Shown one piece after another: positions 1-64,000 of a DNA stretch of 64,000 nucleotides. The stretch lies in IMG/VR virus record IMGVR_UViG_3300047322_000252, positions 32,001-96,000 of that record; one strand, 5' to 3'. Under the pieces are notes generated by a model that saw only the letters and a program-made list of their open reading frames with translations, was not told the DNA's origin and ran no database searches. The translations under genes were made by a program, and so were the position numbers. This DNA comes from a virus. Positions within the stretch are counted from its first letter, which is position 1, and every line of letters starts with the position of its first letter.

Positions 1-150
1 GCTGTCACCGCTCACGTAGATCAGGTTGATCGAAGGCATCGCATTGGCGGGGCCGTGTACTGCGGTCACCAGACCGAGGTACGGACGGCCGTACTCATCG
101 AAGTACTCGATGGAGTCGCCAACGCTGATCTCCTGCTGTTGTGTGCTCAT
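1..150 (-). CDS. Hypothetical protein, 3' end outside window
   Basis: ATG at 150 with GGAGG RBS (cctcc 156-160); open to position 1 (MSTQQQEISVGDSIEYFDEYGRP...). Confidence 0.6.
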   Translation of the reverse strand, partial: MSTQQQEISVGDSIEYFDEYGRPYLGLVTAVHGPANAMPSINLIYVSGDS

Positions 151-189
151 GTTCACCTCCTTCCGTGGTCGCTCGCTACTGTAGGTGTT

Positions 190-1791
190 GTGACGACCCT
201 CTACGAGGAACTGCCCCCGGAGCTACAGGCTCCAGCGGAGGACGACTTCCTCGATGAGGACGAGGACCAGCCGTTCGACCCGGACCCCTTGGAGGAAGAG
301 GAGCTAGACGAGTCCACCAAGGAGTTCGTGGACAAGCTCGTCAAGCGCTGCATCCTCTTCGTGGAGGAGTTCAACCAGGTCGAGTTCTACCCGTACCAGC
401 GGGAGTTGTCATATCGCATCATCCAGAGCCTGGTCCTCCACGACGCTGAGGAGATCACCGGCCTCGTGTCCCGCCAGGCGGGGAAGACCGAGACGCTGGC
501 CAACACCTTCGCCGGGTGCATGGTGCTGTTCCCCAAGCTGGCCCTCTCCTTCGAGTTGCTGGCTCGCTTCAAGAAGGGCTTATGGGTCGGGTGCTTCGCT
601 CCCACCGAGGACCAGTCCGAGACGCTGCACGGCCGCATCGTGGAGCGCTTGACCAGCGACGCCGCCACCGAGTTCATGATGGACCCGGAGATCGATGACG
701 AGGTCAAGGGCAAGGGCAAGCTCATCCGGTTGAAGAACGGCTCGATCGCCCGGCGCCAGACCTGTAACCCGAAGGCGAAGATCGAGGGCAAGACCTACCA
801 CGTGATCGTCATAGACGAAGCCCAGGACGCCAGCGAGGACGTGGTGCGCAAGTCGGTCCATCCCATGATGGCCGCTACCGCTGGCTCCATGGTGAAGATC
901 GGCACGCCCTCCTACATCAAGGGCGACTTCTACCGGGCCATCCAGTTGAACAAGCGGCGCATGGCGGGACGGGGTCGTCGGCAGAACCACTTTGAGTACA
1001 ACTACAAGATCGTCAGCAAGTACAACCCGGACTACGCCCGCTACATCGTCCAGGAGAAGCTGCGGCTGGGTGAGGACTCCGACGAGTTCCAGATGAGTTA
1101 TAACATCAAGTGGTTGTTAGAACAGGGCCAGTTCGTCACCGACGAGGTGATGGACGGCCTGATGGACCCCAGCATGCCGCTGGTGCGCTCCTGGTTCCGC
1201 AGCCCGGTGGTGGTGGGCATCGACCCGGCCCGCATCAAGGACTCCACGGTGGTGACGGTGTGCTGGGTGGATTGGGACTTCCCCGACGCCTTCGGCTTCC
1301 GTGAGCATCGCATCCTCAACTGGCTCGAACTGCACAACATGCCGTGGGAGGAGCAGTACTTCCAGATCGCTGACTTCCTGGACAACTACCGGCTGAGCTA
1401 CATCGCCGTGGACGCTCAGGCGATGGGCAGCGCCGTGGCCGAGCGCTTGCAGGTGCTGTTCGGTTCTCGGGCCGAGGTGATCCCGATGGGGTCTGACACC
1501 AAGGCCCAGGGCATCCGCTGGAAGAACCTCCAGACCCTGCTCGACAGGCGTCTGCTGGTGTATCCGGGCCACTCCAAGGCCCGCCGTACTCGTGTCTGGA
1601 AGAGGTTCCGGCGCCAGATGGCTGACGTCATCAAGGTGTTCCGAGCAGGGCAAATGCTGGTTGAGGCGCCCAACGAGGCCGAGGCCCACGACGACTACGT
1701 GGACTCGATCGCACTGGCCTGTGCGGCCTCCATGATTGAGGCCACACCAGAGGTCGAGGTGATCGAGTCACCCTTCTACAGCAGGAGGTAA
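190..1791 (+). CDS. terL: Terminase large subunit
   Basis: Walker A SRQAGKT, Walker B VIVIDEAQ, RNase H-like GIDPA...D and HDDYVDS; GTG at 190 chosen as probable start. Confidence 0.93.
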   Translation: MTTLYEELPPELQAPAEDDFLDEDEDQPFDPDPLEEEELDESTKEFVDKLVKRCILFVEEFNQVEFYPYQRELSYRIIQSLVLHDAEEITGLVSRQAGKTETLANTFAGCMVLFPKLALSFELLARFKKGLWVGCFAPTEDQSETLHGRIVERLTSDAATEFMMDPEIDDEVKGKGKLIRLKNGSIARRQTCNPKAKIEGKTYHVIVIDEAQDASEDVVRKSVHPMMAATAGSMVKIGTPSYIKGDFYRAIQLNKRRMAGRGRRQNHFEYNYKIVSKYNPDYARYIVQEKLRLGEDSDEFQMSYNIKWLLEQGQFVTDEVMDGLMDPSMPLVRSWFRSPVVVGIDPARIKDSTVVTVCWVDWDFPDAFGFREHRILNWLELHNMPWEEQYFQIADFLDNYRLSYIAVDAQAMGSAVAERLQVLFGSRAEVIPMGSDTKAQGIRWKNLQTLLDRRLLVYPGHSKARRTRVWKRFRRQMADVIKVFRAGQMLVEAPNEAEAHDDYVDSIALACAASMIEATPEVEVIESPFYSRR

Positions 1792-1854
1792 CCCATCTTG
1801 CTGCGACAACGTGCTTAACATGGCGCCGACCGCCACCCCTTGGAGGTAGCTATG

Positions 1855-2229
1855 GGCCTTGCCCCCGTTCCCCCGCTGGGACCCGAGAAGTTCCGGGGCG
1901 CCCAGTACGAGACAGATGTCGCTCAGAACGACCGGCGCCGTGGGCCGCTCCGCTTCGAGGAGGGCATCGCCACCGACACCGACGTGCCCCAGGACTTCCG
2001 GCGTGGTGCGTACGCCGACTGCGCCAACGAGCGGCCCGTCACCTGTGTCAAGGGTGCGGGCGAGACGCAGCGTGAGCGGGTCCACATGGGGTCGTCCACG
2101 TGGATCGAGGCGCCTGCCCTTCTGAGCGAGTTCGCCCATGGTGCCCAGATGTTCGGGCACGGCTTCGAGAGGGAGATGGGCGCCAACGCCATCCAGCGCC
2201 GCCCGAACCGGGCTGTCGTCACGGACTGA
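1855..2229 (+). CDS. Conserved phage hypothetical protein
   Basis: GGAGG RBS upstream; RRGPLRFEEGIATDTDVP motif recalled from genes next to terL in actinophage myoviruses; exact start (ATG ~1852-1855) uncertain. Confidence 0.7.
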   Translation, partial: GLAPVPPLGPEKFRGAQYETDVAQNDRRRGPLRFEEGIATDTDVPQDFRRGAYADCANERPVTCVKGAGETQRERVHMGSSTWIEAPALLSEFAHGAQMFGHGFEREMGANAIQRRPNRAVVTD

Positions 2230-2531
2230 TGCCGTACAGCCAGCCGTCCTCCCGCATGCGGGTCCTCGGGACTCAACTGCCGACCTCGCAGACGGTCCAT
2301 GACCGTGTGTACGGCCCGGCTCCGAGGGGACGGCCGGTTGTCATAGCACCGAAGAGCCTGGCGTTGAAGAAGGACGCCAGCCGCCCGCAGAACTTCCGTC
2401 TGCTCTGGCAGAAGATGAAGCCCGACGTCCTCCAGCGTGCTGAGGGGCTGATGGGCACCCACATGCCCCCGGCGTTGGAACCCGCTGCCCTGCGGGCCTA
2501 CAACACCAAGAAGCATCGGCTGGAGCACTGA
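2229..2531 (+). CDS. Hypothetical protein
   Basis: TGATG overlaps on both sides (MPYSQPSSRM...). Confidence 0.7.
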   Translation: MPYSQPSSRMRVLGTQLPTSQTVHDRVYGPAPRGRPVVIAPKSLALKKDASRPQNFRLLWQKMKPDVLQRAEGLMGTHMPPALEPAALRAYNTKKHRLEH

Positions 2532-4102
2532 TGGTTGCTCGCAAGAAGCCACCTCCGGACAGCCGGGTCACCCCGCCGCCCGGTCGAGCACTGCGTACCG
2601 AGGATCTGACGCCCCAGGGGCGCAACAAGCTGGACCAGCGCATGTCCCGCCTGGGCAACGCCAAGACGGGCCAGCGCACCATCATGCGGCGCTTGGCCAA
2701 GCAGGCGGTGGACCCGAACGCCTCGGAGGAGACTCGGGACCAGTCGGCTCGTCGTCTGGTGACGCACAAGGCCATGAAGGCAGCCGGGGCCTTCGTGGAC
2801 CGTGACATCACCATGGAGAACGCTGTCGAGTCGCAGACGGGCTACGTCAACCGGGGCCGGGAGCGGGGGCATCGGGACTTCGAGTCTGGCCTGCCCGGTA
2901 TGCACACCGACCGCCGTCCCACTGACCGGCCGGTGATGGGCCTGAGTGATCTGGGCGCTGACTGGTACTTCGAGCACCACGGCAAGCTCGCTGGTGTCTC
3001 CAAGGAGACGGGCATCGACAAGGAGCGGGTGATCACCGGCTCCACGGTGATGTCACCACAGAACAACCCTGTGCAGGAACTGGCAGCGGTGCATGCGCTG
3101 GCTCGTGCTCACGCCGACCCCACGGCCCGGGTCAAGGTGTCACCGCAGGCGGTGGAGGAGTCTGAGGACAAGTCGATCGCTGACTGGACAGGCCGATCGG
3201 TCCACCCCGGCGAGATGCAGTCGCACCAGTTCGCTGCGTTGAAGGCGCCCAAGGTGCGGGGCCACGTCCAGACCGAGGGTGACGTGAACCTGGCTCCCAT
3301 GGCCAAGGGTGGCACCACCGAGAACGTCACCAAGTCGATCGACGTCCTGCGGGGCAACACGGCGCCCGAGGACGCCATCGATCCCCATGGGTCGCCCAAG
3401 GTCCACAGCTACCGAGAGGCCATCCGCTCTAGCGACCCCTCCGAGCAGCACGTCCACGAGGAGTTCCTGGGGCGCATGGACAACGTGCTGCGCCAGCTTC
3501 CAGGCCAGCAGCGCATGGACACCTTCGGCTTGAAATCCTCTACCGAGGGCATCCTGGACCCGCACCACCCCATCGCCAACGACACCTGGATGCAGGCGGC
3601 GCAGTCAGGCCAGCGGCCCGAGGTGGTGGACACCGGGCGGTCAGGCAAGGCTCGTTGGCAGTCTCCGGCCAAGTTCGGCGTAGGGGAAGCGGGGTCTGCC
3701 AACGAGAAGAAGCTCACCTCTGGTGGCATCGTCAAGGGTGGTTCGCCCGCCATGATCCGTCACGCCTGGGGCCAGGAGTCGGTGGAGCGCACCGGGGCTG
3801 AACTGGGCAAACGCAACGACGAGATCGTGCCCTCGGTGGGTGTCCAGGGCGTGGTGTGGACCGAGATTCGTCGTCAGGCCGGTGGGGGCAAGGACGCTGA
3901 GTACGAAGGTCGAGTGGCGGCACATCAGGCCAGCCAGCGGTCCCCGCTGCGTCCTGGCCGGGGCCAGAAGTCTCAGACCATGTTCCATGCTGGTGAAGGC
4001 GGTACCGAGACGGTCAATCCGGCTGCGGTGTTGTCACAGTCCCGGCAACTAGCCCTGCGGAAGACGGCTGCTCGTGGTGTGCAGGGAGAGTTGTTCGGGT
4101 GA
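2531..4102 (+). CDS. Protein with HhH-GPD/DNA glycosylase-like (DUF7178-like) domain
   Basis: Motif series WY...MSPQN...SPKVHSY...NDTW...P..VQGVVW resembles the phage glycosylase-like family; basic N-terminus. Confidence 0.55.
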   Translation: MVARKKPPPDSRVTPPPGRALRTEDLTPQGRNKLDQRMSRLGNAKTGQRTIMRRLAKQAVDPNASEETRDQSARRLVTHKAMKAAGAFVDRDITMENAVESQTGYVNRGRERGHRDFESGLPGMHTDRRPTDRPVMGLSDLGADWYFEHHGKLAGVSKETGIDKERVITGSTVMSPQNNPVQELAAVHALARAHADPTARVKVSPQAVEESEDKSIADWTGRSVHPGEMQSHQFAALKAPKVRGHVQTEGDVNLAPMAKGGTTENVTKSIDVLRGNTAPEDAIDPHGSPKVHSYREAIRSSDPSEQHVHEEFLGRMDNVLRQLPGQQRMDTFGLKSSTEGILDPHHPIANDTWMQAAQSGQRPEVVDTGRSGKARWQSPAKFGVGEAGSANEKKLTSGGIVKGGSPAMIRHAWGQESVERTGAELGKRNDEIVPSVGVQGVVWTEIRRQAGGGKDAEYEGRVAAHQASQRSPLRPGRGQKSQTMFHAGEGGTETVNPAAVLSQSRQLALRKTAARGVQGELFG

Positions 4103-5754
4103 GCATCAACTTCAACCCTCCGACCTACCGAGCCGCAGTCAGTGACCTGGCTATCGCTGTGTCCCCGCTGGGCCTGGTGGAGTTGGCCGATGAGGAGTTC
4201 GAGGTCCATGGCCCTCGGATGAACCGCTACGCCAGCAACTGGGCGTGGTACCTGGGTCATCACTGGGCCTACCGGCGTGAACTGGGCGAGCCGCAACTCA
4301 CCTTCAACTTCGTCAAGGCGTTCAGTGATTACATAACAAACTGGACCTTCGGCCGAGGCATCGAGTTCCATGCCCCCGAGGCCACCGGCCTGATCATCCC
4401 CCCGCTCATGAAGCGGGTGTGGGAGATCGACAACAACAAGAGCCGCCTGCTGTGGGAGATCGGCCAGCTTGGCTCCGTCAGTGGCGACGTGTTCGTGAAG
4501 GTGGCCTACGAAGAGGCCTACGTGGACCCGGCTGGCCGTGTTCACAACGGGCGGGTGCGCATCCTGCCACTGAACCCGGCGTTCTGCTTCCCGGAGTTCC
4601 ACCCGCACGACAAGAACAAGATGATCCGGTTTCGCTTGAAATATAAGTTCTGGGGGACTGCCCAGGACGGGACCCGTCAGGTCTACACGTACGTCGAGCT
4701 TCTGACCGATCAGATGATCGAGGAGTACGTCAACGACGAACTCATCGATCGCCGTGAGAATCCGCTGGGCACCATCCCCATCACGCACGCTGCCAACCTG
4801 CCGGTGGCGTCGTCGCCGTGGGGCCTCGGTGACATCAACGACATCATCACGCTGAATCGTGAGTACAACGAGAAGGCCACCGAAATCTCGGACATCATCA
4901 ACTACCATTCGGCGCCGGTCACCGTGATCATCGGGGCCAAGGCGGCGGGGCTAGAGAAAGGCCCCAAGAAGATCTGGGCCATCGGCAACAAGGACGCCTC
5001 GGTCACCAACCTGGAGTTGGAGACGAACTTCGCCGGGCCGCTGGGCTACATGGAACTGTTGAAGCAAAGTATGCACGAGATGATGGGCATTCCCATGGGT
5101 GCGCTGGGCCAGGTACAGCCCATCTCGAACACCTCGGGCGTGGCGCTCCAGATGCAGTACCAGAGCATGATGCCCCGGTACCACCAGAAGAAGGTGCAGT
5201 ACACGCCCTTCTTCAAGCAGATCAACGAGCACATCATGCTGCACCTGGCAGTCTTCGAGCCGCAGGCGCTCCAGTACAACCCCTACCTGTCGAGCGTGCG
5301 GCCCGAGCCGGACCAGGCGTTGGCGCTTGATCCCTCCGACCCGCTGACCTACCGCACCGAGATCTTCTGGCCCGATCCCATGCCGATGGACCGGCTGTTG
5401 AAGATCAACGAGATCCAGGCCCTGATGGCGATGAGCCTGGAGTCCCGCAAGGGTGCGCTCAGGGACCTGGGCGAGCAGTTCCCCGATCAGAAGCTGCGGG
5501 AGATCTTCGAGGAGATGTTGGAGGACATCAAGGAGCAAGGCGCTCTCGATCTCATCCGCATGCAGGCCGCTCAGTTCCAGATGGCGACTACGGGTATGAC
5601 GCCGGACGGACAACCCATCCTGACACCAGAGGGCGGCGCAGTGCCGTCCGCACCCATCGATCCTGCACTCGCTCAGGAGATCATGGAGCGTGCGTTCCAA
5701 GAGATGCCGCCCCAGACGATGGACTACGACACCACCGACACTTCGAGCGAGTAG
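4099..5754 (+). CDS. Portal protein
   Basis: 551 aa between terL and scaffold; SPP1-like motifs NPLG.IP, WGLGDI, SNTSGVAL. Confidence 0.9.
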   Translation: MSINFNPPTYRAAVSDLAIAVSPLGLVELADEEFEVHGPRMNRYASNWAWYLGHHWAYRRELGEPQLTFNFVKAFSDYITNWTFGRGIEFHAPEATGLIIPPLMKRVWEIDNNKSRLLWEIGQLGSVSGDVFVKVAYEEAYVDPAGRVHNGRVRILPLNPAFCFPEFHPHDKNKMIRFRLKYKFWGTAQDGTRQVYTYVELLTDQMIEEYVNDELIDRRENPLGTIPITHAANLPVASSPWGLGDINDIITLNREYNEKATEISDIINYHSAPVTVIIGAKAAGLEKGPKKIWAIGNKDASVTNLELETNFAGPLGYMELLKQSMHEMMGIPMGALGQVQPISNTSGVALQMQYQSMMPRYHQKKVQYTPFFKQINEHIMLHLAVFEPQALQYNPYLSSVRPEPDQALALDPSDPLTYRTEIFWPDPMPMDRLLKINEIQALMAMSLESRKGALRDLGEQFPDQKLREIFEEMLEDIKEQGALDLIRMQAAQFQMATTGMTPDGQPILTPEGGAVPSAPIDPALAQEIMERAFQEMPPQTMDYDTTDTSSE

Positions 5755-5787
5755 TGTCACAACTGGGCCTGAAAGAGGTATGACAAC

Positions 5788-6609
5788 ATGAGCCAACTGG
5801 ATACCGGGAGTGGGTTCATCCAGGGACAGGGCGTCGAGCCTGCGCAGCCTCGTACGGCTGCTGACGTGCAGGCGCCGCCCCCGCAGCCTGGACAGAACGG
5901 TCCTCTCGTGATCGTGCAGGGTGGGCAGACGGGACCGGGGCCGACACCGCAGAACGGTCGCTTCTACTCGGAAGAGGACGTCGCCCGCATGCGGGAAGAG
6001 ACGGACGGCCGTCTGGCCGAGATGCAGGCGCAGCTACAGCAACTCACCACCGACCGGGAAGAGCGGGAGGCCGCTGCGCAGGCTGAGCGTGATCGTCTGG
6101 CGCAGGAGGCCCGTCAGGCGTCCGAGGCCGAGATGGATGTGCGCACCCTGCTGGAGACTCGGGACAAGGAGTGGAACCAGCGCATCGAGGCGATCGAAGA
6201 GCAGCGCCAGCGGGACCAGGCCATCTTCGAGCGGGAGCGGGAGTGGAACGAACTCCAGAACTACCGCCGTGCCCGCATCGAGCAGGAGGAGCAGTTCCTG
6301 CTGCCCGACCTGCGTGATCTCATCCAAGGCAACACCGTGGGCGAGATCGACCAGGCCATCGAGGACATGAAGCAGCGCACCCAGACCATCGCTGCCAACT
6401 TCCGAGAGGCCATGACGGATGCTCGTCCTCTCGCTCGTGGAGCGGCCCTCACCGGCCAACCGTCCATGGGTGGTCCGATGGAGCAGCAGCCTGGTGTTGA
6501 GCAGATCAGCATCCAGGACATCAAGGGCATGGACAACAAGACGTACGGCCAGTACCGGGACCGCCTGATGCGCTATGCGACTCAGAGCGGCCAAGCACCA
6601 CCGCAGTAG
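5788..6609 (+). CDS. Capsid scaffolding protein
   Basis: E/R/Q-rich coiled coil immediately upstream of the capsid gene. Confidence 0.8.
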   Translation: MSQLDTGSGFIQGQGVEPAQPRTAADVQAPPPQPGQNGPLVIVQGGQTGPGPTPQNGRFYSEEDVARMREETDGRLAEMQAQLQQLTTDREEREAAAQAERDRLAQEARQASEAEMDVRTLLETRDKEWNQRIEAIEEQRQRDQAIFEREREWNELQNYRRARIEQEEQFLLPDLRDLIQGNTVGEIDQAIEDMKQRTQTIAANFREAMTDARPLARGAALTGQPSMGGPMEQQPGVEQISIQDIKGMDNKTYGQYRDRLMRYATQSGQAPPQ

Positions 6610-6630
6610 TCACAACAAGAGAGGATTCTC

Positions 6631-7983
6631 ATGGCAGATACCGCCCTCGGCTCCCCGTTCCCATCGGGTTCCGCCGTCACTGGGACCGAGCAGGTCGCCG
6701 GTGGCGGTCCCGCCAGCGTCTACACCAGCGCTGTCGGCTACTACGGCCCGACCGGCCCCAACAACAACCCCAACACCGGCTATGGCGTCGCTCCCACCAC
6801 TGGCACCACCATGATGGGTCCGGCCATCCAGGTGATCTGGAGCAAGGAGATCTTGTTTCAGGCCATGCCGGTCCTGCGCTTCGAGCAGTTCGCCATCAAG
6901 AAGACCGAACTCGGGGTGATGCCCGGACTGACCGTGAACTTCATGCGTTATAACAACTTGCCGATCCCGTCGGGACCGCTGGTTGAGGGCGTCCGCATGC
7001 GGACCTACGCCCTGTCGGCGCAGCAGTACCAGATCAAGGTCGCTGAGCAAGGCTTCGGCGTCGCCGTGACGGAACTGCTCCTGAACGCATCGTTCGATGA
7101 CGTCATGGCCTCGGCCTCTCGTCTCCTCGGTCGCAACATGGCGCTGTACATCGACACGCAGGCCCGCACCTCGCTCCAGCGCTCCACGTCGGAGGTCTAC
7201 GGCTACGCCAAGCCCACGGCCATCAACACCGGCTACGGCGTCTACGAGCCGGGCACGGTGGCCCCGAGCTACGCCGCTGTGACGGCGGGCGGCGGCGGCT
7301 ACTTCCTCACGATGCACACGATCAAGGACGCCGTCGAGGTCCTGGCGTCCAAGAACATCCCCCGCATGGGCGAGACGTACGTGTGCTTCGTGCATCCCCA
7401 CCAGAGCCGCCGTCTGCGTGACACCCCGGAGTTCATCGAGGTGACCAAGTACGCATCGCCCGGGAACTTCATGCTGGGCGAGATCGGGCGTCTGAACGAC
7501 GTCGTCTTCATCGAGACGACCCAGATCGGTGCCCCGTTCAACAAGACGGTGTGGCCTGCCACGCTGGCCGACGACCCCTCGGTCGCCCAGGCCTACTGGC
7601 GGCAGGACACCCTGGGTGTGGCTTCTCCGGCCACGCCGGACGTGTCGATCGACCAGCCGCAGCCCGCAGGCTCCGGTGTCGGCCCGCCCAACCTCGGTGG
7701 TGCTGGTGTGGACACCAACCTGGAGTACGCCTACGTCGGCCCCGGCGCTGTCGCCACCCCCGGGTGGGGTCAGTACTGGCCTGGCGGTGGCCCTGCGGGT
7801 CTTCCGACCTACGAGGGCCTCATGGTCGGGGACAACGCCTTCGGGCACGCCATCAGCCTCCCCGTCGAGCTTCGTGACGGCGGCGTTCTCGACTTCGGTC
7901 GTGAGCACGCCCTGGCGTGGTACGGCATCTGGGGCTTCGGCACCATCACCGACTCGGCGGTCGTTCGCCTCGTCACCAACTGA
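6631..7983 (+). CDS. Major capsid protein (N4-gp56-like)
   Basis: WSKEILFQAMP.LRFEQF, GEIGRL, DFGRE...WY motifs; strong codon bias; followed by terminator. Confidence 0.9.
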   Translation: MADTALGSPFPSGSAVTGTEQVAGGGPASVYTSAVGYYGPTGPNNNPNTGYGVAPTTGTTMMGPAIQVIWSKEILFQAMPVLRFEQFAIKKTELGVMPGLTVNFMRYNNLPIPSGPLVEGVRMRTYALSAQQYQIKVAEQGFGVAVTELLLNASFDDVMASASRLLGRNMALYIDTQARTSLQRSTSEVYGYAKPTAINTGYGVYEPGTVAPSYAAVTAGGGGYFLTMHTIKDAVEVLASKNIPRMGETYVCFVHPHQSRRLRDTPEFIEVTKYASPGNFMLGEIGRLNDVVFIETTQIGAPFNKTVWPATLADDPSVAQAYWRQDTLGVASPATPDVSIDQPQPAGSGVGPPNLGGAGVDTNLEYAYVGPGAVATPGWGQYWPGGGPAGLPTYEGLMVGDNAFGHAISLPVELRDGGVLDFGREHALAWYGIWGFGTITDSAVVRLVTN

Positions 7984-7999
7984 GCACACTCGTATGCAC

Positions 8000-8030
8000 A
8001 GAGGGGGGCGGCTTCGGCCGTCCCCCTCTT
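8000..8030 (+). terminator. Stem-loop terminator after capsid gene
   Basis: AGAGGGGGGCGGC-TTCG-GCCGTCCCCCTCT. Confidence 0.75.
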
Positions 8031-8049
8031 GCCTTGAACAGGAGCAACC

Positions 8050-8397
8050 ATGGCATCAGCCCGCCAGCCCGCAGGAACGCCAGAGACAGTCGATCCCTCC
8101 GTCGAGGGGGGTGAGGTCACGCCCGGCATGACCACCATGGCCGAGATGTTCGGCACGCCCCAGGTCGTGGACGAGGTGCAGGAGCTACCCATCCAGCAGC
8201 CGCTGGGTGAGGCCGTCTGGGTCGTGCGGCCCAACGCCGACATCGAGGAGATGACGGTGGGCCTCCCCGACAACCACTTCAACATGAAGGCGGGCACGAG
8301 GTACAGGGTTCCCGAGCGAGTGGCTCAGATCCTGTATGAAAGGGATCAGTTGATGGAGATGCCCATCCGGTACGACGAAGCCCTACAGCGGAGGTAA
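8050..8397 (+). CDS. Hypothetical head-associated protein
   Basis: AGGAG RBS; position after capsid gene; G.RYRVP motif. Confidence 0.7.
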   Translation: MASARQPAGTPETVDPSVEGGEVTPGMTTMAEMFGTPQVVDEVQELPIQQPLGEAVWVVRPNADIEEMTVGLPDNHFNMKAGTRYRVPERVAQILYERDQLMEMPIRYDEALQRR

Positions 8398-8400
8398 CCC

Positions 8401-8973
8401 ATGAGCCTGGTCACTGTCCACGGCCCCAACACGATGTACACCACCGAAGGCGGGGGAGCGTCAATCCCGTCGTCCGGGGGCGGCATTGCCCAGGCCACCA
8501 AGAGTCCCACCAACGGCCTCCAGTTCTCCTTCTCGGTGCCCAACCCCGGCGCCCGCCCGGCTGCCGACTTCGACTGGACCTTCACCGGCCCTGGCAGCCC
8601 CGCAGCGCAGCCCGACAAGTTCAGCGGCACGGTGCTCTTCACCGGGGCCGGTGCGGTCAGCATCATCTGCACGGTGGCGGCGGGTGCTGGCCCGCCTGCT
8701 GGTGGCACCTACACCGTCAACGCCACGGCGACGGCGGGCACGCCTCGCATGGTCGAGCGGAGCGCTGAGCCGGACATGAGCAAGCCAGCGTTGAAGCCCG
8801 AGGAGTCAACGCCCGAGGTGGAGGTGGGCTACGACCCCGCCGCTCACACCGTGGACGAGGTGATCGAGTACGCCGAGGAGCATCCGGACCAGGTCCCCGA
8901 CATCTACGCCGCCGAGCAAGCGGGCAAGCAGCGCTCCACGCTGTTGTCACATCTGGAGCACATGCAGGCGTAG
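8401..8973 (+). CDS. Putative decoration protein (Ig/PKD-like N-terminus, small helical C-terminus)
   Basis: FDWTF..G.P beta-sandwich pattern; C-terminal TVDEV...EQAGKQRSTLL. Confidence 0.55.
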   Translation: MSLVTVHGPNTMYTTEGGGASIPSSGGGIAQATKSPTNGLQFSFSVPNPGARPAADFDWTFTGPGSPAAQPDKFSGTVLFTGAGAVSIICTVAAGAGPPAGGTYTVNATATAGTPRMVERSAEPDMSKPALKPEESTPEVEVGYDPAAHTVDEVIEYAEEHPDQVPDIYAAEQAGKQRSTLLSHLEHMQA

Positions 8974-9003
8974 GGACCCATTGACATTGACGTAGGAGCA
9001 CAC

Positions 9004-10551
9004 ATGGTCAACAGGGCCGGTTTCATCGTCCAGAACGCCGTCACGGCCGGGGCCAACCTGGACCTGGCTGAGCCTGACGCTCTCGACTTCAACATGCTGG
9101 GCAACATCCGCCACGGTGTGCTTGGTTCGGACCCGAACGCCTGCAAGGTCAGTGTCAATGGATCGAGCTACACGATCACCGTGGCGCCGGGTGTCGCCGT
9201 GGTGGACGGGGCACTCGTGCGGACGGGTGGGACGGTCCCCCTGCCCGGACCCTCCCAGTCACCACGGTTCGATCTGATCACGGTGGATGGGGGCGGGACT
9301 GCCGGTGCCATCGTCGGCACTCCCGACCCGAACCCGGTCTTCCCCGACTACGACGACACGGTGACGGTGCTCGCCGCCATCATGATCCGGCCAGGTGGCA
9401 ACTACCCGCAGGCCGGGGACGTGACCGACAAGCGGCTCATGCTGATGCAGCGGTTCGTGACGGCGGTCAGTGCCGGGTCGCTGCTCCACAACGGCAACCC
9501 GGCCAACCTGGCCCCGCTGTTCGACATTGACTTCAACGGGCGCATGGTGTGGGACGGCGACGGCACGGCGTTGGAGCGCACCAGCACCAAGACCTTGCGG
9601 GTCGGGGACAACCTGGTCGTGGCGGGCACGCTCTCTGCTGCCGCTATCGCAGCGGTCGGGGACCTGAACGTCAGTGGCGACATCATCGCCACCAACTTCC
9701 TCCAGGGCGCTGGTCCCCCTTCGGGCACGGCCACCCTCGGGGACCTCTACAAGAACCTGACTGACGGGTCAATCTGGGCCTACCAGACCACCGGCTGGGT
9801 GCAGCTTTCGACGGTGCCCATCCCTGCCGGTATGACGATGATGGGCTTCATGACCACCGCTCCAGCGGGATGGCTGTTGGTCAACGGCCAGACCATCTCC
9901 AAGGCGGCGTCAGGAGGCCTGTGGGACGCCCGGCCCGACTGGCAGCTTCCTGGTGGCACCCAGATGAAGCTCCCCGACGCCCGGGACTGCTTCTATGGCT
10001 GGGGCGCTCCCGGTGTGAGGTTCGGCAACGTGGCACCCCAGGTGCAGTTGACCGTGGCCAACCTGCCCCCGCACAAGCATCTGGTCAGTCCCACGACGGA
10101 CGCAGGAGGGGCGCACGGCCACACGGTGAGCCAGACCCCGGCTGGGGCGCACAGCCACACCACCGTGCAGCCCAGTGGCGCCCACAACCACTCCATCTAC
10201 GACCCGGGGCACTCGCATCCGCCGCCCCCGGACGCCGACGCCTACGTGACCCGCACCATCGGTGGTGGCCCGAAGCGGCTGCTGGATGGCCCCTGGGACG
10301 TGGGCTTCGATCCGGGTACGGGTGTGAACGTCGATGTGTACCAGCACGGCACCACCGGCATCCAGACCACGACAGCGGGGTCCAACCACGACCACCCCAC
10401 CGACGTTCAGGGCAACCACACCCACGGCTTCGCCATCGATTCCGGGGGCGCAGCGCACTCGCACCCCATCAGCGAGAACACCATCGGCTCTGGGATTCCG
10501 ATCGACATCCGCCCGCCCGCCATGGGCATGTACCTGTTCGTGAAGATCTGA
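9004..10551 (+). CDS. Fibre protein with tail-collar domain and HxH repeats
   Basis: P.GWLL.NGQ...LPDAR...LP.H.H and repeated AH.H motifs. Confidence 0.75.
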   Translation: MVNRAGFIVQNAVTAGANLDLAEPDALDFNMLGNIRHGVLGSDPNACKVSVNGSSYTITVAPGVAVVDGALVRTGGTVPLPGPSQSPRFDLITVDGGGTAGAIVGTPDPNPVFPDYDDTVTVLAAIMIRPGGNYPQAGDVTDKRLMLMQRFVTAVSAGSLLHNGNPANLAPLFDIDFNGRMVWDGDGTALERTSTKTLRVGDNLVVAGTLSAAAIAAVGDLNVSGDIIATNFLQGAGPPSGTATLGDLYKNLTDGSIWAYQTTGWVQLSTVPIPAGMTMMGFMTTAPAGWLLVNGQTISKAASGGLWDARPDWQLPGGTQMKLPDARDCFYGWGAPGVRFGNVAPQVQLTVANLPPHKHLVSPTTDAGGAHGHTVSQTPAGAHSHTTVQPSGAHNHSIYDPGHSHPPPPDADAYVTRTIGGGPKRLLDGPWDVGFDPGTGVNVDVYQHGTTGIQTTTAGSNHDHPTDVQGNHTHGFAIDSGGAAHSHPISENTIGSGIPIDIRPPAMGMYLFVKI

Positions 10552-10697
10552 TGCCCTACCGCAAGCCCGACGAGGGCATCATCCAGCAAGCGGTGGAGCT
10601 TTCCTCCGAGGGGCTGGAGGAGATCCCCTACGCCTCGGAGATCGTGGACAAGGGGCCAGGCGGTCCAGGCCTGGACCCGGAGTGGGAGCCAGCATGA
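10551..10697 (+). CDS. Small hypothetical protein
   Basis: TGATG/ATGA coupling with neighbours (MPYRKPDEG...). Confidence 0.55.
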   Translation: MPYRKPDEGIIQQAVELSSEGLEEIPYASEIVDKGPGGPGLDPEWEPA

Positions 10698-11341
10698 CCG
10701 ACATCGTCGCCCCTGCGGAGTGGTTCGTGCCGCCGTACCCGAAGGCCCTGGTGCCCGACTACTCGGGCTACGCCCCGGGTGCCGTCAGCGGCGCAAGTGG
10801 TGGGACAGGAGCCGCTGACGGCGGGGCATCTTCGCAGGTCCCTACGAGCTACGACCTCTCGTGGGTGGCTGGAGACACCGTCGAGTTCAAGTTCTTCTTC
10901 CCGAACGTGTGCTGGGTGGAGGTTGATCCCGGCTCCACGCAGGCGCTGTGGGAGTACACCACCTGGCGCTCCCAGGTCCGCACGTCACACTATTACTACT
11001 ATGGCTACTGGTGGCCTCCCACTTTCCCGATGGGTGCTCGCATCATGGAGTTCGTCTGCACCGCTGAGTATGTGGAGGACGATCCGGACAAGGGCACTGG
11101 CACCTGGGTCACCCTTCGGGGCGGCACGTCGTGGCCTGGCGACTTCAAGTGGGATCTCCAGTCCGAGGCCCACACCAGCACCCTCGATCCGTACTTCTAC
11201 GAGGCCCACACCTGGTACCAGGGCAACGTCAAGGTGCTGCCCCAATACACCTCACCCACGCTGTACCCGCCGAGCAACTGGCCGGTCTACTCCTTCGACT
11301 CGAACCCCTGGCCGCATCAGGGGCCGTATCTCTACCCGTGA
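10694..11341 (+). CDS. Virion structural protein (hypothetical)
   Basis: GDT...W.SQVR...WDLQ...G.V.V pattern typical of phage BppU-like proteins. Confidence 0.6.
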   Translation: MTDIVAPAEWFVPPYPKALVPDYSGYAPGAVSGASGGTGAADGGASSQVPTSYDLSWVAGDTVEFKFFFPNVCWVEVDPGSTQALWEYTTWRSQVRTSHYYYYGYWWPPTFPMGARIMEFVCTAEYVEDDPDKGTGTWVTLRGGTSWPGDFKWDLQSEAHTSTLDPYFYEAHTWYQGNVKVLPQYTSPTLYPPSNWPVYSFDSNPWPHQGPYLYP

Positions 11342-11350
11342 GGTGAGGAG

Positions 11351-11539
11351 GTGGACATGCAGGTCAGGGTCGATGTCACCGAAGACGAAGGCGTGCGTGT
11401 TACGACAACCTACGGGCCGGTCCTGTTGTCCGTAGTCTTCGACCTGGCCGACGAGGAGGCAGTCATCGACGTCATTCGCCAGGGCTTCGCAGATGCCCGC
11501 AAGCTCCATGAGGAGAAGGTCCATGTGCTCCCCGGCTGA
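11351..11539 (+). CDS. Small hypothetical protein
   Basis: GAGGAG RBS; coding-like composition. Confidence 0.55.
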   Translation: MDMQVRVDVTEDEGVRVTTTYGPVLLSVVFDLADEEAVIDVIRQGFADARKLHEEKVHVLPG

Positions 11540-12326
11540 GATCGCTCAGAAGGTGCGCTACAAGCTGAGGGACTTCGGGCACTACTTCGAGGTGCCCTAC
11601 ACAGCGGCGCCCATCTACACCATGCGGCTGCCTCACCCCCTGGTGGACAAGGACAAGATCACCGTCTGGCAGCCCGACTCCACGGAGATCCCGTCTGGCC
11701 CAGACACCTGGGAACTGGACCAGCGCAACGGCATCATCAAGTTCCGGGACCCCAACACCATCGCTGACGGCGTGGGCGTCTCGGGCTATTACTACGAGTG
11801 GTTCCTGGACGAGGACCTGGAGTACGCCGCTGGCATCATGACCAACCAGCACCTCTACGACTCCGACAAGGCTGACAACGGCAGCGACTTCTCGCCCGTC
11901 GAGTGTGATGTGCTGGCGACCGGCGCTGCGGCTCAGGCGTACTACGCCCTCATGGCCGAACTGTCCCTCGACGTTGATGTCTCAACACCAGAGGGCATCA
12001 GCATCCCCGCTACGCAGCGCTTTCGCCAGGCGACGGAGATGGCGGGGCACCTCGCCCAGGTCTACACCGACGAGGCAGCCATGCTGGGTGTGGGCCTCAA
12101 CAAGGTGGAGCAGTTCTGGTTGCGCCGGGTGGCCTACCTCACCAACCGCCTCGTGCCCATCCTGCGGGAGCGGGAAGTGGATGATCCCCATCCTCCGCTG
12201 CGACTGCTGCCGCCCATCCCTGCGGGCCTCCAGGACGGCGAGGGCGACGCCGTCTACATGCCTGAGCCGCCTGGTGGCATCGGCTACGGCGGCTGGACCA
12301 CTCTCGGTACGAGTGGGTTGCCATGA
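11523..12326 (+). CDS. Putative head-tail adaptor/neck protein
   Basis: Position; DVSTPEG.SIP..QRF motif. Confidence 0.6.
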   Translation: MCSPAEIAQKVRYKLRDFGHYFEVPYTAAPIYTMRLPHPLVDKDKITVWQPDSTEIPSGPDTWELDQRNGIIKFRDPNTIADGVGVSGYYYEWFLDEDLEYAAGIMTNQHLYDSDKADNGSDFSPVECDVLATGAAAQAYYALMAELSLDVDVSTPEGISIPATQRFRQATEMAGHLAQVYTDEAAMLGVGLNKVEQFWLRRVAYLTNRLVPILREREVDDPHPPLRLLPPIPAGLQDGEGDAVYMPEPPGGIGYGGWTTLGTSGLP

Positions 12327-12862
12327 TCGACACCCGCCGAGAGGCCGCTCACATCGCCAGGGAGATGGCTCGTTATCACAACGAGATCGGTGAGGCCGTC
12401 ATCTGGTTCAAGTTCGACACCGAGAACAGCCACTATGACCGGGTCTACAACGAGGGGGGCAAGGCCTGGAGGCGGGGCCTGAGCGTAGCCACGCTGTGGA
12501 TCGACCAGGGCGAGGCTCCGGAGCAGTACCTCCCCGAGGGGCGCCGTCCCTACGTGACGCTGCGCTTCGCCGTGTCGGCGGTGGCCCTCATGGAGTCGGG
12601 CGTCGGCCAGCAAGAGGCCCACGGCCATCGGGTCTGGGACCAGGGCCTGCTCCAGGACTTCTGGATGGACGACCGGAACAACGACGTCGTGTACTACGAC
12701 GGGCGATACTGGGAGGTGTCCAACTTCCAGATCCGGGGCCGCATCCAGGTGGACACCGTGGTCGGGGTGACCTGCACCGAGACGTACCCCGAGGATGAGT
12801 ACACCTTCGACTTCCCGCCCAACACTCGACCTCCGGTGCTCAACCCTCTGAGGGAGGACTGA
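12323..12862 (+). CDS. Putative head-closure/stopper protein
   Basis: Position; D.V.YDGRYWEV pattern. Confidence 0.55.
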   Translation: MIDTRREAAHIAREMARYHNEIGEAVIWFKFDTENSHYDRVYNEGGKAWRRGLSVATLWIDQGEAPEQYLPEGRRPYVTLRFAVSAVALMESGVGQQEAHGHRVWDQGLLQDFWMDDRNNDVVYYDGRYWEVSNFQIRGRIQVDTVVGVTCTETYPEDEYTFDFPPNTRPPVLNPLRED

Positions 12863-13800
12863 TGGCTGCCCCCGGCTCCGCTACCGCAACGGTCTGGCCC
12901 GACTGGGCCAACGGCTTCGACAACTGGCGTGAGCAGGACGCCGAATGGCTGCGCAACCGCATCGTCAGCCCCTTCCCTGATGTCGCAACACGTGACACCA
13001 TCATGAACCCGGTGGCCAAGAGCTTCGGCATGATGTCGATCCTCCAGGCGGGGTCGGTGGCCGGGGCGCCGGACTTCTGGAACGGGGCGGCGTGGGAGTC
13101 CATTCGGTACCCCAACCTGAACGTCACCTCGGACGCCACCAGCGTCACGTTGAAGCGCCAGGGAGCGGGGTCCGGCATCCAGTTGATGAACGACGGCTCC
13201 GTGAACACGGTGAAGAACGTCGTCGGCACAGGTGGCATCGGCTACGTGGGGGACACCACCGGCATCTCCATGAAGATCGGCGCCAAGACGGTCAAGTTGG
13301 CCACCGATGCCACCCAGTTGACCATCGACTCCCCCGTCTCGATCGCTGGGGGACTGACACTGACAGGCGCCCTTAGCGTAAATAGCGTAAATGTGACGGC
13401 GGGGCTGACCGTGGGGGGCACCCTCGGCGCTCAGGCCATCACGGCGACCACGCTCACGGCCAGCGGCCTGGTGGCGGGTGGCAGTGTCAATGGTGGAGAT
13501 GCACAGTTGGCGACGGTGGGCATCTTCGGTGTGCTGCGTCATCGCAGTGGCGGCACCGGGGTGGTGAGCGTGGGGTCGGACTCCACGTTGAAGATCGATG
13601 GGGCGAGCCTCGCCGTCAACCCGCCGACCACTTTCGCTGGCACGATCACGGCCAATGGGGTGACCAACTTCGTGGGGCAGCCCAACTTGGCCATCACAGG
13701 CAAGACGTCGGTCATGGTGGCGGGCATCGTCGCCGTGGCGGGCAACACGCCACCAGGGTCGCTGAACGCCCCTGACGGAACCTTGTACGTCACCTACTAG
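12862..13800 (+). CDS. Virion fibre-like protein
   Basis: G/T/V-rich beta-repeat sequence; C-terminal APDGTLYV. Confidence 0.6.
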   Translation: MAAPGSATATVWPDWANGFDNWREQDAEWLRNRIVSPFPDVATRDTIMNPVAKSFGMMSILQAGSVAGAPDFWNGAAWESIRYPNLNVTSDATSVTLKRQGAGSGIQLMNDGSVNTVKNVVGTGGIGYVGDTTGISMKIGAKTVKLATDATQLTIDSPVSIAGGLTLTGALSVNSVNVTAGLTVGGTLGAQAITATTLTASGLVAGGSVNGGDAQLATVGIFGVLRHRSGGTGVVSVGSDSTLKIDGASLAVNPPTTFAGTITANGVTNFVGQPNLAITGKTSVMVAGIVAVAGNTPPGSLNAPDGTLYVTY

Positions 13801-13808
13801 GAGGACCC

Positions 13809-14033
13809 ATGAGCGACAAGATCTACTTCCCGCCCGAAGGCACCGACAACCCGCCCGACCCCGAGACTGGTCGGGTCATGGCGGCGCTGGACGCCATCGA
13901 GGCTCGCCTCATCCAGGAGGTCGAAGGCCTCTTCGTCCAACTCGGCGCCAAGGCCGAGGGCGTCAAGGCCCGGCTCGATGCCATCATGGCCAACGTCGAT
14001 GCCAAGATTGACGAGATCGCCGCTCGTCGCTGA
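13809..14033 (+). CDS. Small coiled-coil hypothetical protein
   Basis: GGAGGA RBS; helical sequence. Confidence 0.65.
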   Translation: MSDKIYFPPEGTDNPPDPETGRVMAALDAIEARLIQEVEGLFVQLGAKAEGVKARLDAIMANVDAKIDEIAARR

Positions 14034-15757
14034 TGACCGTCTCGGTCCGCAACGCCGCAGCGTGGCAGACGTCACCGGCTGGGCGCCTGCTGTACATCCG
14101 GGTCAACGGGGCCTGGCGGATGTGCCTCGACGCCTGGATCAGGGGCACGCCCACGCCGGGGGCTGTAGCGCTGCCTGTGGGGACCTTCCTCGACCCGTTC
14201 GACAACGTGTCGGCTTGGAGCGCAGGTGCCAGCGTGGCCGGGGGTCGCACCGGCAACGGCTACCAGGGCACCAGTCTCTCGATCGGTAACGGTGGTGGCA
14301 CGCATGCCATCCCTGCTGGCCAGCAGGGCGACACCATCACGGTGGGCTTCGCCGCCAAGTTCACCACGCTCGCCGCCGACAACAACGTGCTCTGCTTCTA
14401 CGGCGATGCTGGGGCCACGCTGCATGTCGCTGTGCAGTTGGGCAATGCCCGGGACATCTTCGTGTGGCGGGGCGCCAGCGCTGCTCTTCTGGGCAACACG
14501 AGCAGTGGCACCGCCTACCCGGCTGCGGGCACCTGGTTCTACTGCGAGGTGCAGGTCAAGGTCCATGACACACAGGGCACGGTCGTCGTTCGGATCAACG
14601 GCACTGTGGTGCTGAACCTCATCAATCAGGACACGAAGAACGCTGGGACCGGCACCGTCATCGACACCGTGCGGCTGACCAGCGGGCACTCGGCCAACGG
14701 CGGCATCATCGATGACTTCTACCTGGCTCCAGGGGCTGCCTTCCTGGGTGACATCAACGCCAGCAGCCCGCCGAGCAATCCGCCGACGTCAGCAGACAGC
14801 ATCTGGCACAAGGTGGCCGACTACAGCGCTCCGGGTATGACGGCGCCCACCAACCTGCGGATGTACCCGGATGCGCCCTCGAACTACGGCGCTCACTCCA
14901 GTTTCCAGGTGGCGTGGGACTGGACGCTGCCCACCAATGGGCTGAACGTGGGTGACTTCCAAGTTGTGTTAACAGACTCGGCGGGGAACTGGTACCCCGG
15001 CTACCCCGTCTCGGTGGCTGCCGGGAGTCGCACCTACAACTTCACCGGGCTGAACCAGAACACGCAGTACCAGGCGTACGTGAAGGCCCGCTATGCCAGC
15101 GGTGGCCGGGCTGACTCGGCGTGGGCGGGACCGCTGCGGTGGAAGACCGGCGCTGACAGCTACGTCGTCTATGACATCCCGGTCTACGACTGGCGCAACG
15201 AGTTCGAGTACACGCCGCCCTACTACTACACCTACACGTCGGCGGCGCTGGGCGACGGCAGCACGTGGGGCTTCGGCAAGGCCATCGACGGTAACTTCTC
15301 CAGTTACTGGAACTCCGACGTCGTCACCGAACCGCTGGGGTCCACCCAAGGTGAGGGCTGGATGGTGCAGGCCCCCAGCGTTGATGGCAACGGCAACAGC
15401 TACCTCTTCACCGGCATCCGTGCGTGGACCATCAACCCGCACACGTGGTGGATCGGCATCTACTACAACAACGCCTGGCAGGGCGGGAACACCGTCTACA
15501 ACGGCAAGTACACCTCATTCCGTGTCCCTTACGCCGTGGGTGTCGATCAGGGGGCGGCGGGGACGAATCCCACCATCCGGCCCGGCAACTACCAGACCAA
15601 CTCGGGCATCTTCGTCGCTGGCCTCATGCAGGTCCCCGGGTATGACGGGTACAACTGGCGCATGGAGATGATCGAGCTTCGGCTATTACTCATGCAATGG
15701 ACACTGGTGGCGTACAACCCTCGGACGGTGGCGGCGGTCAACTCGGGGCCGTGGTAG
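14033..15757 (+). CDS. Virion protein with lectin-like and fibronectin type III domains
   Basis: FN3 signature APTNL...VAW...TGL..NTQY...V.A; ConA-like WFYCEV...VRING. Confidence 0.7.
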   Translation: MTVSVRNAAAWQTSPAGRLLYIRVNGAWRMCLDAWIRGTPTPGAVALPVGTFLDPFDNVSAWSAGASVAGGRTGNGYQGTSLSIGNGGGTHAIPAGQQGDTITVGFAAKFTTLAADNNVLCFYGDAGATLHVAVQLGNARDIFVWRGASAALLGNTSSGTAYPAAGTWFYCEVQVKVHDTQGTVVVRINGTVVLNLINQDTKNAGTGTVIDTVRLTSGHSANGGIIDDFYLAPGAAFLGDINASSPPSNPPTSADSIWHKVADYSAPGMTAPTNLRMYPDAPSNYGAHSSFQVAWDWTLPTNGLNVGDFQVVLTDSAGNWYPGYPVSVAAGSRTYNFTGLNQNTQYQAYVKARYASGGRADSAWAGPLRWKTGADSYVVYDIPVYDWRNEFEYTPPYYYTYTSAALGDGSTWGFGKAIDGNFSSYWNSDVVTEPLGSTQGEGWMVQAPSVDGNGNSYLFTGIRAWTINPHTWWIGIYYNNAWQGGNTVYNGKYTSFRVPYAVGVDQGAAGTNPTIRPGNYQTNSGIFVAGLMQVPGYDGYNWRMEMIELRLLLMQWTLVAYNPRTVAAVNSGPW

Positions 15758-15966
15758 CCCCTCCAGAGTCGATCGAGCAGGTGGTGATCCGGCACCTCGG
15801 TGTCTCGCTGGCGCAGACTCAGGTGGACCTGGCCTTCGCTCTGGGCCGGAACGCTCTGGCCAAGGAGATGGTCAAGCGGTTCATGGACATAGCGCACGAC
15901 GACCCGGACGGCTCCGTGCTCGTGTCCCTCCCCATGCTGGGTACCCTCTACGGCGCTCTGGGCTGA
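15751..15966 (+). CDS. Small hypothetical protein
   Basis: GTG overlapping upstream stop. Confidence 0.5.
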   Translation: MVAPPESIEQVVIRHLGVSLAQTQVDLAFALGRNALAKEMVKRFMDIAHDDPDGSVLVSLPMLGTLYGALG

Positions 15967-16032
15967 GCTACGCTCCCGGCGTCGGCACCCACGCTGGGTC
16001 CGGCCCACTTGCCCAGAACAGGAGAGCCGCCC

Positions 16033-16416
16033 ATGGTGGTGCCCTCGAACCACGTCTACGTGAAGGGTGGCGGCGAACTTGTTGACGCTCTCCTGGATGT
16101 GGTGGAACGGGCAGCGACTGTTGTCACACAGTCGGCCCAAGAGGCGATCGAGGACCAGCACTCCCGGATGCAGGCGGCAGCGGCGCAGGACCCCCGGTGG
16201 GCCACCATGGCCCCGGACATCCAGTACTGGGCTGACGAGGACGGGGACCTGGCCTATGGCGTGCCCTGGCACAACCGCAGCTACGAGCAGGCGGTGCGGG
16301 TCGAGTACGGCGACACCGTGGACGCTCCCATCCCGCTCATCCGCATGGGCGTGCTCAACGGGGTGACCCAGATGGGCTGGTCCATGCGCCAGGCGTTCAT
16401 GGAGAACGGGTTCTGA
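16033..16416 (+). CDS. Putative neck/tail completion protein
   Basis: AGGAGA RBS; EYG motif; upstream of tail terminator-like gene. Confidence 0.55.
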   Translation: MVVPSNHVYVKGGGELVDALLDVVERAATVVTQSAQEAIEDQHSRMQAAAAQDPRWATMAPDIQYWADEDGDLAYGVPWHNRSYEQAVRVEYGDTVDAPIPLIRMGVLNGVTQMGWSMRQAFMENGF

Positions 16417-17213
16417 TGGCTTCGGCTCGCACCCCCGCCCGCCCTCGCAAGGCACCCCCGCCGCCGCCCATCTACCCCGAGCACGTCGGGTTCCTCCTGG
16501 CTGAGGAAGACGCCTTGAAGGAGATGCTGGAGGCCACGGTGAGGTTGCCGGACGGCCGGGGCACCGAGAAGCCGGTGCGCACCTGGTTCCGCTTCCCCGA
16601 CTCGGCCACGCAGATCACCTACCCGTACATCACCATCGACCTCATCGGGATCGAACCGGCCTACGACCTGTGGCACTCGGAGTACGCCCTCTACCGGGAC
16701 TCCGAGGTGGAGGAGGACTCGAACACCGGGGAGGTGTCCGGCCACCGGCTGTACGACCCCTCCACGTCGCCCAACATCGGGCTGACCGATCAGGACCCGC
16801 CCGACTTCTTCTTGCGGCGCAACTATCTCCAGTACCGCCTCTTCTTCCAACTGGGCCTGTGGTGTGACAACGTCGCCCACGACCGCATCCTGACGGCCCG
16901 CATGTTCAGGGACATCGTCATGCCCCACCCCTCGTGGCTGCACTGCCCGGCCGATGGGGTGTGGAAGCGCATGGAGACGATCTCGTGGACCCCGGCCGAC
17001 ATCCCCTCGCAGGAGGGTGCCTCCAAGCGCATCTTCCGCAAGATCTACACCATCTCGGTGCAGACCGACATCCCGCAGGATCGGCTCGAACACCTGACGC
17101 TCCAGCCTCGCATCAAGAAGCTGCTGCTGCGGATGACGGACCAGCGAACAGGCGCTCAGGTACTACCCGAGGACACTGCCCAGCAATGGGAAACACTGCA
17201 TGACTGGACCTAG
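16416..17213 (+). CDS. Putative tail terminator protein
   Basis: V..WFRFPD...YPYITIDL, D.ILT motifs; directly upstream of sheath. Confidence 0.6.
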   Translation: MASARTPARPRKAPPPPPIYPEHVGFLLAEEDALKEMLEATVRLPDGRGTEKPVRTWFRFPDSATQITYPYITIDLIGIEPAYDLWHSEYALYRDSEVEEDSNTGEVSGHRLYDPSTSPNIGLTDQDPPDFFLRRNYLQYRLFFQLGLWCDNVAHDRILTARMFRDIVMPHPSWLHCPADGVWKRMETISWTPADIPSQEGASKRIFRKIYTISVQTDIPQDRLEHLTLQPRIKKLLLRMTDQRTGAQVLPEDTAQQWETLHDWT

Positions 17214-17222
17214 GAGGTCAAC

Positions 17223-18839
17223 GTGAGTGACTACCGCCGACCGGGGGTGTACCTGGAGGAAGTCCTCCAGACCTCTCCGAACCAGACAGGTACGGCCAAC
17301 GCCGTTGCTGTCTTCGCAGGGGTGGCCCCCAAGGGACCAGCCAACGTCGCTACCAGGGTGGACTCCTGGGCCGACTATGCCCAGCAGTTCGGGGGCTTCG
17401 ACACGGTGACGGTCACGGACGGGACTGCTCCTGCCGTGGATTCGACGCTGTTGTCATATCTCCCCTACGCCGTCTTCTCGTATTACCAGAACGGGGGCCG
17501 GGTCGCCTACATCGTGCGGGTGCTGCCCACCGCTGGCGGGTCCGGGGGCACGATCGCCAAGAACCCGGTGATGGACGCTGCCACCCCCACGCCCAAGGAG
17601 GTGTTCACCGTCCAGGCCAACGGTGTGGGCAACTGGGCCGAGGACCTGCAAGTGGTTCTCGCCACCACGGTTGCGGCCTCGGCTGCCACAGGCAACCACT
17701 CGATCTTCTCCCTCCAGGTGCGCCGTATCTCGACCGGCCAGGTCTTGGAGACGTTCACCAACCTTTCGATGACCGGGGTGGCGGGTACCCGACCTGCGCT
17801 GGCAGCGATCAACGATCCGCTGGCCGGGTCGGCGTACATCACAGCGGTGGCGCCTGCGGTCGCCAATCCCACAGGCGACCCCGCTCCAGCGACGGTTCCG
17901 TTGCTGAACGGGAGCGACCCAGGCACCCCACTGGCTGCCGACCTCGTGGCCACGCCCGTCACGGACGCCATGCGGACGATCGACGCTCCTCTGCTGGTGT
18001 CGTTCCAGCCCTTCCGCAAGGCCGATGGCACCTACGTGGTGCCCCCGGCGCAGAACGTCTCGACGGCGCTCAACCAGGGCCGGGTGAACTGCTTCGTCAT
18101 CTGGGACGGCGAGGCGGCGAGTACGGGCTACGTCGCCAAGGTGACCGCCCGAGCGCAGTCGATCTCCAACAGCGACTCGTACAACGCCATCTACTGCCCC
18201 TGGATCACGGTGCCGGACCCTGCTCGTGCCGGGGGCACCATCAACATCCCGCCGTCTGGCTCTGTGCAGGGTGTGATGGCCCGCATGGACGCCACGGTCG
18301 GACCCTGGCGGTCGGCAGCCGGTCTTCCGGCTGGGTTGGCGACAGCGGTAGCGACCGAGGTGAAGTTCTCCGACACCGACCTGGGGTCGCTGAACAACGC
18401 CAACATCAACGTGATCCGGGCGGTGCAGGGCCAGGGCATCTGCATCATGGGTGCCCGCACCCGCAAGATGTACGGCCCGGATCGGTTCGTGGGTGACCGG
18501 CGCACCCTCATCTTCATCGAGGACAGCTTGAAGTTGTCAACACAGTATGCGGTCTTTGAGAATAACGACCAGCGACTGTGGACGGCGCTGAGGAACACCG
18601 CTCAGCAGATCCTCCAGCCCGTCTGGGAGCGGGGTGGCCTGGCTGGGAGCACTGCTGCCGAGGCCTACTACATCACCTGCGACAAGACGCTCAACAACCC
18701 GCAGGTCGTCCAGTCCGGAGAGGTGCGCATGGAAGTCGGCGTGGCCCTCCAGTACCCCGCCGAGTTCGTGGTCATCCGGGTCAGCCAGTTCGACTCCGGG
18801 GCCTCGGTCGCCGCTGAGTTCGCCACCCAAGCCGCATAG
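17223..18839 (+). CDS. Tail sheath protein
   Basis: RPGVYLEE, PPSG.V.G, GART, FE.ND..LW, YPAEFVVI. Confidence 0.95.
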   Translation: MSDYRRPGVYLEEVLQTSPNQTGTANAVAVFAGVAPKGPANVATRVDSWADYAQQFGGFDTVTVTDGTAPAVDSTLLSYLPYAVFSYYQNGGRVAYIVRVLPTAGGSGGTIAKNPVMDAATPTPKEVFTVQANGVGNWAEDLQVVLATTVAASAATGNHSIFSLQVRRISTGQVLETFTNLSMTGVAGTRPALAAINDPLAGSAYITAVAPAVANPTGDPAPATVPLLNGSDPGTPLAADLVATPVTDAMRTIDAPLLVSFQPFRKADGTYVVPPAQNVSTALNQGRVNCFVIWDGEAASTGYVAKVTARAQSISNSDSYNAIYCPWITVPDPARAGGTINIPPSGSVQGVMARMDATVGPWRSAAGLPAGLATAVATEVKFSDTDLGSLNNANINVIRAVQGQGICIMGARTRKMYGPDRFVGDRRTLIFIEDSLKLSTQYAVFENNDQRLWTALRNTAQQILQPVWERGGLAGSTAAEAYYITCDKTLNNPQVVQSGEVRMEVGVALQYPAEFVVIRVSQFDSGASVAAEFATQAA

Positions 18840-18847
18840 GAGGAGAC

Positions 18848-19411
18848 ATGCCCTACGACGTGCGGTCCCGCACCGACCCGATGAGGAACTTCAAGTTCCA
18901 GGTGCAGATCATCCATCCCACCCTGCAATCCGCCGTCGCCAACATGGGCTTCACCAACGTGGCCGGTCTGAACATGACCACAGAGGCGATTCCCTACCGA
19001 GAAGGCGGGTGGAACACCAACCCGCACAAGCTGCCGGGGCAGACGGACTTCGGTCCGCTCACGCTCATCCAGGGGGTGATGTACACCACGCCGGGCATGT
19101 GGTTGCTGGCGAAGAACATCTTCGCCGTGCAGTGGGGTGGTGGCACGCTCGCTGCCGACACCCAGTTCCGGTTCACCACCGTCATACGGGTGCTTGATCA
19201 CCCGATCACGGTGGGGGCGGCGTCAGGCTCGCCTGCGGCGTCCTACCCACCGGACGGCGCCCGGCTGGCGTTCGTGGCGTACAACTGCTGGGTGGGGTCG
19301 GTCGCTTACAACGACCTCGACGCCATGGGCAACGCCGTGCTCATCAGCCAGATGACCATGCACCACGAGGGCTTCGACACCCTCTTCGGCCAGGATGCGA
19401 TCGCCGCCTGA
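18848..19411 (+). CDS. Tail tube protein (T4 gp19-like)
   Basis: DP.RNFKF, YREGG...KLPG, HEG motifs. Confidence 0.93.
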   Translation: MPYDVRSRTDPMRNFKFQVQIIHPTLQSAVANMGFTNVAGLNMTTEAIPYREGGWNTNPHKLPGQTDFGPLTLIQGVMYTTPGMWLLAKNIFAVQWGGGTLAADTQFRFTTVIRVLDHPITVGAASGSPAASYPPDGARLAFVAYNCWVGSVAYNDLDAMGNAVLISQMTMHHEGFDTLFGQDAIAA

Positions 19412-20250
19412 TGACCGACGTCTCCTCCGATTGGCTCCAGGGCCTGCCTATCGAGCAGCAGGTCCTGGAGGTGGGCAAGATCCAGAGCGCTGTTCACGGC
19501 GAAGAGCCGTTGATGAGCGAGGCTCCCGACACCAACGTCACCCTGTTCCGGGGTGTCTTCGTCGGGAAGGACTGGGACCAGAAGGCGGCGGTCAGGGAGT
19601 TGACCGGCTCCGACGAGGAGTACATCGCCCGCATGATGGGTGGCTCCAACCCGACGCTGTACCTCAACGCCGTGCTCACCTACGGCACCGAGGTGCTGGG
19701 TCCCCACGAGCTATCCGGCCTGACCGTGCCCGAGCGCATGGCCCTCATCGACAGCCTCCTGGTGGGCGAGAAGGAACTGCTGTTCCTGAACATCCTCCGG
19801 GTGACCTACGGCGACCAGCGCACGGTGCCGGTGAAGTGCCCCACCTGTGACGCCATCAACGATGTCTCCTTCTCGATCAAGGAGGACGTCCCCATCCGGA
19901 CCATGGACGATCCCTTCGCCATGGACTACGAGTTCACCTGCCGCAACGGGGACAACATCCGGTACCGCCTGGTGAACGGTGCTGACCAGGCGGCGTCCGC
20001 ACAGAACCCTCGGGCCACCCTGCCCGAGCAGAACACCGTCCTGCTCAGCCGTGTTATCAACACAGTCAACGGCAAGCCGCTGGTGGACCCCATGCACTAC
20101 TCCCGGGACCTCGGCGCTCTCGATCGGCGCAACCTGCTGGACGCCCTGCTGACCAAGCAGCCGGGGCCGTACTTCGAGGAGGTGAAGCTGCCCTGTGCGA
20201 CGTGTGGCGCCGAAAGTCTGTTCACGCCGACCTGGGCCGACCTTCTATAG
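19411..20250 (+). CDS. Tail/baseplate hub assembly chaperone (T4 gp26/gp51-like, CxxC)
   Basis: VRELTG.DEE, CPTC and CATC; between tube and tape measure. Confidence 0.75.
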   Translation: MTDVSSDWLQGLPIEQQVLEVGKIQSAVHGEEPLMSEAPDTNVTLFRGVFVGKDWDQKAAVRELTGSDEEYIARMMGGSNPTLYLNAVLTYGTEVLGPHELSGLTVPERMALIDSLLVGEKELLFLNILRVTYGDQRTVPVKCPTCDAINDVSFSIKEDVPIRTMDDPFAMDYEFTCRNGDNIRYRLVNGADQAASAQNPRATLPEQNTVLLSRVINTVNGKPLVDPMHYSRDLGALDRRNLLDALLTKQPGPYFEEVKLPCATCGAESLFTPTWADLL

Positions 20251-20263
20251 CCCCAACCTGGCG

Positions 20264-20398
20264 ATGTTGTACGTCCACTACGACGGGATCGCCAAGCACT
20301 ACCCGGGGTGGAACCTGACCGAGATCAAGCGGATGCCCGCCAGGGAGCGAGAGTTCTGGGTCGCTCTGATCAAGTGGAGGATTGACCGGAATGGCTGA
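20264..20398 (+). CDS. Small tail assembly chaperone partner
   Basis: GW.L.EI..MP.RER.FW motif; open in +1 frame across the upstream stop. Confidence 0.65.
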   Translation: MLYVHYDGIAKHYPGWNLTEIKRMPAREREFWVALIKWRIDRNG

Positions 20399-23003
20399 CG
20401 GCAGCGAGCCGTACGGAGGGGGGACATTCGACTTCAACTCCGGCCGTGGCGGCGGCGGTGGGGGTCGGTTCTCTCGTGCCCTCCGTGCCTTCGGTGGCGG
20501 CTCCGCTCAGGCCTCGTTGAAGTTCGACATCCCGGGCCTCCAGCAGTTCCGGCGTGAGATCGGTGACATCACAACAGGGCTGGGCAGGCTCCGTGAGGAG
20601 TTCAACCGGCTGTCCACAGCGCCCAAGAAGTTCGCTGACGAACTAGCTCGCATCAACCGTGAGTTGGTCGCCATGAAGACCAACCTGGGCAACGCCAAGG
20701 GGGCGGGCTTCGGCACCCCGGCCACCAGCCTCATGCCCGCCTCGTCGTCCGTCTCCACCATGTCCCCGATGGCCCAGACGCCCACCACGGGCGGCATGGC
20801 AGGCAGCTTCGTCCAGGGCTTCATGGGTGGCGGCGGTATGAAGGGTGGCCTCTCTGCGCTGAGCGGCGGTGGCGGTAGCCCGCTCGCTGCCATCACCAAC
20901 ATCATCGGCAGCGCCATCCAGCAGGGCACGCAGTTGGCCATGGGGCGCTTCACCGGCAACATGGCCACGACCGGCGCCTTCGACACCTCGGGCAGCATGA
21001 TCGCCCTGTCGAGTGGTGTGTCTTCCCGGAACCAGATGGGAGCGATCTCCCGCAACGCCCCCTTCTACGGGGATCTGCCCGGCATCGGCCAGACGTTGTT
21101 ACAACAAGCTCAGATCGGTAACGTTTACGGCGGCACCGGCCTGGCTGGTGCCCGAGGCCAGCAGGCAGCAGCGAACATCCAGGGCCTCCAGGCTCTCAAC
21201 CCCGGCATGTCAGCCCAGCAGGCCGGTGGGATGCTCACGGCTCAGTCCCGGAACGTGCAGGGCATCAACCAGGCCCGGATGGTCTTCGGCAATGCCCTCA
21301 CTCCCACTGGTCCAGGTGGAGCGCCGAGGGCGCAGAAGGACATCTTCAAGGCCCTGCTGGACTCCATCGTGCGCCAGGCCCACAACGGGGTGCCCTACAA
21401 CAAGGACCAGATCATCGCCCAGCGGATGCCTGGCTCGAATCTCTACTCCTGGTTGGCCCAGACCGGCTGGGCCGACGACATGATCCAGGTGTGGTTCGAC
21501 TGGGCCATCGGCCAGGCCACCTACGACGTCACCGGCAAGAAGACCTTCGATCCCGCCCGAGACATCAACCAGGTCCGGCCCGGGGGCAAGAGCCTCGCTA
21601 CGAGTATGCAGGAGACGGAGACGAGGAACGCCCAGAAGGAAGCCAATATGGGCAACGCCCAGTACCAGTCGTACATGGACTTCCAGAGCGCTGCCAGGGG
21701 CCTCATCACCGCCCTGGAGAAGCTGGATGACACCATGAACGGCGTCTACAAGGGCATCGGCAAGGCTGGCCCTTTGGCGGGCAACGCCGGTAACGCCCTC
21801 GGCGGGGCGGTGAAGGGCGCTGGCATCGGCGCCACCATCGGCACGCTCATCGAGCCAGGCGGCGGCACGGTCATCGGTGGAGCCATCGGAGGCCTCGTCG
21901 GCGGGGCGGCGGGCTTCTTCGGCATCGGTGATCCGGGCGACAACGGCACGTCCCAGATGAACCCGGACGTGCGCAAGCGGGTCAACACCATGATGGCGGC
22001 GAACCCGGCTCTGCGGGTCAACTCGGGCTATCGCACGAGTATGCAGCAGAAGCGGCTCTACGAGTCCGGGAACCCCAACGTGGCCCGCCCTGGCCGGGGT
22101 CAGCACACCAAGGGCAACGCTGCCGACATCGGCCCGGCCTCGCAGTACGGGTGGCTGGCCAAGAACGCCAAGCGCTTCGGCCTTGACACCGCTGGGCACC
22201 TGGGTGAGCCGTGGCACGTGCAGGTGGCGGGCACCCTGAGCGGAGTCGGAGACGCTGAGTCTTTCCAGCAGTGGTCAGCCGAGACATCAGCCCAGCACAA
22301 CGCTTTCCTGGTGGCCTCGGCGTCAGCAAAGCAGGGTGCAGGTGGCTCCAGTGCGGCTGCTGTCACAGCACCGTCCATGGCCGCTGCTGCCGGTGGCTCT
22401 CCGGATGCTGTGGGCCTCGACGTGGTGGGCAAGGCCCTGTACTCCGCAGGCTTCCGGGGTGACGACCTGGTCAACATGATGGCCATCCCCTCCCGGGAGT
22501 CCAGCTACGTCCCTGGTGCGCACAACCTGAACCCCAACACTGGAGACGACTCCTGGGGCCTGTGGCAGATCAACGTGGCCCCCGGCGCCAACGGGGCCAC
22601 CTTGAAGGCGGTCACCGGCTCTGACGACCCCAACCAGTTGACCGATCCCGCCACCGCCGCCCGAGTCGCTTTCGAGATGTACAAGCGCTCCGGTAACACG
22701 CTGCGGCCGTGGGGCGGGTACAAGGGCATGTCGAACACGTACAACGTGAGCGACGATGCCATCGGCGCCGCCCGTTCGATGGCTCAGAGCCTCTGGCCCA
22801 GTGGCTACGGCGATCCCTCGGGCGGCGCTAGTGGCAATGGCGGTTCCACCAGCGTGACGCACTCGCCGGTCGTCTTCAATGCCACCTTCAACATCTCGGC
22901 TTCGGGCGGTGGCGGCGGGGCCATGGACCTTGACGGCCTGGCCCGGCAACTAGCACCCAAGATCGAGTCCGTAGTCCGTCGAGCAGTAGGGGCCACACGA
23001 TGA
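20391..23003 (+). CDS. Tape measure protein with peptidase M15 and lytic transglycosylase domains
   Basis: SGYR...H..G.AAD...EPWH (M15); RESS...GLWQIN (lysozyme-like); G/A-rich body. Confidence 0.85.
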   Translation: MADGSEPYGGGTFDFNSGRGGGGGGRFSRALRAFGGGSAQASLKFDIPGLQQFRREIGDITTGLGRLREEFNRLSTAPKKFADELARINRELVAMKTNLGNAKGAGFGTPATSLMPASSSVSTMSPMAQTPTTGGMAGSFVQGFMGGGGMKGGLSALSGGGGSPLAAITNIIGSAIQQGTQLAMGRFTGNMATTGAFDTSGSMIALSSGVSSRNQMGAISRNAPFYGDLPGIGQTLLQQAQIGNVYGGTGLAGARGQQAAANIQGLQALNPGMSAQQAGGMLTAQSRNVQGINQARMVFGNALTPTGPGGAPRAQKDIFKALLDSIVRQAHNGVPYNKDQIIAQRMPGSNLYSWLAQTGWADDMIQVWFDWAIGQATYDVTGKKTFDPARDINQVRPGGKSLATSMQETETRNAQKEANMGNAQYQSYMDFQSAARGLITALEKLDDTMNGVYKGIGKAGPLAGNAGNALGGAVKGAGIGATIGTLIEPGGGTVIGGAIGGLVGGAAGFFGIGDPGDNGTSQMNPDVRKRVNTMMAANPALRVNSGYRTSMQQKRLYESGNPNVARPGRGQHTKGNAADIGPASQYGWLAKNAKRFGLDTAGHLGEPWHVQVAGTLSGVGDAESFQQWSAETSAQHNAFLVASASAKQGAGGSSAAAVTAPSMAAAAGGSPDAVGLDVVGKALYSAGFRGDDLVNMMAIPSRESSYVPGAHNLNPNTGDDSWGLWQINVAPGANGATLKAVTGSDDPNQLTDPATAARVAFEMYKRSGNTLRPWGGYKGMSNTYNVSDDAIGAARSMAQSLWPSGYGDPSGGASGNGGSTSVTHSPVVFNATFNISASGGGGGAMDLDGLARQLAPKIESVVRRAVGATR

Positions 23004-24694
23004 GCGTTGATTCCGACATCGGTTCGGGGAGTGATCGCAGCCCGAGCTACAACATCGGAGGGGCACCGCCCTACGGCTGGACGGGTACCCCGGGCTACAA
23101 CCCCTTCCAGGCTCCCAGTGAGAAGGAGACGTTCGGGGAGGTGGCGCTCTACGAGCGCATGGACTGGACAGGTGGTGTCACTGCCGACGCAGCCCAGAAG
23201 GAGTTGCAGAACCCGCCCTTCATCGGCGTGGGGAGCACCAGCGCCCGGGTTCCGGGGCACATGGCCAACAGCAGCAACCCGGCCATCCCGCACCGCATCC
23301 TGCGGGGCTACATGCGCCGCTTCGACACCAACCCGGCGAGTACTGACAACGCCTCGGACCCGTCGAAGAGCTACAAGGCCCGGCTCTTCTTCATGTGGAA
23401 CCCCCAGTTCATCGAGCGCACGTACGCAGCGCTGGAGGACATCCAGCAGTTCCTCAACCTCACCAACCAGGCCAACGGGCCGGTGAACAATGAGGACACG
23501 CAGCCGTACTTGAAGACGGAGGTGGGCTTCTCTCTGGTCTTCGACCGGCAGGAGGAGGTGAACCGCTTCCCGAACCACCCTGGCTGTCTGGTGGACCTGG
23601 CGGTGTTCGACCTGCTGTCGAGAGGTGGCTCCCCAGCCGGACAGATGACCAAGGAGGCGTTGAAGGCGCTGGACGACGCTGGTGGGACGGTGGCGGGAGG
23701 CCCGTCCAGCAAGAGCCTGATCTTCAACCCCGGCATCAAGATCGCCGTCATCTTCTCGCCCTACATCGTCTACTTCGGCAACATCATCGACGTGCGGGCC
23801 ACCTTCGAGAAGTTCTCGCACCGCATGACGCCTACTCGTATGACGCTGGACTTGAAGATGCGGCTCTACGCCTTCGGCAGCCTGAACCAGTTGAAGGCCT
23901 CGGACCAGGCAGCGGTGTCCTCTTCAGCTTCAGCAGCGGCATACCAGGCGGGGCCTCTGGGAGCAGTGGACCCCACGACGGTGACGGCCAAGAGCCAGGA
24001 CGAGAAGGACCGGCTCAACATCCAGGGGGCCAGGGACGCCATGTCCTGGGGTGAGCACTGGATCGGCAAGGTCAACTACGAGGCCGGGGCGACCCGGTGT
24101 GCGAACGCTGGAGCGGACAGCTACGACAAGCCGGACTCCAACATCCCGCTGGCCTTCGACTGCTCCAGCTTCGTGGCCCGGTGTTTCTGCGTGATCGGGT
24201 GGGGTCCCACACTGGGCATCGACCCTTGTTCTGACACCAACGGGTTCGAGACAGCGATCAAGAACAACCCCAGCGCCTGGTACGTGTACTGGTTCAGCAA
24301 CGAGATGATGCGTGCTCAGAACAACGGAAGCTCCACCAGCGCTGTGTTCACCGTGCTGACCAGTCAGATCCGGCCCGGGGACTGCATCCTGCGCTCCGGT
24401 ACCGGCCCCAACGGACACATCGCTTTCATCCATGCGGTCATCGAGGCAGGTAAGACCTACGAGATCTTGCATACCAACACCTCGAAGCCGCCCAACAACA
24501 AGGTCCACCTGGACACCTACACCCTGGACCACATCGTCAACGGCGACGGCAACAGCATGAAGCCGTACACGCACCTCATCCGGGCGCAGCCCATCCCGCT
24601 GGTGAAGCCAGCCGAGCAGAAGGCTGCCCCGAGCAACCCGGCGCCGCAGATGGTGATGGCCCGGTCCACGATCTCTCTGGCTGGGCGGTTCTGA
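23000..24694 (+). CDS. Baseplate/tube initiator-like protein fused to NlpC/P60 domain
   Basis: F.WNP...FDR N-terminal; FDCSSFV...GH...H catalytic pattern. Confidence 0.7.
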   Translation: MSVDSDIGSGSDRSPSYNIGGAPPYGWTGTPGYNPFQAPSEKETFGEVALYERMDWTGGVTADAAQKELQNPPFIGVGSTSARVPGHMANSSNPAIPHRILRGYMRRFDTNPASTDNASDPSKSYKARLFFMWNPQFIERTYAALEDIQQFLNLTNQANGPVNNEDTQPYLKTEVGFSLVFDRQEEVNRFPNHPGCLVDLAVFDLLSRGGSPAGQMTKEALKALDDAGGTVAGGPSSKSLIFNPGIKIAVIFSPYIVYFGNIIDVRATFEKFSHRMTPTRMTLDLKMRLYAFGSLNQLKASDQAAVSSSASAAAYQAGPLGAVDPTTVTAKSQDEKDRLNIQGARDAMSWGEHWIGKVNYEAGATRCANAGADSYDKPDSNIPLAFDCSSFVARCFCVIGWGPTLGIDPCSDTNGFETAIKNNPSAWYVYWFSNEMMRAQNNGSSTSAVFTVLTSQIRPGDCILRSGTGPNGHIAFIHAVIEAGKTYEILHTNTSKPPNNKVHLDTYTLDHIVNGDGNSMKPYTHLIRAQPIPLVKPAEQKAAPSNPAPQMVMARSTISLAGRF

Positions 24695-24978
24695 TGATCA
24701 CCGCTGCCTCCCGCTACACCCAGGGCGAGGCCTTGTGGGTCACCACCAAGGACCCTGACGTGGGCCGGGGCAACAAGCTCACGGTGTTCCTCAACACCGT
24801 CACCTACCTCACCAGCCCCTACTCCGTGGCGCTGGTGAAGGAGACGGACGACATGAGCCTGTTCGCTTTCACCGCCTACGCCGACCCTCGGCGGTGGTGG
24901 GTGATCGCTGATGCCAACCCGCAGGTGTTCCACCCTTGGGACGCCCGCCCTGGCCAGTCCGTGCGGGTGCCGTCGTGA
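24694..24978 (+). CDS. LysM/tail-X-like baseplate protein
   Basis: Y.DP.RWW.IADANP...PG..VRVP. Confidence 0.8.
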   Translation: MITAASRYTQGEALWVTTKDPDVGRGNKLTVFLNTVTYLTSPYSVALVKETDDMSLFAFTAYADPRRWWVIADANPQVFHPWDARPGQSVRVPS

Positions 24979-26192
24979 CTACCTCCCCCTCGCTGGTCCA
25001 GCCTGCTCGCAGCCCGACCACCGTCATCGGGGACATCCGGGTGAACGAGCGTTCCATCCTGGTCACTCCCACGCACGGCACGCTCACCCGCAAGGAGGAT
25101 GAGCACGACACCGCCAGCATCTTCGTGGTCACCGGCACTCGTGCCACGGACTTCGATCAGCTACCGAACCAGCGCATCGAGTTCGCCTACGGCACTCCCG
25201 GCAACAAGAGCACCTTCCAGGGTTATGTCAACAGCGTGATGCCGCAGAAGCGGTTGGTGGGTAACCAGACTGTCACCGTGCAGGAGATCTTCTGCTACGG
25301 GGCCTCGATGGTGTTGAAGGGCAACGTCCCCCGCTTCTTCACGTCATTGACATTGACGCAGATGATGCAGCGCATCGTGAGCGAGGCCAACCTGGGCTTC
25401 TCCGACGAGTTCCGCAACGACACGATGGTGTGGCGCTCTCTGGCCCAGACCTCGGAGTCGGACTGGGAGATGTTGCTGGCCATGGCGAACCGCCTGGCTG
25501 CTCGCATCCTCTACGACCAGGGTGTCGTGCGCCTCATCGACTACCGGGACATCGCCTACCGCATGCTCCCGGTGCGCAAGCTCCTGAGCGGGAGCATGGA
25601 CCCGGACTTCTCGGCCTCCGAGACGGGCAACTTCGGGTCGGGCGCCGTGGTCGAGTACGTGCCCATCAGCGTCGGTGTCCAGGACCCGGCCTACCGCACG
25701 CCCACCACCGCCTACCTGGCCGGGAAGTCGGCCGTGGTGCTGACCCCGCCGCTGGCCAGGCTCACGGCTCAGCCCTCGGTCATGAAGAACACCTGGGGGT
25801 CGGCACTGGTGGGCCGCTTCGCCACCGACATGCCTGCGTCATCACAACAAGAGGCCGAGATCATCCAGCAGGGCTTCTACAACCCACCGTGGCCCCAGCA
25901 GGCCGAGGTTCGCATCGAGGGGGACGCCACCGCCTCTCCTGGCACCGTGGTGCAGATCTCCTCGAAGCGGGGGCAAACCATGTCCCCGACCTACGACGGT
26001 CTGTGGTACGTCAGTGGGGTGCAGCACGACATCGGCCTCAACAAGCGCTTCTACACCGTGCTGACCGTGGGTCGGCAGGCTGAGCGGGGCATGAACTGGT
26101 ATCAGTACCGGCCGTTCTGGCTGAGTGACAAGCGTGGCCCGCCCACTCTGCGCTCGTCGGGCGCTGGACAGTGGATCTCGAACTGGAGGTGA
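24975..26192 (+). CDS. Baseplate hub protein (gpD-like)
   Basis: Q..ESDW.L..A, GD...PG..V, G.WYV..V.H. Confidence 0.8.
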   Translation: MTTSPSLVQPARSPTTVIGDIRVNERSILVTPTHGTLTRKEDEHDTASIFVVTGTRATDFDQLPNQRIEFAYGTPGNKSTFQGYVNSVMPQKRLVGNQTVTVQEIFCYGASMVLKGNVPRFFTSLTLTQMMQRIVSEANLGFSDEFRNDTMVWRSLAQTSESDWEMLLAMANRLAARILYDQGVVRLIDYRDIAYRMLPVRKLLSGSMDPDFSASETGNFGSGAVVEYVPISVGVQDPAYRTPTTAYLAGKSAVVLTPPLARLTAQPSVMKNTWGSALVGRFATDMPASSQQEAEIIQQGFYNPPWPQQAEVRIEGDATASPGTVVQISSKRGQTMSPTYDGLWYVSGVQHDIGLNKRFYTVLTVGRQAERGMNWYQYRPFWLSDKRGPPTLRSSGAGQWISNWR

Positions 26193-26193
26193 C

Positions 26194-26586
26194 ATGCAGG
26201 CGCTCAGATTCCCCTTCCAGATCGACATCTACGGGCACGTCTCTGTTGTAACAACGTACCCGGAGGTCATCCGTGGGCAGTTGATCGACGTGCTGATGAC
26301 CAACGAGAACGAGCGGGTCATGCACCCCACCTACGGCGCCAACATGGAAGCGGCCCTCTTCGATCCCACTGACGTGTTGGTGCAGGCTGATGCAGCCCAG
26401 CAAGTGTCTGAGCGGATCACCACCTTCGCTCCCCGGGTGAACCTGCGGGACGTCAGGTTCTCTGCGGACCCTCTCCAGCCAGGCAGGCTCTTCGTGGACG
26501 TCAGTTACTCGGCCGGGGCCTTCGATGAGGCTCGCTCTCTGCGCATCCCGGTCGCCAACTTCCTGAGCGAGGAGTCCTCGGTATGA
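26194..26586 (+). CDS. Baseplate wedge protein (gp25/GPW)
   Basis: L.T...ERVM.P.YG, PRV. Confidence 0.88.
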   Translation: MQALRFPFQIDIYGHVSVVTTYPEVIRGQLIDVLMTNENERVMHPTYGANMEAALFDPTDVLVQADAAQQVSERITTFAPRVNLRDVRFSADPLQPGRLFVDVSYSAGAFDEARSLRIPVANFLSEESSV

Positions 26587-28076
26587 CCGCACCCATCGAG
26601 ATGGACTACACGAACAGGGACTACGACTCTCTCGTCTCCTTCCTGGTGAGCGCCGCCCGGGGGTTCATGCCCGAGTGGGTCACCGTGGGCGAGACAACCG
26701 ACTTCGGAACTTTGTTGTTAGAACTGTTTGCTTACGTCGGAGACGTGACCAACTACTACATCGACCGGGTCGCTGCCGAGCCGTTCCTGGCCACTGCCCA
26801 GCGTCGTCAGAGCGTCCTCGGCATAGCCGACATGCTGGGGTACACCCCCATCGCCCAGCAGGCTGCCTCGGGCATCGTCACCTTCACCCTGGACGACACC
26901 GCCTACCTGAACAGCACCACCACCATCCCGTCAGGGACCGTGGTGCAGACGGGCCAGAGCGAGGGCCAGGGGGCCGTCTTCTTCGAGACGACCACCAACG
27001 CCTACCTGGGCCAGTCGGTGCGCACCGCTGACATCGGTGTGAACGAGGGCCGCACCATCGCCACCGAGTACGTGGCGATCTCCAACGGCGCCCCCATGCA
27101 GGAGTACGTGCTGATGAACGCCGGGGTGATCCACCGCAGCACCCGGCTTTACGTGCAGGAGACGGACACCTCCGTCATCGAGTGGAGCTACGTGGACAAC
27201 CTGGTGGTGGCCGACCCCGACGCCTCGGTGTGGACCACCTACCTGGACGACCAGCAGTTCCTGCACATCGTCTTCGGAGACAACGTGGCCGGGCGCATCC
27301 CGCCCAACGGCGCTCAGGTCACCTGCTCCTACCGCTACGGCGCCGGGGCACGAGGCAACGTGGCCGGGGGCACCATCACCCAGATCACACCACCGATCGC
27401 TGGCGTGAGCGTGGTCAACGCCGCCGACAGCCCCTGCAACGGCGGCGCTGACAACGAGTCGATCGACCAGATGCGCTACTCGATCCCCCGAGCGGCCAAG
27501 CTCCGGGACCGGGCCATCACCCTCCAGGACTTCGCAGACCTGGCCCACCAGGTACCCGGTGTGGCAAAGGCCACAGCAACGGGCCAGTTCTACACGAACA
27601 TCAAGGTGTACATCGCCCCGGTGGGCGGGGGCTACCCCTCGGTTGACCTGCGGGCAGCGGTGGACACCTACCTCACCGAGCGGGCCTTGGTGGGCACCGC
27701 TGTCGATGTCCACCCGCTGAGCACTTCCGAGCAGTTGTATCAACAGATCCACCTGGCGCTCGACGTCCACGTCCGCAAGGAGTTCGGCCAGTTGACCGTG
27801 GCCAATGGCGTGCGGGACGCCATGACCGCCCTCTTCGCCTTCGACTCCTCGGACTTCGGCAAGTTCTACTCCCAGGGCGACGTGTACCACGCTGCGCTGG
27901 CCGTCACCGGGGTGGACTACATCGTCTTGAAGGCCATGCAGTTCTACGCCGCCGACAACAGCACCCTTGTGGCTCCCGCCATCGGTGACCTCACGGCCAG
28001 CCCGATCCTCATCCCGCTGCTCGACACCACCGACACGATCAAGTTCGTGCTCACCCCCATCGGGGGCCTGACGTGA
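26583..28076 (+). CDS. Baseplate J/gp6-like protein
   Basis: DYT.RDY, A..LGY.P, GGAD.ES, RAITLQDF. Confidence 0.9.
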   Translation: MTAPIEMDYTNRDYDSLVSFLVSAARGFMPEWVTVGETTDFGTLLLELFAYVGDVTNYYIDRVAAEPFLATAQRRQSVLGIADMLGYTPIAQQAASGIVTFTLDDTAYLNSTTTIPSGTVVQTGQSEGQGAVFFETTTNAYLGQSVRTADIGVNEGRTIATEYVAISNGAPMQEYVLMNAGVIHRSTRLYVQETDTSVIEWSYVDNLVVADPDASVWTTYLDDQQFLHIVFGDNVAGRIPPNGAQVTCSYRYGAGARGNVAGGTITQITPPIAGVSVVNAADSPCNGGADNESIDQMRYSIPRAAKLRDRAITLQDFADLAHQVPGVAKATATGQFYTNIKVYIAPVGGGYPSVDLRAAVDTYLTERALVGTAVDVHPLSTSEQLYQQIHLALDVHVRKEFGQLTVANGVRDAMTALFAFDSSDFGKFYSQGDVYHAALAVTGVDYIVLKAMQFYAADNSTLVAPAIGDLTASPILIPLLDTTDTIKFVLTPIGGLT

Positions 28077-29656
28077 CGGACTTCCGCCCCTTCACCATCC
28101 GGCGCACCATCGGCGGCGACGTCGTCCGCTCGACCGCTGGATGGCACGGAGCGCTGCGGTACGGCCCCGTCCAGGTCCCGTTCGACATCGTGGACGGGAC
28201 CACTCTCGACGGCATGCCCATCGGGTATGACACTGGCCTCGTCACGGTGCGGATTCCCCCCACCGTGCCGTGGGTTGAGGCGGTACTGGTGCGGGGTGCC
28301 TTCGGGCCTCCCACCACACCGCTGGACGGGGTGCCGGTCTGGTACGAGGAGGGCCACGATCCTCACGACCCGGACCAGTTCAGCCAGATGGTCATGGACA
28401 CGCCGCTCACCGGGGGCTACTGGTATTACTACACGCTCTTCCTGTACTTCGGCTCGCCCCCCACCTGGCTGGCTGCGGCCACCGTGGCGCTGCTGGTGCC
28501 CCGCAACTACGGCACCGCCGAGAAGCTGTTCAGCCTGATCCCGCAGTTCTACCAGTCCACCGACGATCAGCAGGCGGCTGACGGGCGCAACGGACCGCTG
28601 CGGAAGTTCACGGCCATCCTGGGTTATGACAACGACTACGAGCGCACGCTCCTCGACGGCGTGCTCAACGTCTACGACCCGGACCGGGCGCCCTTGAAGT
28701 TCGTCCAGCTACTGGGCACCAACCTGGGCCTTCCCATCGAGCAGGCCCTCGGCGGCGCTCGCTACCGCACCCTGGTGGGTGGCCTCACCCAGCTAGAGGA
28801 CCTGCGGGGTACCTCCATCGGCCTGGAGGCGTTCATCTACGCCGCCAGCAACTACCGCTGTGATGTGACAACGGGAGGAAACTCCCTGCTCACGCCGGAC
28901 GACGCCGAGTTCGTGAATGGAGTGGGGCACTGGCAGAAGTTCCTCAACTCTGCTATCACAACATTCCAGAACGCCATCTCCCACGCCACGCCTGCGGTGC
29001 CTGGGGACCAGTGGGCCAACCTGGTCCTGCGCAAGTACACCGGCAACGCCAGCCCGCCCATCCCTCCGGTGCCCAGCGCCGGGCAGGGGATCATGGAGAT
29101 CATCGATCTGGCGACCACGCACCTCTACACCGACTTCGTCATCGTCTGTGGCCTCAGCCCGACCGGATCTACTGGGGGCCTGCCGGACGCCATCCAGTTC
29201 GGCATCCCGGTGCGAGGCGGGGAACTGTGGGAGTTCAGCTTCAACATGGTCAAGCCCACCGCTGGCCCGACTGCTCAGGTGGTCGCCTCGTGGGTCGCCT
29301 ACGACACCAACGGCGTCTTGAAGGGCGTCTACCAGGACGCCACAACCTACGCCCCCAACGGCTACCTGTCCGACACCGGGGCCTGGACCAAGTACCGGAT
29401 GCAGCACATCATCGCCTCGGGCGGCGACGGCCTCGTCACCGACCCAGCGGGCGGCATCTGCGGCTACATCATCCCCTGCATCTGGTGGCATGCACCGACA
29501 GCCATGACTGCCCGGTACATCATGGGGGCCATGCTGACCAGCATCAAGGGCGTGGGTGGGGCCATCGTGCCGCTGCCGCCTGACGTGTACCTGACCCTCG
29601 GGTCCACCAAGCTGCTCAATAGCCCACAATCGATACTGGGGCCAGATCCGGCATGA
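28073..29656 (+). CDS. Baseplate wedge/tail protein (P2 I-like)
   Basis: LIP.FY, D...P..F...L, RGT..GL. Confidence 0.7.
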   Translation: MTDFRPFTIRRTIGGDVVRSTAGWHGALRYGPVQVPFDIVDGTTLDGMPIGYDTGLVTVRIPPTVPWVEAVLVRGAFGPPTTPLDGVPVWYEEGHDPHDPDQFSQMVMDTPLTGGYWYYYTLFLYFGSPPTWLAAATVALLVPRNYGTAEKLFSLIPQFYQSTDDQQAADGRNGPLRKFTAILGYDNDYERTLLDGVLNVYDPDRAPLKFVQLLGTNLGLPIEQALGGARYRTLVGGLTQLEDLRGTSIGLEAFIYAASNYRCDVTTGGNSLLTPDDAEFVNGVGHWQKFLNSAITTFQNAISHATPAVPGDQWANLVLRKYTGNASPPIPPVPSAGQGIMEIIDLATTHLYTDFVIVCGLSPTGSTGGLPDAIQFGIPVRGGELWEFSFNMVKPTAGPTAQVVASWVAYDTNGVLKGVYQDATTYAPNGYLSDTGAWTKYRMQHIIASGGDGLVTDPAGGICGYIIPCIWWHAPTAMTARYIMGAMLTSIKGVGGAIVPLPPDVYLTLGSTKLLNSPQSILGPDPA

Positions 29657-30885
29657 CCACCTACGTGAACCAGCATCTGTTGTCACATCTGGCGGACGGC
29701 TCGCTCAACTTCAACGGGACAAACCTAGGTTTAGCCTTGGTTTACAGCTACGCCGTGCCGACTGACACCAGCCCCGACTCCTTCGACCAACTGCTGCTGT
29801 CGGGTGGCTTCCAGGAGCTTGACGCCGCCACCGGCTATACCCGCATCACTCGGACCGCCAACACCCAGGTGACGGCGCCGCTCACCAAGGTGGCGATCGG
29901 GGCCGACTACGCATTGACACTGACGAAGCCCACCTTCGTGGCTGCTGGTGTCTGGTACCTGGCGGGCAGCCAGGCGGGATTCACCAACCCCTGGCTCTTC
30001 GTCACCGACAGCATGTTCGGCAATGTTGTGTCACCAGGGGCCATCGTCGGCATCGCCGCCACCCCTAAGGTGCTGTTCTCCTACGTGACGCATGGGACCA
30101 CAGCGGACGTAGCCGGGGGCACGGTGGTGCAGTCTCCTGGCCCCACCACGTGGGAGTCGGCCCGCATCCAGCACGTCTACCTCTATCCGCAGCGGGTCAA
30201 CTTGATTCCGAACCCGAGCTACGAAGATGTCGGCGGCTTCGGGTGGCGCTCAGATGCTGCCATCGCCAGGGTTCTGGGTGGTGTGGACAAGCCTGCGTCC
30301 AACTACTTCGGCCGGGCGGCGGGCAAGGTGGTGCAGTCTCTCTCCATCCCGACCCAGGGCCGCATGCGGTTCTCGGCCTACGTGCGCAAGGGCACCGGCA
30401 CCAAGATCACCCTGAGTCTCGTGTGTCTGGACGAGACATACAGCGTGCTCACCACCGTCCAGGGGCATCAGCGGACGTTGTACAGCGACTGGGCACGGTA
30501 TGACGACCTCCTGGCGCCCTCCGACGACTGTGTGGCCGTGATCCCCCAGATCATCTCGGACGGGTCCTTCGACTTCGACCTGTGCCTGCTGGAGGCCACC
30601 GACCCCCTCCACGACTACTTCGCCGGGGACTCCGACACCGGGGCGCCCTACGACTTCTCGTGGCAGGGCCAGGCCCACCAGTCCTACTCTTGTTATTACA
30701 ACAACCGCCATGTGACGGCAGCACGCCTGTTCGGGGGCTATTTCAACGGCCAGATGACCTTGCCTGGCCTCGTGCAGGACTGGATTCCCACTGGCACGGC
30801 AGTGTACACCCACTGGGATGTGCTGAGTATGACGGATACTGGGCACCCCTTGAAGGACTGGTCACCCAAGATCTTCGTGCCGTAG
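29653..30885 (+). CDS. Tail/baseplate-associated protein
   Basis: R.NLIPNPS.E, FSAYV, DYF.GD motifs of carbohydrate-binding-like tail domains. Confidence 0.6.
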   Translation: MTTYVNQHLLSHLADGSLNFNGTNLGLALVYSYAVPTDTSPDSFDQLLLSGGFQELDAATGYTRITRTANTQVTAPLTKVAIGADYALTLTKPTFVAAGVWYLAGSQAGFTNPWLFVTDSMFGNVVSPGAIVGIAATPKVLFSYVTHGTTADVAGGTVVQSPGPTTWESARIQHVYLYPQRVNLIPNPSYEDVGGFGWRSDAAIARVLGGVDKPASNYFGRAAGKVVQSLSIPTQGRMRFSAYVRKGTGTKITLSLVCLDETYSVLTTVQGHQRTLYSDWARYDDLLAPSDDCVAVIPQIISDGSFDFDLCLLEATDPLHDYFAGDSDTGAPYDFSWQGQAHQSYSCYYNNRHVTAARLFGGYFNGQMTLPGLVQDWIPTGTAVYTHWDVLSMTDTGHPLKDWSPKIFVP

Positions 30886-30895
30886 GGTTCCGAAC

Positions 30896-31153
30896 ATGGT
30901 GTTCGTCCTGGTGGGGCTAGGTGTGTTCATGGTTGTACGGGTCGCCACCGAGGGCATCACCGCTCCTGCCTGGTTCTACATGGCCCTGTCGATCGCCCTG
31001 GCCTGCGGTGGACTGGCTCTCACCAGCGAAAGTCCCTGGTGGGGACCGGCCGTGGCCGGGATCGCCTTCGGGTTCTACCGAGGCGACCAGGTGATCGTGG
31101 CCCTGCGGGACTGGATTAGAGTCCGTGTTCTTCGGGGTCCGTCCCGAAGGTAA
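30896..31153 (+). CDS. Small membrane protein (holin-like)
   Basis: About three hydrophobic segments; basic C-terminus. Confidence 0.5.
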   Translation: MVFVLVGLGVFMVVRVATEGITAPAWFYMALSIALACGGLALTSESPWWGPAVAGIAFGFYRGDQVIVALRDWIRVRVLRGPSRR

Positions 31154-31184
31154 CTGGGCTTCTACCTGCACGAATGGAGAGCAC

Positions 31185-32060
31185 ATGCTCTATGCCATTG
31201 CCGGAAACGGCGTAGGCCCCAACGCCGAGATCACCAAGGCTCTCGCAGATCTCAAAGCGAAGGCCACGGCTGACGGGGTTGACTTCTGGCTCCTGCTGGA
31301 AGCGAAGGACGAACCCACCAAGGCTGACACCGTCATCTATGAGTGGGCCAACAAGACCGAGACGTGGTTCGAGACGATCACGGCCACTGACGCTGCCGTC
31401 GAGGGCGCTCAGACGGCTGAGCAGAACGAAGACCCTCACGGACGGATGTTGGAGCGCATCCTGGAGATCCGTGGGGCCGCTGAACCGGAGGACGGCTCCG
31501 TCCTGGTTCTTCTTCCCCCCGATGACGCCGACGACGATGAGCCGCTGATGGCCCTCATCGAGAACGCCATCGACTCCGACGTCGAGGTCTTCCAGTTGAA
31601 CGGGGCCATGAGCAAGCTGAGCCTCGGGGAGGCCGAGGAGGAAGGGGATGCCGAACCAGTGGCTGCTGAGCCGGTGAAAGGTGCCACCAAGAAGGCAGGG
31701 GCGGCGAAGAAGGCGGCGGCTCCTGCTGCTGCCCCCACCAAGAAGGCAGCCGCCAAGAGGGCTGCGGCCCCCACCGCCGAAGATGTCGTAGCTGCGGTCG
31801 AGGAGCTACCTGAGGCTGTTGTGTACACAGAGGACGAACTGAAAAAAATGGGCGTCCCCGAACTCACCGGCATCGCACGAGGTCAGGGCATAGATACGAA
31901 GGGCCTCGGCAAGCGGGACCTGATCACGGCCATCATGAACCTCACCGAGGGCGAGCCGGAGGCCGTCGCTGCTGTTGTGTCAGCAGTCATGACCAATGGC
32001 GACGACGACGTGATCGTCATCATCATCCCCCGGTCCAAGATCGTCGGCCTCCTGGGATGA
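31185..32060 (+). CDS. Acidic protein with AKKA histone-like linker and Rho-N/HeH-like C-terminal domain
   Basis: KKAAAPAAAPTKKAAAK; EL..M.V.EL..IA...GI...L.K.DLI.AI. Confidence 0.65.
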   Translation: MLYAIAGNGVGPNAEITKALADLKAKATADGVDFWLLLEAKDEPTKADTVIYEWANKTETWFETITATDAAVEGAQTAEQNEDPHGRMLERILEIRGAAEPEDGSVLVLLPPDDADDDEPLMALIENAIDSDVEVFQLNGAMSKLSLGEAEEEGDAEPVAAEPVKGATKKAGAAKKAAAPAAAPTKKAAAKRAAAPTAEDVVAAVEELPEAVVYTEDELKKMGVPELTGIARGQGIDTKGLGKRDLITAIMNLTEGEPEAVAAVVSAVMTNGDDDVIVIIIPRSKIVGLLG

Positions 32061-32410
32061 CCCGCACGCTGATCCGCACGCTCACAGCCCTTCCGACCAC
32101 CAAGGAAGGGCTGTGGGTGTACACCCTGGTGCCAGTGGAGCGCAAGGCGGGGCCGAACTCGGAGGTGACGTGTTACAACGTGTGCCGCAAGAAGGGCTTC
32201 TGGTTCCCCACCATCCGGGTGTGCGGGGAACCTGACGAGTTTCCCTGGGACACGACCCAGCGAGACACCAGGGGCGTGCTCTCGTGCCCGCCCTGTGCCA
32301 TCAGGTTCGTGAACCATCGCTTCAACGGGCACGACGACCCGGAGTGGGAAGATCACATCCGTATGCTCCAACTGCGGGCCATCCAGCAGATGGAGGCACG
32401 GTTCGGCTGA
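32057..32410 (+). CDS. Hypothetical Cys-containing protein
   Basis: ATGA overlap; CxxC motifs. Confidence 0.6.
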   Translation: MTRTLIRTLTALPTTKEGLWVYTLVPVERKAGPNSEVTCYNVCRKKGFWFPTIRVCGEPDEFPWDTTQRDTRGVLSCPPCAIRFVNHRFNGHDDPEWEDHIRMLQLRAIQQMEARFG

Positions 32411-32416
32411 CAACGA

Positions 32417-32446
32417 CAGAGGCCCCCTCCGAAGAAGGGGCCTCTG
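32417..32446. terminator. Hairpin between convergent genes
   Basis: CAGAGGCCCC...GGGGCCTCTG. Confidence 0.75.
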
Positions 32447-32462
32447 CTAGCTTCCCGTCTTG

Positions 32463-32966
32463 CTACGGACGGTTCTCCAGGATGTACGCCGCCCTGTCCG
32501 AGATGTCAGTCTTGGACAGGGTGGCAACTTCCTCAGCCTGATCCAGGCTGGTGTTCATGGAGCGCTTCAACTTGCGCAGCGACTTCCCGATGGAGGTCTT
32601 GCCGGGCACCTTCTGCGTGAGGTTGTCGATGTCCTCGAAGGTGACAGCCAGCCGGGTGAGGATGTCGCTGACGGCCTTCTTCACGTTCGGCTCTCCGGTG
32701 CCGGGACCCGTAGGCCCCCAGGCGTCGGCCAGCTTGTACAGGAAGCCCTCGTCACTCACCGGACGAGGGATGACCACGTTGCGGTCCTCCATCGCCAGGC
32801 GACCGGGCAGCGAGTAGCGAGCCTGGCGGAAGTTGTGGGCCGGTTCCTGGATGGCCGTGCAGATCTCATCGAGCGTGGCCGGGCCGTTCATGTCCAGGAA
32901 CGTGATGACGTTGTTGATCAGGACGTAGTGGACGGAGTCACGAGGGTCCATCTTCCTGCGGGTCAT
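32463..32966 (-). CDS. Hypothetical protein, possible winged-helix DNA-binding N-terminus
   Basis: ATG coupled to upstream TGA; I..FL..NGPATLDEI..AI pattern. Confidence 0.6.
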   Translation of the reverse strand: MTRRKMDPRDSVHYVLINNVITFLDMNGPATLDEICTAIQEPAHNFRQARYSLPGRLAMEDRNVVIPRPVSDEGFLYKLADAWGPTGPGTGEPNVKKAVSDILTRLAVTFEDIDNLTQKVPGKTSIGKSLRKLKRSMNTSLDQAEEVATLSKTDISDRAAYILENRP

Positions 32967-33853
32967 CACTCCCCCCTGGCCATGGCGTCGAGTTCGGCTT
33001 CGATGGTGCCGTTGATCTCGCCACGAGCCGCCGTGGCAGCCATGTCGAGGAGGTCCAGCGTCTCGTTGGCCGAGCCGACGAGGTCTTCTTCGTGCCGCAC
33101 ATCGGGATCGAGTCCGGCCCACGCCGTGCGGAACTCCTCCACCTTGCGGGTGGCCTCGTTGAGCAACCCGACGACGAAGAGGAACGCCTCGTTCTCGGCG
33201 GCGATCACCTTGGGCCTCTTGCCCTTGGGCCAGTCGCCCTCGGCCAGGCGCTTGCGGTTCTGGATCACACGGCGGTTCTGTGATGCCTTCGCCGTGGCTT
33301 GGCTCAGCGTCTCGGTGTCGCCCTCATCGATGGCTTCCTGGATGGCAGCCTGACGTTCGATCTTGCGCACGATCGTGGGCCGGTCCTCAGTGATGCGGGC
33401 CACCACGGCAGCAGCATCAGCATCGGAGAGGTTCTGCGCCAGCACTTCGACGTCGAGTTCCTTGCGGGCGATGGAGCGGCCGACAGCGGCCTCGTCCTTC
33501 TCGACGTAGCGCTTCTTCCCCGAGTCGTCCTGGCGACCGGGCCAGGGTGTGGCGGGCAACTCGACACGGTCACCGGGACCGATGTCCAGGGCACCGTTGG
33601 CGTCGATCCACGCTTGGTGGTACGCAGCCACGGTGTCTGCCTTTCGCAGCCCGGCGATACCGAGCTTGGCGAAGGCGGTGAAGGTCAACTTCTCCCCTTT
33701 CCGGGAGAGGTCTGACCGTTGGCCCTGGCTGGGACGGGTGAAGGCGAAGACGAGTGCTGAGCGCTCGTACTCCTTCGTGGTGAGCAGCGCCTCCAAGCCG
33801 TTGAGCTTGGTGGTGACCTCCTCGATGGAGGCCGGGATGGTGATGCGAGGCAA
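32966..33853 (-). CDS. Hypothetical protein (GQRSDL motif), candidate DNA-binding regulator
   Basis: TTG start at 33853 with GAAAGGAAAGG RBS (ORF open to 33982); helical. Confidence 0.65.
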   Translation of the reverse strand: MPRITIPASIEEVTTKLNGLEALLTTKEYERSALVFAFTRPSQGQRSDLSRKGEKLTFTAFAKLGIAGLRKADTVAAYHQAWIDANGALDIGPGDRVELPATPWPGRQDDSGKKRYVEKDEAAVGRSIARKELDVEVLAQNLSDADAAAVVARITEDRPTIVRKIERQAAIQEAIDEGDTETLSQATAKASQNRRVIQNRKRLAEGDWPKGKRPKVIAAENEAFLFVVGLLNEATRKVEEFRTAWAGLDPDVRHEEDLVGSANETLDLLDMAATAARGEINGTIEAELDAMARGE

Positions 33854-33879
33854 GGTGCCTTTCCTTTCGTAGGCTTCGG

Positions 33880-33909
33880 TTTCTACACCCTCGGCCTCGC
33901 AGGAGTCAA
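33880..33909 (-). promoter_or_regulatory. Putative leftward sigma70-type promoter
   Basis: TTGACT-18 nt-TAGAAA on minus strand upstream of 33853. Confidence 0.4.
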
Positions 33910-33985
33910 CAAGAAGCCCCACATTGACTTCTTGATGGGCCGTATGGCATGTATGCAACAGAACGAGCATTGACACTGACATGAA

Positions 33986-34020
33986 GAGAGGCCCCCCGTA
34001 CCAACACCGGGGGGCCTCTC
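33986..34020. repeat. 13-bp perfect inverted repeat
   Basis: GAGAGGCCCCCCG / CGGGGGGCCTCTC. Confidence 0.85.
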
Positions 34021-34162
34021 CTGTCCTGCATGCTCCTGCTGCCTTCTCTGGGCGCTGGAGCGCACGTACATCCTACCCTTCATACTCCGGGCCTCCTGGA
34101 CAGGGCCTGTGACACTTGCCACGACCCTTCACTTCCGGGGCCTTCCCTGCCTCATAGAGAGT

Positions 34163-34264
34163 ATGGAAACCATGGAGTGCCCCATCTGCCACGTCCAGCG
34201 CCCTGAGGATGTACACCTCGACTGGTGTACCTACGAGGGTCCCGAGCCTGCTGACCAGGACTAG
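34163..34264 (+). CDS. Possible tiny Cys/His peptide
   Basis: METMECPICHVQRPEDVHLDWCTYEGPEPADQD*. Confidence 0.35.
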   Translation: METMECPICHVQRPEDVHLDWCTYEGPEPADQD

Positions 34265-34280
34265 CGCCCGTCAATGTCAA

Positions 34281-34308
34281 TGGGACGGAGTCCTAAGACT
34301 CCGTCCCA
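34281..34308. repeat. 12-bp perfect inverted repeat
   Basis: TGGGACGGAGTC-CTAA-GACTCCGTCCCA. Confidence 0.85.
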
Positions 34309-34584
34309 GTGGCGACTCATGGTGTTGCGGCCTAGGAGTTGCTGTTGGAGTGCGTCCCTGATCAACACGTTCCACGATGGGCGGTGAGGCTCCCTACCAT
34401 CCACGAGGGTTGGTAGGAAGGGGGCGACGAGTAGTTGCTTCTCTCTTCTCTACGTGTCTGCTATGTCTCTCGGTTGCTTGGGGTTACCGCCTCGGGTGGG
34501 TTGCCTTCGCACGAAGCTGATGACGGAGCCGGACGGATTGCGGCGTGGTCTACCCCCGGTTCCGAAACCTGTCAACATGTCGGG

Positions 34585-35043
34585 ATGGCCAGAGACGGAC
34601 GCCGGGGTGATGACCCGGCATGGGAGGGCACGCTGCCGACAGGTGGACGGAGGAAGAAGGACCCCGCACTGCTGAACCGACTGCGGGAGCACTTCTGGCG
34701 ACAGATGGACAGTGTGCCCCTGTCCGTACCTCGGTGGGACTCGATCCCCCGTATGAACGCCAACATGAAGTGGATGCTGGAGGGTGGCGACGGCCGACCA
34801 CCGATCCCCGAGGACCTACTACGGGTGTCGTTCGAGTACTTCCGCAACGACGTGGACTCGTTGGACCTTGGTCCACAGACGCCGTGTTGGAACGTGTACT
34901 TCGCACGGCGCACCACCTACCTGCGTCAAGCCGCTGCTGCTCAGGCCGGGTCCCGAGGCGACGGTCATACTGTGGTGGTTGGGGACATTGCTGGGGATAA
35001 GCCTGTGAGGAAGCGGAGGCGTGTCATCCGTCGTGAGACGTGA
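34585..35043 (+). CDS. Hypothetical protein upstream of helicase loader (possible initiator)
   Basis: First gene of replication operon; GTGA overlap with DnaC-like gene; start uncertain. Confidence 0.55.
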   Translation: MARDGRRGDDPAWEGTLPTGGRRKKDPALLNRLREHFWRQMDSVPLSVPRWDSIPRMNANMKWMLEGGDGRPPIPEDLLRVSFEYFRNDVDSLDLGPQTPCWNVYFARRTTYLRQAAAAQAGSRGDGHTVVVGDIAGDKPVRKRRRVIRRET

Positions 35044-35654
35044 CTACTGTGGCTGCCCACATGGACACAGCCTTCGCCTCCGAGGTCTGGCCGATCCCCG
35101 CTCGCTTCGCTCGCATCGAGCCGAGGCAGTGGGCCGTCCGTGGTGCCAAGGACTACCCGGCTGAGTGGGAGATCGCCAAGTCGTGGCTCGCCAAGTTCCG
35201 CTCCTACCTCGTCGGCTCGCCCTTCCCCGAACTGATCGGTCAAGGCCTACTCCTCACCGGGCCTGCGGGCACCGGCAAGACCATGCTCGCTTCGAGCTTC
35301 ATCACCTACCTGCGGGGCAAACAGTTCTCCACCGCCTTCATACGGGACCGGGACCTGTACAGCCTCCTGGACATGCGCTACCCCTCCGACGACGTCATGG
35401 ACCGGCTCTGGCTGGTGGAGCGGTGCGCCTGCCTCGTCATCGATGACGCCCTGCGCATGGGCGGCAAGAGCGAACTGCTGGAGCCGTTCCTCCGATACCG
35501 CCAGGACGAGGGCAAGCCCACCATCGTGACGATGAACAACCAGGTGGCGGTCAGCGAGGTGCTGGGCAGCTTCCTGCACTCCTACACGGCCATCAACCTG
35601 GCGGGCGAGGACCGAAGGGTCAACCCCATCGAGGTGCGTGGTGCAAGATGGTGA
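35040..35654 (+). CDS. DnaC/IstB-like helicase loader ATPase
   Basis: GLLLTGPAGTGKT, LVIDD, PTIVTMN, GEDRR. Confidence 0.85.
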   Translation: MTTVAAHMDTAFASEVWPIPARFARIEPRQWAVRGAKDYPAEWEIAKSWLAKFRSYLVGSPFPELIGQGLLLTGPAGTGKTMLASSFITYLRGKQFSTAFIRDRDLYSLLDMRYPSDDVMDRLWLVERCACLVIDDALRMGGKSELLEPFLRYRQDEGKPTIVTMNNQVAVSEVLGSFLHSYTAINLAGEDRRVNPIEVRGARW

Positions 35655-36060
35655 TCTGGGCGTCTGGGAACAGCGTCGCATCTTGTTGGTGCTAGAGGAC
35701 ACGCTCGCTCACGTCACCGGCCACAACGAGGGGCGCATCCGCAGGACGTGGGCGCCCAACCCGGCCGACGAGTGGGTGTGGGGCCTCACCACGGTGAAGA
35801 CCATCATGCGCTACGCCTTCAACAGCGTGCCGGTGGAGGTGGTCACCTTCATCTCCACCGATGTGGCGGCGCTCGCCGCCGACTGGTTCCTGCGCTACGA
35901 CATCGACGTGTCCGAGGTGACGTATCTCGACTTCGGCCACTTCACCAAGTCCCTGCTGTGGCGGCGCAACAACATCCAGGAGATCATCGACACCAACCAG
36001 GAGCGCCTGCTGCGGTACGGCCAGCTTGGTCGAGCCATCCTCTTCGACGGCGAGTTCTGA
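35638..36060 (+). CDS. Conserved phage hypothetical protein
   Basis: Coupled to neighbours. Confidence 0.7.
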   Translation: MVQDGDLGVWEQRRILLVLEDTLAHVTGHNEGRIRRTWAPNPADEWVWGLTTVKTIMRYAFNSVPVEVVTFISTDVAALAADWFLRYDIDVSEVTYLDFGHFTKSLLWRRNNIQEIIDTNQERLLRYGQLGRAILFDGEF

Positions 36061-37334
36061 TGGACTACGGCAACGGGTTGATCTCGTGCATCCTCAACGG
36101 CGAGGACCTGGGCACCGCCATCGAGCGGGGTGTCACCGTGGCCTTCTTCACCGAGGAGCGGGACAAGGCCGTCTTCGGCTCCATGCTGCGGCACTACCAG
36201 AAGTACGGGACCACGCCCACGCCCGACGTGATCCTCCAGTCATACCCGTCATACGAGATCGGGCAGTACCCGCACCCCACCGAGTACTACATCGACGCTC
36301 TCGCCAGCCGACGTCGCCAGGCCATCGTGATCAACGCCGCCCAGGAGGTGGTGGAGGCGTTGAACACCGAGGGCGACGATCCCGGGCAGGACGCCGTCAG
36401 TGTGATGGAGAAGGCCATCCTCCAGGCCCACTTCGAGACGTCCCCGGCCAAGCACGTGAGCTACGTGGACCTGTTGAAGCGCCGGGTGCCCGAGTGGATG
36501 AACGGGTTCAGCACGCCCTCCATCCCCTACGGCATCCCCACCCTGGACCTGCACACCGGAGGCATGAGGCCCGAGCAGTTCATCGTCCTCACCGGGTTGG
36601 CCAAGAGTCGCAAGACGTGGACGGCGCTCTACATCGCCTCCAACGTCCACGTGTATGCCCCCGTTGTGTTCATAACATTCGAGATGTCCAACGACGAGCA
36701 GCTTGAACGGCTCGCCACCCTGTGGGGGAAGATCCCCTACGACATCGTGCGAGGGGACAAGACTCAACTCACCGAGGACCACTTCCACTCGATGACCCGG
36801 TTCCTCCACGTGCGGGAGCAGTTCTCCACCTTCCTCGGTGTCGAGGACGCAGCCGGGCACTCCACCGTCACGAGCATCCAGGCCCTCATCCAGGACACGG
36901 ACCCGGCGCTGGTGGTCATCGACGGCGTCTACTTCATGACCGATGAGGTGACCGGCCTCCAGGGGTCCTCGGACCATCAGGCACTGACCAACATCAGCCG
37001 GGCGTTGAAGCGCTTGGCCAAGACGCAGAAGGTCGCCATCCTGGCCACCACCCAGACGTTGGCCGGGAAGATCAGCAAGGGCCGCACCAGTCTCTTCGGG
37101 ATGGGCTACACGAGCGCCTTCTCCCAGGACGGGGACCTGGTCATCGGCATCGAGACACTGGAAGATCAACCCACTCTCGGCGTCATGCGTATCCTGGGCA
37201 ACCGCTCCGGTCCCCAGGGCATCGACTTCCACCTGGCATGGGACCTGAACACAGGTCTGGTCGAGGAAGTCGAAGGTGTGGCTGGTGAGAGCGGAGACGC
37301 TTCGGGAGGGTACGAGTATGACGACATCGCTTGA
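36060..37334 (+). CDS. dnaB: DnaB-like replicative helicase
   Basis: G..LD..TGG, FITFEMS, VVIDG, SRALKRLA, QDGD, NR.GP; Walker A is the variant GLAKSRKT. Confidence 0.88.
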   Translation: MDYGNGLISCILNGEDLGTAIERGVTVAFFTEERDKAVFGSMLRHYQKYGTTPTPDVILQSYPSYEIGQYPHPTEYYIDALASRRRQAIVINAAQEVVEALNTEGDDPGQDAVSVMEKAILQAHFETSPAKHVSYVDLLKRRVPEWMNGFSTPSIPYGIPTLDLHTGGMRPEQFIVLTGLAKSRKTWTALYIASNVHVYAPVVFITFEMSNDEQLERLATLWGKIPYDIVRGDKTQLTEDHFHSMTRFLHVREQFSTFLGVEDAAGHSTVTSIQALIQDTDPALVVIDGVYFMTDEVTGLQGSSDHQALTNISRALKRLAKTQKVAILATTQTLAGKISKGRTSLFGMGYTSAFSQDGDLVIGIETLEDQPTLGVMRILGNRSGPQGIDFHLAWDLNTGLVEEVEGVAGESGDASGGYEYDDIA

Positions 37335-38232
37335 CCTGACTCCATACCTGCAATCCATCGGGTTGCACGTCATGCGAGTCGAGGGCTTGGAGGTCCGGGC
37401 CTACTGTCCGGCTCACCCTGAGAGGCTGGGCAAGGAGGACCGCAGCGCCAGCTTCTACTTCAACCAGATGAAGCTGGTGGGCCACTGCTTCTCGTGCGAC
37501 TTCAAGACCCCCACCCTGGACGTGCTGGTCGAGTACCTGACGGGTGCTCCCGCCGAGGGTGACGTGGTGCTGGAGGCCCGCAAGCGCTCCCTCGCCGCCG
37601 AGGTGGACCGCATCTCGGTGCGCAAGGAGAGGGAGCTAGCCGACTCGGTGCGGTACATGGAGTGGACGTTGTCAGAACAGTTCCGCCCCGTACCCGAGCG
37701 GCTGCTGGAGATCCGCCGTATCCTGCGGGCGGCGGCAGACTTCTTCCAGGTGAGATTCGACCGTGAGCACCGCTGCTGGGTGCTTCCCATTCGTTCTCCC
37801 CGAGGGGCGTTGTGGGGTTGGCAGCAGAAGCAGAACGGCGGTGTTTACAACTGGCCCAAGGAGGTCAAGAAGAGTGACACCCTCTTCGGATTCCACCTCT
37901 GCGAGAGCGATCGAGTGGCCCTGGTGGAGTCCCCCCTCGACGTCGTCCGTCTCCACCAGGCTGGAGTCCCGGCTGTGGCCTCCTTTGGCGCCGGAGTCAG
38001 CAACCGGCAGGTCGAGTTACTGGCACGCAACTTCGGGTGTGTGGTCCTGGCGTTGGACAACGACTCTGCCGGGCTAGAGGCCATGCCCCGCCTGGAGCGC
38101 CAGTTGAAGAAGCGGACAGGGGTCGTACGCTGGGATTACTCTGGTCTGGCCAAGGGGAAGGACCCGGGGGACTACAGCAGCGACGAGGAGTTGACCACGG
38201 CATGGAAGCGGACACTGCGTCTTGGCCTCTGA
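37318..38232 (+). CDS. DNA primase (Zn finger + TOPRIM)
   Basis: CP.H...CFSC; VES..D; LALDND.AG; KDPGD. Confidence 0.9.
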   Translation: MTTSLDLTPYLQSIGLHVMRVEGLEVRAYCPAHPERLGKEDRSASFYFNQMKLVGHCFSCDFKTPTLDVLVEYLTGAPAEGDVVLEARKRSLAAEVDRISVRKERELADSVRYMEWTLSEQFRPVPERLLEIRRILRAAADFFQVRFDREHRCWVLPIRSPRGALWGWQQKQNGGVYNWPKEVKKSDTLFGFHLCESDRVALVESPLDVVRLHQAGVPAVASFGAGVSNRQVELLARNFGCVVLALDNDSAGLEAMPRLERQLKKRTGVVRWDYSGLAKGKDPGDYSSDEELTTAWKRTLRLGL

Positions 38233-39788
38233 CCGTTGAGCCGAGGCCTTATCAAGCGGAAGCCCTCGCACGCATGGTGGAGCGGGGGAACCAGCTACTC
38301 GCCCTCACGATGGGAGCGGGCAAGACCATCACGGCCCTGGCCGCAGTTGAACTACTGGCAGCGCAAGGCCTTGTCCGCACCGGGTTCGTCCTGTGCCCCA
38401 ACTCGATCAAGTTTCAATGGCTGGATGAAATCCGCCGCCGAACAGGAGCGCCGTGCCAGGTCATCGATGGCACACGTGAGCACCGCCTCTTCCAGTACAA
38501 ACATGCCCGTAGGTACCGCTACAACATCAGCAACTACGACACGCTTCGGAACGACCTGGAACTACTGACCAACTGGGTGCCGGTCCCGGACTTCCTGATC
38601 GCTGACGAGGCCACCCAGATCAAGAGCATGCGGGCGCAGCGCTCGAAGGTGTTGAAGCGTCTGGCCAAAGAGGTGCCGTACCGCTTCGCCCTCACCGGCC
38701 AGCCCATCGAGAACCGGCCCGAGGAACTGTTCTCCATCATGGAGTTTGTTGACAGAACAGTGTTGGGTCCGTTCATCAAGTTCGACCGCACCTTCATCAG
38801 CAGGGACCACTTCGGGCGCCCGGTGCGCTACCGCAACATGGAGACGCTGCGGGACTCGATGGCTCCGGTGATGTACCGCAAGAGCCGCAAGGACATCGAG
38901 GACTTCCTGCCCACCATCATCCCGATGGAGATGCCGATCGAGCTATCCCCTGCGGTGCGGGCGGTCTACGACTTCATGGCACACGACTGCCTGGCTGCCA
39001 TAGAACATGCCATAGAGGCTGGTGGGATGGGTAGCTTCGACGTGGCCAGCATCTACGGCCGCTCCGACCACGAGAACGCCAAGGGCAAGGCGATGGGCGA
39101 GATCATGGCCCGGCTCACCTGCATGCGCATGCTCTGCGACCACCCGGCCCTGCTGCTCCAGTCGGCCCAGGAGTATGACGACCCGGAGTCCGGTCGGGGA
39201 TCGAAGTATGCAGCGTGGTTGGCTCACGAGGGCTTCCTGGACGAGCTAGCTGACGACGGCCACCAGAAGATGCTCGCCGCCTGCGACCTGATCGAGGAGA
39301 TCGTGGGGGAGTCGGACACCAACAAGGTGGTCCTCTTCGCCTTCTTCAAGCCCATGCTGCGCATGATTCGGGCTGTCCTGGGCAAGCGGAAGATCGCCAC
39401 CGTCATGCTCACCGGGGACCTGAACGCCCAGCAGCGGCGCCAGTCGTTGGACATGTTCCAGGGGCCGTGCCAGGTCCTGCTCTCCTCGGACGCCGGGCAG
39501 TACGGCATCGACCTGCCCCACTGCAACTACCTGATCAGCTACGACCTGCCGTGGTCAGCCGGGGCCTTCGCCCAGCGGGTGGCCCGCATCGACCGCACTT
39601 CCAGCCTGTTCCCTCACGTCACCGTTGTCACCATGATGTGTAGGGGCACGGTGGAGCAGCGCCAGTTCGACATGTTGACTCAGAAGCGCACCGTGGCCGA
39701 GACGTGGATCGATGGCATGCACATCGACGGCAAGGGCGGATTGACATTGACACTCGACACCTTGCGGGGGTTCCTCCAGGCTGCCTAG
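38202..39788 (+). CDS. SNF2-family helicase
   Basis: PYQ, MGAGKT, IADEA, LTGQPIEN, G.DL, YDLPW, RIDR. Confidence 0.9.
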   Translation: MEADTASWPLTVEPRPYQAEALARMVERGNQLLALTMGAGKTITALAAVELLAAQGLVRTGFVLCPNSIKFQWLDEIRRRTGAPCQVIDGTREHRLFQYKHARRYRYNISNYDTLRNDLELLTNWVPVPDFLIADEATQIKSMRAQRSKVLKRLAKEVPYRFALTGQPIENRPEELFSIMEFVDRTVLGPFIKFDRTFISRDHFGRPVRYRNMETLRDSMAPVMYRKSRKDIEDFLPTIIPMEMPIELSPAVRAVYDFMAHDCLAAIEHAIEAGGMGSFDVASIYGRSDHENAKGKAMGEIMARLTCMRMLCDHPALLLQSAQEYDDPESGRGSKYAAWLAHEGFLDELADDGHQKMLAACDLIEEIVGESDTNKVVLFAFFKPMLRMIRAVLGKRKIATVMLTGDLNAQQRRQSLDMFQGPCQVLLSSDAGQYGIDLPHCNYLISYDLPWSAGAFAQRVARIDRTSSLFPHVTVVTMMCRGTVEQRQFDMLTQKRTVAETWIDGMHIDGKGGLTLTLDTLRGFLQAA

Positions 39789-39842
39789 CCACAGGAGTAC
39801 AGTGCGCCCCGGACGTCCTGATGGACCACGAAAGGGGACCCA

Positions 39843-40187
39843 ATGTCCGATGTTGACACCACAGACGAAGTCGCCATCCAAGGCGAAGAGGAGCAGAAGG
39901 TCACGGACCGGGTTGCTGAGGCCGTTGCCGAGGTCAACCCTCCCGGTTCGGCCATCTACCCGGAGAACGACGCCGTACGGGGGGCGATGTCGGGCATGCC
40001 TGCGGGCAACACCGATGAGCTTCCGCCTGGCGCCGACTCGGTCCGGGAGGCCATGAAGGCGTCGCTGACCCCCGAAGAGGTCGAGGAAGGGGACGCCCAA
40101 GGAGTGGAGTTCCCGCCCGAGGTTTCTCGACAGGCGTCCAGCAAGCGCATCGGGAAGGGCAGCGGCGGCACCGACGACGTCGGTTGA
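39843..40187 (+). CDS. Acidic hypothetical protein
   Basis: AAAGGGGA RBS; E/D-rich. Confidence 0.7.
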   Translation: MSDVDTTDEVAIQGEEEQKVTDRVAEAVAEVNPPGSAIYPENDAVRGAMSGMPAGNTDELPPGADSVREAMKASLTPEEVEEGDAQGVEFPPEVSRQASSKRIGKGSGGTDDVG

Positions 40188-40201
40188 CGGCGGGCAAGAC
40201 A

Positions 40202-40233
40202 AAGGGCCGGGGTGGTCGAGCACCCCGGCCCTT
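40202..40233. terminator. Bidirectional terminator hairpin
   Basis: AAGGGCCGGGGTG...CACCCCGGCCCTT between convergent genes. Confidence 0.8.
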
Positions 40234-40264
40234 CGCCGTGTCCTAGCCTTACCCCCAAGTCGGG

Positions 40265-43200
40265 CTAGGAGGTTTCACACGCCTGGCCGTCGCCGTCGTG
40301 GTCGAGGCCACCCGGGTTGGGAATGGCGGGGCTGCGGTAGTAGTCCCACCACGCCTGGGCGGCGTTGTGGTTCTGCACGCTGCCGAGGGCACCAGGGAAG
40401 TCGGCGCACTTGGCCACGGTGTTCGGGTCAGGACCAGACGGGGGTGTTGTGACAGCGTCACCGAACCACCCACTCAGGTCCACGATCAGGTCGGTGGCGG
40501 CGAAGCTCTTGAAGCACACCTGACCCGTCTCCGGAACCTTGACCACCGTCATGTTGGCGGCGCTCACCTGGTGGGCCGTGTAGTTGACCGATGACGTCTT
40601 GGTGGTCGTCCCGCAGGGGTACACCTGGACGTAGCCATTGGCCGAGGGGTCAGCCACCGTGATGTTGAGCACCGCCGCTGCGATGCCCCGGGGCAGGCCC
40701 AGGTCCACGGCAAGCTCCTGGCCGGGAGCCAGGCGGCTGAACCCCGGTGTGCTGCGGGTGTCGAACAGCCGGGACGGAGCCACGGCGGTGAGGGTGGTGC
40801 CATCAGCACCCACGAACCAGCCCGCCAGGTCTGCGATCACCTGCGTGTTGGCGAAGCTCCGGAAGCAGAGCGTGCCTCCCGGTGCCTCCACGGCGGCGAA
40901 GTTGGCGATGGTCTGGCCCGCTGCGTAGTTCACGTTGGACGTGTTGGCCTCGGCGTCGCAGGGGTAGGCCCTGAGGTAGCCATCAGCCTGGGGCTGGTCC
41001 ACCGTGAGGTTCAGCATCATGGCCTCGGCCGTAGCCGGTGCCTCAGCGAGGTTGAACACCACCTGGTGTCCTGCCTGGAAGGCGTTGGGTCGGGAGTCGA
41101 GTACCCGGGTCGGGTCCACCGGCTGGTAGCCCAGCGCTCCGTCCCTATCGAAGTAGCCCGACAGGTCGATCACCACGTCGGTGGTCTGTTGTGACAAGAA
41201 GCAGACCCACCCGTCAGCGGGGATCGTGACAATCGCCACGTTGCTCACCGTCTGCCCGGTGCTGTAGTTCACCGTGCTGTTCTCCGGGACCGTGCCGCAG
41301 GGGTACACCCGCAGGAAGCCGGTGTCCTGAGGCTGCGTCACCGTGACCGTGAGCATGGCGGCGCTGTGCCCGCCGAGGTTGATGGCGTTCTGCTCACCGG
41401 CCTGCACCGGCTGGGCGTCCGTCCTGGTGTCCACCAGGCGCTCAGCGGGCTGCTGAGTGAACCGGAGGCCCTGGATCTGCGGCGGGGTCACCGGAGGCGC
41501 CACAGGAGGCACCACAGGGGGCGCCACCGGGGGCACCGTCTGGTCCAGGAGGTAGGTCACCGACTGCTGGACGACAGCGCCTCGGGAGTCGGTGGCCTTG
41601 ACCACGATCTCCAGGTAGTAGTCCGGCGTGTCGTCCCCATGGCTGGGGAAGACGAAGTCCGGGCTGTCCTGGAAGGCGCCGGGATGCACGTGGCACTCGC
41701 CAGGTGAGGGGCAGTGGTGGATCACCGGCTGGTACTGGACGCTGACGGCGTCGCCATCGGGGTCCCGCACTGTTGCGTCAACATGGAGGGCGTCACCGAC
41801 GTGGAAGAGGCCCTGGGGCGGGACCACGTTCAGGACGGGGGCGTTGTTGCCCACGTTCACGGTCACCGTGGCCGAGGCCGTGGCGCCCAGGTCGTCGCTG
41901 ACCGTCAGGATGGCCCGGTAGGAGCCGGGCGACGTGTAGGTGTGGCTCACCGTGGCCGGGGGCTGGTTGAGCGCCGACAGGGGCAGTGAGCCGTCCCCGA
42001 AGTCCATGGTCCACGTGCGGATGGTGCCGTCCGTGTCGCCAGCGGAGGGAGAGAAGGTCACGCCCAACGGGGACAGGCCGATCAGCGGTGTGCCGACCAG
42101 GCGAGCGGTGGGTACGGCGTTGTCGCCACCCAGGTAGTGGATGCGGGTGATGTGACCGGCCCCGGTGCCAGGCGCACCGATGTCGGACACCATGACGTCG
42201 CCGCCCAGGCCCGCTTGGATGCTGGTGATGGACCCCCACTGGCCGAGCGCACCGAAGGGGTGCTGGTGGTCGCCCACGAACAGATCGCCTCGGGCGTAGT
42301 CACCGAACCAGTAGCCCTGCTGGGCAGCCGGGTAGTTGCTTGTTACGACAACACCACCGACTGCGGCCGACTGAGCGGCCCGACCCACTTCAACGTGGGG
42401 CCAGGTCAGCAGAGGATCGGTGAAGGTGGCGTTGCACTCGGGGCTGTTGTCCAGCGTGGTGACCGTGGTGCCTTCCAGGCAGGGCCAGCCCAGGTTGTTG
42501 CCCTTGTTCACCACGTCCTGCTCTTCGGTGGTGTTCCAGCCCACGTCCCCGACCCGCAGGGTCGAGCCGTCGAGGGAGAAGCGGAAGGGGTTGCGGAGGC
42601 CGTAGGCCCACACCCGCTGCGCCCAATACTCGTCCCGGATGGGGTAGTCGTTCTGGCCGTTGATCTTGGCGGCGATGAAGGGGTTGTCAGCGACGGGCGT
42701 GCCGTCCTGGTTGATGTGGAAGATCTTGCCCCGAGGCGAGAACACGTCCTGGGCCGACAGGGACGACGGGTCCATGGCGCCGCAGTAGGACGAGCCGTCA
42801 CCGTTGCCGACGTACAGGGTGCCATCCGGTGCTGTGATAACAGTGCCCACGGTGTGGCTGTCGGTGCAGACGGCCCCGTTGGTGGGCGACCACGACGGCA
42901 GGTTGTCCATGAGCACGACCTCGCTGGTGAAGTCGATGCCGGTGGGAGCGGTGGCCGGACCCAGGAGGGTCATCCGGCTCAACCGACCAGTCGGTAGGCC
43001 ACCATCGGGGATGCAGGCCTGGTCATCGGAGGCCAGGGTGGTGGACTGGCAGTAGTCCCACAGCATGTTCACGTGCTTGGTGGTGGCGTAGTCACCGGCC
43101 AGGGAGATGCCGAGCAGGCCTCGGTCGCCCTGGTAGTAGGCGGGCATGTTGCCGATGATGGTGGCGGTGGCGTCCGAGGCGTCCATGCCGTCGCCTGTTA

Positions 43201-43423
43201 CGTCAACACGTGTCACCCGCCCCGACTTGCCGGTGGCCAGCATGGTCTGAGTGCCGGGTATGACCACGAAGTTGGTCAGGTCATACTCGAACATTCCAGC
43301 GTCATACTGGACGAGCTTGAAGCCGGTGGGTACGGACGGGGCCGCACTCGCAGGGGAGGGCGCTAGAGGTATTGCCGCCAACCCCATTGCGAGCAGGGCG
43401 AGTGTGATGACTCTCCTGATCAT
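40265..43423 (-). CDS. Secreted PQQ-dependent sugar (glucose/sorbosone) dehydrogenase-like protein with PKD, three surface repeats and Excalibur domain
   Basis: Signal peptide (..ASA); RGLLG, GTLYVGNGD, YGLRNPFR, GDVG, NLGWP; PKD DFGDG..HTY..PG.Y; 3x RL.DTR...SNVNY...DLSG; DHDGDGQACE. Confidence 0.85.
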   Translation of the reverse strand: MIRRVITLALLAMGLAAIPLAPSPASAAPSVPTGFKLVQYDAGMFEYDLTNFVVIPGTQTMLATGKSGRVTRVDVTGDGMDASDATATIIGNMPAYYQGDRGLLGISLAGDYATTKHVNMLWDYCQSTTLASDDQACIPDGGLPTGRLSRMTLLGPATAPTGIDFTSEVVLMDNLPSWSPTNGAVCTDSHTVGTVITAPDGTLYVGNGDGSSYCGAMDPSSLSAQDVFSPRGKIFHINQDGTPVADNPFIAAKINGQNDYPIRDEYWAQRVWAYGLRNPFRFSLDGSTLRVGDVGWNTTEEQDVVNKGNNLGWPCLEGTTVTTLDNSPECNATFTDPLLTWPHVEVGRAAQSAAVGGVVVTSNYPAAQQGYWFGDYARGDLFVGDHQHPFGALGQWGSITSIQAGLGGDVMVSDIGAPGTGAGHITRIHYLGGDNAVPTARLVGTPLIGLSPLGVTFSPSAGDTDGTIRTWTMDFGDGSLPLSALNQPPATVSHTYTSPGSYRAILTVSDDLGATASATVTVNVGNNAPVLNVVPPQGLFHVGDALHVDATVRDPDGDAVSVQYQPVIHHCPSPGECHVHPGAFQDSPDFVFPSHGDDTPDYYLEIVVKATDSRGAVVQQSVTYLLDQTVPPVAPPVVPPVAPPVTPPQIQGLRFTQQPAERLVDTRTDAQPVQAGEQNAINLGGHSAAMLTVTVTQPQDTGFLRVYPCGTVPENSTVNYSTGQTVSNVAIVTIPADGWVCFLSQQTTDVVIDLSGYFDRDGALGYQPVDPTRVLDSRPNAFQAGHQVVFNLAEAPATAEAMMLNLTVDQPQADGYLRAYPCDAEANTSNVNYAAGQTIANFAAVEAPGGTLCFRSFANTQVIADLAGWFVGADGTTLTAVAPSRLFDTRSTPGFSRLAPGQELAVDLGLPRGIAAAVLNITVADPSANGYVQVYPCGTTTKTSSVNYTAHQVSAANMTVVKVPETGQVCFKSFAATDLIVDLSGWFGDAVTTPPSGPDPNTVAKCADFPGALGSVQNHNAAQAWWDYYRSPAIPNPGGLDHDGDGQACETS

Positions 43424-43511
43424 TCTACTGTTCTACCTGGTCTTCTACCCGCTTGAACATGGGCTGAACGACCTACTGTGCGTGGATCGGTTCCTGGGTA
43501 CACTGTCAAGC

Positions 43512-43994
43512 ATGCCTGGGAAAGCAGCACCGACCCCTGAACCTGATCGGCCGAAGCGCCGCCGTGTGGTGAAGCGCACGCCGATCGACATCCGCACCGC
43601 TACCCGTCAGTGGTTGCTCGCCAGCGATGCCGTCGAGCGGTTCTCCAAGGACGTGTCCACCCATCGGGGGATGCTCATGGAAGCCCTCGTGGACCAGGGG
43701 ACGGTGGACGACAAGGGCAGCTTCTGGGTTCGTTTCCCCGACGATCCGGTCGAAGGCCGGGTCAAGGGTATGAAGCGTGAGCGCCGGGTGAGCCGGGTCC
43801 TCAACCAGGAAGCGGCCGAGGAGTACCTGCGGGAGAAGGGCCTGTACAAGGCCTGCACCGAGACGGTCGTCATGCTCTCGGAGGAGAAGATCCTCGACAA
43901 GAACTTCAAGGGCGAGATCTCCGACGCCGACCTGGACAAGCTCTACGACGTCAAGGAGACGTGGGCGCTGATCGCTGACCGGGTGAAGCTGTGA
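43512..43994 (+). CDS. Conserved phage hypothetical protein
   Basis: TACACT -10 just upstream (leaderless); DDKGS.W, RRVS..L, TWAL. Confidence 0.7.
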   Translation: MPGKAAPTPEPDRPKRRRVVKRTPIDIRTATRQWLLASDAVERFSKDVSTHRGMLMEALVDQGTVDDKGSFWVRFPDDPVEGRVKGMKRERRVSRVLNQEAAEEYLREKGLYKACTETVVMLSEEKILDKNFKGEISDADLDKLYDVKETWALIADRVKL

Positions 43995-44170
43995 AGGGTG
44001 AGACGTGCTGCGCCTGCGGGCGCTACGACCCACCTGGTGGAGTGCGACTGACCGATGGGTCGTTCGAGGGTCCAGGTGAGTTCGACTTCAAGCAGGACTG
44101 GATCTGCAAGCGGGCCGTCGCCTGCGCCGAAGAGATCGCTCGACAGCTACGGACGGGTGAACGGCGCTGA
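43991..44170 (+). CDS. Small Cys-rich hypothetical protein
   Basis: GTGA overlap; MKGETCCACG... Confidence 0.5.
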   Translation: MKGETCCACGRYDPPGGVRLTDGSFEGPGEFDFKQDWICKRAVACAEEIARQLRTGERR

Positions 44171-44184
44171 GCGACATCGATGGG

Positions 44185-44610
44185 ATGTTCGATGATCTGA
44201 GGGACTACCCCGGCAAGCGCAAGCCTGCGCTCCGGGACCAGCCTCGGCCCGAGCGCAAGATGCCAGACGCCTGGGACGCCAAGCCCAGGCACTACTTTGT
44301 GAATGGTGTGAAGACTGAGTTCTTCACCGTGGGGCAGGTGGCCCTCGCCCTCAACCGCACGTCGAGAACCATCCGGTGGTGGGAGGGCAAGCAGGTCATC
44401 CCACCGGCCACGTTCCGGGCTGCTGCGCCCAAGCGCAGCAAGGTCAAAGAGGCTGGTGACAGGCTGTGGAGCCGTGCTCAGGTGGAGGTTATGATTCGGG
44501 TTGCGCAGGAGGAGGGGGTGCTGGACGGTAAGGCGCCTTCTCCGCTCTTCACCAGGAAACTGGTGACGGCGTTCCTCGCACTACAGCAACACACCAAACG
44601 CAACTCGTAA
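44185..44610 (+). CDS. MerR-like HTH DNA-binding protein
   Basis: FTVGQVA.ALNR...TIRWWE...VIP...RLWS. Confidence 0.8.
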   Translation: MFDDLRDYPGKRKPALRDQPRPERKMPDAWDAKPRHYFVNGVKTEFFTVGQVALALNRTSRTIRWWEGKQVIPPATFRAAAPKRSKVKEAGDRLWSRAQVEVMIRVAQEEGVLDGKAPSPLFTRKLVTAFLALQQHTKRNS

Positions 44611-44630
44611 CACCACCAAAGGAACACCTC

Positions 44631-45392
44631 ATGGCAACGAAGCGGATCATCAGGCGTCAGCCTGCTCCCGCCGCTGCCCCTCCCATCGTGGAGGAAGCGG
44701 AGGAGTATGACGCATCGGCAATGACCAATGGGGGCGGGTTCTCAGGTCCAGACGAAGACGAAGGCGAGGACATCCGTGGCGGATGGGGCGCCTCGCAGGA
44801 AGTCATCGACAGCACGTCGAGCTACGCACAGACGTTCAAGCCAGGCAAGGACACACAGATCATCCGGTTCCTGGAGGGCAAGCCGTATGCCGCCTTCCGG
44901 CGACACTGGATCGACCGGGTAGGCATCGGCAAGCGGGCCTACACGTGCTACAAGAGCGTGGGCAAGGACTGCCCGCTCTGCATGATCGGGGACAAGCCGG
45001 GCGCCGTGACGGCGTTCAACGTGGCGCTCTGCCAGGACGACGGCGAGGCCCTGATCAAGTCGTGGGAGACGGGTGTGAAGATCACCCAGCAGTTGAAGAC
45101 GTACGCCAACGACCCGAAGATCGGGCCACTCGATCGGCCAGGCCTCTACTTCGCTGTGTCGAAGAGCGAGGCGACCCAGCGTCAGCAGGTGACCACCATG
45201 GTCAACCCCGTCCGTGAGCGGGACCTCCTGGAGGATTGGGCCACCCCACCGTTGACCCAGGCCAAGATCGACAAGCTCATCATGTACACGGCTGAGATCG
45301 TGGACATCTCACCCAAGGCCACGATGGACGAGGTAGCGGCTGAGTTCGCAGGCGACACCCCGCCCGAGGAAGGACGTAGCTGGGGAGGTTGA
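44631..45392 (+). CDS. Single-stranded DNA-binding protein (gp32-like)
   Basis: IRFL, HWI, C.....CPLC, acidic tail; upstream of PolA. Confidence 0.75.
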   Translation: MATKRIIRRQPAPAAAPPIVEEAEEYDASAMTNGGGFSGPDEDEGEDIRGGWGASQEVIDSTSSYAQTFKPGKDTQIIRFLEGKPYAAFRRHWIDRVGIGKRAYTCYKSVGKDCPLCMIGDKPGAVTAFNVALCQDDGEALIKSWETGVKITQQLKTYANDPKIGPLDRPGLYFAVSKSEATQRQQVTTMVNPVRERDLLEDWATPPLTQAKIDKLIMYTAEIVDISPKATMDEVAAEFAGDTPPEEGRSWGG

Positions 45393-45461
45393 CAGGGTTC
45401 GGAACCTGTGCTTTACTCTCCTGGCTCCGGATTGCCCGCTCTTTCCAGAGCACTCCACCTC

Positions 45462-45507
45462 AGGACCCCCGGCCTTCCTTCCCTCCCAGGAAGTGGCCGG
45501 GGGTCCT
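45462..45507 (+). terminator. GC-rich hairpin between SSB and PolA
   Basis: AGGACCCCCGGCC...GGCCGGGGGTCCT. Confidence 0.7.
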
Positions 45508-45542
45508 CGGCGTGTGAGGGGCCGGGAGCTACAGTCCCGTCA

Positions 45543-47537
45543 ATGGCAATGGTGGTCGAGCCGTATCTCATCCGCACCCGCCACGACTTGAAGACGGCGG
45601 TCGCCCGCTGCTCCCAGTACGACGCCTTCGTGATCGACGTCGAGACGGACGGCGTCTTCACCAAGACCAACTGGGTCACCTGGGTCGGCCTCGCCACCCA
45701 TGGTCAGTGCTTCCTCATTCCCATCGGGCAGCGTCACGGGCGGCTCATCAAGCGAGCGCACTCGAAGATGGAGCTACCGCCCGACCATCTACGGGCCGTG
45801 CTCCAGAACGGCACGCTGTCCATGCGCAAGGTGAAGGTCAACTACCCGGCCGTGTTCGGGGACCCCGGCGAGCAACTGGACCCTGCTGTCGTCTTCGAGG
45901 AGCTACAGCCTCTGCTGTTCAGTGACCAGATCAAGATCGGCCACAACGTCAAGTTCGACCTGATGACGGTGTCCAAGTACTACGGCGGCGAGCTACCACC
46001 AGGGCCGTACGAGGACACGATGATCATGCAGCACGTCGTGGACGAGAACCGGCGCCTCTACGACTTGAAGGAGTGCGTACTAGACATGCTCCGGGTGGTA
46101 GGTCTGGATCAGCGCCGGACCTATTACCCCAAGCTGGGCAAGACCATCATGAACGAGTCTCTGATGGACGTGGCCCGCTACCTGTCCAAGGACACCTATC
46201 TCTGCTGGCTGTTGCGACATCACCTGCGGGAGCGCTTGAAGAAGCAGGGGCTGGAGTCGGTGTTCCGGCTGGAGATGGACGTGTACCCGGCTGTGATGCG
46301 CATGGAGATGAACGGCGCCGCCATTGACACTGACGAGATGCAGGCGGTGGGCGCCGACCTGCGCCAGCAGATCACCCTCATCGAGAACCGGGCCTGGCAG
46401 ATCGCTGACGGACCGTTCCAGATGACGGATGTGAACAAGAAGCGGGAGCTTCTGTTCATGCCCAAGGACAAGGTCAAGGGTGGGCAGGGCTTGAAGCCGC
46501 TCACCTGGACGGCCAAGACCGGCGTGCCCCAGTTGAACCAGTTCACCCTGGAGCACTACAGCGAGACGAACGAGCTAGCCCGGCTGTTCAGTGAGTGGAG
46601 CGCCGCCGCCAAGCTGCACTCCACCTATATCGTGGGCCTGCGGGACCGGATGCACGAGCGGGACGGTCAACATTACGTTTACACATCATTCACACAACAG
46701 GGCACGGTGACAGGGCGTCTGAGCAGCCGTGACCCCAACGTCCAGAACATCCCCACCGACTCCTCGATCCGGGGGCTATTCATCGCCCCGGACGGGCAGA
46801 TCCTCATCGTGGCTGACTACGACCAGATCGAGTTGCGGGTGATCGCCCACTTCTCGGGGGACCCGGTCATGCAGGGCATCTTCCAGCGGGGTGAGGACAT
46901 CCACGCTGGTACAGCGGCTGCGGTGCTGGGCAAGGAGATCGAGGAAGTCACCCCCATCGAGCGCTCCAAGATCGGCAAGCCCCTCAACTTCGCCGTGGGC
47001 TACGGCGCAGGCTGGCAGAAGGTCGCCGCCATGTCCGGTACCAGCGAGCGCCAGGCCAAGCTCTTCGTGCGTCGGTACTACGAGCGCTTCGCCATGATCC
47101 AGCCCTGGAAGCGCCGGGTCCTGCTGGAGGCGTGGAAGCGGGGGGACCCCAAGAACCCCTACGGGCAGCCCCCATTTGTGACAACACTTCTGGGACGTAA
47201 GCGCAGGTTGCCGGAGCTTTACAGCGGCGACAACGCCTTGAAGTCGAGGGCTGAGCGGCAGGCCATCAACCACCGGGTGCAGGGCACAGCGGCCGAGATC
47301 ATGAAGATCGCCATCATCCGGGTGGACCGGGCCTTCCAGGACACGCCGTACCAGATGCTGATGACTGTTCATGACGAACTGCTGTCGGCCGTCCCCGAAG
47401 CCGAGGCTGAGCAGGCGAAAGCGGCCGTTGTGACAGCGATGTCCGGGATATGCTTCGCCAACGGAGATCCGATTCTCAACGTCCCACTGGTGGTGTCATG
47501 CGGAACAGCGAAGAGGTGGAGCGAGGCCAAGGGGTAA
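45543..47537 (+). CDS. polA: DNA polymerase I (family A; 3'-5' exonuclease + polymerase)
   Basis: DVET, GHN.KFD, TGRLSS..PN.QNIP, DY.QIELR, K.LNFA..YG, VHDEL. Confidence 0.95.
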   Translation: MAMVVEPYLIRTRHDLKTAVARCSQYDAFVIDVETDGVFTKTNWVTWVGLATHGQCFLIPIGQRHGRLIKRAHSKMELPPDHLRAVLQNGTLSMRKVKVNYPAVFGDPGEQLDPAVVFEELQPLLFSDQIKIGHNVKFDLMTVSKYYGGELPPGPYEDTMIMQHVVDENRRLYDLKECVLDMLRVVGLDQRRTYYPKLGKTIMNESLMDVARYLSKDTYLCWLLRHHLRERLKKQGLESVFRLEMDVYPAVMRMEMNGAAIDTDEMQAVGADLRQQITLIENRAWQIADGPFQMTDVNKKRELLFMPKDKVKGGQGLKPLTWTAKTGVPQLNQFTLEHYSETNELARLFSEWSAAAKLHSTYIVGLRDRMHERDGQHYVYTSFTQQGTVTGRLSSRDPNVQNIPTDSSIRGLFIAPDGQILIVADYDQIELRVIAHFSGDPVMQGIFQRGEDIHAGTAAAVLGKEIEEVTPIERSKIGKPLNFAVGYGAGWQKVAAMSGTSERQAKLFVRRYYERFAMIQPWKRRVLLEAWKRGDPKNPYGQPPFVTTLLGRKRRLPELYSGDNALKSRAERQAINHRVQGTAAEIMKIAIIRVDRAFQDTPYQMLMTVHDELLSAVPEAEAEQAKAAVVTAMSGICFANGDPILNVPLVVSCGTAKRWSEAKG

Positions 47538-47857
47538 CCCTGACGAGCTTGCGGCGGGCCTTCCTCATCGACATGTCCTGGCCGGTCGGCAGTGATGCCA
47601 TCGCCCGGCTGTTCGACCTGCCTGCGGCCTCAGCCGAGGTGCTGGAGGCCGAGGTCGGGGACTCTCGTGCCCGCATGGGCCGGTTCACTCGCAACGGGAA
47701 GCTGTGCGCCATCCTGACCCAGGCTGCCCGGGACTGCGAGGCCGTGCTCAGCGTGGTGGAGGACGAAGATGAGCGGGTGGCCTGGCTGGCGACGTACGCT
47801 CTGGCCGTCATGAACCTCTTGGAGATGGCAGGTGAGATCGAGGTGACGGCAGCGTGA
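47498..47857 (+). CDS. Hypothetical protein
   Basis: Overlaps the PolA end; coupled downstream. Confidence 0.6.
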   Translation: MRNSEEVERGQGVTLTSLRRAFLIDMSWPVGSDAIARLFDLPAASAEVLEAEVGDSRARMGRFTRNGKLCAILTQAARDCEAVLSVVEDEDERVAWLATYALAVMNLLEMAGEIEVTAA

Positions 47858-48282
47858 GCGCACAGGATTGGTACCGCAGGGCACTGGGAGGAGGGTCGCC
47901 AGCGCCTGCGGCCCCCCAAGCGTACGTGCCCCAGCAGCAGGTCCCAGCGGGCTATCAGGCCCCTCCGGGCTACCAACTGGTGCCCGTCCAGCAGCCCAAC
48001 GGCAACGGGGCCATCCCCTGGAGCCAGATCCAACAGCAGCAGGTGCCGAACATCGACACCCGCACCATCCCTCGTGGTGCTGTGACACCAGAGAACTTCC
48101 TGGAGATGGCGAAGTTCTGGAGGGGTGGCGAGGGGCAGAAGGCGGCGCTCGACTGCCCGCAGTGCGGAGGGGTGCTCTTCCGTCGCTTCGAGGGCAGGCG
48201 TGAAGCCGCACCACTGTGTGAGTCGTGCGGCTTCAACGGCCTCTTCGTGCAGGGTCAGGGAGCCGTCGCCGTCAACGGGTGA
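47854..48282 (+). CDS. Hypothetical protein, P/Q-rich with C-terminal Zn ribbon
   Basis: CPQCG...CESCG. Confidence 0.7.
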   Translation: MSAQDWYRRALGGGSPAPAAPQAYVPQQQVPAGYQAPPGYQLVPVQQPNGNGAIPWSQIQQQQVPNIDTRTIPRGAVTPENFLEMAKFWRGGEGQKAALDCPQCGGVLFRRFEGRREAAPLCESCGFNGLFVQGQGAVAVNG

Positions 48283-48473
48283 AACGCCGCCATGTGAGCG
48301 TCATACTCTTCACGAGAGTGCATGGTACGGTCGATGTTGGAGGCCTGGATGCCGTAGTGGGCAACACACAGGCGGCATGCCAGGCCTCTCTTGCTCCCGT
48401 CCACGAGCGCTAGCTCGACCGGCTCACGCCAGGGCAGTTCGGGGAAGGTCGCTTCGAGTTCGTCGTCAGTCAC
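48255..48473 (-). CDS. Possible small antisense gene
   Basis: GTG start, MTDDELEATFPELPW...CRLC...H; fills the gap before recA. Confidence 0.45.
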   Translation of the reverse strand: MTDDELEATFPELPWREPVELALVDGSKRGLACRLCVAHYGIQASNIDRTMHSREEYDAHMAAFHPLTATAP

Positions 48474-48506
48474 GTACGGAATCCTACGAGGAGTACCGTA
48501 GGCCGG

Positions 48507-49577
48507 ATGCCTGACACATCTCTCGACACGGTGCTGACGAGGGTCAACAAGAACCTCGGGGAAGGGACCCTCATCCGGGGGTCCGACTTGAAGAACCACC
48601 AGATCCCCCGCATCACGTCCGGGTCGTTGGCCCTGGACATGGCGCTGGGCGGCGGCTGGGCCATGAACTGTTGGTCCGAGCTTCTGGGTGAACCGTCCCA
48701 TGGGAAAACGGTTCTCGCTCTCAAAACGATCGCCGCCAACCAACGTATCCACAAGCGTTTCCACACCCTGTGGATAGCCGCCGAGCCGTTCGTACCCGCC
48801 TGGGCCGAGACGTGCGAGGTCGATCTCGACCGGGTGATGATCGCTGACACCCGGGTGATGGAGGACGCCTACCAGATCGTCTGCGAGATGATCGACGGGC
48901 GCCTCGTGGACGCCGTCGTCATCGACTCACTCTCTTCGCTCACGCCCACCGAGGAGGACGAGAAGGCCATGGACGACTGGCAGGTGGGCCTCGGCGCTCG
49001 CCTGACGGGCAAGTTCATGCGCAAGTCCAGCGTGGCCCAGCGCCGCAGCCTCACCGAGCCGGACCGCAACTGCTTCGGGCTGATCATCTCGCAGTGGCGG
49101 GAGAAGATCGGCGTGATGTACGGCGACAACCGAGTCAGCCCCAACGGGCGGGCCAAGGAGTTCTTCTTCATGACCCGGGTGGAGGTGCGCCGGGATGACT
49201 GGCTGGGGCCGGACAAGCACCGGGTGGGCCAGACGTTCAAGGCCCGCATCATCAAGAACAAGACGGCGCCGCCCCAGCGCTCAGCCGTGTTCGACTTCTA
49301 CTGGGAGGACGACGGCAACCACCGGGCCGGGCGTTATGACATCGGGAAGATGCTGGCCAACATCGGCATGGACCTGGGTGTCGTGGAGTTGAAGGGGGCC
49401 TGGTACTACTTTGCTGGGCAGAAGTGGAACGGCAAGGAGAAGTTCTGGGAGGCAGTCGATCAGGATGAGTTGTTACAACGAGGTCTGGCCAAGGCCATCC
49501 GTGGCCTCGCCCTGCCGGGCATTGACATTGACGACCCCGCCCCGGCCAAGGCCAGGCGGGCGTTGAAGCGTGCCTAA
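48507..49577 (+). CDS. recA: RecA-like recombinase
   Basis: SGSLALD.ALGGG, GEPSHGKT, VIDSL, Q.REKIG..YG, KNK. Confidence 0.95.
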   Translation: MPDTSLDTVLTRVNKNLGEGTLIRGSDLKNHQIPRITSGSLALDMALGGGWAMNCWSELLGEPSHGKTVLALKTIAANQRIHKRFHTLWIAAEPFVPAWAETCEVDLDRVMIADTRVMEDAYQIVCEMIDGRLVDAVVIDSLSSLTPTEEDEKAMDDWQVGLGARLTGKFMRKSSVAQRRSLTEPDRNCFGLIISQWREKIGVMYGDNRVSPNGRAKEFFFMTRVEVRRDDWLGPDKHRVGQTFKARIIKNKTAPPQRSAVFDFYWEDDGNHRAGRYDIGKMLANIGMDLGVVELKGAWYYFAGQKWNGKEKFWEAVDQDELLQRGLAKAIRGLALPGIDIDDPAPAKARRALKRA

Positions 49578-49851
49578 GCCCTGGCAGAAGCAAGAGTCCC
49601 GGCTCGCCAACCTCCTTGGGGGCACTCGCAACGCCGGGTCCGGCAACGGCTGGGTCAGGAAGGCCGACGTGCGCAATGTGGACTGGTTGGTGGAGGCCAA
49701 GACCACCGACAACAAGGGGTACCGCATCACCCTCCAGGAACTGCTCACCTTGGGCCACCAGGCCGACGTGGAGGGGCGCAAGCCTGCGTTCTGCATCGAG
49801 ATCCAGGGCCACAACTACGTGGTGCTGCGAGAGCAGGAGTGGGAGCGGTGA
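49570..49851 (+). CDS. Small PD-(D/E)XK nuclease / resolvase-like protein
   Basis: QE.R.A...GG...GSG...K.DV...VEAK. Confidence 0.7.
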   Translation: MPKPWQKQESRLANLLGGTRNAGSGNGWVRKADVRNVDWLVEAKTTDNKGYRITLQELLTLGHQADVEGRKPAFCIEIQGHNYVVLREQEWER

Positions 49852-50861
49852 GCGTGTCGAAGAGGGTGCTCATCGAGACACGCAACCTCACCGTGGGGGA
49901 CGAGACGGTCATCCTCTCCGACGTGCGCAAGCACGTGCTCAGACAGAGTCAGGAGCCTGAGCCGGACCGGCGCCAGGACATCCTCCATCCCAGCGAGATG
50001 GCCAAGGGGGACTGGTGCCACCGGCACGACTACTACCGCCTCCGGGGCTACCCGGTGGACCCCAAGAGCCAGAACCCCAGCTTCCACATGGAGAACGTGT
50101 TCGAGGAGGGGCACGAGATCCACCACAAGTGGCAGCGTTGGCTGTGGGAGATGGGCACCCTCTACGGCGTCTTCTACTGCCAGTTGTGTGAACAGTCGTG
50201 GTGGGACCGCTCCCCCAAGGAGTGCTACTACTGCCAGGCCCCGCTCCGGTTCCTGCGGTACCACGAGATCCCCCTGTACGCCGACCACCTGCACATGGGG
50301 GGCAAGTCGGACGGCGGGCTGATGATCGAGGGCCAACCCTTCCGGCTGCTGGAGATCAAGAGCGTGAGCCTGGGCACTCTCCGGTTCGAGGCGCCCGACC
50401 TGTACGAGCGTTATGAGAACAACGAGAGCCTGGACAAGATCTGGATGGAGATCAACCGGCCCTTCCCCAGCCACATCCGACAGGGCCTGCTCTACCTGTA
50501 CATGGCGATCCGGGGTGCCACCAGTGACGTCCCGGTGCCCCACGAGATGGTGTTCATCTACGAGTGGAAGCCCCGCCAGTTGGTGAAGGAGTTCGTGGTC
50601 GCCTACCAGCCACGGTGGGTGGAGAGGATGCTGGCCGGTGCCCAGATGGTCACCGACGCCTTGGACATCGGACGACCACCGCAGCGGCCTCCCTGGGCCG
50701 CTGACGAGCAGGTTCGCATCTGTCGAAGCTGTCCGTACCGTGCTCTATGCTGGAAACTGAACCATGAACAACACCAAGACCATCCGACGCCGGTCGCAAC
50801 GCCCGTCAAGCGAGCCGCAGCGAATGTTCGCAGGCGTGCTCTTACCAAGCGAGCCTCCTGA
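49848..50861 (+). CDS. Cas4-like PD-(D/E)XK exonuclease
   Basis: HPSE...C.R, G..IH, DG, EIKS, Q..LY, C..CPY...C; internal CxxC..CxxC. Confidence 0.85.
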   Translation: MSVSKRVLIETRNLTVGDETVILSDVRKHVLRQSQEPEPDRRQDILHPSEMAKGDWCHRHDYYRLRGYPVDPKSQNPSFHMENVFEEGHEIHHKWQRWLWEMGTLYGVFYCQLCEQSWWDRSPKECYYCQAPLRFLRYHEIPLYADHLHMGGKSDGGLMIEGQPFRLLEIKSVSLGTLRFEAPDLYERYENNESLDKIWMEINRPFPSHIRQGLLYLYMAIRGATSDVPVPHEMVFIYEWKPRQLVKEFVVAYQPRWVERMLAGAQMVTDALDIGRPPQRPPWAADEQVRICRSCPYRALCWKLNHEQHQDHPTPVATPVKRAAANVRRRALTKRAS

Positions 50862-51261
50862 GCCGATACCGGCTGTACCCATCGACCTGGCTGAGCTAGC
50901 GGACCCGCACCTGATGCGGCTCTTCTCGTTGTACGTGGCGTGGAACGACTACCTGGACGTGCTGCGGGTGGAGGCCGAGGTGGAGGAGGGCAACGCCGAG
51001 GCTGACTTGAAGCTGTTGGAGGCCACGTCCATGGCAGGGTGGGGACCCAAGGACAAGGTGACCTTCGCCAGGGCCGAGCGGGACACCGATCCCGAGATCG
51101 TCATTGCTCGCCAGCGGGTGACGACGGCGTGGTCCCGGCGCAAGGTGCTCATGGTGCTGTGCGGGAACATGGAGCGGGACGCAAGCCTGCTATCGAGGGA
51201 GTTGTCACGCCGTATCGGACGAGCACCTGTGGAGGGGCGCTATGCAGGATGGAACACCTGA
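50764..51261 (+). CDS. Hypothetical helical protein (possible recombination mediator)
   Basis: Coiled coil ending LSRELSRR, in recA operon. Confidence 0.6.
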   Translation: MNNTKTIRRRSQRPSSEPQRMFAGVLLPSEPPEPIPAVPIDLAELADPHLMRLFSLYVAWNDYLDVLRVEAEVEEGNAEADLKLLEATSMAGWGPKDKVTFARAERDTDPEIVIARQRVTTAWSRRKVLMVLCGNMERDASLLSRELSRRIGRAPVEGRYAGWNT

Positions 51262-51568
51262 GGACGACGTCGTTGCGATCAGGCTGGATGCGGAGGCGTC
51301 AGCCGACAGCCAGGTGGTGCCCGAGGACGACGAGGCCGACCTGCTGCGCATCCAGCGGCTCTACAGCACGACCGACGCCATGGTGTGGGCCACCGAGTGG
51401 TGCATCGTGGCCCGCAAGCTGGAGTACCTGGGCAAGCCGTTGATCGATGAGGGCTGGATGGTGGGGTGGTTCGCCAACGCCATCGAGATCGGACGAGAGG
51501 CCGGGTATCGCAAGGCCATGGAGTCCATTGACACTGACGATGGTCGGGGACGGGAGTTCACACGATGA
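51242..51568 (+). CDS. Hypothetical protein
   Basis: DA.VWA...M.GWFANAI motif seen in phage proteins. Confidence 0.65.
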   Translation: MQDGTPEDDVVAIRLDAEASADSQVVPEDDEADLLRIQRLYSTTDAMVWATEWCIVARKLEYLGKPLIDEGWMVGWFANAIEIGREAGYRKAMESIDTDDGRGREFTR

Positions 51569-51810
51569 TCTGTTCGCTGTGTGAGGAGCCGATGGGCAAT
51601 GAGTCTTCGGCCAACAACAACCCGGTCGCTCCGATGCACCGGGTGTGCGCACTGCGCTCTGTCATGGGGGGCATCGGCCACTTGATCGCCCACGAGTACT
51701 GGTGTCTCCAGCAAGGCGATCCGGACGCCGGGTTGACGTGGCACCAGAGCGCCCGGTTGGTGGAGCACTACATCCAGGTGATGGGTGTCGAGACGGCGGC
51801 AGCCAAGTGA
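51565..51810 (+). CDS. Small Cys/His hypothetical protein
   Basis: C..CEE...H..C.LRSV.GG..H. Confidence 0.65.
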   Translation: MICSLCEEPMGNESSANNNPVAPMHRVCALRSVMGGIGHLIAHEYWCLQQGDPDAGLTWHQSARLVEHYIQVMGVETAAAK

Positions 51811-52238
51811 CCGCCCTCGTGCTCATCCCCGCTCATACTCCCGGCCTTCCCGAGGACGCCCACCTCACCCTGGTGTGGCCTGGGGAGAAGCCTGGCACCG
51901 ACGTGTTGTCAGCACTCGCCATCATCGGGGCCAACTTCTCCCGTACCACCCTCGCCTTCGGGGCCAAGGTGATCGGCGCTGCCTTCTTCGGGGAGAAGCG
52001 CAACGAGCCGGTCCTGTTGTCTGAACTGACCTCCGAACTGGCGCTCATGCGAGCCGCCGTCCAGCAGTACAGCCAGTCCGAGCACACCGAGTTCCGCCCT
52101 CACGTGGCTGTCCCTGGTCTGACACCGAAGATGCTCAACGTGAAGACCCGGCCACGCCTCCTGTACTTCAACCAGTTGGCCTTGTGGCCTGCCAGCCAGG
52201 GGTCCGCAGGGGCCGTGACCTGGTGGTTGGGGTCCTGA
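51807..52238 (+). CDS. 2H phosphoesterase (Acb1-like)
   Basis: HLTL and FRPHVA motifs, ~143 aa standalone. Confidence 0.7.
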   Translation: MTALVLIPAHTPGLPEDAHLTLVWPGEKPGTDVLSALAIIGANFSRTTLAFGAKVIGAAFFGEKRNEPVLLSELTSELALMRAAVQQYSQSEHTEFRPHVAVPGLTPKMLNVKTRPRLLYFNQLALWPASQGSAGAVTWWLGS

Positions 52239-52639
52239 TGGTCAATCGATCGAAGAAGACGGGAACCGAGCACGAGTCCAAGAGCGTCATCTGGTTGAAG
52301 CGCAACGGGTGGCCCTACGCCCGGCGCATCACCATGAAGGGGCAGCGAGACGAGGGAGACATCGACCTGGGCAACGGCATCCCGGTGATGATCGAGGCCA
52401 AGAACGAGAAGACGATCAGCCTGGCTCAGTACATCAAGGAGATGGACGCTCAGATCGTCAACGCCGACGCCGAGACGGGCTTCGTCATCATCAAGCGTAG
52501 GGGAACCACGGACGTGGGGAAGTACTACGCTCTGACAACTGTCGAACATGCGAACGACCTGCTACGGAGAGTGTACAAGGTTCGGAAACGTCGGCTGATC
52601 CGTACGACCCATTCCGATCCGTCCTCCAACGGCGCATGA
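52238..52639 (+). CDS. Holliday junction resolvase-like nuclease
   Basis: K..G..HE...D.GDI...IEAKN. Confidence 0.8.
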   Translation: MVNRSKKTGTEHESKSVIWLKRNGWPYARRITMKGQRDEGDIDLGNGIPVMIEAKNEKTISLAQYIKEMDAQIVNADAETGFVIIKRRGTTDVGKYYALTTVEHANDLLRRVYKVRKRRLIRTTHSDPSSNGA

Positions 52640-52646
52640 TGGAGGC

Positions 52647-52937
52647 ATGGCAAGGAGCAGCTACGAGATCCTGGATAGGTACGAACTTCCGTGCCCAGCG
52701 TGCCAGGGCATCGGTTGCGTGAACTGCCGTAATGGTTCCGTCCCGGTGTACACCCTGGTCAGCGGCCGATCGAAGGTGCGTTGCAACGCTTTCGGCCACG
52801 TCATGTTGGGCAAGACCGAACGACCCACGAACGCAAGGGACCTACCCCAGGTCGCCTGGTGCAGCCGCTGCCAATGGCAGCAGGTTCACACGGACGTCCC
52901 CGAGGCTTATGATCTGGAGGCCGAACACACCGCCTAG
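52647..52937 (+). CDS. Zn-binding hypothetical protein
   Basis: CPACQG.GC..C, CSRC. Confidence 0.65.
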   Translation: MARSSYEILDRYELPCPACQGIGCVNCRNGSVPVYTLVSGRSKVRCNAFGHVMLGKTERPTNARDLPQVAWCSRCQWQQVHTDVPEAYDLEAEHTA

Positions 52938-52946
52938 GAGGTCGCC

Positions 52947-53531
52947 ATGGACCTGACCACCATCACCGTTCCCGAGGACGTAGCCGAAGAGCGAGTCCGA
53001 GAGTACGAGGTGGCGGTCAGGGAACGGCGAGACGCCGAGGACCAAGCCATCCTCTCGGCGTACAAGGCGGCGGCTCGTGGCCTCCCGATCATCATGCTCC
53101 CGCAGGTGATCAAGGCCGGGGGCTTCTTCTCCGATGACCACCCGGTGTGCCCCCGACTCCCGAAGCTCGCCATCGCCCGAGCCGACGCCCGCACCTGCTG
53201 GGTGGACAGCCGCTCGAACGAGATCGTCTACCGGGACAGCAACCGGGTGCAGAACCGGGGCGCTCTCGTCGCCCCGCACTCGGTGTCAGTGTCAGTGCCC
53301 GGGAATCGCTGGTGGCGCTCCGCTCAGACCATCGTGCCCCACGTCCCGCCCCGGCACCGGCCCAAGCGAGGCCGCATCGGCAGCTTCCACGTCCTGTGGG
53401 AGGTCGAGGAGTGGACCAACGTGGCGCCCATCGACCCGGCGCTGCTGCGCCACATCCGGGGCGACCTGTGGAGCGTGCTCGCTGTGTGGGACCTGACGGA
53501 CCTGGAGCGGGCTGTACTCTCGGCCCGATGA
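52947..53531 (+). CDS. Conserved phage hypothetical protein
   Basis: AGGAGG RBS; PKLAIARAD, VP..PP, LWEVE.W, DP.LL, WDLT..E. Confidence 0.75.
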   Translation: MDLTTITVPEDVAEERVREYEVAVRERRDAEDQAILSAYKAAARGLPIIMLPQVIKAGGFFSDDHPVCPRLPKLAIARADARTCWVDSRSNEIVYRDSNRVQNRGALVAPHSVSVSVPGNRWWRSAQTIVPHVPPRHRPKRGRIGSFHVLWEVEEWTNVAPIDPALLRHIRGDLWSVLAVWDLTDLERAVLSAR

Positions 53532-53833
53532 TCCGTGTCGAGTCTCGTGGTTCGATATGGCTGATCGACCAGGACCTGGGTCGGTACATGCGACTCCCGA
53601 AGCACGAGATACCACGAGATCCAGAGTGGTCGCTTGGCTGGCTGTCCGACCTGGAGTGGCATCCCTTCGAGTCGTGGTGGATCACCACCGAGAGCTTCGG
53701 CGCCAAAGACGACAACGGGACGCTCTTCCTGTACGCACCGCCCACGCTCGTGATCCGACCGTCCGACTCCCGTCGCAAGGTGTACGCCCCGGACGCCTAC
53801 ATCCAGAACCATGATGTGACAGCAACACCGTAG
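53528..53833 (+). CDS. Hypothetical protein
   Basis: ATGA overlap; S.WLID....RY.R.P. Confidence 0.6.
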   Translation: MIRVESRGSIWLIDQDLGRYMRLPKHEIPRDPEWSLGWLSDLEWHPFESWWITTESFGAKDDNGTLFLYAPPTLVIRPSDSRRKVYAPDAYIQNHDVTATP

Positions 53834-53860
53834 GTCCCTGGCGCTGTACGCTGCGCCAAC

Positions 53861-54826
53861 ATGGCCAGCAGCGACACCGCCCTCGCCGCCTACGGCGGCG
53901 TCTATCGTGCTGTCTGCCTGGAGATGTTGGAGGACCGGGCCAGGGTCCAGGTCCCTCAGTTGTTCGCCGCCGAGGACGTGGTGGTCTATGAGTTCGCCGG
54001 GCCTCGCCCGGTGGCGGGGGACAGCGGCTGGGTCTTCTTCGAGTCCGAACTGGCCGAGCGCCCGGTGTGGGCAGGGTCGGAGTCCTCGGGTGGCGGCACC
54101 AGCGCTGCCTCTTGGCCCCCGTACAAGGTGGTCACCCAGGAGGTGTCGATCGAGAGCGGCACCACCGGCATCACCGACCTGGTGGTGCTCGACGGCAGCT
54201 ACGAGGTCGCCTTCGACGGTTGGATCGAGGCCATCGTCTCCGGGGGCTACGGTGGGCACTCTCCCACCAGTGTGAACGTGCGCCAGGGTGTGTACGCCCC
54301 CGGCTACATGGACCCCACCGGCAACGATTGGATCGCCTTCGGCTACATGGCCAGCCCGGGGCCGAACCAGTGGGAGTCCATCGGGGACTGCCTGCTCAGC
54401 GTGCCGGTGATCAAGGGCCAGACACCCACCCTCCGCTGGCGGGGCAACTGGTCACCGGGCACCGTGCCGTGCTCGTTCCGCAGCGGTGTCTCGGTCAAGT
54501 TCTATTCGGGGGCGGGGGAGTCGGGCACGCTCAGTCTGGTCGGTCCGACTGGAGCGACTGGGCCGCAGGGACCAGAGGGTCCTCCTGGTCCTACCGGCCC
54601 GCAGGGGCCAGGCGGTGCCGGTGCTCAGACGCTGGCGTATCGGCACGTTCAGCCCACGGCCTCGGCGGTGTGGACGATCACCCACGGCCTCTCCTTCTAC
54701 CCCAACATCTCTGTCGTGGATTCCAGTGGCCGGGAGGTGGTCCCCGGTGCGATCGACTACGTGAGCAGCGCCACCGTCCAACTGACCTTCTCGGCTGCCT
54801 TCGGCGGCGAGGCGTACCTGAGTTAG
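53861..54826 (+). CDS. Gp5/gpV-like spike OB-fold protein with collagen repeat
   Basis: G.YRA......R.RVQVP...P..GD..WV.FE....PVW.G; (GPx)n; W.I.H.L..YP. Confidence 0.7.
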   Translation: MASSDTALAAYGGVYRAVCLEMLEDRARVQVPQLFAAEDVVVYEFAGPRPVAGDSGWVFFESELAERPVWAGSESSGGGTSAASWPPYKVVTQEVSIESGTTGITDLVVLDGSYEVAFDGWIEAIVSGGYGGHSPTSVNVRQGVYAPGYMDPTGNDWIAFGYMASPGPNQWESIGDCLLSVPVIKGQTPTLRWRGNWSPGTVPCSFRSGVSVKFYSGAGESGTLSLVGPTGATGPQGPEGPPGPTGPQGPGGAGAQTLAYRHVQPTASAVWTITHGLSFYPNISVVDSSGREVVPGAIDYVSSATVQLTFSAAFGGEAYLS

Positions 54827-54835
54827 GGGACCCCC

Positions 54836-56593
54836 ATGCCCACCTTCTACGGAGCCATCAACCTCTCCAAGAACGAGCTACAGAACGCCGTCGTCCAGAA
54901 CCTGGGCACGGCGCCATCGTCGCCGGTCAAGGGCCAGGTCTACTTCGACTCCACCGCCAACATCCTGTACTGGTACAACGGCTCGCAGTGGGTCGCCGCC
55001 CAGGGTGGAGCGGGTGCTGTCCCAGCGGACACGACCACCACGTTGGCGGTGGGTGGTGCGGCAGCGCCAGGTGCGAGCGCTCTCTACTCCCGAGGGGACC
55101 ACGCTCATGGCATGCCCTCCTTTGGAGCGGCTACTGCGGACACTGCCTTCGGCACAGCCAAGAGCGACGGTGTTGCGACAACAATAGCTCGCTCTGATCA
55201 CACGCACGGCAACCCGGCGCTGGGTACGACACCTTCCACTGCCGCTATCGGTGACGCAGCAGCCGGGGGAGTCGCTACCGATGCGGCCAAGACGGACCAC
55301 AAGCATGGGATGCCTGCTTTCGGGGCCATCTCCGGGGAGTCCACCTTCGGTGCCGCTGCATCCAACGGGTCGGCAGCCACCATCGCCCGGTCGGACCACC
55401 TTCACGGCAACCCGACCCACGTCGCTGCGGATCACGCCACCATCCCCATCTCAGCGTTGGCGGCGCCCACGGCTGATGTGAACTGGGGCGCCTTCAAGAT
55501 CACCAACCTCAACTCGCCCACTGGGAGCAACGACGCCGCCAACAAGGGCTACGTGGATGGCCTCGTCAACGGGCTGTCGTGGAAGGACGCTGCGAGGGCA
55601 GCAACCACTGCCAACATCGCTCTCACCGGAACGCAGACGATCGATGGTGTGGCCTGCATCGTCGGTGATCGGGTGCTGGTCAAGAATCAGACGACGGCCA
55701 GCGGCAACGGTGTCTACTTCGTCGCTTCCGGCGCCTGGGGACGAACCACTGACACGCAGTTCGGCACCGACATCGTAGGCATGGCGATCTACATCGGTGA
55801 GGGTACGACGCAGGCCGACACGACCTGGACGTTGACGACGGACGCCCCGATCTCGATCGGTACGACGAGTCTGGCGTTCGCACAGACGGGCGGTCCAGGG
55901 GCGATCACTGCTGGCGCCGGTATGACGCAGGTGGGCAACACGCTCAACGTCATCGCCGGGGACACCACCCTGACCGTCGCCGCCGACGACGTGCGGGTGA
56001 ACACGGCGGTCATCGCCACGGTGGCCTCGGTAACGGCGGGTGATGCCGCCAACGTACCGAACACCCGGCAGGTCATCGCTGGTGCGGGCCTGACTGGTGG
56101 TGGTGCGCTCTCGGCTGACGCCACCCTCAACGTGGTCGCTGGGGACACCAGCCTCACGGTCGCTGCCGACTCGGTTGTTGTCAACACAGGAGTCATCGCT
56201 CCGACCAGTCGCCTCATCAACACCACGGCTCCGATCACTGGCGGCGGCAACCTCACGGCCGACCGGACGATCGCCATCACCAGCTTCGCCGGGAGCACTC
56301 CGGGAGCAGTGCCCAACTCACCAGGAGGCACGACCACCTTCCTGCGAGCGGACGGCACCTGGTCGGCACCAGCAGGAGGTGTCGGCAAGTACGCTGCCGC
56401 TCTCACCGGCACGGCCAGTCCCGAGGTGGTGACCCACAACCTGAACACCAGGGATGTGCAGGTGCAGGTGCTCAACGGGGCCAGTCCTTACACCGCCGTG
56501 GTGGTGGACTGGGATGCGACAACAGTGAACACGATCACCATCCGCTACAACCCGAACCTCGGAGCCGGGTATCGAGTGGTGGTGGTGGGCTGA
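54836..56593 (+). CDS. Tail fibre-like protein
   Basis: Repeated R.DH.H; ITNL..P....DAANK.YVD; GDRVLVKNQT...NG.Y; AG.GLTGGG repeats. Confidence 0.8.
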   Translation: MPTFYGAINLSKNELQNAVVQNLGTAPSSPVKGQVYFDSTANILYWYNGSQWVAAQGGAGAVPADTTTTLAVGGAAAPGASALYSRGDHAHGMPSFGAATADTAFGTAKSDGVATTIARSDHTHGNPALGTTPSTAAIGDAAAGGVATDAAKTDHKHGMPAFGAISGESTFGAAASNGSAATIARSDHLHGNPTHVAADHATIPISALAAPTADVNWGAFKITNLNSPTGSNDAANKGYVDGLVNGLSWKDAARAATTANIALTGTQTIDGVACIVGDRVLVKNQTTASGNGVYFVASGAWGRTTDTQFGTDIVGMAIYIGEGTTQADTTWTLTTDAPISIGTTSLAFAQTGGPGAITAGAGMTQVGNTLNVIAGDTTLTVAADDVRVNTAVIATVASVTAGDAANVPNTRQVIAGAGLTGGGALSADATLNVVAGDTSLTVAADSVVVNTGVIAPTSRLINTTAPITGGGNLTADRTIAITSFAGSTPGAVPNSPGGTTTFLRADGTWSAPAGGVGKYAAALTGTASPEVVTHNLNTRDVQVQVLNGASPYTAVVVDWDATTVNTITIRYNPNLGAGYRVVVVG

Positions 56594-58785
56594 TGCCGAG
56601 GTCCTTCGGCGTCACCAACGCAGCGCCCTACGCCAGCGCCCCAGCGGTGGGGGCGGCAGGTGACACGTACTTCAACACCACGAACAAGACGATGTACCTG
56701 TCGGACGGCACGTCGTGGATCGGGGTGTCGGCTGGTGCAGGTACAGGTGCGGCGTTTCTTTACGCCCAGGCCACCCAGGTTGGTACGTCGGGTGCGTCTG
56801 CGCTTCCCATCACCTGGGGCACTGTCCTCGGGCAGTCTGGGTTCTCGTCTGGTCCTGGTGCGCTCATCAAGCCGGATGCGGCTGGTCGGTATGAGATCAG
56901 TGCTCAGATCACGCTCGTTATGCAAAGTGCATTGACGGCTGACATTATTGCGAACCTGGAGTACTACTCTTCAACTGGCACTCTCGTATCGACTCGTCAG
57001 TTCTACGGAACCGGCGTATCCACCACCAACTACTACTCTCAGGTCAGCATCGGCGGCATCTATGACCTGGGTGTTGGTGAGTACTTCCGCATTACCGCCT
57101 ACCCCATAGGGGGTGGTACGTGGACCCTTCACGGTTCGTCGTTCGTTCAGGTCGTTGCCGCCAGCGGAGCGACGGGAGCCAAGGGTGACACCGGGGCTAT
57201 CGGTCCAGCGGGCACGCCCACGCCGGATGGCTTCGTTCGTGTGGCATCGCTGACGACTGCCTCCACCGTGGCCGTCCCAGCCACCACCGTGACAGAGGTT
57301 GTGCTTCCTGGGGTGTACCAGGCACAAGGCTCGACGTACACCAACAACGGACCTAGCACCCGGTTCACGGTCCCCAACTCGGGCGTCTACGACATCAGTG
57401 CCTACATCGCTGCGGGTGCAAGCGCATGGGTTGCTGGCTCTGTTGTCATTCTGCTTGTCAACGGGACTGCCGTCGCCCGCACGCTCACCGAGGTAGCAAC
57501 GGCATATGAGGGCCACACGATCTCGATTCAGCGTTATCTCAACGCTGGTGACTACGTGAGTCTGGCGCTCTATCTGCAAGGGGCGAACTCGTACCGTGTT
57601 GAGCCGCTCAATGCCAGTAACAACCTCGATCCAACTCCTCAGCCGTACCTCTCGGTGTGGCGAGCGGGAGCGGGCCTCCAGGGTGCGCAAGGTGTAGCTG
57701 GTACCTCAGGTAGTGCCGTGGCCGTGCCGCCGCCGTACTACTCGGCTCGCAAGAGCACGGCCACGAGCCACGTGCAGAACACGCCCACGCAGATCGTTCT
57801 CGACACGATCATCGACTCGAACACCGGGTCGGCTGACTTCTACATCAACAACGGTGGCATCTTCATCGTGGCGTCGGGGTACTACCAGATCGTCGGGCAG
57901 GTGATGGTGGCGAGCACAGCGAACAACGCCTCCATCTCCATCGATTATTGGACCGGATCTGCGTGGATGGTGGGCGCTCAGAACAACATGGTTGCGGCTC
58001 CGGCAGGAGCTACTCCACCGCAACAGGTTGTGTGGGAGACGTGGCTGGCAGCAGGTACCACGGTTGCTCTGTTCATCTACTCGACGTCGGCGGCACTGTC
58101 CTGGCCTGTCGCAACACAGACCGGGTTCATCCCGAACATCCCGTCGCTCTCCATCGTCAAGGCGGGCGGGGCCAAGGGTGACCCCGGTGCTGCTGGTGCT
58201 GCTGGTATCCAGGGGCCTGCTGGTACGACAACACAGGCTCTCGTAGCCCGGGGTGAGTGGACCGGCGCTGCTGCCTACAACCCCTTGGAGATCGTCACCA
58301 GGAACGGGGTGGCCTTCCTCGCCATGGCCTCGAACACCAACGTCGATCCCGGTTCGATTCCGTACGGCTCCTTCGCCGCCAGCAGTGATGCTCTGGTCGC
58401 CGCCATCGGCAAGCAACTCACCTGGACGCCGGTCTTCCGCCAGAGTGTGACGCTCCCGCTCACTGTCAACAACGCCTGGTACTCCAGGGTGGGTGAATGG
58501 GTTGTCGGTGAGGTTGGTGTCACTCTCACTGGCGCCGGTACAGCCGGGCAGCCACTCCAGATGGATCTTCCGGTTCCGATTCGTAACTATGCGGGTGGTG
58601 CTGCTGGTCAGAACATAGGTAACGCCGTCTTCATCGGTTCAGGAGGTAACCAGTACGGCGCCGTGATGGCGATCTCGGCTACCGCTGTGCAGCTTGCTGT
58701 TGGTGGTGTCTACTGGACCGCTCAGATGGTGAGTGGTGCCTGGATCACCTTCCCCTTCATGTACCTCGCCCCGGTAGGAGTGTGA
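56593..58785 (+). CDS. Fibre/receptor-binding protein with C1q-like domains and collagen linkers
   Basis: Three G.Y.I...L..GD modules separated by G.KGD.G. Confidence 0.7.
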   Translation: MPRSFGVTNAAPYASAPAVGAAGDTYFNTTNKTMYLSDGTSWIGVSAGAGTGAAFLYAQATQVGTSGASALPITWGTVLGQSGFSSGPGALIKPDAAGRYEISAQITLVMQSALTADIIANLEYYSSTGTLVSTRQFYGTGVSTTNYYSQVSIGGIYDLGVGEYFRITAYPIGGGTWTLHGSSFVQVVAASGATGAKGDTGAIGPAGTPTPDGFVRVASLTTASTVAVPATTVTEVVLPGVYQAQGSTYTNNGPSTRFTVPNSGVYDISAYIAAGASAWVAGSVVILLVNGTAVARTLTEVATAYEGHTISIQRYLNAGDYVSLALYLQGANSYRVEPLNASNNLDPTPQPYLSVWRAGAGLQGAQGVAGTSGSAVAVPPPYYSARKSTATSHVQNTPTQIVLDTIIDSNTGSADFYINNGGIFIVASGYYQIVGQVMVASTANNASISIDYWTGSAWMVGAQNNMVAAPAGATPPQQVVWETWLAAGTTVALFIYSTSAALSWPVATQTGFIPNIPSLSIVKAGGAKGDPGAAGAAGIQGPAGTTTQALVARGEWTGAAAYNPLEIVTRNGVAFLAMASNTNVDPGSIPYGSFAASSDALVAAIGKQLTWTPVFRQSVTLPLTVNNAWYSRVGEWVVGEVGVTLTGAGTAGQPLQMDLPVPIRNYAGGAAGQNIGNAVFIGSGGNQYGAVMAISATAVQLAVGGVYWTAQMVSGAWITFPFMYLAPVGV

Positions 58786-58786
58786 G

Positions 58787-59275
58787 ATGCCCTGGCCGTT
58801 GACACAACCATCATCGCTGTTGGCTACTGATGTCACAGCACAGACGACCAGGCACGCCGACGACCACAACAAGACCGCCGCTCTTCTGGCTGTGCTCACA
58901 CCGGGGCCGTGGATCAACGTGAATCCGGTTGGTGGCAATCTGCCTGCCTTCGCCACCGGCTGGTACAACTTCGGTGGTGGGTGGCAACTTGCCCGCATCC
59001 GTCGAGAGGGCGGTGACATATGTCGCATCGAGGGCTTCGTGGCTGGGGTACCCGGCTCCATCCTCACGGTGCCGATCGGCTACCGCCCGGCGCAGAACAT
59101 GCGGTGGGTCGGTGGGGCTGATACGTCGGCCGGGTCCCCTGCTGCGGCGTTCTGCCGTCTCGACATACTGAGCACCGGGGTCATGCAGATGAGCCTCTGG
59201 GCTGGCGGTGGGTCGGGCAACGTCGCAGCCATGTCCATCAACATGACGTACGCCATCGACCCCTCCCAGCTATGA
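58787..59275 (+). CDS. Minor tail/fibre tip-like protein
   Basis: P.GYRP...R.DI...G. Confidence 0.65.
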   Translation: MPWPLTQPSSLLATDVTAQTTRHADDHNKTAALLAVLTPGPWINVNPVGGNLPAFATGWYNFGGGWQLARIRREGGDICRIEGFVAGVPGSILTVPIGYRPAQNMRWVGGADTSAGSPAAAFCRLDILSTGVMQMSLWAGGGSGNVAAMSINMTYAIDPSQL

Positions 59276-62200
59276 GCTTCGATCCCTCTGGTATCCCGGG
59301 CCTCACGCTGTGGCTGGACGCCTCCCGTCTCGGGCTGGTCAACGGCGCTGACGTCGTCAACTGGCCCGACCTCTCGCCGTTCAACCAGCGCTGCAACTAC
59401 GAGTTCCAGCCGGGCACCAACACCCCTCCGGTGATGCGGACCGGAGTCAACGGCCTCAACGGACGTCCGGTGGTGCGGTACACCACCCTCCAGGGGCGGC
59501 ACATGTGGTGGGGCCTGCCGATCGACCGGGAGTACACGATCATCTACGTCGGGCGTGTGTGGGACGCCACCACGGCGAACATCGGTCGGGTCGTGGCGGG
59601 GGACGGCAATCAGGTCAACATCCTCTTCGGGTTCTGGGGCGGGAACGAGGACGCCCTCTTCGTAGGGGCGTGGCCTCTCGCTGACTTGAAGAAGGCGGCG
59701 ACCACCACCTGGAAGCTGTACTCCTTCGACGCCACTGCTGCGGCTAATCCCCGCATGTTCACCAACGGTGTCTTCCTGTACGGCAACACTGTTGCGACAA
59801 CAGGGGTGCTGAACACCCTGTGCATCTCGGGCTACAGCGCCAACAACACGGCTGAGTCATCCAACTGCGAGATGGCCGAACTCATGGTGTTCAGCCGCAA
59901 GCTGTCGAACCTGGAGCGCCAGCAGGTGGAGAGCTACCTGCGCTCCAAGTGGCTGAACGCCGCCCCGACTGTGCCGGTGGCCCTCCTCCAGGATGCCTTC
60001 GCCACTGGCATCGACCGGGTCACAACTTGGCCCGCCTCCACCGGGGCGCCGAACGTCTACTACGACACCCCCAACAAGCGGGTGGGTATTGTCACAACAC
60101 CGAGCTACTACTCGTTGAAGACCCCCACCACGCTCACGTACAACCTGCTCAACTCGGGTATTTACGCCAAATGCACGCCCAGTCCTGCGGTGGCGGGCCG
60201 GGAGTTCAACTTCTCCCTCCAGAACACGGACCGCTCGTTGCTCGTCAGCTTCACCGTGTACGACACCAACCTCATCGCCTGGACCAACCCCGAGCCTGGT
60301 GGGGTGGACTGGGGGACGGCTACCTACGATCCGGTGGCCCACCAGTGGCTGCGCATGCGTGCTGACAACACCAACATCTACTGGGACGTGTCGGCCGATG
60401 GTCTGGCGTGGCATCCCTTCGCCACCGCCCCGGTCCTGCCTGCGATAGCGACCATGGGGCGTAGCTGGGACTTCAACGGCTACTCGGGCAACCACGACCG
60501 CATAGGTGTGCAGAACCAGACGCTTACCGGCCTCGCTCCGATCAACCCCCCGGGGGGTGGCTCGTACGGGGTCGGGACGTTCTACATGAGCGACACCACC
60601 CCACCCTGGACTCCATGCGTTGCCCGGGTTGCCGACACCGGCCTCGGTGGGTTCGCTGCCACGCACGCCAATGTCACCGGCACACTGCGGCCGATGGCAC
60701 CAGGCTGGACGTCGCTCAGCTTCGCCACGCCTACCAGCACGGCTCCGCAATCTTGGACAGCCACTGATGGCACCAACACGGCGTGGCGCACGAACACTGC
60801 GATCACCACCCCGCAGCTTGTGTACGGCTACACCAACACCGATGCGAGCACTCCGAACTTCCCGGTCGGCAGCATCTTTGCGATCTTCGTCAATGGTGTG
60901 GAGGTGGCTCGCACCTACGTCACCGTGGCGACCAGCGTCTTGGAGGTGCGGACCGAGATCCCGTTCGCCATCAACGATGTGTTGTCACTACGTTACTACA
61001 ACCCCACTGGCAGCAACATCAACATGGTGGACAGCATCCAGGCTGGTCCGGGCACTCGTCGTCCGTACCTGCGGGTCACTGGTCGTATGGCTGAGACGGC
61101 TGGCGACTACTGGATCTGCCCCACCACCGGCACGTACAACCTGCACGCTGAGATCTGCAATGGAGCGTCCTTCGGGTTCGGTTACATGATCACGGTCAAC
61201 CGCAAACCGTTGGCAAGCGTCACCATCCCCTACATCATCAGCAACACCGTCGCTGACTACTCCGTCCAAACGATGGACGCCAACAGCGTGGCGTTGACGG
61301 CGGGCGACATGGTGGGCCTCGGTGCGTTGATGAGCGACTACAACTCGGGCTGGCTCAACCGTGTTGACGGTGCTGAGGGAACCGCCAAGCCGTACCTGCG
61401 TGCCACCCGAGTCGTTCCCTCGGCCATCATCTCGAACGATTCCTGGATGGTGAACTTCTCCCAGGGTGGCCCGGCTGGCTCGCCGGACGCCTTCGTGGAC
61501 CACGTCAACGTGCCTCCGGTGGACCAGTCATACTCCTACGGTGGCTATGGCGATGGCCCGTACGGCTCGCCGCCTCCGGTCTGGGAGCCGCTGCAAGGTC
61601 CGGCTGGTCCATCAGGTGACCCGGACCTCGGCTTGTACCGCCCCGTCTCGGGCCGTTTGACCTACCCAGCGAACTGGAGTGAGTACGGCCAACCGTTCGG
61701 CAACAGCAACGTGTACCGGGACCGACAGGGGGTGTGCCACCTCAACACTACGATCGCCGGTCCGGCCAGCTTCGCTGCTGGTTCGACCTGCTGCTACTTA
61801 CCGATCGGCTTCTTCCCTCTGAATAGAGTGATGCTGCCAGGCCTCATCGGCAACCCGCAGACAGGTTGTCGGATCGACGTCAACAACACTGACGGCAGCA
61901 TCCAGGTCAACTCCACTACTCCAGCGGGCGAGACTTTCGTTGCCCTTGATCTCGTGTGGTTCTCGGCGGTGCCGTACCTGGCCGTGCTCGATGGCCTCGT
62001 TGTCACATCGGTGGTCTTCCAGAGTGGGAGTAGCTACCTGGTGACGTACACAGCAGGGCACCTGGTGAACCTGGCCGGGGTTGTCACAGCAATACCAGCC
62101 GGGTCCGCCTCAGTGGTGGCGTCTGGCGTTACTTGGTTCTGCCTCATCATCACTGCGGCTGGAGGGGTAGGCCAGAGTTATGGGAACAACTCTGAGGCTT

Positions 62201-62322
62201 CGTCCTGCGTTGGCTACTACGCCAACAGCGGCAACCCAGCGAACGGAGCGCTCCTCGCTACGTTCTCGACGGGGGCGGGAGTGAGGCCGGTCAACGACCG
62301 GAGGTGGCTGCCCTATGTCTAA
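59272..62322 (+). CDS. Large multidomain lectin-like (LamG) fibre protein
   Basis: LWLDAS...W.D.S...E..VF.R.LS..E..VE.YL..KW; LP.GF.P module. Confidence 0.7.
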   Translation: MSFDPSGIPGLTLWLDASRLGLVNGADVVNWPDLSPFNQRCNYEFQPGTNTPPVMRTGVNGLNGRPVVRYTTLQGRHMWWGLPIDREYTIIYVGRVWDATTANIGRVVAGDGNQVNILFGFWGGNEDALFVGAWPLADLKKAATTTWKLYSFDATAAANPRMFTNGVFLYGNTVATTGVLNTLCISGYSANNTAESSNCEMAELMVFSRKLSNLERQQVESYLRSKWLNAAPTVPVALLQDAFATGIDRVTTWPASTGAPNVYYDTPNKRVGIVTTPSYYSLKTPTTLTYNLLNSGIYAKCTPSPAVAGREFNFSLQNTDRSLLVSFTVYDTNLIAWTNPEPGGVDWGTATYDPVAHQWLRMRADNTNIYWDVSADGLAWHPFATAPVLPAIATMGRSWDFNGYSGNHDRIGVQNQTLTGLAPINPPGGGSYGVGTFYMSDTTPPWTPCVARVADTGLGGFAATHANVTGTLRPMAPGWTSLSFATPTSTAPQSWTATDGTNTAWRTNTAITTPQLVYGYTNTDASTPNFPVGSIFAIFVNGVEVARTYVTVATSVLEVRTEIPFAINDVLSLRYYNPTGSNINMVDSIQAGPGTRRPYLRVTGRMAETAGDYWICPTTGTYNLHAEICNGASFGFGYMITVNRKPLASVTIPYIISNTVADYSVQTMDANSVALTAGDMVGLGALMSDYNSGWLNRVDGAEGTAKPYLRATRVVPSAIISNDSWMVNFSQGGPAGSPDAFVDHVNVPPVDQSYSYGGYGDGPYGSPPPVWEPLQGPAGPSGDPDLGLYRPVSGRLTYPANWSEYGQPFGNSNVYRDRQGVCHLNTTIAGPASFAAGSTCCYLPIGFFPLNRVMLPGLIGNPQTGCRIDVNNTDGSIQVNSTTPAGETFVALDLVWFSAVPYLAVLDGLVVTSVVFQSGSSYLVTYTAGHLVNLAGVVTAIPAGSASVVASGVTWFCLIITAAGGVGQSYGNNSEASSCVGYYANSGNPANGALLATFSTGAGVRPVNDRRWLPYV

Positions 62323-63202
62323 TCCTTGGACGCTGGTGACCGGCCCGGTCGGGGCGAAGGGTACGCCGCAGTCCGTTCCCAGCGTGCCGGTGCGGCGCTA
62401 CTGCTTCGACTTCCCCAGCACTGGTAACCCGGCTCATGGCGGGTTCCTCTTCGCCTACAACGTCAAGAACTACGTGACGCAGACCGGCGCCCCCCACCAG
62501 CGGCTTGTGGCGTATCGCACGGCGCAGGGGCAGGTCGTCCTCGAAGGCCTCATCTATGCGCTCACGCCGGACACCGGCATCCTCTTCTACTTGCCGTGGG
62601 ACATGCTTCCGTATCCTGAGACGCTTCGCCTGGTGTGTCTTCAGAACACCGGCAACCAGCAGGGCCGGTCCGACATCTACTACAACAGCACCTACGGCTG
62701 GGTCTACGAAGTGAACAGCACAGCGGTCACGTACCAGAACCAGTTCACGGCGGTGCATGCCATCTATCAGACCCACGTGCCTGTGATGTGGGTGGACTTC
62801 GGCATGAAGGTGAGCGCCCAGCAGGGACCGGGGTACACCACCATCTACACGGTGGGACCAGGGCAGATCAGCGGCTACTTGAAGGGCGCTCCGTTAACGG
62901 TTACGTTTCCGGCGGTGCAAACGGTTCAGTTGCCGTACACACCGTCCGGCTCCAACCTCACTGCCTGGCTCTACTACGACGCAGCGGCGGGGGCGTTCAA
63001 CCACCGTGTCGGCAACCAAGGCACGTTTGACGTCTACCCCACGCCGTGGATACAGATGGCCGACCGTGGTCAGGTTGTGTTGGCACAACACGTCATGAAC
63101 TACGCCGCTTCGTCGTACGATCCGACCTCGCTCATGGACCACCGCTGGCTTCTGCGTGGTCCGCTCGACGTCCCTTCCGGCACTCCCGGAGCCTTGATCT
63201 GA
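62315..63202 (+). CDS. Minor tail/fibre-like protein
   Basis: N-terminal W.L.TGP.G shared with neighbours. Confidence 0.6.
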   Translation: MSNPWTLVTGPVGAKGTPQSVPSVPVRRYCFDFPSTGNPAHGGFLFAYNVKNYVTQTGAPHQRLVAYRTAQGQVVLEGLIYALTPDTGILFYLPWDMLPYPETLRLVCLQNTGNQQGRSDIYYNSTYGWVYEVNSTAVTYQNQFTAVHAIYQTHVPVMWVDFGMKVSAQQGPGYTTIYTVGPGQISGYLKGAPLTVTFPAVQTVQLPYTPSGSNLTAWLYYDAAAGAFNHRVGNQGTFDVYPTPWIQMADRGQVVLAQHVMNYAASSYDPTSLMDHRWLLRGPLDVPSGTPGALI

Positions 63203-63621
63203 TGGCCGGGGAATGGGCACGGCTCACCGGGCCGAAGGGTGATCGGGCTACTCCGTACGTGGTCCACGCCATGCCAGTCATCCAGGTCCTCGTGCTCCTC
63301 ACGAACGGTGGTTCCCAACTCATCCAGTACGACACCTCCTGGACCGTGCCTCGTGTTGTTAGAACATGGGATAACATGTGTTTCATGGAGGGATTGATCC
63401 GTCGCACCGACAGTGCCACCATCGCTGGTGGGATCATCTGCAATCTTCCGGCTGGCTTCCGGCCCGAAGCCCGAACGCTGCTCAACAGTGTGGCGTCGGC
63501 CGATGGCATCAACTGCTTCGCCCGGGTCGATGTTGACCCCAACGGCGACGTGACCTACCAGGCGTCGATGGCTGCATCGGGCTGGATCTCCCCCGCAGGT
63601 CGCTGGTACGCCGTGCAGTAA
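63202..63621 (+). CDS. Minor tail/fibre tip-like protein
   Basis: W.RLTGPKG; LPAGFRP...RVDV..NG. Confidence 0.65.
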   Translation: MAGEWARLTGPKGDRATPYVVHAMPVIQVLVLLTNGGSQLIQYDTSWTVPRVVRTWDNMCFMEGLIRRTDSATIAGGIICNLPAGFRPEARTLLNSVASADGINCFARVDVDPNGDVTYQASMAASGWISPAGRWYAVQ

Positions 63622-63658
63622 CACGTCCGGCCTGGTCCCAGGGTCTACGCTCCCCCTC

Positions 63659-64000
63659 GTGCCGTCGTTCACCACCTTCCAGGGCCGTGAATACCCAGCT
63701 AGCGACGCCCCGTTTGATGTCACAAGAACCGGAGGGCCGCAGCCCTTCTTCCGTGACGACCTGGATGCACGGCGCAGCATGTGGCGCCAGACGCCCGAGG
63801 CGCAGTACCCGGACGGCTACCTCGGCACGCTGAACAGTCGGCGCTCCGACCGGCTGATGAACAACCTCATCGACCGGGCCAAGCAGCGGCCCTACACGAG
63901 GGGCATCCACAAGGGCGAGCGGGTCGAGCACCGGGACTACTTCTGGCCCGAGGAGTTCAACCCTTGGACGGGCCTCGAACTCCAGGCCATCGGTGAGAAG
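63659..64000 (+). CDS. Conserved phage hypothetical protein, truncated by window
   Basis: GTG after TACGCT; MPSFTT...EAQYPDGYLGT...RGIHKGER...YFWP. Confidence 0.7.
   Translation, partial: MPSFTTFQGREYPASDAPFDVTRTGGPQPFFRDDLDARRSMWRQTPEAQYPDGYLGTLNSRRSDRLMNNLIDRAKQRPYTRGIHKGERVEHRDYFWPEEFNPWTGLELQAIGEK

Follow-up and report, generated by a model that had tools for sequence, protein, structure and literature searches.

How does a short palindrome come to be scattered through a phage genome, largely inside genes, and what reads it there? The question is raised by an uncultured soil phage of actinobacteria (genome of 118 kb, G000 below), for which a stretch of 64,000 nucleotides, here called the window, carries many copies of the degenerate 13-bp palindrome tGtTGT-S-ACAaCa. 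At up to one mismatch to TGTTGTNACAACA the window holds 9 sites where 0.03 are expected, at up to two mismatches 43 (38 coding and 5 intergenic) against 1.15, and at up to three 79 against 13.7, about 14 of the 79 being attributable to chance; none of the 100 dinucleotide shuffles that supplied these expectations attained the observed counts. A test independent of any earlier consensus gives the same word, since no 7-mer is more over-represented than TGTSACA (47 against 19.4 expected), whose flanks reconstruct tGtTGTsACAaCa. The top palindromic dyads of the whole genome are TGTT-N5-AACA (18 against 0.9) and TTGT-N1-ACAA (13 against 0.6). Conservation does not extend into the flanks beyond the 13 bp, and the copies show no orientation (central C in 22, central G in 24). 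A previous sequence-only reading had reported 63 copies of a 13-bp palindrome placed at regular intervals. The dispersed palindrome is genuine, and what is enriched is a degenerate motif rather than exact copies: TGTTGTNACAACA itself has no match in the window, and the entire 118 kb contains one perfect copy. The 63 positions carry one (9 sites), two (31), three (22) or four (1) mismatches, and three two-mismatch sites, at 39851, 46210 and 56176, had been overlooked (Table 1). The regular spacing was not borne out, as the gaps between sites, 1513 bp on average, vary (CV 0.85) not significantly less than those of randomly placed sites (CV 0.97, P = 0.19).

Table 1. Sites in the window with at most two mismatches to TGTTGTNACAACA; numbers in the last column are the limits of gene calls
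Site	Position	Mismatches	Location
TGTTGTGACGACC	186..198	2	ORF 55-1791; in-frame GTG at 190
GGTTGTTAGAACA	1112..1124	2	coding (55-1791); not kept in G001-G004
TGATGTCACCACA	3048..3060	2	coding (2531-4102)
AGTAGTCACAACA	6605..6617	2	end of gene 5788-6609; capsid gene starts 26 nt on
TGTTGTCACATCT	8942..8954	2	coding (8401-8973)
TGATGTCTCAACA	11975..11987	2	coding (11493-12326); sole coding site retained in position by both G001 and G002
TGATGTCGCAACA	12978..12990	2	coding (12862-13800)
TGGTGTGACAACG	16860..16872	2	coding (16416-17213)
CGTTGTTACAACA	21094..21106	1	coding (20382-23003)
TGCTGTCACAGCA	22358..22370	2	coding (20382-23003)
TGTTCTGACACCA	24227..24239	2	coding (23000-24694)
TGTTGTAACAACG	26244..26256	1	between 24936-26192 and 26583-28076
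TGTTGTTAGAACT	26713..26725	2	coding (26583-28076)
AGTTGTATCAACA	27733..27745	2	coding (26583-28076)
TGATGTGACAACG	28861..28873	2	coding (28073-29656)
TGCTATCACAACA	28951..28963	2	coding (28073-29656)
TGTTGTCACATCT	29678..29690	2	coding (29653-30885)
TGTTGTGTCACCA	30024..30036	2	coding (29653-30885)
TGTTATTACAACA	30691..30703	1	coding (29653-30885)
TGTTGTGTCAGCA	31973..31985	2	coding (31125-32060)
CGTTGTCAGAACA	37667..37679	2	coding (37455-37790, minus strand)
TGTTGACAGAACA	38747..38759	2	coding (38037-39788)
TGTTGACACCACA	39851..39863	2	coding (39843-40187)
TGTTGTGACAGCG	40445..40457	2	coding (40265-43423, minus strand); first of the gene's five sites
TGTTGTGACAAGA	41187..41199	1	coding (40265-43423, minus strand)
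TGTTGCGTCAACA	41771..41783	2	coding (40265-43423, minus strand)
TGTTACGACAACA	42341..42353	2	coding (40265-43423, minus strand)
TGCTGTGATAACA	42830..42842	2	coding (40265-43423, minus strand)
TGTTGCGACATCA	46210..46222	2	coding (45408-47537)
ATTTGTGACAACA	47174..47186	2	coding (45408-47537)
TGCTGTGACACCA	48078..48090	2	between 47476-48033 and 48507-49577
AGTTGTTACAACG	49468..49480	2	coding (48507-49577)
TGATGTGACAGCA	53812..53824	2	intergenic; gene 53861-54826 starts 49 nt on
TGTTGCGACAACA	55171..55183	1	coding (54836-56593)
TGTTGTCAACACA	56176..56188	2	coding (54836-56593)
TGATGTCACAGCA	58828..58840	2	coding (58787-59275)
TGTTGCGACAACA	59790..59802	1	coding (59272-62322)
TATTGTCACAACA	60087..60099	1	coding (59272-62322)
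TGTTGTCACTACG	60980..60992	2	coding (59272-62322)
GGTTGTCACAGCA	62079..62091	2	coding (59272-62322)
TGTTGGCACAACA	63078..63090	1	coding (62315-63202)
TGTTGTTAGAACA	63354..63366	1	intergenic (62315-63202 / 63659-64213); TAACAT hexamer 5 nt downstream
TGATGTCACAAGA	63715..63727	2	coding (gene from 63659)

About two thirds of the genome's sites (52 of 81) are coding, an assignment based on our own 156 GC3-based gene calls, so that some sites labelled intergenic or coding may be misplaced. These 52 coding sites at up to two mismatches compare with 2.04 (maximum 7) in 300 protein-preserving synonymous-codon shuffles of the genome and with 0.71 when codon order is shuffled; the first of these nulls had been proposed beforehand as the decisive check, and the enrichment survives it. 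The sites make up 0.57% of codons, yet they hold 17% of ACA, 10% of GTT and 24% of all TTA codons, which confirms the earlier suspicion that the palindrome forces the use of rare codons. All three reading frames are used (judged by their centres, 33, 15 and 5 sites; a further 28 centres are intergenic), the favoured one being nnT-GTT-GTS-ACA-ACA. Twenty of the 38 coding contexts able to hold a site with at most one mismatch are realised at two mismatches or fewer, and coding DNA contains no perfect copy, though five contexts permit one. The data thus support selection at the DNA level within coding sequence. Explanations that need no protein, namely a hairpin in RNA or single-stranded DNA, a translational pause at rare codons, remnants of mobile promoter cassettes or a mutational bias, receive almost no credence from us. 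Palindromes can fold and rare codons are indeed concentrated at the sites, but synonymous shuffling retains codon usage and yields 2 sites against 52, a pause would not produce sites that use every frame and also lie between genes, the flanks of coding sites hold no cassette remains, and a stem of 6 bp with a loop of 1 nt cannot form.

The window does not include the strongest copies, which belong to the early region at 1-13 kb of the genome. The genome has 24 sites with one mismatch or none; 13 of them are found within its initial 13.2 kb, 10 of this group being intergenic. Here a module is repeated in which a GGCCGAAWGGCC-type hairpin is followed by the palindrome, 6-7 nt, a TAnnnT -10 box, a further 6-8 nt and a leaderless ATG; the palindrome spans roughly -31 to -19, and no -35 consensus is visible. 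Nine G000 sites, six being early-region ones, pass a filter for the palindrome with TAnnnT; in four of the nine no start codon follows the hexamer. TAnnnT is found downstream of 7 of 29 intergenic sites versus 2 of 52 coding sites, and the sites in genes are consistently weaker than those in promoters. Because the strongest copies sit inside early promoters, transcription control is the best-anchored role of the word. On balance we regard the word as probably the recognition site of a phage-encoded dimeric transcription regulator, of which the coding copies would be weaker sites. The strongest copies would then serve as operators within a recurring early-promoter cassette, and the bound protein would occupy the place where sigma otherwise contacts the -35 region; from that position it may either shut the early promoters off, which we judge the more likely, or stand in for the missing -35 element, whose absence would fit an activator too.

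Comparison with relatives (G001-G004, L006 and L007) shows that the word changes as a unit. In G001 it reads TGTTGA-S-TCAACA, both halves being altered symmetrically, with 36 sites at up to two mismatches in 54.6 kb and only 8 of the T-type; the top dyad there is TTGA-N1-TCAA (13 against 0.5). G001 shares the promoter modules of G000, with the same geometry in 13 of 13, and the word is switched between the two phages at four orthologous promoters. Positions 6 (T to A) and 8 (A to T) have changed together, a covariation that favours reading of double-stranded DNA, since a hairpin with those bases in its loop needs no such change. A two-fold symmetric protein reading double-stranded DNA is thereby supported, as far as sequence comparison can tell. 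In the tree G000 and G001 are sisters (support 99/95 and 100/99), and the T-type G002/L007 and L006 lie outside them. G001 (18 against 1.16) and G002 (13 against 0.86) are likewise enriched in coding sites, and the more distant G003 carries an unrelated palindrome, TAYCNNGRTA (28 against 1.4 genome-wide, 13 against 2.8 in coding DNA). Among the mapped cases a site is kept at the orthologous coding position in 2 of 8 for G001, 1 of 8 for G002, 0 of 17 for G003 and 0 of 12 for G004; site density is inherited, and site places are not.

The sequence-only reading had proposed a dimeric binder of phage or host origin, and its dimeric part agrees with this symmetry. A host protein recruited or soaked up by the phage, be it a transcription factor or one of the nucleoid, would suit promoters that must be active when no phage protein has yet been made and that show no -35, the more so as the binder on the phage side is only a candidate. 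It is nevertheless rather unlikely, because the sister phages differ in their word at orthologous promoters while the outgroups share that of G000; the word of G003 is unrelated, and the module of a winged-helix gene described below, if active, does without the word. Decidedly unlikely, too, is a lattice that marks phage DNA as self, for instance against a nuclease or host defence, with a private word per lineage. The inherited genome-wide density, the quickly changing lineage-private word and the apparently virulent nature of the phage, in which searches found neither kind of integrase, would be in keeping with it, but it is pure conjecture: no link to a nuclease or to defence was found, and the exact promoter geometry would be left unexplained. 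The comparison rather points to a fast-evolving, phage-encoded regulator gene with a dimeric product.

The operator of KorB is a 13-bp palindrome with a central S, present at 12 sites on plasmid RK2. Like the word of G000 it is a short palindrome read by a dimeric global regulator, with sites adjoining promoters or kilobases away from them (PMC11790492). This precedent favours a nucleoid-type or ParB/KorB-like protein that would load at dispersed sites and compact, localise or silence the genome, promoter copies being one use among others; so do a density of about 0.5 sites per kb across all gene classes, conserved where position is not, and the large coding share. We nonetheless consider such an organiser improbable. 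The best sites hold a fixed promoter position, coding sites are the weaker ones, and the analogy with matS, SBS and NBS or with ParB found no support, given the irregular spacing and six frames of the genome without a ParB_N domain. KorB, moreover, is a plasmid-borne CTP clamp of the ParB family (PMC11790492), and G000 has far more and weaker sites inside genes.

For the regulator that we favour, a tentative candidate, put forward on its predicted fold, is a 228-aa winged-helix protein (genome 116852-117538; HTH_5, 28.4 bits, E 1.5e-6), the sole clear HTH match in a Pfam scan covering 70 of the 156 gene calls. Small ribbon-helix-helix proteins would evade Pfam. A six-frame search with HTH_3, HTH_17 and Sigma70_r4 gave no better candidate: two HTH_17 matches were sub-threshold, one of them (106900-106992) broken by a stop, and the remaining HTH-type matches lie within the winged-helix gene itself. 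Proteins suggested previously fared less well, with a weak Rho_N match only at 31125-32060, no domain match at 32966-33982 or 32463-33122, and a sub-threshold MerR_1 (E 0.002) at 44185-44610. The winged-helix gene is syntenic in G001 and its recognition helix differs (SETTTSSHLKRL versus STSCVQGHVRRL), a difference that may be plain divergence as it concerns two phages only, at 36% identity over 56 aa. The palindrome is missing from the gene's own promoter module in both phages, no homologue was found in G002 (a fragment), G003 or G004, and the protein had no match among 50,697 phage records.

In T4-type phages, PeSL (promoter-early stem-loop) cassettes join a repeated stem-loop to an early promoter between small early genes, and at T4 middle promoters the MotA box replaces the -35 element near -30. 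The modules of G000 resemble both, in the stem-loop and early-promoter cassette and in a factor site in place of the -35; it is a resemblance only, as PeSL cassettes are not known to carry a palindrome that is spread through genes as well, and the MotA box has no symmetry. The nearest precedents would seem to be the repeats of Cluster O mycobacteriophages and the stoperators. Corndog, of Cluster O, encodes a Ku-like protein, as does G000. Corndog and its relatives carry a 17-bp dyad repeat, TGTTCGGNNNCCGAACA, in more than 30 copies, some inside genes, with no orientation and, in that account, no known function (PMC4351075). There, too, a dyad word with outer TGTT...AACA is dispersed in a not obviously temperate actinobacteriophage; its arms, however, are invariant in 34 sites, about one third of them in coding DNA (PMC4351075), whereas the G000 copies are all but one degenerate and 52 of 81 coding. 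The fixed early-promoter place and the symmetric sister variant belong to G000, neither figuring in the portion of the Cluster O account consulted (PMC4351075), and no sequence relationship between G000 and the Cluster O phages was found. The stoperators of Streptomyces phage R4 and of mycobacteriophages in Cluster A (PMC9283540, PMC6550527, PMC10276819, PMC4351075) likewise place one regulator word at an early promoter and repeat it at numerous other positions in the genome, but they are asymmetric, oriented with transcription, mostly between genes of temperate phages, and bound by a monomeric immunity repressor (PMC10276819, PMC4351075), while the word of G000 is palindromic and mostly within genes, in a phage without an integrase as far as the searches show.

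A phage-encoded regulator accounts well for the promoter copies and not for the roughly 50 weak copies in late genes, which lack orientation and, on inspection of the site table by eye, show no link to gene starts. The coding and intergenic copies of the window would be weaker sites, kept through synonymous-codon selection at a set density rather than at set places. As low-affinity auxiliary sites they may serve as transcription roadblocks, or as a titrating sink that would tie the occupancy of the regulator to genome copy number.

The word dispersed over this phage genome is a degenerate 13-bp palindrome, tGtTGT-S-ACAaCa (the T-type), and it is as degenerate copies that its enrichment is borne out. 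The exact consensus has no copy in the window and a single copy in the genome, at 5561; the window holds 9 sites with at most one mismatch against 0.03 expected, 43 with at most two against 1.15, and 79 with at most three against 13.7. At two mismatches or fewer the genome as a whole carries 81 sites, 52 of them coding and 29 not wholly within a gene call, as judged from 156 GC3-based gene calls. Unbiased scans arrive at the same word, since TGTSACA ranks first among all 7-mers and has palindromic flanks, and the highest-ranking palindromic dyads in the genome are pieces of it. The sequence-only reading of this DNA had noticed the palindrome and proposed that a dimeric protein coats the genome at regular intervals. 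The 63 positions that it listed do carry sites, with one to four mismatches, and three two-mismatch sites were overlooked. The regular spacing did not hold up, the coefficient of variation being 0.85 against 0.97 for random placement (P = 0.19). Close pairs 13–45 bp apart number 4 against 1.8 and 9 against 5.7 expected, which is too few for a claim. In the literature searched, the four 13-mers turn up as strings in 6 papers, none bearing a microbial title.

The coding copies can be compared with what the encoded proteins would produce by themselves. In 300 synonymous shuffles, which preserve every protein and its codon usage, coding DNA yields 2.04 sites with at most two mismatches (maximum 7) against the 52 observed, and shuffling of codon order yields 0.71; a shuffled null of this kind had been set beforehand as a check on the earlier claim, and it did not refute it. 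The remark that the sites bring in codons otherwise avoided is likewise confirmed: the sites make up 0.57% of codons and take 17% of all ACA, 10% of GTT and 24% of TTA codons. Where the protein permits a site with at most one mismatch, 20 of 38 coding contexts are realised at two mismatches or fewer. This shows that selection is strong, roughly every second one of the most favourable coding contexts being taken, with rare codons as the price. The coding sites have no preferred orientation, with C as central base in 22 and G in 24 of the 52.

Outside the window, the first 13.2 kb of the genome contain 13 of the 24 sites with at most one mismatch, and 10 of these 13 are intergenic. Here the palindrome is part of a repeated cassette, namely a GGCCGAAWGGCC-type hairpin, the palindrome, 5–7 nt, a TAnnnT hexamer (TACTAT, TATACT, TACACT or TAGACT) and then, where one is present, an ATG 6–8 nt on; of the six modules in the early region, three have such an ATG, 7–8 nt past the hexamer. 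The cassettes are without a -35 consensus. Provided that transcription begins at the cassette ATG, the palindrome would lie at about -31 to -19, and the layout suggests that the early genes are leaderless. Four copies of an asymmetric form, TGTTCTGACAACA, are oriented with the genes, and a fifth copy, TGTTCTAACAACA, runs the same way. We also considered that the coding sites are hidden promoters, and rejected it because a TAnnnT hexamer stands at the right distance in only 2 of 52 coding sites, against 7 of 29 intergenic ones; the flanks of the coding sites hold no remains of a cassette.

Locations of the cassettes, genes and other features discussed (L-numbers are sequence loci; G000 is this phage, G001 its sister phage, G002 a fragmentary relative)
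Feature	Location	Remarks
Early-promoter cassettes, G000	L103:1100-9560 (genome 1-13 kb)	6 modules
Early-promoter cassettes, G001	40.6-53.6 kb	13 modules, A-type word, same geometry
Palindrome-less cassette of winged-helix gene	L106:780-852; G001 51457-51560 (reverse)	
Winged-helix gene	genome 116852-117538	228 aa
Densest coding cluster in the window	window 40265-43423, minus strand	five sites with at most two mismatches in a 1052-aa gene
Capsid protein	window 6631-7983	
WhiB-like factor	L104:9807-10061	E 6.2e-22
Early protein with LPXTG anchor motif	L103:3758-4381	
SNF2-type helicase, early region	L103:9541-11100	
Ku-like protein	L105:17503-18315	PF02735, E 3.9e-13
Stretch rich in inverted repeats, no called gene	L103:11100-12054	950 bp
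Similar stretch at the end of G002	48.1-49.0 kb	
Low-GC loci with false palindromes	L017, L032, L041, L044, L053, L054, L062, L066, L077	

Four related records were taken whole for comparison: the sister phage (G001), the fragmentary relative (G002), a more distant relative (G003) and a further one (G004). In midpoint-rooted capsid and portal trees G001 is the sister of our phage with 99/95 and 100/99 support, and G002 (locus L007) and locus L006 branch outside this pair. The word of the sister phage is a different one, the A-type TGTTGA-S-TCAACA, with 36 sites at two mismatches or fewer in 54.6 kb versus 8 T-type sites; among the dyads of this phage TTGA-N1-TCAA ranks first (13 against 0.5 expected). 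At three orthologous early genes, and at the perfect site at 5561, the T-type in our phage and the A-type in its sister occupy the same place. G002 (19 sites in 49 kb) and L006 (8 sites in 12.5 kb) retain the T-type, so by parsimony on these trees the A-type would be a recent symmetric change. Both halves have switched together, at positions that would form the loop of a hairpin, which suggests that a protein of two-fold symmetry reads the word in double-stranded DNA; to this extent the proposal of a dimeric protein is upheld, without the regular spacing attached to it. The difference between sister phages argues further that the reader is encoded by the phage and not by the host.

Conservation in relatives was also looked for, and it is found at the level of coding enrichment, which recurs in G001 (18 against 1.16) and G002 (13 against 0.86); individual positions are mostly not kept, the orthologous position of mapped coding sites being retained in 2 of 8 cases in G001, 1 of 8 in G002, 0 of 17 in G003 and 0 of 12 in G004. 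The T-type word stands at control level in G003 (2 sites), which has a palindrome of its own, TAYCNNGRTA, with 28 copies against 1.4 genome-wide; for coding DNA the figures are 13 and 2.8 (loci L091–L096). Inspection by eye shows a common repeat upstream of three copies, at 100614, 106055 and 106255, and a TAGAGT and an ATG after one of them. In G004 no clear word was seen in the scan. Apparent private palindromes in low-GC relatives were rejected, as they come from collagen-like coding repeats with a 9-nt period, which give strong false scores and are thus a trap for dyad scans.

In search of the reader, 70 of the 156 called proteins were scanned against Pfam and ten against PHROGs. Among the binders put forward by the sequence-only reading, the best match was a sub-threshold one to MerR_1 at 44185–44610. 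The only clear helix-turn-helix protein among the 70 is a winged-helix protein (HTH_5, 28.4 bits), whose gene comes first in the early array and has a syntenic counterpart in G001. Six-frame searches gave one Sigma70_r4 and two HTH_17 matches, all below the cut-offs; the Sigma70_r4 match and the weaker HTH_17 match are on this same gene, and the better HTH_17 match, at 106900–106992, is interrupted by a stop. If the word were the operator of an ArsR/MarR-type winged-helix dimer, the recognition helix would co-vary with it; the helix differs between the proteins of G000 and G001, a comparison of two data points only. Variants of the recognition helix are ETTTSS, ETTASG, ETTAAG, ESTVSG and TSCVQG. 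Nine homologues were found in a large protein collection; searches of viral and metagenome contigs with the winged-helix protein, the helicase, the alignment A1 and the homologue P0007 gave no relatives. The predicted structure, of modest confidence (mean pLDDT 62.7), has a winged helix and a C-terminal beta-barrel; Foldseek found no match in the PDB at E <=0.001, and its weak rows are ArsR/SmtB/MarR winged-helix proteins and an eIF5A-like barrel. The homodimer prediction scored 0.01 against a mark of 0.42 and counts neither for nor against. The winged-helix protein is a concrete, if weak, candidate reader of the word. Its own gene, in G000 and G001 alike, has a cassette with hairpin, TAnnnT hexamer and leaderless ATG and with no palindrome in the operator slot. 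If this promoter is active, the cassette works independently of the word, and repression would be favoured as the sign of regulation.

Two further repeats were observed in the genome. One is a second dispersed word, TTGACAYTGAC (mostly CATTGACAYTGACA), with 27 exact copies genome-wide, ten of them in the window at 8981, 9148, 25347, 29914, 33970, 34270, 39741, 46324, 49522 and 51528. Judged by eye, most copies point the same way as the genes, and nine are no more than 70 nt from a palindrome; G000 and G001 each have one copy just 3' of a weak palindrome and 5' of the winged-helix gene. The other repeat belongs to the early stretch without a called gene, which is rich in TGTGA-N6-TCACA-like inverted repeats, a geometry that we take to be of CRP type, together with copies of the palindrome. 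GTGA-N6-TCAC occurs 13 times in the genome against 2.7 expected, and one end of G002 resembles this stretch, which is possibly an origin or control hub.

The phage record, of which bases 32001–96000 are the window, is 118,220 bp long, has a G+C content of 65% and shows a terminal overlap of 127 bp; its capsid protein shares about 50% identity with its counterparts in Streptomyces phages pSt2308, GiJojo, BRock, LuckySocke and Alone3. The encoded WhiB-like factor, together with the apparently leaderless, -10-only promoters, fits an actinobacterial host. An idea of BRock, the nearest named relative, as T5-like, with first-step transfer, was dropped, as PMC7453282 describes it as a virulent myovirus. 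In the first 50 kb of BRock the early genes carry leaders, and a palindrome comparable to our word was not found. The early region of our phage is present in 24 DNA sequencing runs that carry the label rhizosphere or soil metagenome, and no RNA run is among those listed. Contigs from four DNA metagenome runs are near-identical to window 20001–40000 (0–2 differences per contig piece), and among the 40 of 245 differences listed there was no site variant, a sample with no power for testing conservation. The same four runs hold a second relative patchily similar to this part of the window, with less than 90% likeness.

Dispersed sites are known from several other systems. Stoperators, as in Cluster A mycobacteriophages and R4, are asymmetric, oriented with transcription and found in temperate phages (PMC4351075, PMC10276819). 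The word resembles them in standing at early promoters in addition to the coding sites elsewhere; it differs in being palindromic with a balanced central base, and the integrase and immunity repressor of a temperate phage were not found, six-frame searches of the genome giving no Phage_integrase (tyrosine integrase) or Resolvase (serine recombinase) domain and no HTH_3 protein. KorB of RK2 has mixed promoter-proximal and distant sites (PMC11790492), and our word is likewise present both at promoters and far away; PF02195, of the ParB family, had no match at E <=0.1 in six frames. In matS/MatP, SBS/SlmA and NBS/Noc a host nucleoid protein has sites limited to a chromosome domain. The sites of the phage span its whole genome, and the difference in word between sister phages would count against a conserved host protein. 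Nearest to our word comes the 17-bp dyad repeat of Cluster O mycobacteriophages, which are not obviously temperate; it has more than 30 invariant copies, about one third of them in genes and without orientation, and the account in PMC4351075 leaves its function unexplained and, in the part that deals with the repeats, does not describe promoter placement. Dyad symmetry and more than 30 scattered copies within and between genes are common to both. Unlike the invariant 7-bp arms and 3-bp spacer of Cluster O (TGTTCGG-N3-CCGAACA), our word differs in sequence and has 6-bp arms with 1 bp between them, and its copies are degenerate, only one in the genome being perfect.

Its constant place across the -35 region in many early promoters speaks for a role of the word in transcription control; together with its symmetric switch and its difference between sister phages, this leads us to interpret it as the operator site of a phage-encoded, two-fold symmetric transcription regulator. 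The copies in the window would be weaker sites for the same regulator, held at a set density, and those in genes may act as roadblocks or as a sink linked to copy number. A wider picture, to which we give a low probability, is that each virulent actinobacteriophage of this group has a private, fast-evolving palindromic 'identity word' with its own dimeric reader and two affinity tiers, with tight operators at all early promoters and a weak lattice in genes throughout the genome. The lattice would then make regulator occupancy depend on how many genome copies there are, as a timer of the early-to-late transition driven by replication, or else mark self DNA, and the symmetric switches between sister phages would play the part of immunity types among lytic phages.

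Phages without clear signs of being temperate have been known to carry dispersed palindromes since 2015, in an account that leaves them unexplained (PMC4351075). What is added here is a fixed promoter slot, about -31 to -19, that would tie the lattice to transcription control, and a symmetric two-base switch in a sister phage, in promoters and coding lattice alike, that amounts to a natural specificity-swap experiment, along with the weak candidate protein; the promoter anchor and the natural switch together make the question testable. If the coding copies are functional, synonymous sites in phage genes would constitute a regulatory layer, one that would be lost on recoding or genome synthesis.

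Follow-up and report, generated by a model that had tools for sequence, protein, structure and literature searches.

Introduction

Among the dispersed repeats of actinophages, namely stoperators, cluster O repeats and the start-associated sequences (SAS) of cluster K, to our knowledge only the mechanism of stoperators has been worked out, and it serves prophage silencing. The stoperator consensus of phage L5 contains TTGACA/TGTCAA, as does the motif described here. Outside phages, the operators of omega, a ribbon-helix-helix protein of inc18 plasmids, need two or more adjoining 7-bp heptads.

Cluster A stoperators are over-represented in short gaps between genes and tend to point along transcription, and turning a site round abolishes repression in L5 (PMC9283540). 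TipsytheTRex has 26 stoperator sites, and stoperators are also reported for relatives of Streptomyces phage R4 (PMC10276819). The 17-bp repeats of cluster O (Corndog) number more than 30 and are invariant, about a third to half of them lie in coding regions, most are unlinked to promoters, and protein binding is presumed in a phage that is not obviously temperate (PMC4351075). The SAS of cluster K are described as 13-bp asymmetric sequences in one orientation at gene junctions, sometimes holding the upstream stop codon, 3-7 bp before start codons, with a Shine-Dalgarno core and only in the non-structural half of the genome (PMC3203893). Finally, Gp36 of the lytic phage D29 is a MerR-like repressor whose binding sites are direct repeats (PMC12266134).

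Here we analysed a window of 64,000 nucleotides, which corresponds to bases 32001-96000 in the complete record of a large soil phage (118,220 bp; G000), together with the rest of that genome and its relatives. Positions are those of the window unless noted.

Results

A direct repeat in large excess

A sequence-only reading of the window had reported nine exact and four near copies of an asymmetric, dispersed 13-mer, separate from a palindrome, and had judged the exact ones far beyond chance. These points were borne out. All 13 copies were recovered, the near ones being 13480-, 39739+, 45539- and 53285-; on recount, eight of them and not nine lie on the + strand. CATTGACAYTGAC occurs exactly nine times in the window and in none of 100 dinucleotide-preserving shuffles, and with up to two mismatches there are 17 matches against a shuffle mean of 2.58 and maximum of 9. 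The complete genome holds 26 exact copies (17 on +, 9 on -) and 30 of the relaxed form CAYTGACAYTGAC, while a backwards control pattern gave 0, and its top over-represented 10-, 11- and 12-mers are motif-derived. The motif is thus non-random, and, as in stoperator genomes, more than 20 dispersed copies of one asymmetric 13-bp site are present.

The architecture is S-(CAYTGA)x2-C-R, 14-15 bp of fixed length. Its boundaries are sharp: outside S-CAYTGACAYTGAC-R, information content drops to background (60 sites, three genomes). The variable positions are Y, Y and R. Always two hexamers are found, with a third at 0 of 71 sites, and this direct repeat of CAYTGA has no dyad symmetry of the cluster O type.

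The copies in the window and the hairpins beside them are as follows.

8979-8991, + strand: exact copy CATTGACATTGAC, 5 nt past the stop of ORF 8401-8973; ends 12 nt ahead of the ATG of ORF 9004-10551 (tail-fibre/collar-like), with the RBS in between
9148-9160, - strand: exact copy, antisense within ORF 9004-10551; faces the 8979 copy, 156 nt off
13480-13492, - strand: one-mismatch copy CATTGACACTGCC, antisense in ORF 12862-13800; may be a decayed site or a chance match
25345-25357, + strand: exact copy within ORF 24975-26192, in a poorly conserved protein stretch; read as LTLT with rare codons TTG, ACA
29912-29924, + strand: exact copy within ORF 29653-30885; read as LTLT
33968-33980, + strand: exact copy in a 730-bp divergent intergenic region, 5 nt ahead of a hairpin with a 13-bp stem
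33986-34020, no strand: GC-rich hairpin right after the 33968 copy, 13-bp stem, about -29 kcal/mol
34270-34282, - strand: exact copy, inverted relative to the 33968 copy; lies 5 nt past the stop of a short ORF rich in Cys (about 34165-34264) and adjoins a hairpin
34281-34308, no strand: hairpin adjoining the 34270 copy, 12-bp stem, about -23 kcal/mol
39739-39751, + strand: one-mismatch copy GATTGACATTGAC, 37 nt ahead of the stop of the SNF2-type helicase gene 38274-39788; again at a gene junction, function uncertain
45539-45551, - strand: one-mismatch copy CATTGCCATTGAC, close to where the polymerase gene begins; function uncertain
46322-46334, + strand: exact copy in the gene for DNA polymerase I; there it encodes IDTD through the rare codons ATT, ACT
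49520-49532, + strand: exact copy within the final 5% of the UvsX/RecA-like gene; the overlapping resolvase gene starts 37 nt further on
51526-51538, + strand: exact copy in the last 13% of ORF 51242-51568, 26 nt ahead of the next start codon
53285-53297, - strand: near copy CACTGACACTGAC, which is the standard form in relative G006; antisense within ORF 52947-53531

Two placements singled out by the sequence-only reading hold, namely the copy upstream of the RBS of gene 9004, at a junction where relative G001 has no spacer, and the opposed copies 33968+ and 34270- of the control region, which face each other across the divergent gap.

Placement at gene boundaries and the promoter readings

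Gene calls came from our own crude caller, so that the following intergenic and orientation counts, and the proteome-wide peptide (codon) counts further below, carry some error: 15 of 30 sites in G000 lie outside genes against 10.9% expected (p about 1e-7), as do 15 of 26 in G006 against 14% (p about 3e-7), an enrichment between genes of about 5-fold. The 15 intragenic copies of G000 include several in mid-gene (PolA, two tail genes) and five in the last quarter of the gene. Co-oriented and anti-oriented copies with respect to transcription stand at 19:6 in G000 (p = 0.007) and 17:7 in G006 (p = 0.03), and motif orientation switches with each gene block. A bias along transcription is thus present, but at only about 3:1 it falls short of the near-absolute bias of L5. 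The next start codon lies 0-178 nt beyond a copy, and for several copies there is no gene downstream at all. Some copies form inverted pairs, whose spacing varies (4, 8, 14 and 26 nt).

That the sites might be nothing other than -35 boxes of ordinary internal host-type promoters was the objection that the sequence-only reading had raised against itself. The G000 motif does hold the -35 consensus TTGACA, followed by TTGACR or CTGACR. However, a -10-like TANNNT lies 16-19 nt past either hexamer in 1 of 71 sites, about 0.7 being expected (background about 0.001 per position), no downstream position carries information, sister phage G006 has CTGACA CTGACR at 26 of 26 sites, and recognisable early promoters are built otherwise, as a palindrome followed by TAnACT. 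The copies have no promoter context; the sigma-A reading is largely refuted, and we regard it as extremely improbable.

The motif could also be a complete phage-specific promoter, with host RNA polymerase redirected by a phage factor and starting at the purine of position 14. The element is asymmetric and complete in itself, tends to run with the genes and is over-represented ahead of them; its 3' C-R resembles the usual pyrimidine-purine start dinucleotide, and an ATG abuts it at genome positions 24339 and 65968 of G000 and at 7295 of G008, which would give leaderless mRNAs. However, the three ATG-abutting sites among 71 are about what base composition predicts, by our estimate, the genes behind copies form no functional or temporal class, mid-gene and antisense copies exist, and no copy stands at the head of the leftward operon (genome position 26448) or before the terminase gene. 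Hairpins argue in the same direction. Of the 19 strong hairpins between genes, five have a copy no more than 40 nt away, and four of these copies lie at most 8 nt before the strong terminator hairpin, an order of motif then terminator that is kept in relatives after the SNF2 gene, the DpdA-like gene and gene 180/181. Moreover, searches of the 183 predicted proteins turned up neither a phage RNA polymerase nor a sigma factor; a 1056-aa orphan looks VWA/CobT-type, as a lead only. A promoter for a single-subunit phage RNA polymerase is not supported, with no polymerase found and with some copies abutting terminators, and a phage-specific promoter of any kind is decidedly unlikely.

Selection on the nucleotide word inside genes

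Every intragenic copy uses rare codons: ATT accounts for 5% of Ile, ACT for 7% of Thr, TTG for 12% of Leu and ACA for 8% of Thr. In the predicted proteome, all seven ID[TI]D and all five LTLT peptides are encoded by motif or near-motif. The orthologue of PolA in G004 writes IDTD as ATC GAT ACT GAC, and within these four codons the PolA site differs from it by synonymous changes only; other intragenic sites fall in variable segments or in an 8-residue insertion. The motif is functional DNA, selected at the nucleotide level, and its codon use illustrates cleanly how a regulatory word can prevail over codon preference within a gene.

Relatives and the RNA-level reading

The motif is restricted to one clade. 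Only five records bear it, four of them fragments, and G001 and G006 are one phage; copies number 30 in G000, 26 in G006, 7 in G002, 6 in G008, 2 in G007 and 0 in both G003 and G004. The closest relatives carry variant forms, and the cultured Streptomyces phages BRock and GiJojo gave near-matches at chance level only.

Positions are conserved between G000 and G006, where the proteins that anchor the comparison are 40-85% identical. Of 22 G000 sites that can be compared, seven are matched by a G006 site on the same strand no more than 60 nt from where they map, against less than one expected by chance (an estimate from G006 site density), and two further sites are conserved by inspection, so that 7-9 of the 22 keep their gene junction. 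Signs of selection, and of turnover of the motif between the sister phages, are clear. Two of the conserved sites are anti-oriented, 29641 of G000 with 22204 of G006, and 98525 with 66211/66228.

These anti-oriented sites bear on whether the motif acts as RNA, bound or cleaved by an RNA-binding protein, a nuclease or a complementary RNA. Where cistrons meet, it would then determine how the mRNA is processed, how stable it is or how the following gene is translated. Sense-strand copies predominate in the transcribed regions (the 19:6 and 17:7 above), many copies lie 0-40 nt ahead of a start codon or just before 3' hairpins, and Y, Y, R variation might be tolerated by a fixed pairing partner through G-U pairs. 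In G008 a motif with an internal stop codon and an ATG directly behind it links two genes. However, about a quarter of copies are antisense, and conservation of position extends to anti-oriented ones; the spread in start-codon distance and the copies that lack a downstream gene do not fit either. No Rfam family matched (2 tRNAs only), and no partner RNA was found. An RNA-level site is accordingly unlikely, and the inverted pairs with varied spacing and the two conserved anti-oriented sites speak for a site in DNA.

Search for a reader of the motif

Searches with PHROGs on all 183 predicted proteins and with Pfam on 140 of them found no cluster A-type repressor, integrase, partition system (parABS), or homing or nicking endonuclease. 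Neither a cognate monomeric repressor (N-terminal HTH plus stoperator domain) nor temperate-style genes were found. The earlier remark that no integrase or classic repressor is visible in the window extends in this way to the predicted proteins of the whole genome. The two binders it had suggested fared less well: neither gave a DNA-binding family match, the product of 32463-33853 yielding only a DUF6192 lead, and the 44185 protein has homologues in relatives without the motif. The sole two-domain HTH protein (about 200 aa) combines an ArsR-type winged helix with an SH3/eIF5A-like barrel, and no cluster A-type repressor is among the Foldseek matches listed for it. Candidate binders are the following.

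L010:8603-8767, - strand; L009:11740-12054, + strand; L009:16191-16391, + strand: small ribbon-helix-helix proteins (Pfam)
L010:8778-9137, - strand: neighbouring Cys/His-rich basic protein
L012:16924-17535, + strand: ArsR-type winged-helix protein

Some DNA-binding proteins occur in the genomes that bear the motif and are missing from both G003 and G004, a pattern shared by many other genes.

The genome also encodes recombination proteins (UvsX-like, RusA-like and a RecB-like exonuclease) as well as Ku, a DpdA-like enzyme and a primase. Such a gene set would suit a polar signal or cut site for another DNA transaction, such as replication, recombination, nicking, packaging or modification (Chi-like, T5-type nick, primase or DpdA target). 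As with Chi or KOPS, the copies are numerous, polar and spread evenly, and they arose through point mutations; the reverse strand contains GTGTC, a T7-type primase site. However, orientation flips per gene block and not once or twice along the genome, and neither the enrichment at gene ends and between genes nor the conservation at junctions is expected of such a signal. The DpdA, primase and recombination genes are common to the motif-less G003 and G004, and the endonuclease search was negative. This possibility is highly unlikely.

Discussion

Because it is polar, present in about 30 copies, mostly at gene joints and kept by the closest relatives, the motif is probably a docking site for a putative phage regulator and not a product of chance or part of an ordinary promoter. 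Its closest likeness is to the cluster A stoperators of L5 and TipsytheTRex, which are likewise more than 20 asymmetric 13-14-bp sites, genome-wide, intergenic-enriched and orientation-biased. The stoperator reading proposed from the sequence is upheld in so far as the sites are non-random, enriched between genes, biased along transcription and no -35 boxes. On the other side, no two-domain monomeric repressor homologue, integrase or partition genes were found among the predicted proteins, the bias is about 3:1, half of the copies lie in genes, the unit is a tandem hexamer and the genome is that of a 118-kb contractile-tail phage that looks virulent. The network is best read as one that works like stoperators, yet lies outside that family.

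The other known repeats are more distant. Corndog reportedly encodes Ku, as does the genome studied here, and cluster O repeats share the number of dispersed copies (more than 30 or so), their frequent position in genes and the mostly missing link to promoters. That repeat is the palindrome TGTTCGGNNNCCGAACA with no meaningful orientation, whereas the present motif has polarity and is built as a direct repeat. As with SAS, copies stand at gene junctions, sometimes with the stop codon of the upstream gene, but they lie 0-178 nt from starts, lack AGGAG and occur in all modules and before terminators, so the motif is not a start-associated sequence. In the omega and Gp36 systems contiguous direct repeats are read by small regulators acting as global repressors, and three ribbon-helix-helix proteins (Pfam) are encoded here. 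However, the unit is 6 bp and not 7 bp, always in 2.3 units, while omega sites are clustered at a few promoters, and the repeats of Gp36 are GC-rich.

We tentatively favour the reading that the motif is a clade-specific dispersed operator of a putative phage DNA-binding protein, with its effect on transcription where units meet. One phage-encoded, sequence-specific protein would bind all copies, which are found for the most part at the boundary between a gene or transcription unit and its successor, several right before terminator hairpins. About three quarters of the copies point along transcription, and the target would be the passing or arriving host RNA polymerase. The bound protein may block, pause or help to terminate read-through between units, and copies in promoter regions may give repression. 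The outcome would be a stoperator-like insulation or shut-off network in a virulent-looking phage.

Several points weigh against the operator. The protein searches above found no binding protein, a roadblock in mid-gene would cut essential transcripts unless binding is timed, they also found no lysogeny module to give genome-wide silencing an obvious purpose, and the orientation bias is moderate. A 6-bp period places the hexamers on different helix faces, and we know of no documented binder with such geometry.

A bolder form of the operator reading, which we hold to be rather doubtful, is that an actinophage lineage, virulent and of jumbo size, has acquired a genome-wide roadblock or insulator network of its own. 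It would consist of about 30 polar tandem-hexamer sites, gained by point mutation even inside essential genes, with a small non-HTH reader (ribbon-helix-helix or zinc/AT-hook), and would time the shut-off or separation of units in lytic growth. Its logic would resemble that of stoperators, yet would have arisen apart from lysogeny and without the cluster A repressor fold.

The present motif differs in both word and architecture from the known actinophage repeats, and it occurs in a phage without lysogeny genes. If its binder is found, it would show a lytic phage partitioning or timing its transcription with one protein and many sites, and would provide a compact, orientation-dependent control part for high-GC hosts.

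Results

Copy number and form of the motif

Nine exact copies of CATTGACAYTGAC lie in the window and none appeared in 100 dinucleotide-preserving shuffles, while 17 matches with at most two mismatches were counted against a shuffle mean of 2.58. The check by exact k-mer statistics put forward in the sequence-only reading, which had taken these sites for stoperator-like elements, thus places the count beyond chance. All nine of its coordinates were reproduced and its 4 near copies are the four one-mismatch matches; the number on the + strand is 8 of 13, where nine had been given. In the whole genome (record G000) there are 26 exact copies (17 on the + strand and 9 on the − strand) and 0 of a backwards control pattern, and the looser pattern CAYTGACAYTGAC gives 30 copies. 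Moreover, the most over-represented 10-, 11- and 12-mers of this genome all come from the motif.

Alignment of 60 sites from three genomes, spanning 43 nt upstream to 60 nt downstream, showed high information content from the base preceding the motif (S) to the base after it (R; A in 41/60 and G in 17/60), and background information content in both flanks over that span. A third hexamer was found at 0 of 71 sites in any genome. The best reading of the element is a tandem pair of CAYTGA hexamers followed by C-R.

Placement of copies and selection on the DNA word

By our own gene calls, 15 of the 30 copies in G000 lie outside genes against 10.9% expected (p about 1e-7), as do 15 of 26 copies in the sister phage G006 against 14% expected (p about 3e-7). 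Intergenic copies are typically 5–50 nt past a stop codon, and of the 15 G000 copies inside genes, five fall in the last quarter of the gene. Every ID[TI]D peptide (7/7) and every LTLT peptide (5/5) of the predicted proteome has the motif or a near-copy as its coding sequence, with codons that make up small shares of their families (ATT 5%, ACT 7%, TTG 12% and ACA 8%). At the PolA site, the orthologue in the relative G004 likewise has IDTD, spelled ATC GAT ACT GAC, and other intragenic copies lie in variable protein stretches or in an 8-residue insertion. Codon usage, the PolA spelling and the location in variable stretches argue that these peptides exist because of the DNA word, and not the reverse.

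Positions are partly conserved. When 22 G000 copies were mapped onto G006 via nearby orthologues, with anchoring proteins only 40–85% identical, a same-strand copy was found no more than 60 nt away from the mapped position for 7, where we estimate a chance expectation below 1. Two further copies share the same junction by inspection.

Orientation, facing pairs and hairpins

Relative to local transcription (own gene calls), co-oriented copies outnumber anti-oriented ones by 19:6 in G000 (5 ambiguous) and by 17:7 in G006 (2 ambiguous). The orientation bias, though real, is not strict. Positions are kept by two anti-oriented copies, 29641 with G006 22204, and 98525 with G006 66211/66228. The window holds two facing pairs, 8979/9148 and 33968/34270, and inverted pairs in relatives have spacings of 4, 14, 8 and 26 nt.

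A copy lies within 40 nt of 5 of the 19 strong intergenic hairpins, four of these within 8 nt, and both hairpins of the control region in the window are among those with nearby copies. In addition, the order of motif then terminator is kept in G006 after the SNF2 gene, the DpdA-like gene and gene 180/181. Terminator coupling as a general rule was rejected, because only 6 of the 38 hairpins classed as strong have a copy close by, 5 of them among the 19 intergenic ones.

Several arrangements were observed around pairs, hairpins and copies:
G006:C1:66211-66240 and 70538-70577 (locus L233) and L234:3909-3942 (relatives), facing copies 4, 14 or 8 nt apart; these are 13-bp-arm palindromes that would fold as hairpins in RNA too
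Window 34165-34264, + strand, small ORF in the divergent control region, ~33 codons long and with a CxxC...C pattern, flanked by the two inverted copies of the motif and by a pair of hairpins
Window 8000-8029, strong hairpin with a 13-bp stem (about -29 kcal/mol), immediately downstream of the major capsid gene
L009:3685-3698 and L010:13047-13075 (loci of G000), CCGAA(T) element, repeatedly beside the motif in variable arrangement

The hairpin after the capsid gene probably sets the level of capsid mRNA, as an attenuator or terminator. The CCGAA(T) element stands directly before motif copies in the relatives G007 and G008, and loosely recalls a half-site of the cluster O repeat TGTTCGGNNNCCGAACA.

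Promoter, recombination and RNA readings

The hexamers could be taken for −35 boxes of internal promoters, and this possibility had been named as one that would overturn the stoperator proposal. TANNNT follows either hexamer by 16–19 nt at only 1 of 71 sites, about the background (0.001 per position), and every site of G006 has the form CTGACA-CTGACR. Early promoters are recognisable in the left arm of G000, outside the window, and are built differently, of the palindrome TGTTCTGACAACA, 6–7 nt and then TAnACT. Because of these three observations, the −35 reading fails as a general explanation. The palindrome looks like an operator inside the early promoters, and is the palindrome A that had been set apart from the motif earlier. 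Motif copies are often near its half-sites, without regularity.

Related elements are as follows:
L009:1113-13554, early region with repeated promoter modules of TGTTCTGACAACA with variants and TAnACT (e.g. L009:4475-4487 and 7068-7080), each with a short element of the pattern GNCCGAAWGNCC ahead of it, in many cases a small hairpin
Window 6609-6617, an example of palindrome half-sites in the window (GTCACAACA)
GTSASAACA, a 9-mer with 35 occurrences, about half intergenic

A RecA-NDp/PafBC-type promoter on the reverse strand was set aside for want of a −10 partner, as the motif flanks hold no information. A role at mosaic boundaries or in recombination was also rejected: of 22 sites, a single one is no more than 25 nt from where a blastn block with G006 ends, and 2.2 are expected. 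As for tRNAs or known RNAs, only two tRNA genes were found and neither is near copies.

Genome and relatives

The G000 record, whose bases 32001-96000 form the window, has 118,220 bp with 64.8% G+C and terminal repeats (127 bp as measured), and is rated complete. Our own simple caller gave 183 genes with ~90% coding (184 when it was run again on a training set that differed slightly). Searches of PHROGs with 183/183 proteins and of Pfam with 140 identified structural genes (terminase, portal, capsid, tail sheath, tube and baseplate), replication and recombination genes (DnaB-like helicase, primase, PolA, two SNF2-type helicases, UvsX-like recombinase, two resolvases and exonuclease), Ku, a DpdA-like transglycosylase and an Acb2/Tad1-like protein. 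Neither an integrase nor a partition ATPase, an immunity repressor, a sigma factor or an RNA polymerase came up in the same searches.

Individual genes of G000:
L009:16391-16603, + strand, 71-aa protein with an Acb2/Tad1 hairpin domain (Pfam PF24729, E = 6e-21)
L010:14337-14506, + strand, pair of phage tRNA genes, Pro(GGG) and Ala(GGC), shortly before the terminase region
L011:11095-12423, + strand, 443-aa DpdA-like enzyme (queuine tRNA-ribosyltransferase PHROG match, E = 4e-30)
L011:18521-19312, + strand, Ku homologue (Pfam Ku, E = 4e-13), adjoining a 1056-aa orphan
Window 40265-43294, − strand, 1009-aa gene running counter to the replication module that surrounds it

The 71-aa protein is likely a sponge for defence signalling nucleotides, and the DpdA-like protein hints at 7-deazaguanine DNA modification; in the latter gene, a motif copy supplies the stop codon with its first TGA. 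The 1056-aa orphan was considered as an RNA polymerase and gave no PDB match, the atlas lead being VWA/CobT-like proteins. The 1009-aa protein combines a glucose/sorbosone dehydrogenase-type propeller with PKD domains and has no homologue among the relatives examined.

Megablast of 20 kb against deposited phages gave 0 matches. Among cultured phages, BRock and GiJojo of Streptomyces come closest in capsid and polymerase (~50% and 33% identity; ~50% in the capsid for BRock-type phages), in which near-matches to the motif are at chance level only. The 24 runs with matching contigs are all DNA from soil or rhizosphere, and no RNA data set is listed among them.

Copies of the motif in related records
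G006, 76 kb, 26 copies, all CACTGACACTGAC, capsid identity 74%
G008, 18.7 kb, 6 copies, terminase identity 81%
G002, fragment, 7 copies, capsid 69% identical
G007, fragment, 2 copies
G003 and G004, near-complete, 0 copies, capsid identity ~62–64%

G006 and the 54.6-kb G001 are the same phage, with an exact 60-base match and matching site spacing. G007 and G008 came from a scan of IMG/VR with one 14-mer, in which the matches listed were mostly single chance matches. With the wHTH protein as query for further kin, no match was found in the viral scan or in both metagenome scans. In G003 and G004, over-represented words considered as analogous motifs were fibre or collagen-like coding repeats or promoter-like palindromes. 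Contigs of 4 runs, so short and near-identical that the comparison has no power, had no listed difference from the left 20 kb within copies, and the joints listed in them have short sides and look spurious. This distribution of copies, with five motif-bearing records of which four are fragments, argues that the element arose within one small clade of uncultivated soil/rhizosphere phages. Position 3 of the motif shows a lineage-specific preference. No printed description of the word was found in the literature by motif 10-mers, among the matches listed, or by 'stoperator'.

Candidate binding proteins

Proteins of G000 with a DNA-binding family match include ribbon-helix-helix proteins, three in number and all small (L010:8603-8767 on the − strand, L009:11740-12054 and L009:16191-16391 on the + strand), and a winged-helix protein of ArsR type. 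Candidates are these ribbon-helix-helix proteins and the following:
L010:8603-9448, − strand, cluster of a ribbon-helix-helix protein, a Cys/His-rich basic protein (8778-9137) and a zinc-ribbon-like protein (9137-9448)
L012:16924-17535, + strand, ArsR-type protein

The cluster occurs in G000, G006 and G008, which bear the motif, and is missing from G003 and G004, a pattern shared by many other small genes. In our own reading, its Cys/His-rich basic protein may combine a zinc finger with an AT-hook-like GRP stretch. In both G000 and G006 a conserved motif copy lies about 150–230 nt upstream of the ArsR-type gene, whose product was modelled (mean pLDDT 69) as a winged helix with an SH3/eIF5A-like barrel; as predicted, it does not resemble a cluster A repressor. 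Two further binders had been proposed earlier. Homologues of the 44185 protein (window 44185-44607, + strand) occur in G003 and G004, which lack the motif, and the products of 32463-33853 (candidate gene 32466-33853, − strand) have no DNA-binding family match, with DUF6192 as the only lead.

Discussion

A DNA site for one sequence-specific protein most likely accounts for the motif, and appears a better fit than a promoter, an RNA signal or a replication/recombination signal. We favour it because the word is short, sharply bounded, of fixed length and polar, because it is selected as nucleotides and placed at unit boundaries, and because it is partly orientation-independent and occurs as inverted pairs.

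The analogy with cluster A stoperators, drawn in the sequence-only reading, stands in so far as the two systems may work alike. It does not extend to two of their defining features, repressor type and temperate life style, and the third, strict orientation, is only weakly present here. According to PMC4351075, the 17-bp repeats of cluster O are likewise dispersed, unexplained and non-temperate, but are palindromes, unlike the motif. Compared with the description in PMC3203893, the motif differs from the SAS of cluster K in its distance to start codons and has no SD core.

Copies at gene ends and before terminators indicate that a putative protein bound at the motif would affect read-through or the separation of units, on which stoperators act according to PMC9283540. 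Since lysogeny genes were not found, we propose that the motif network may serve timing or insulation in the lytic growth of these phages.
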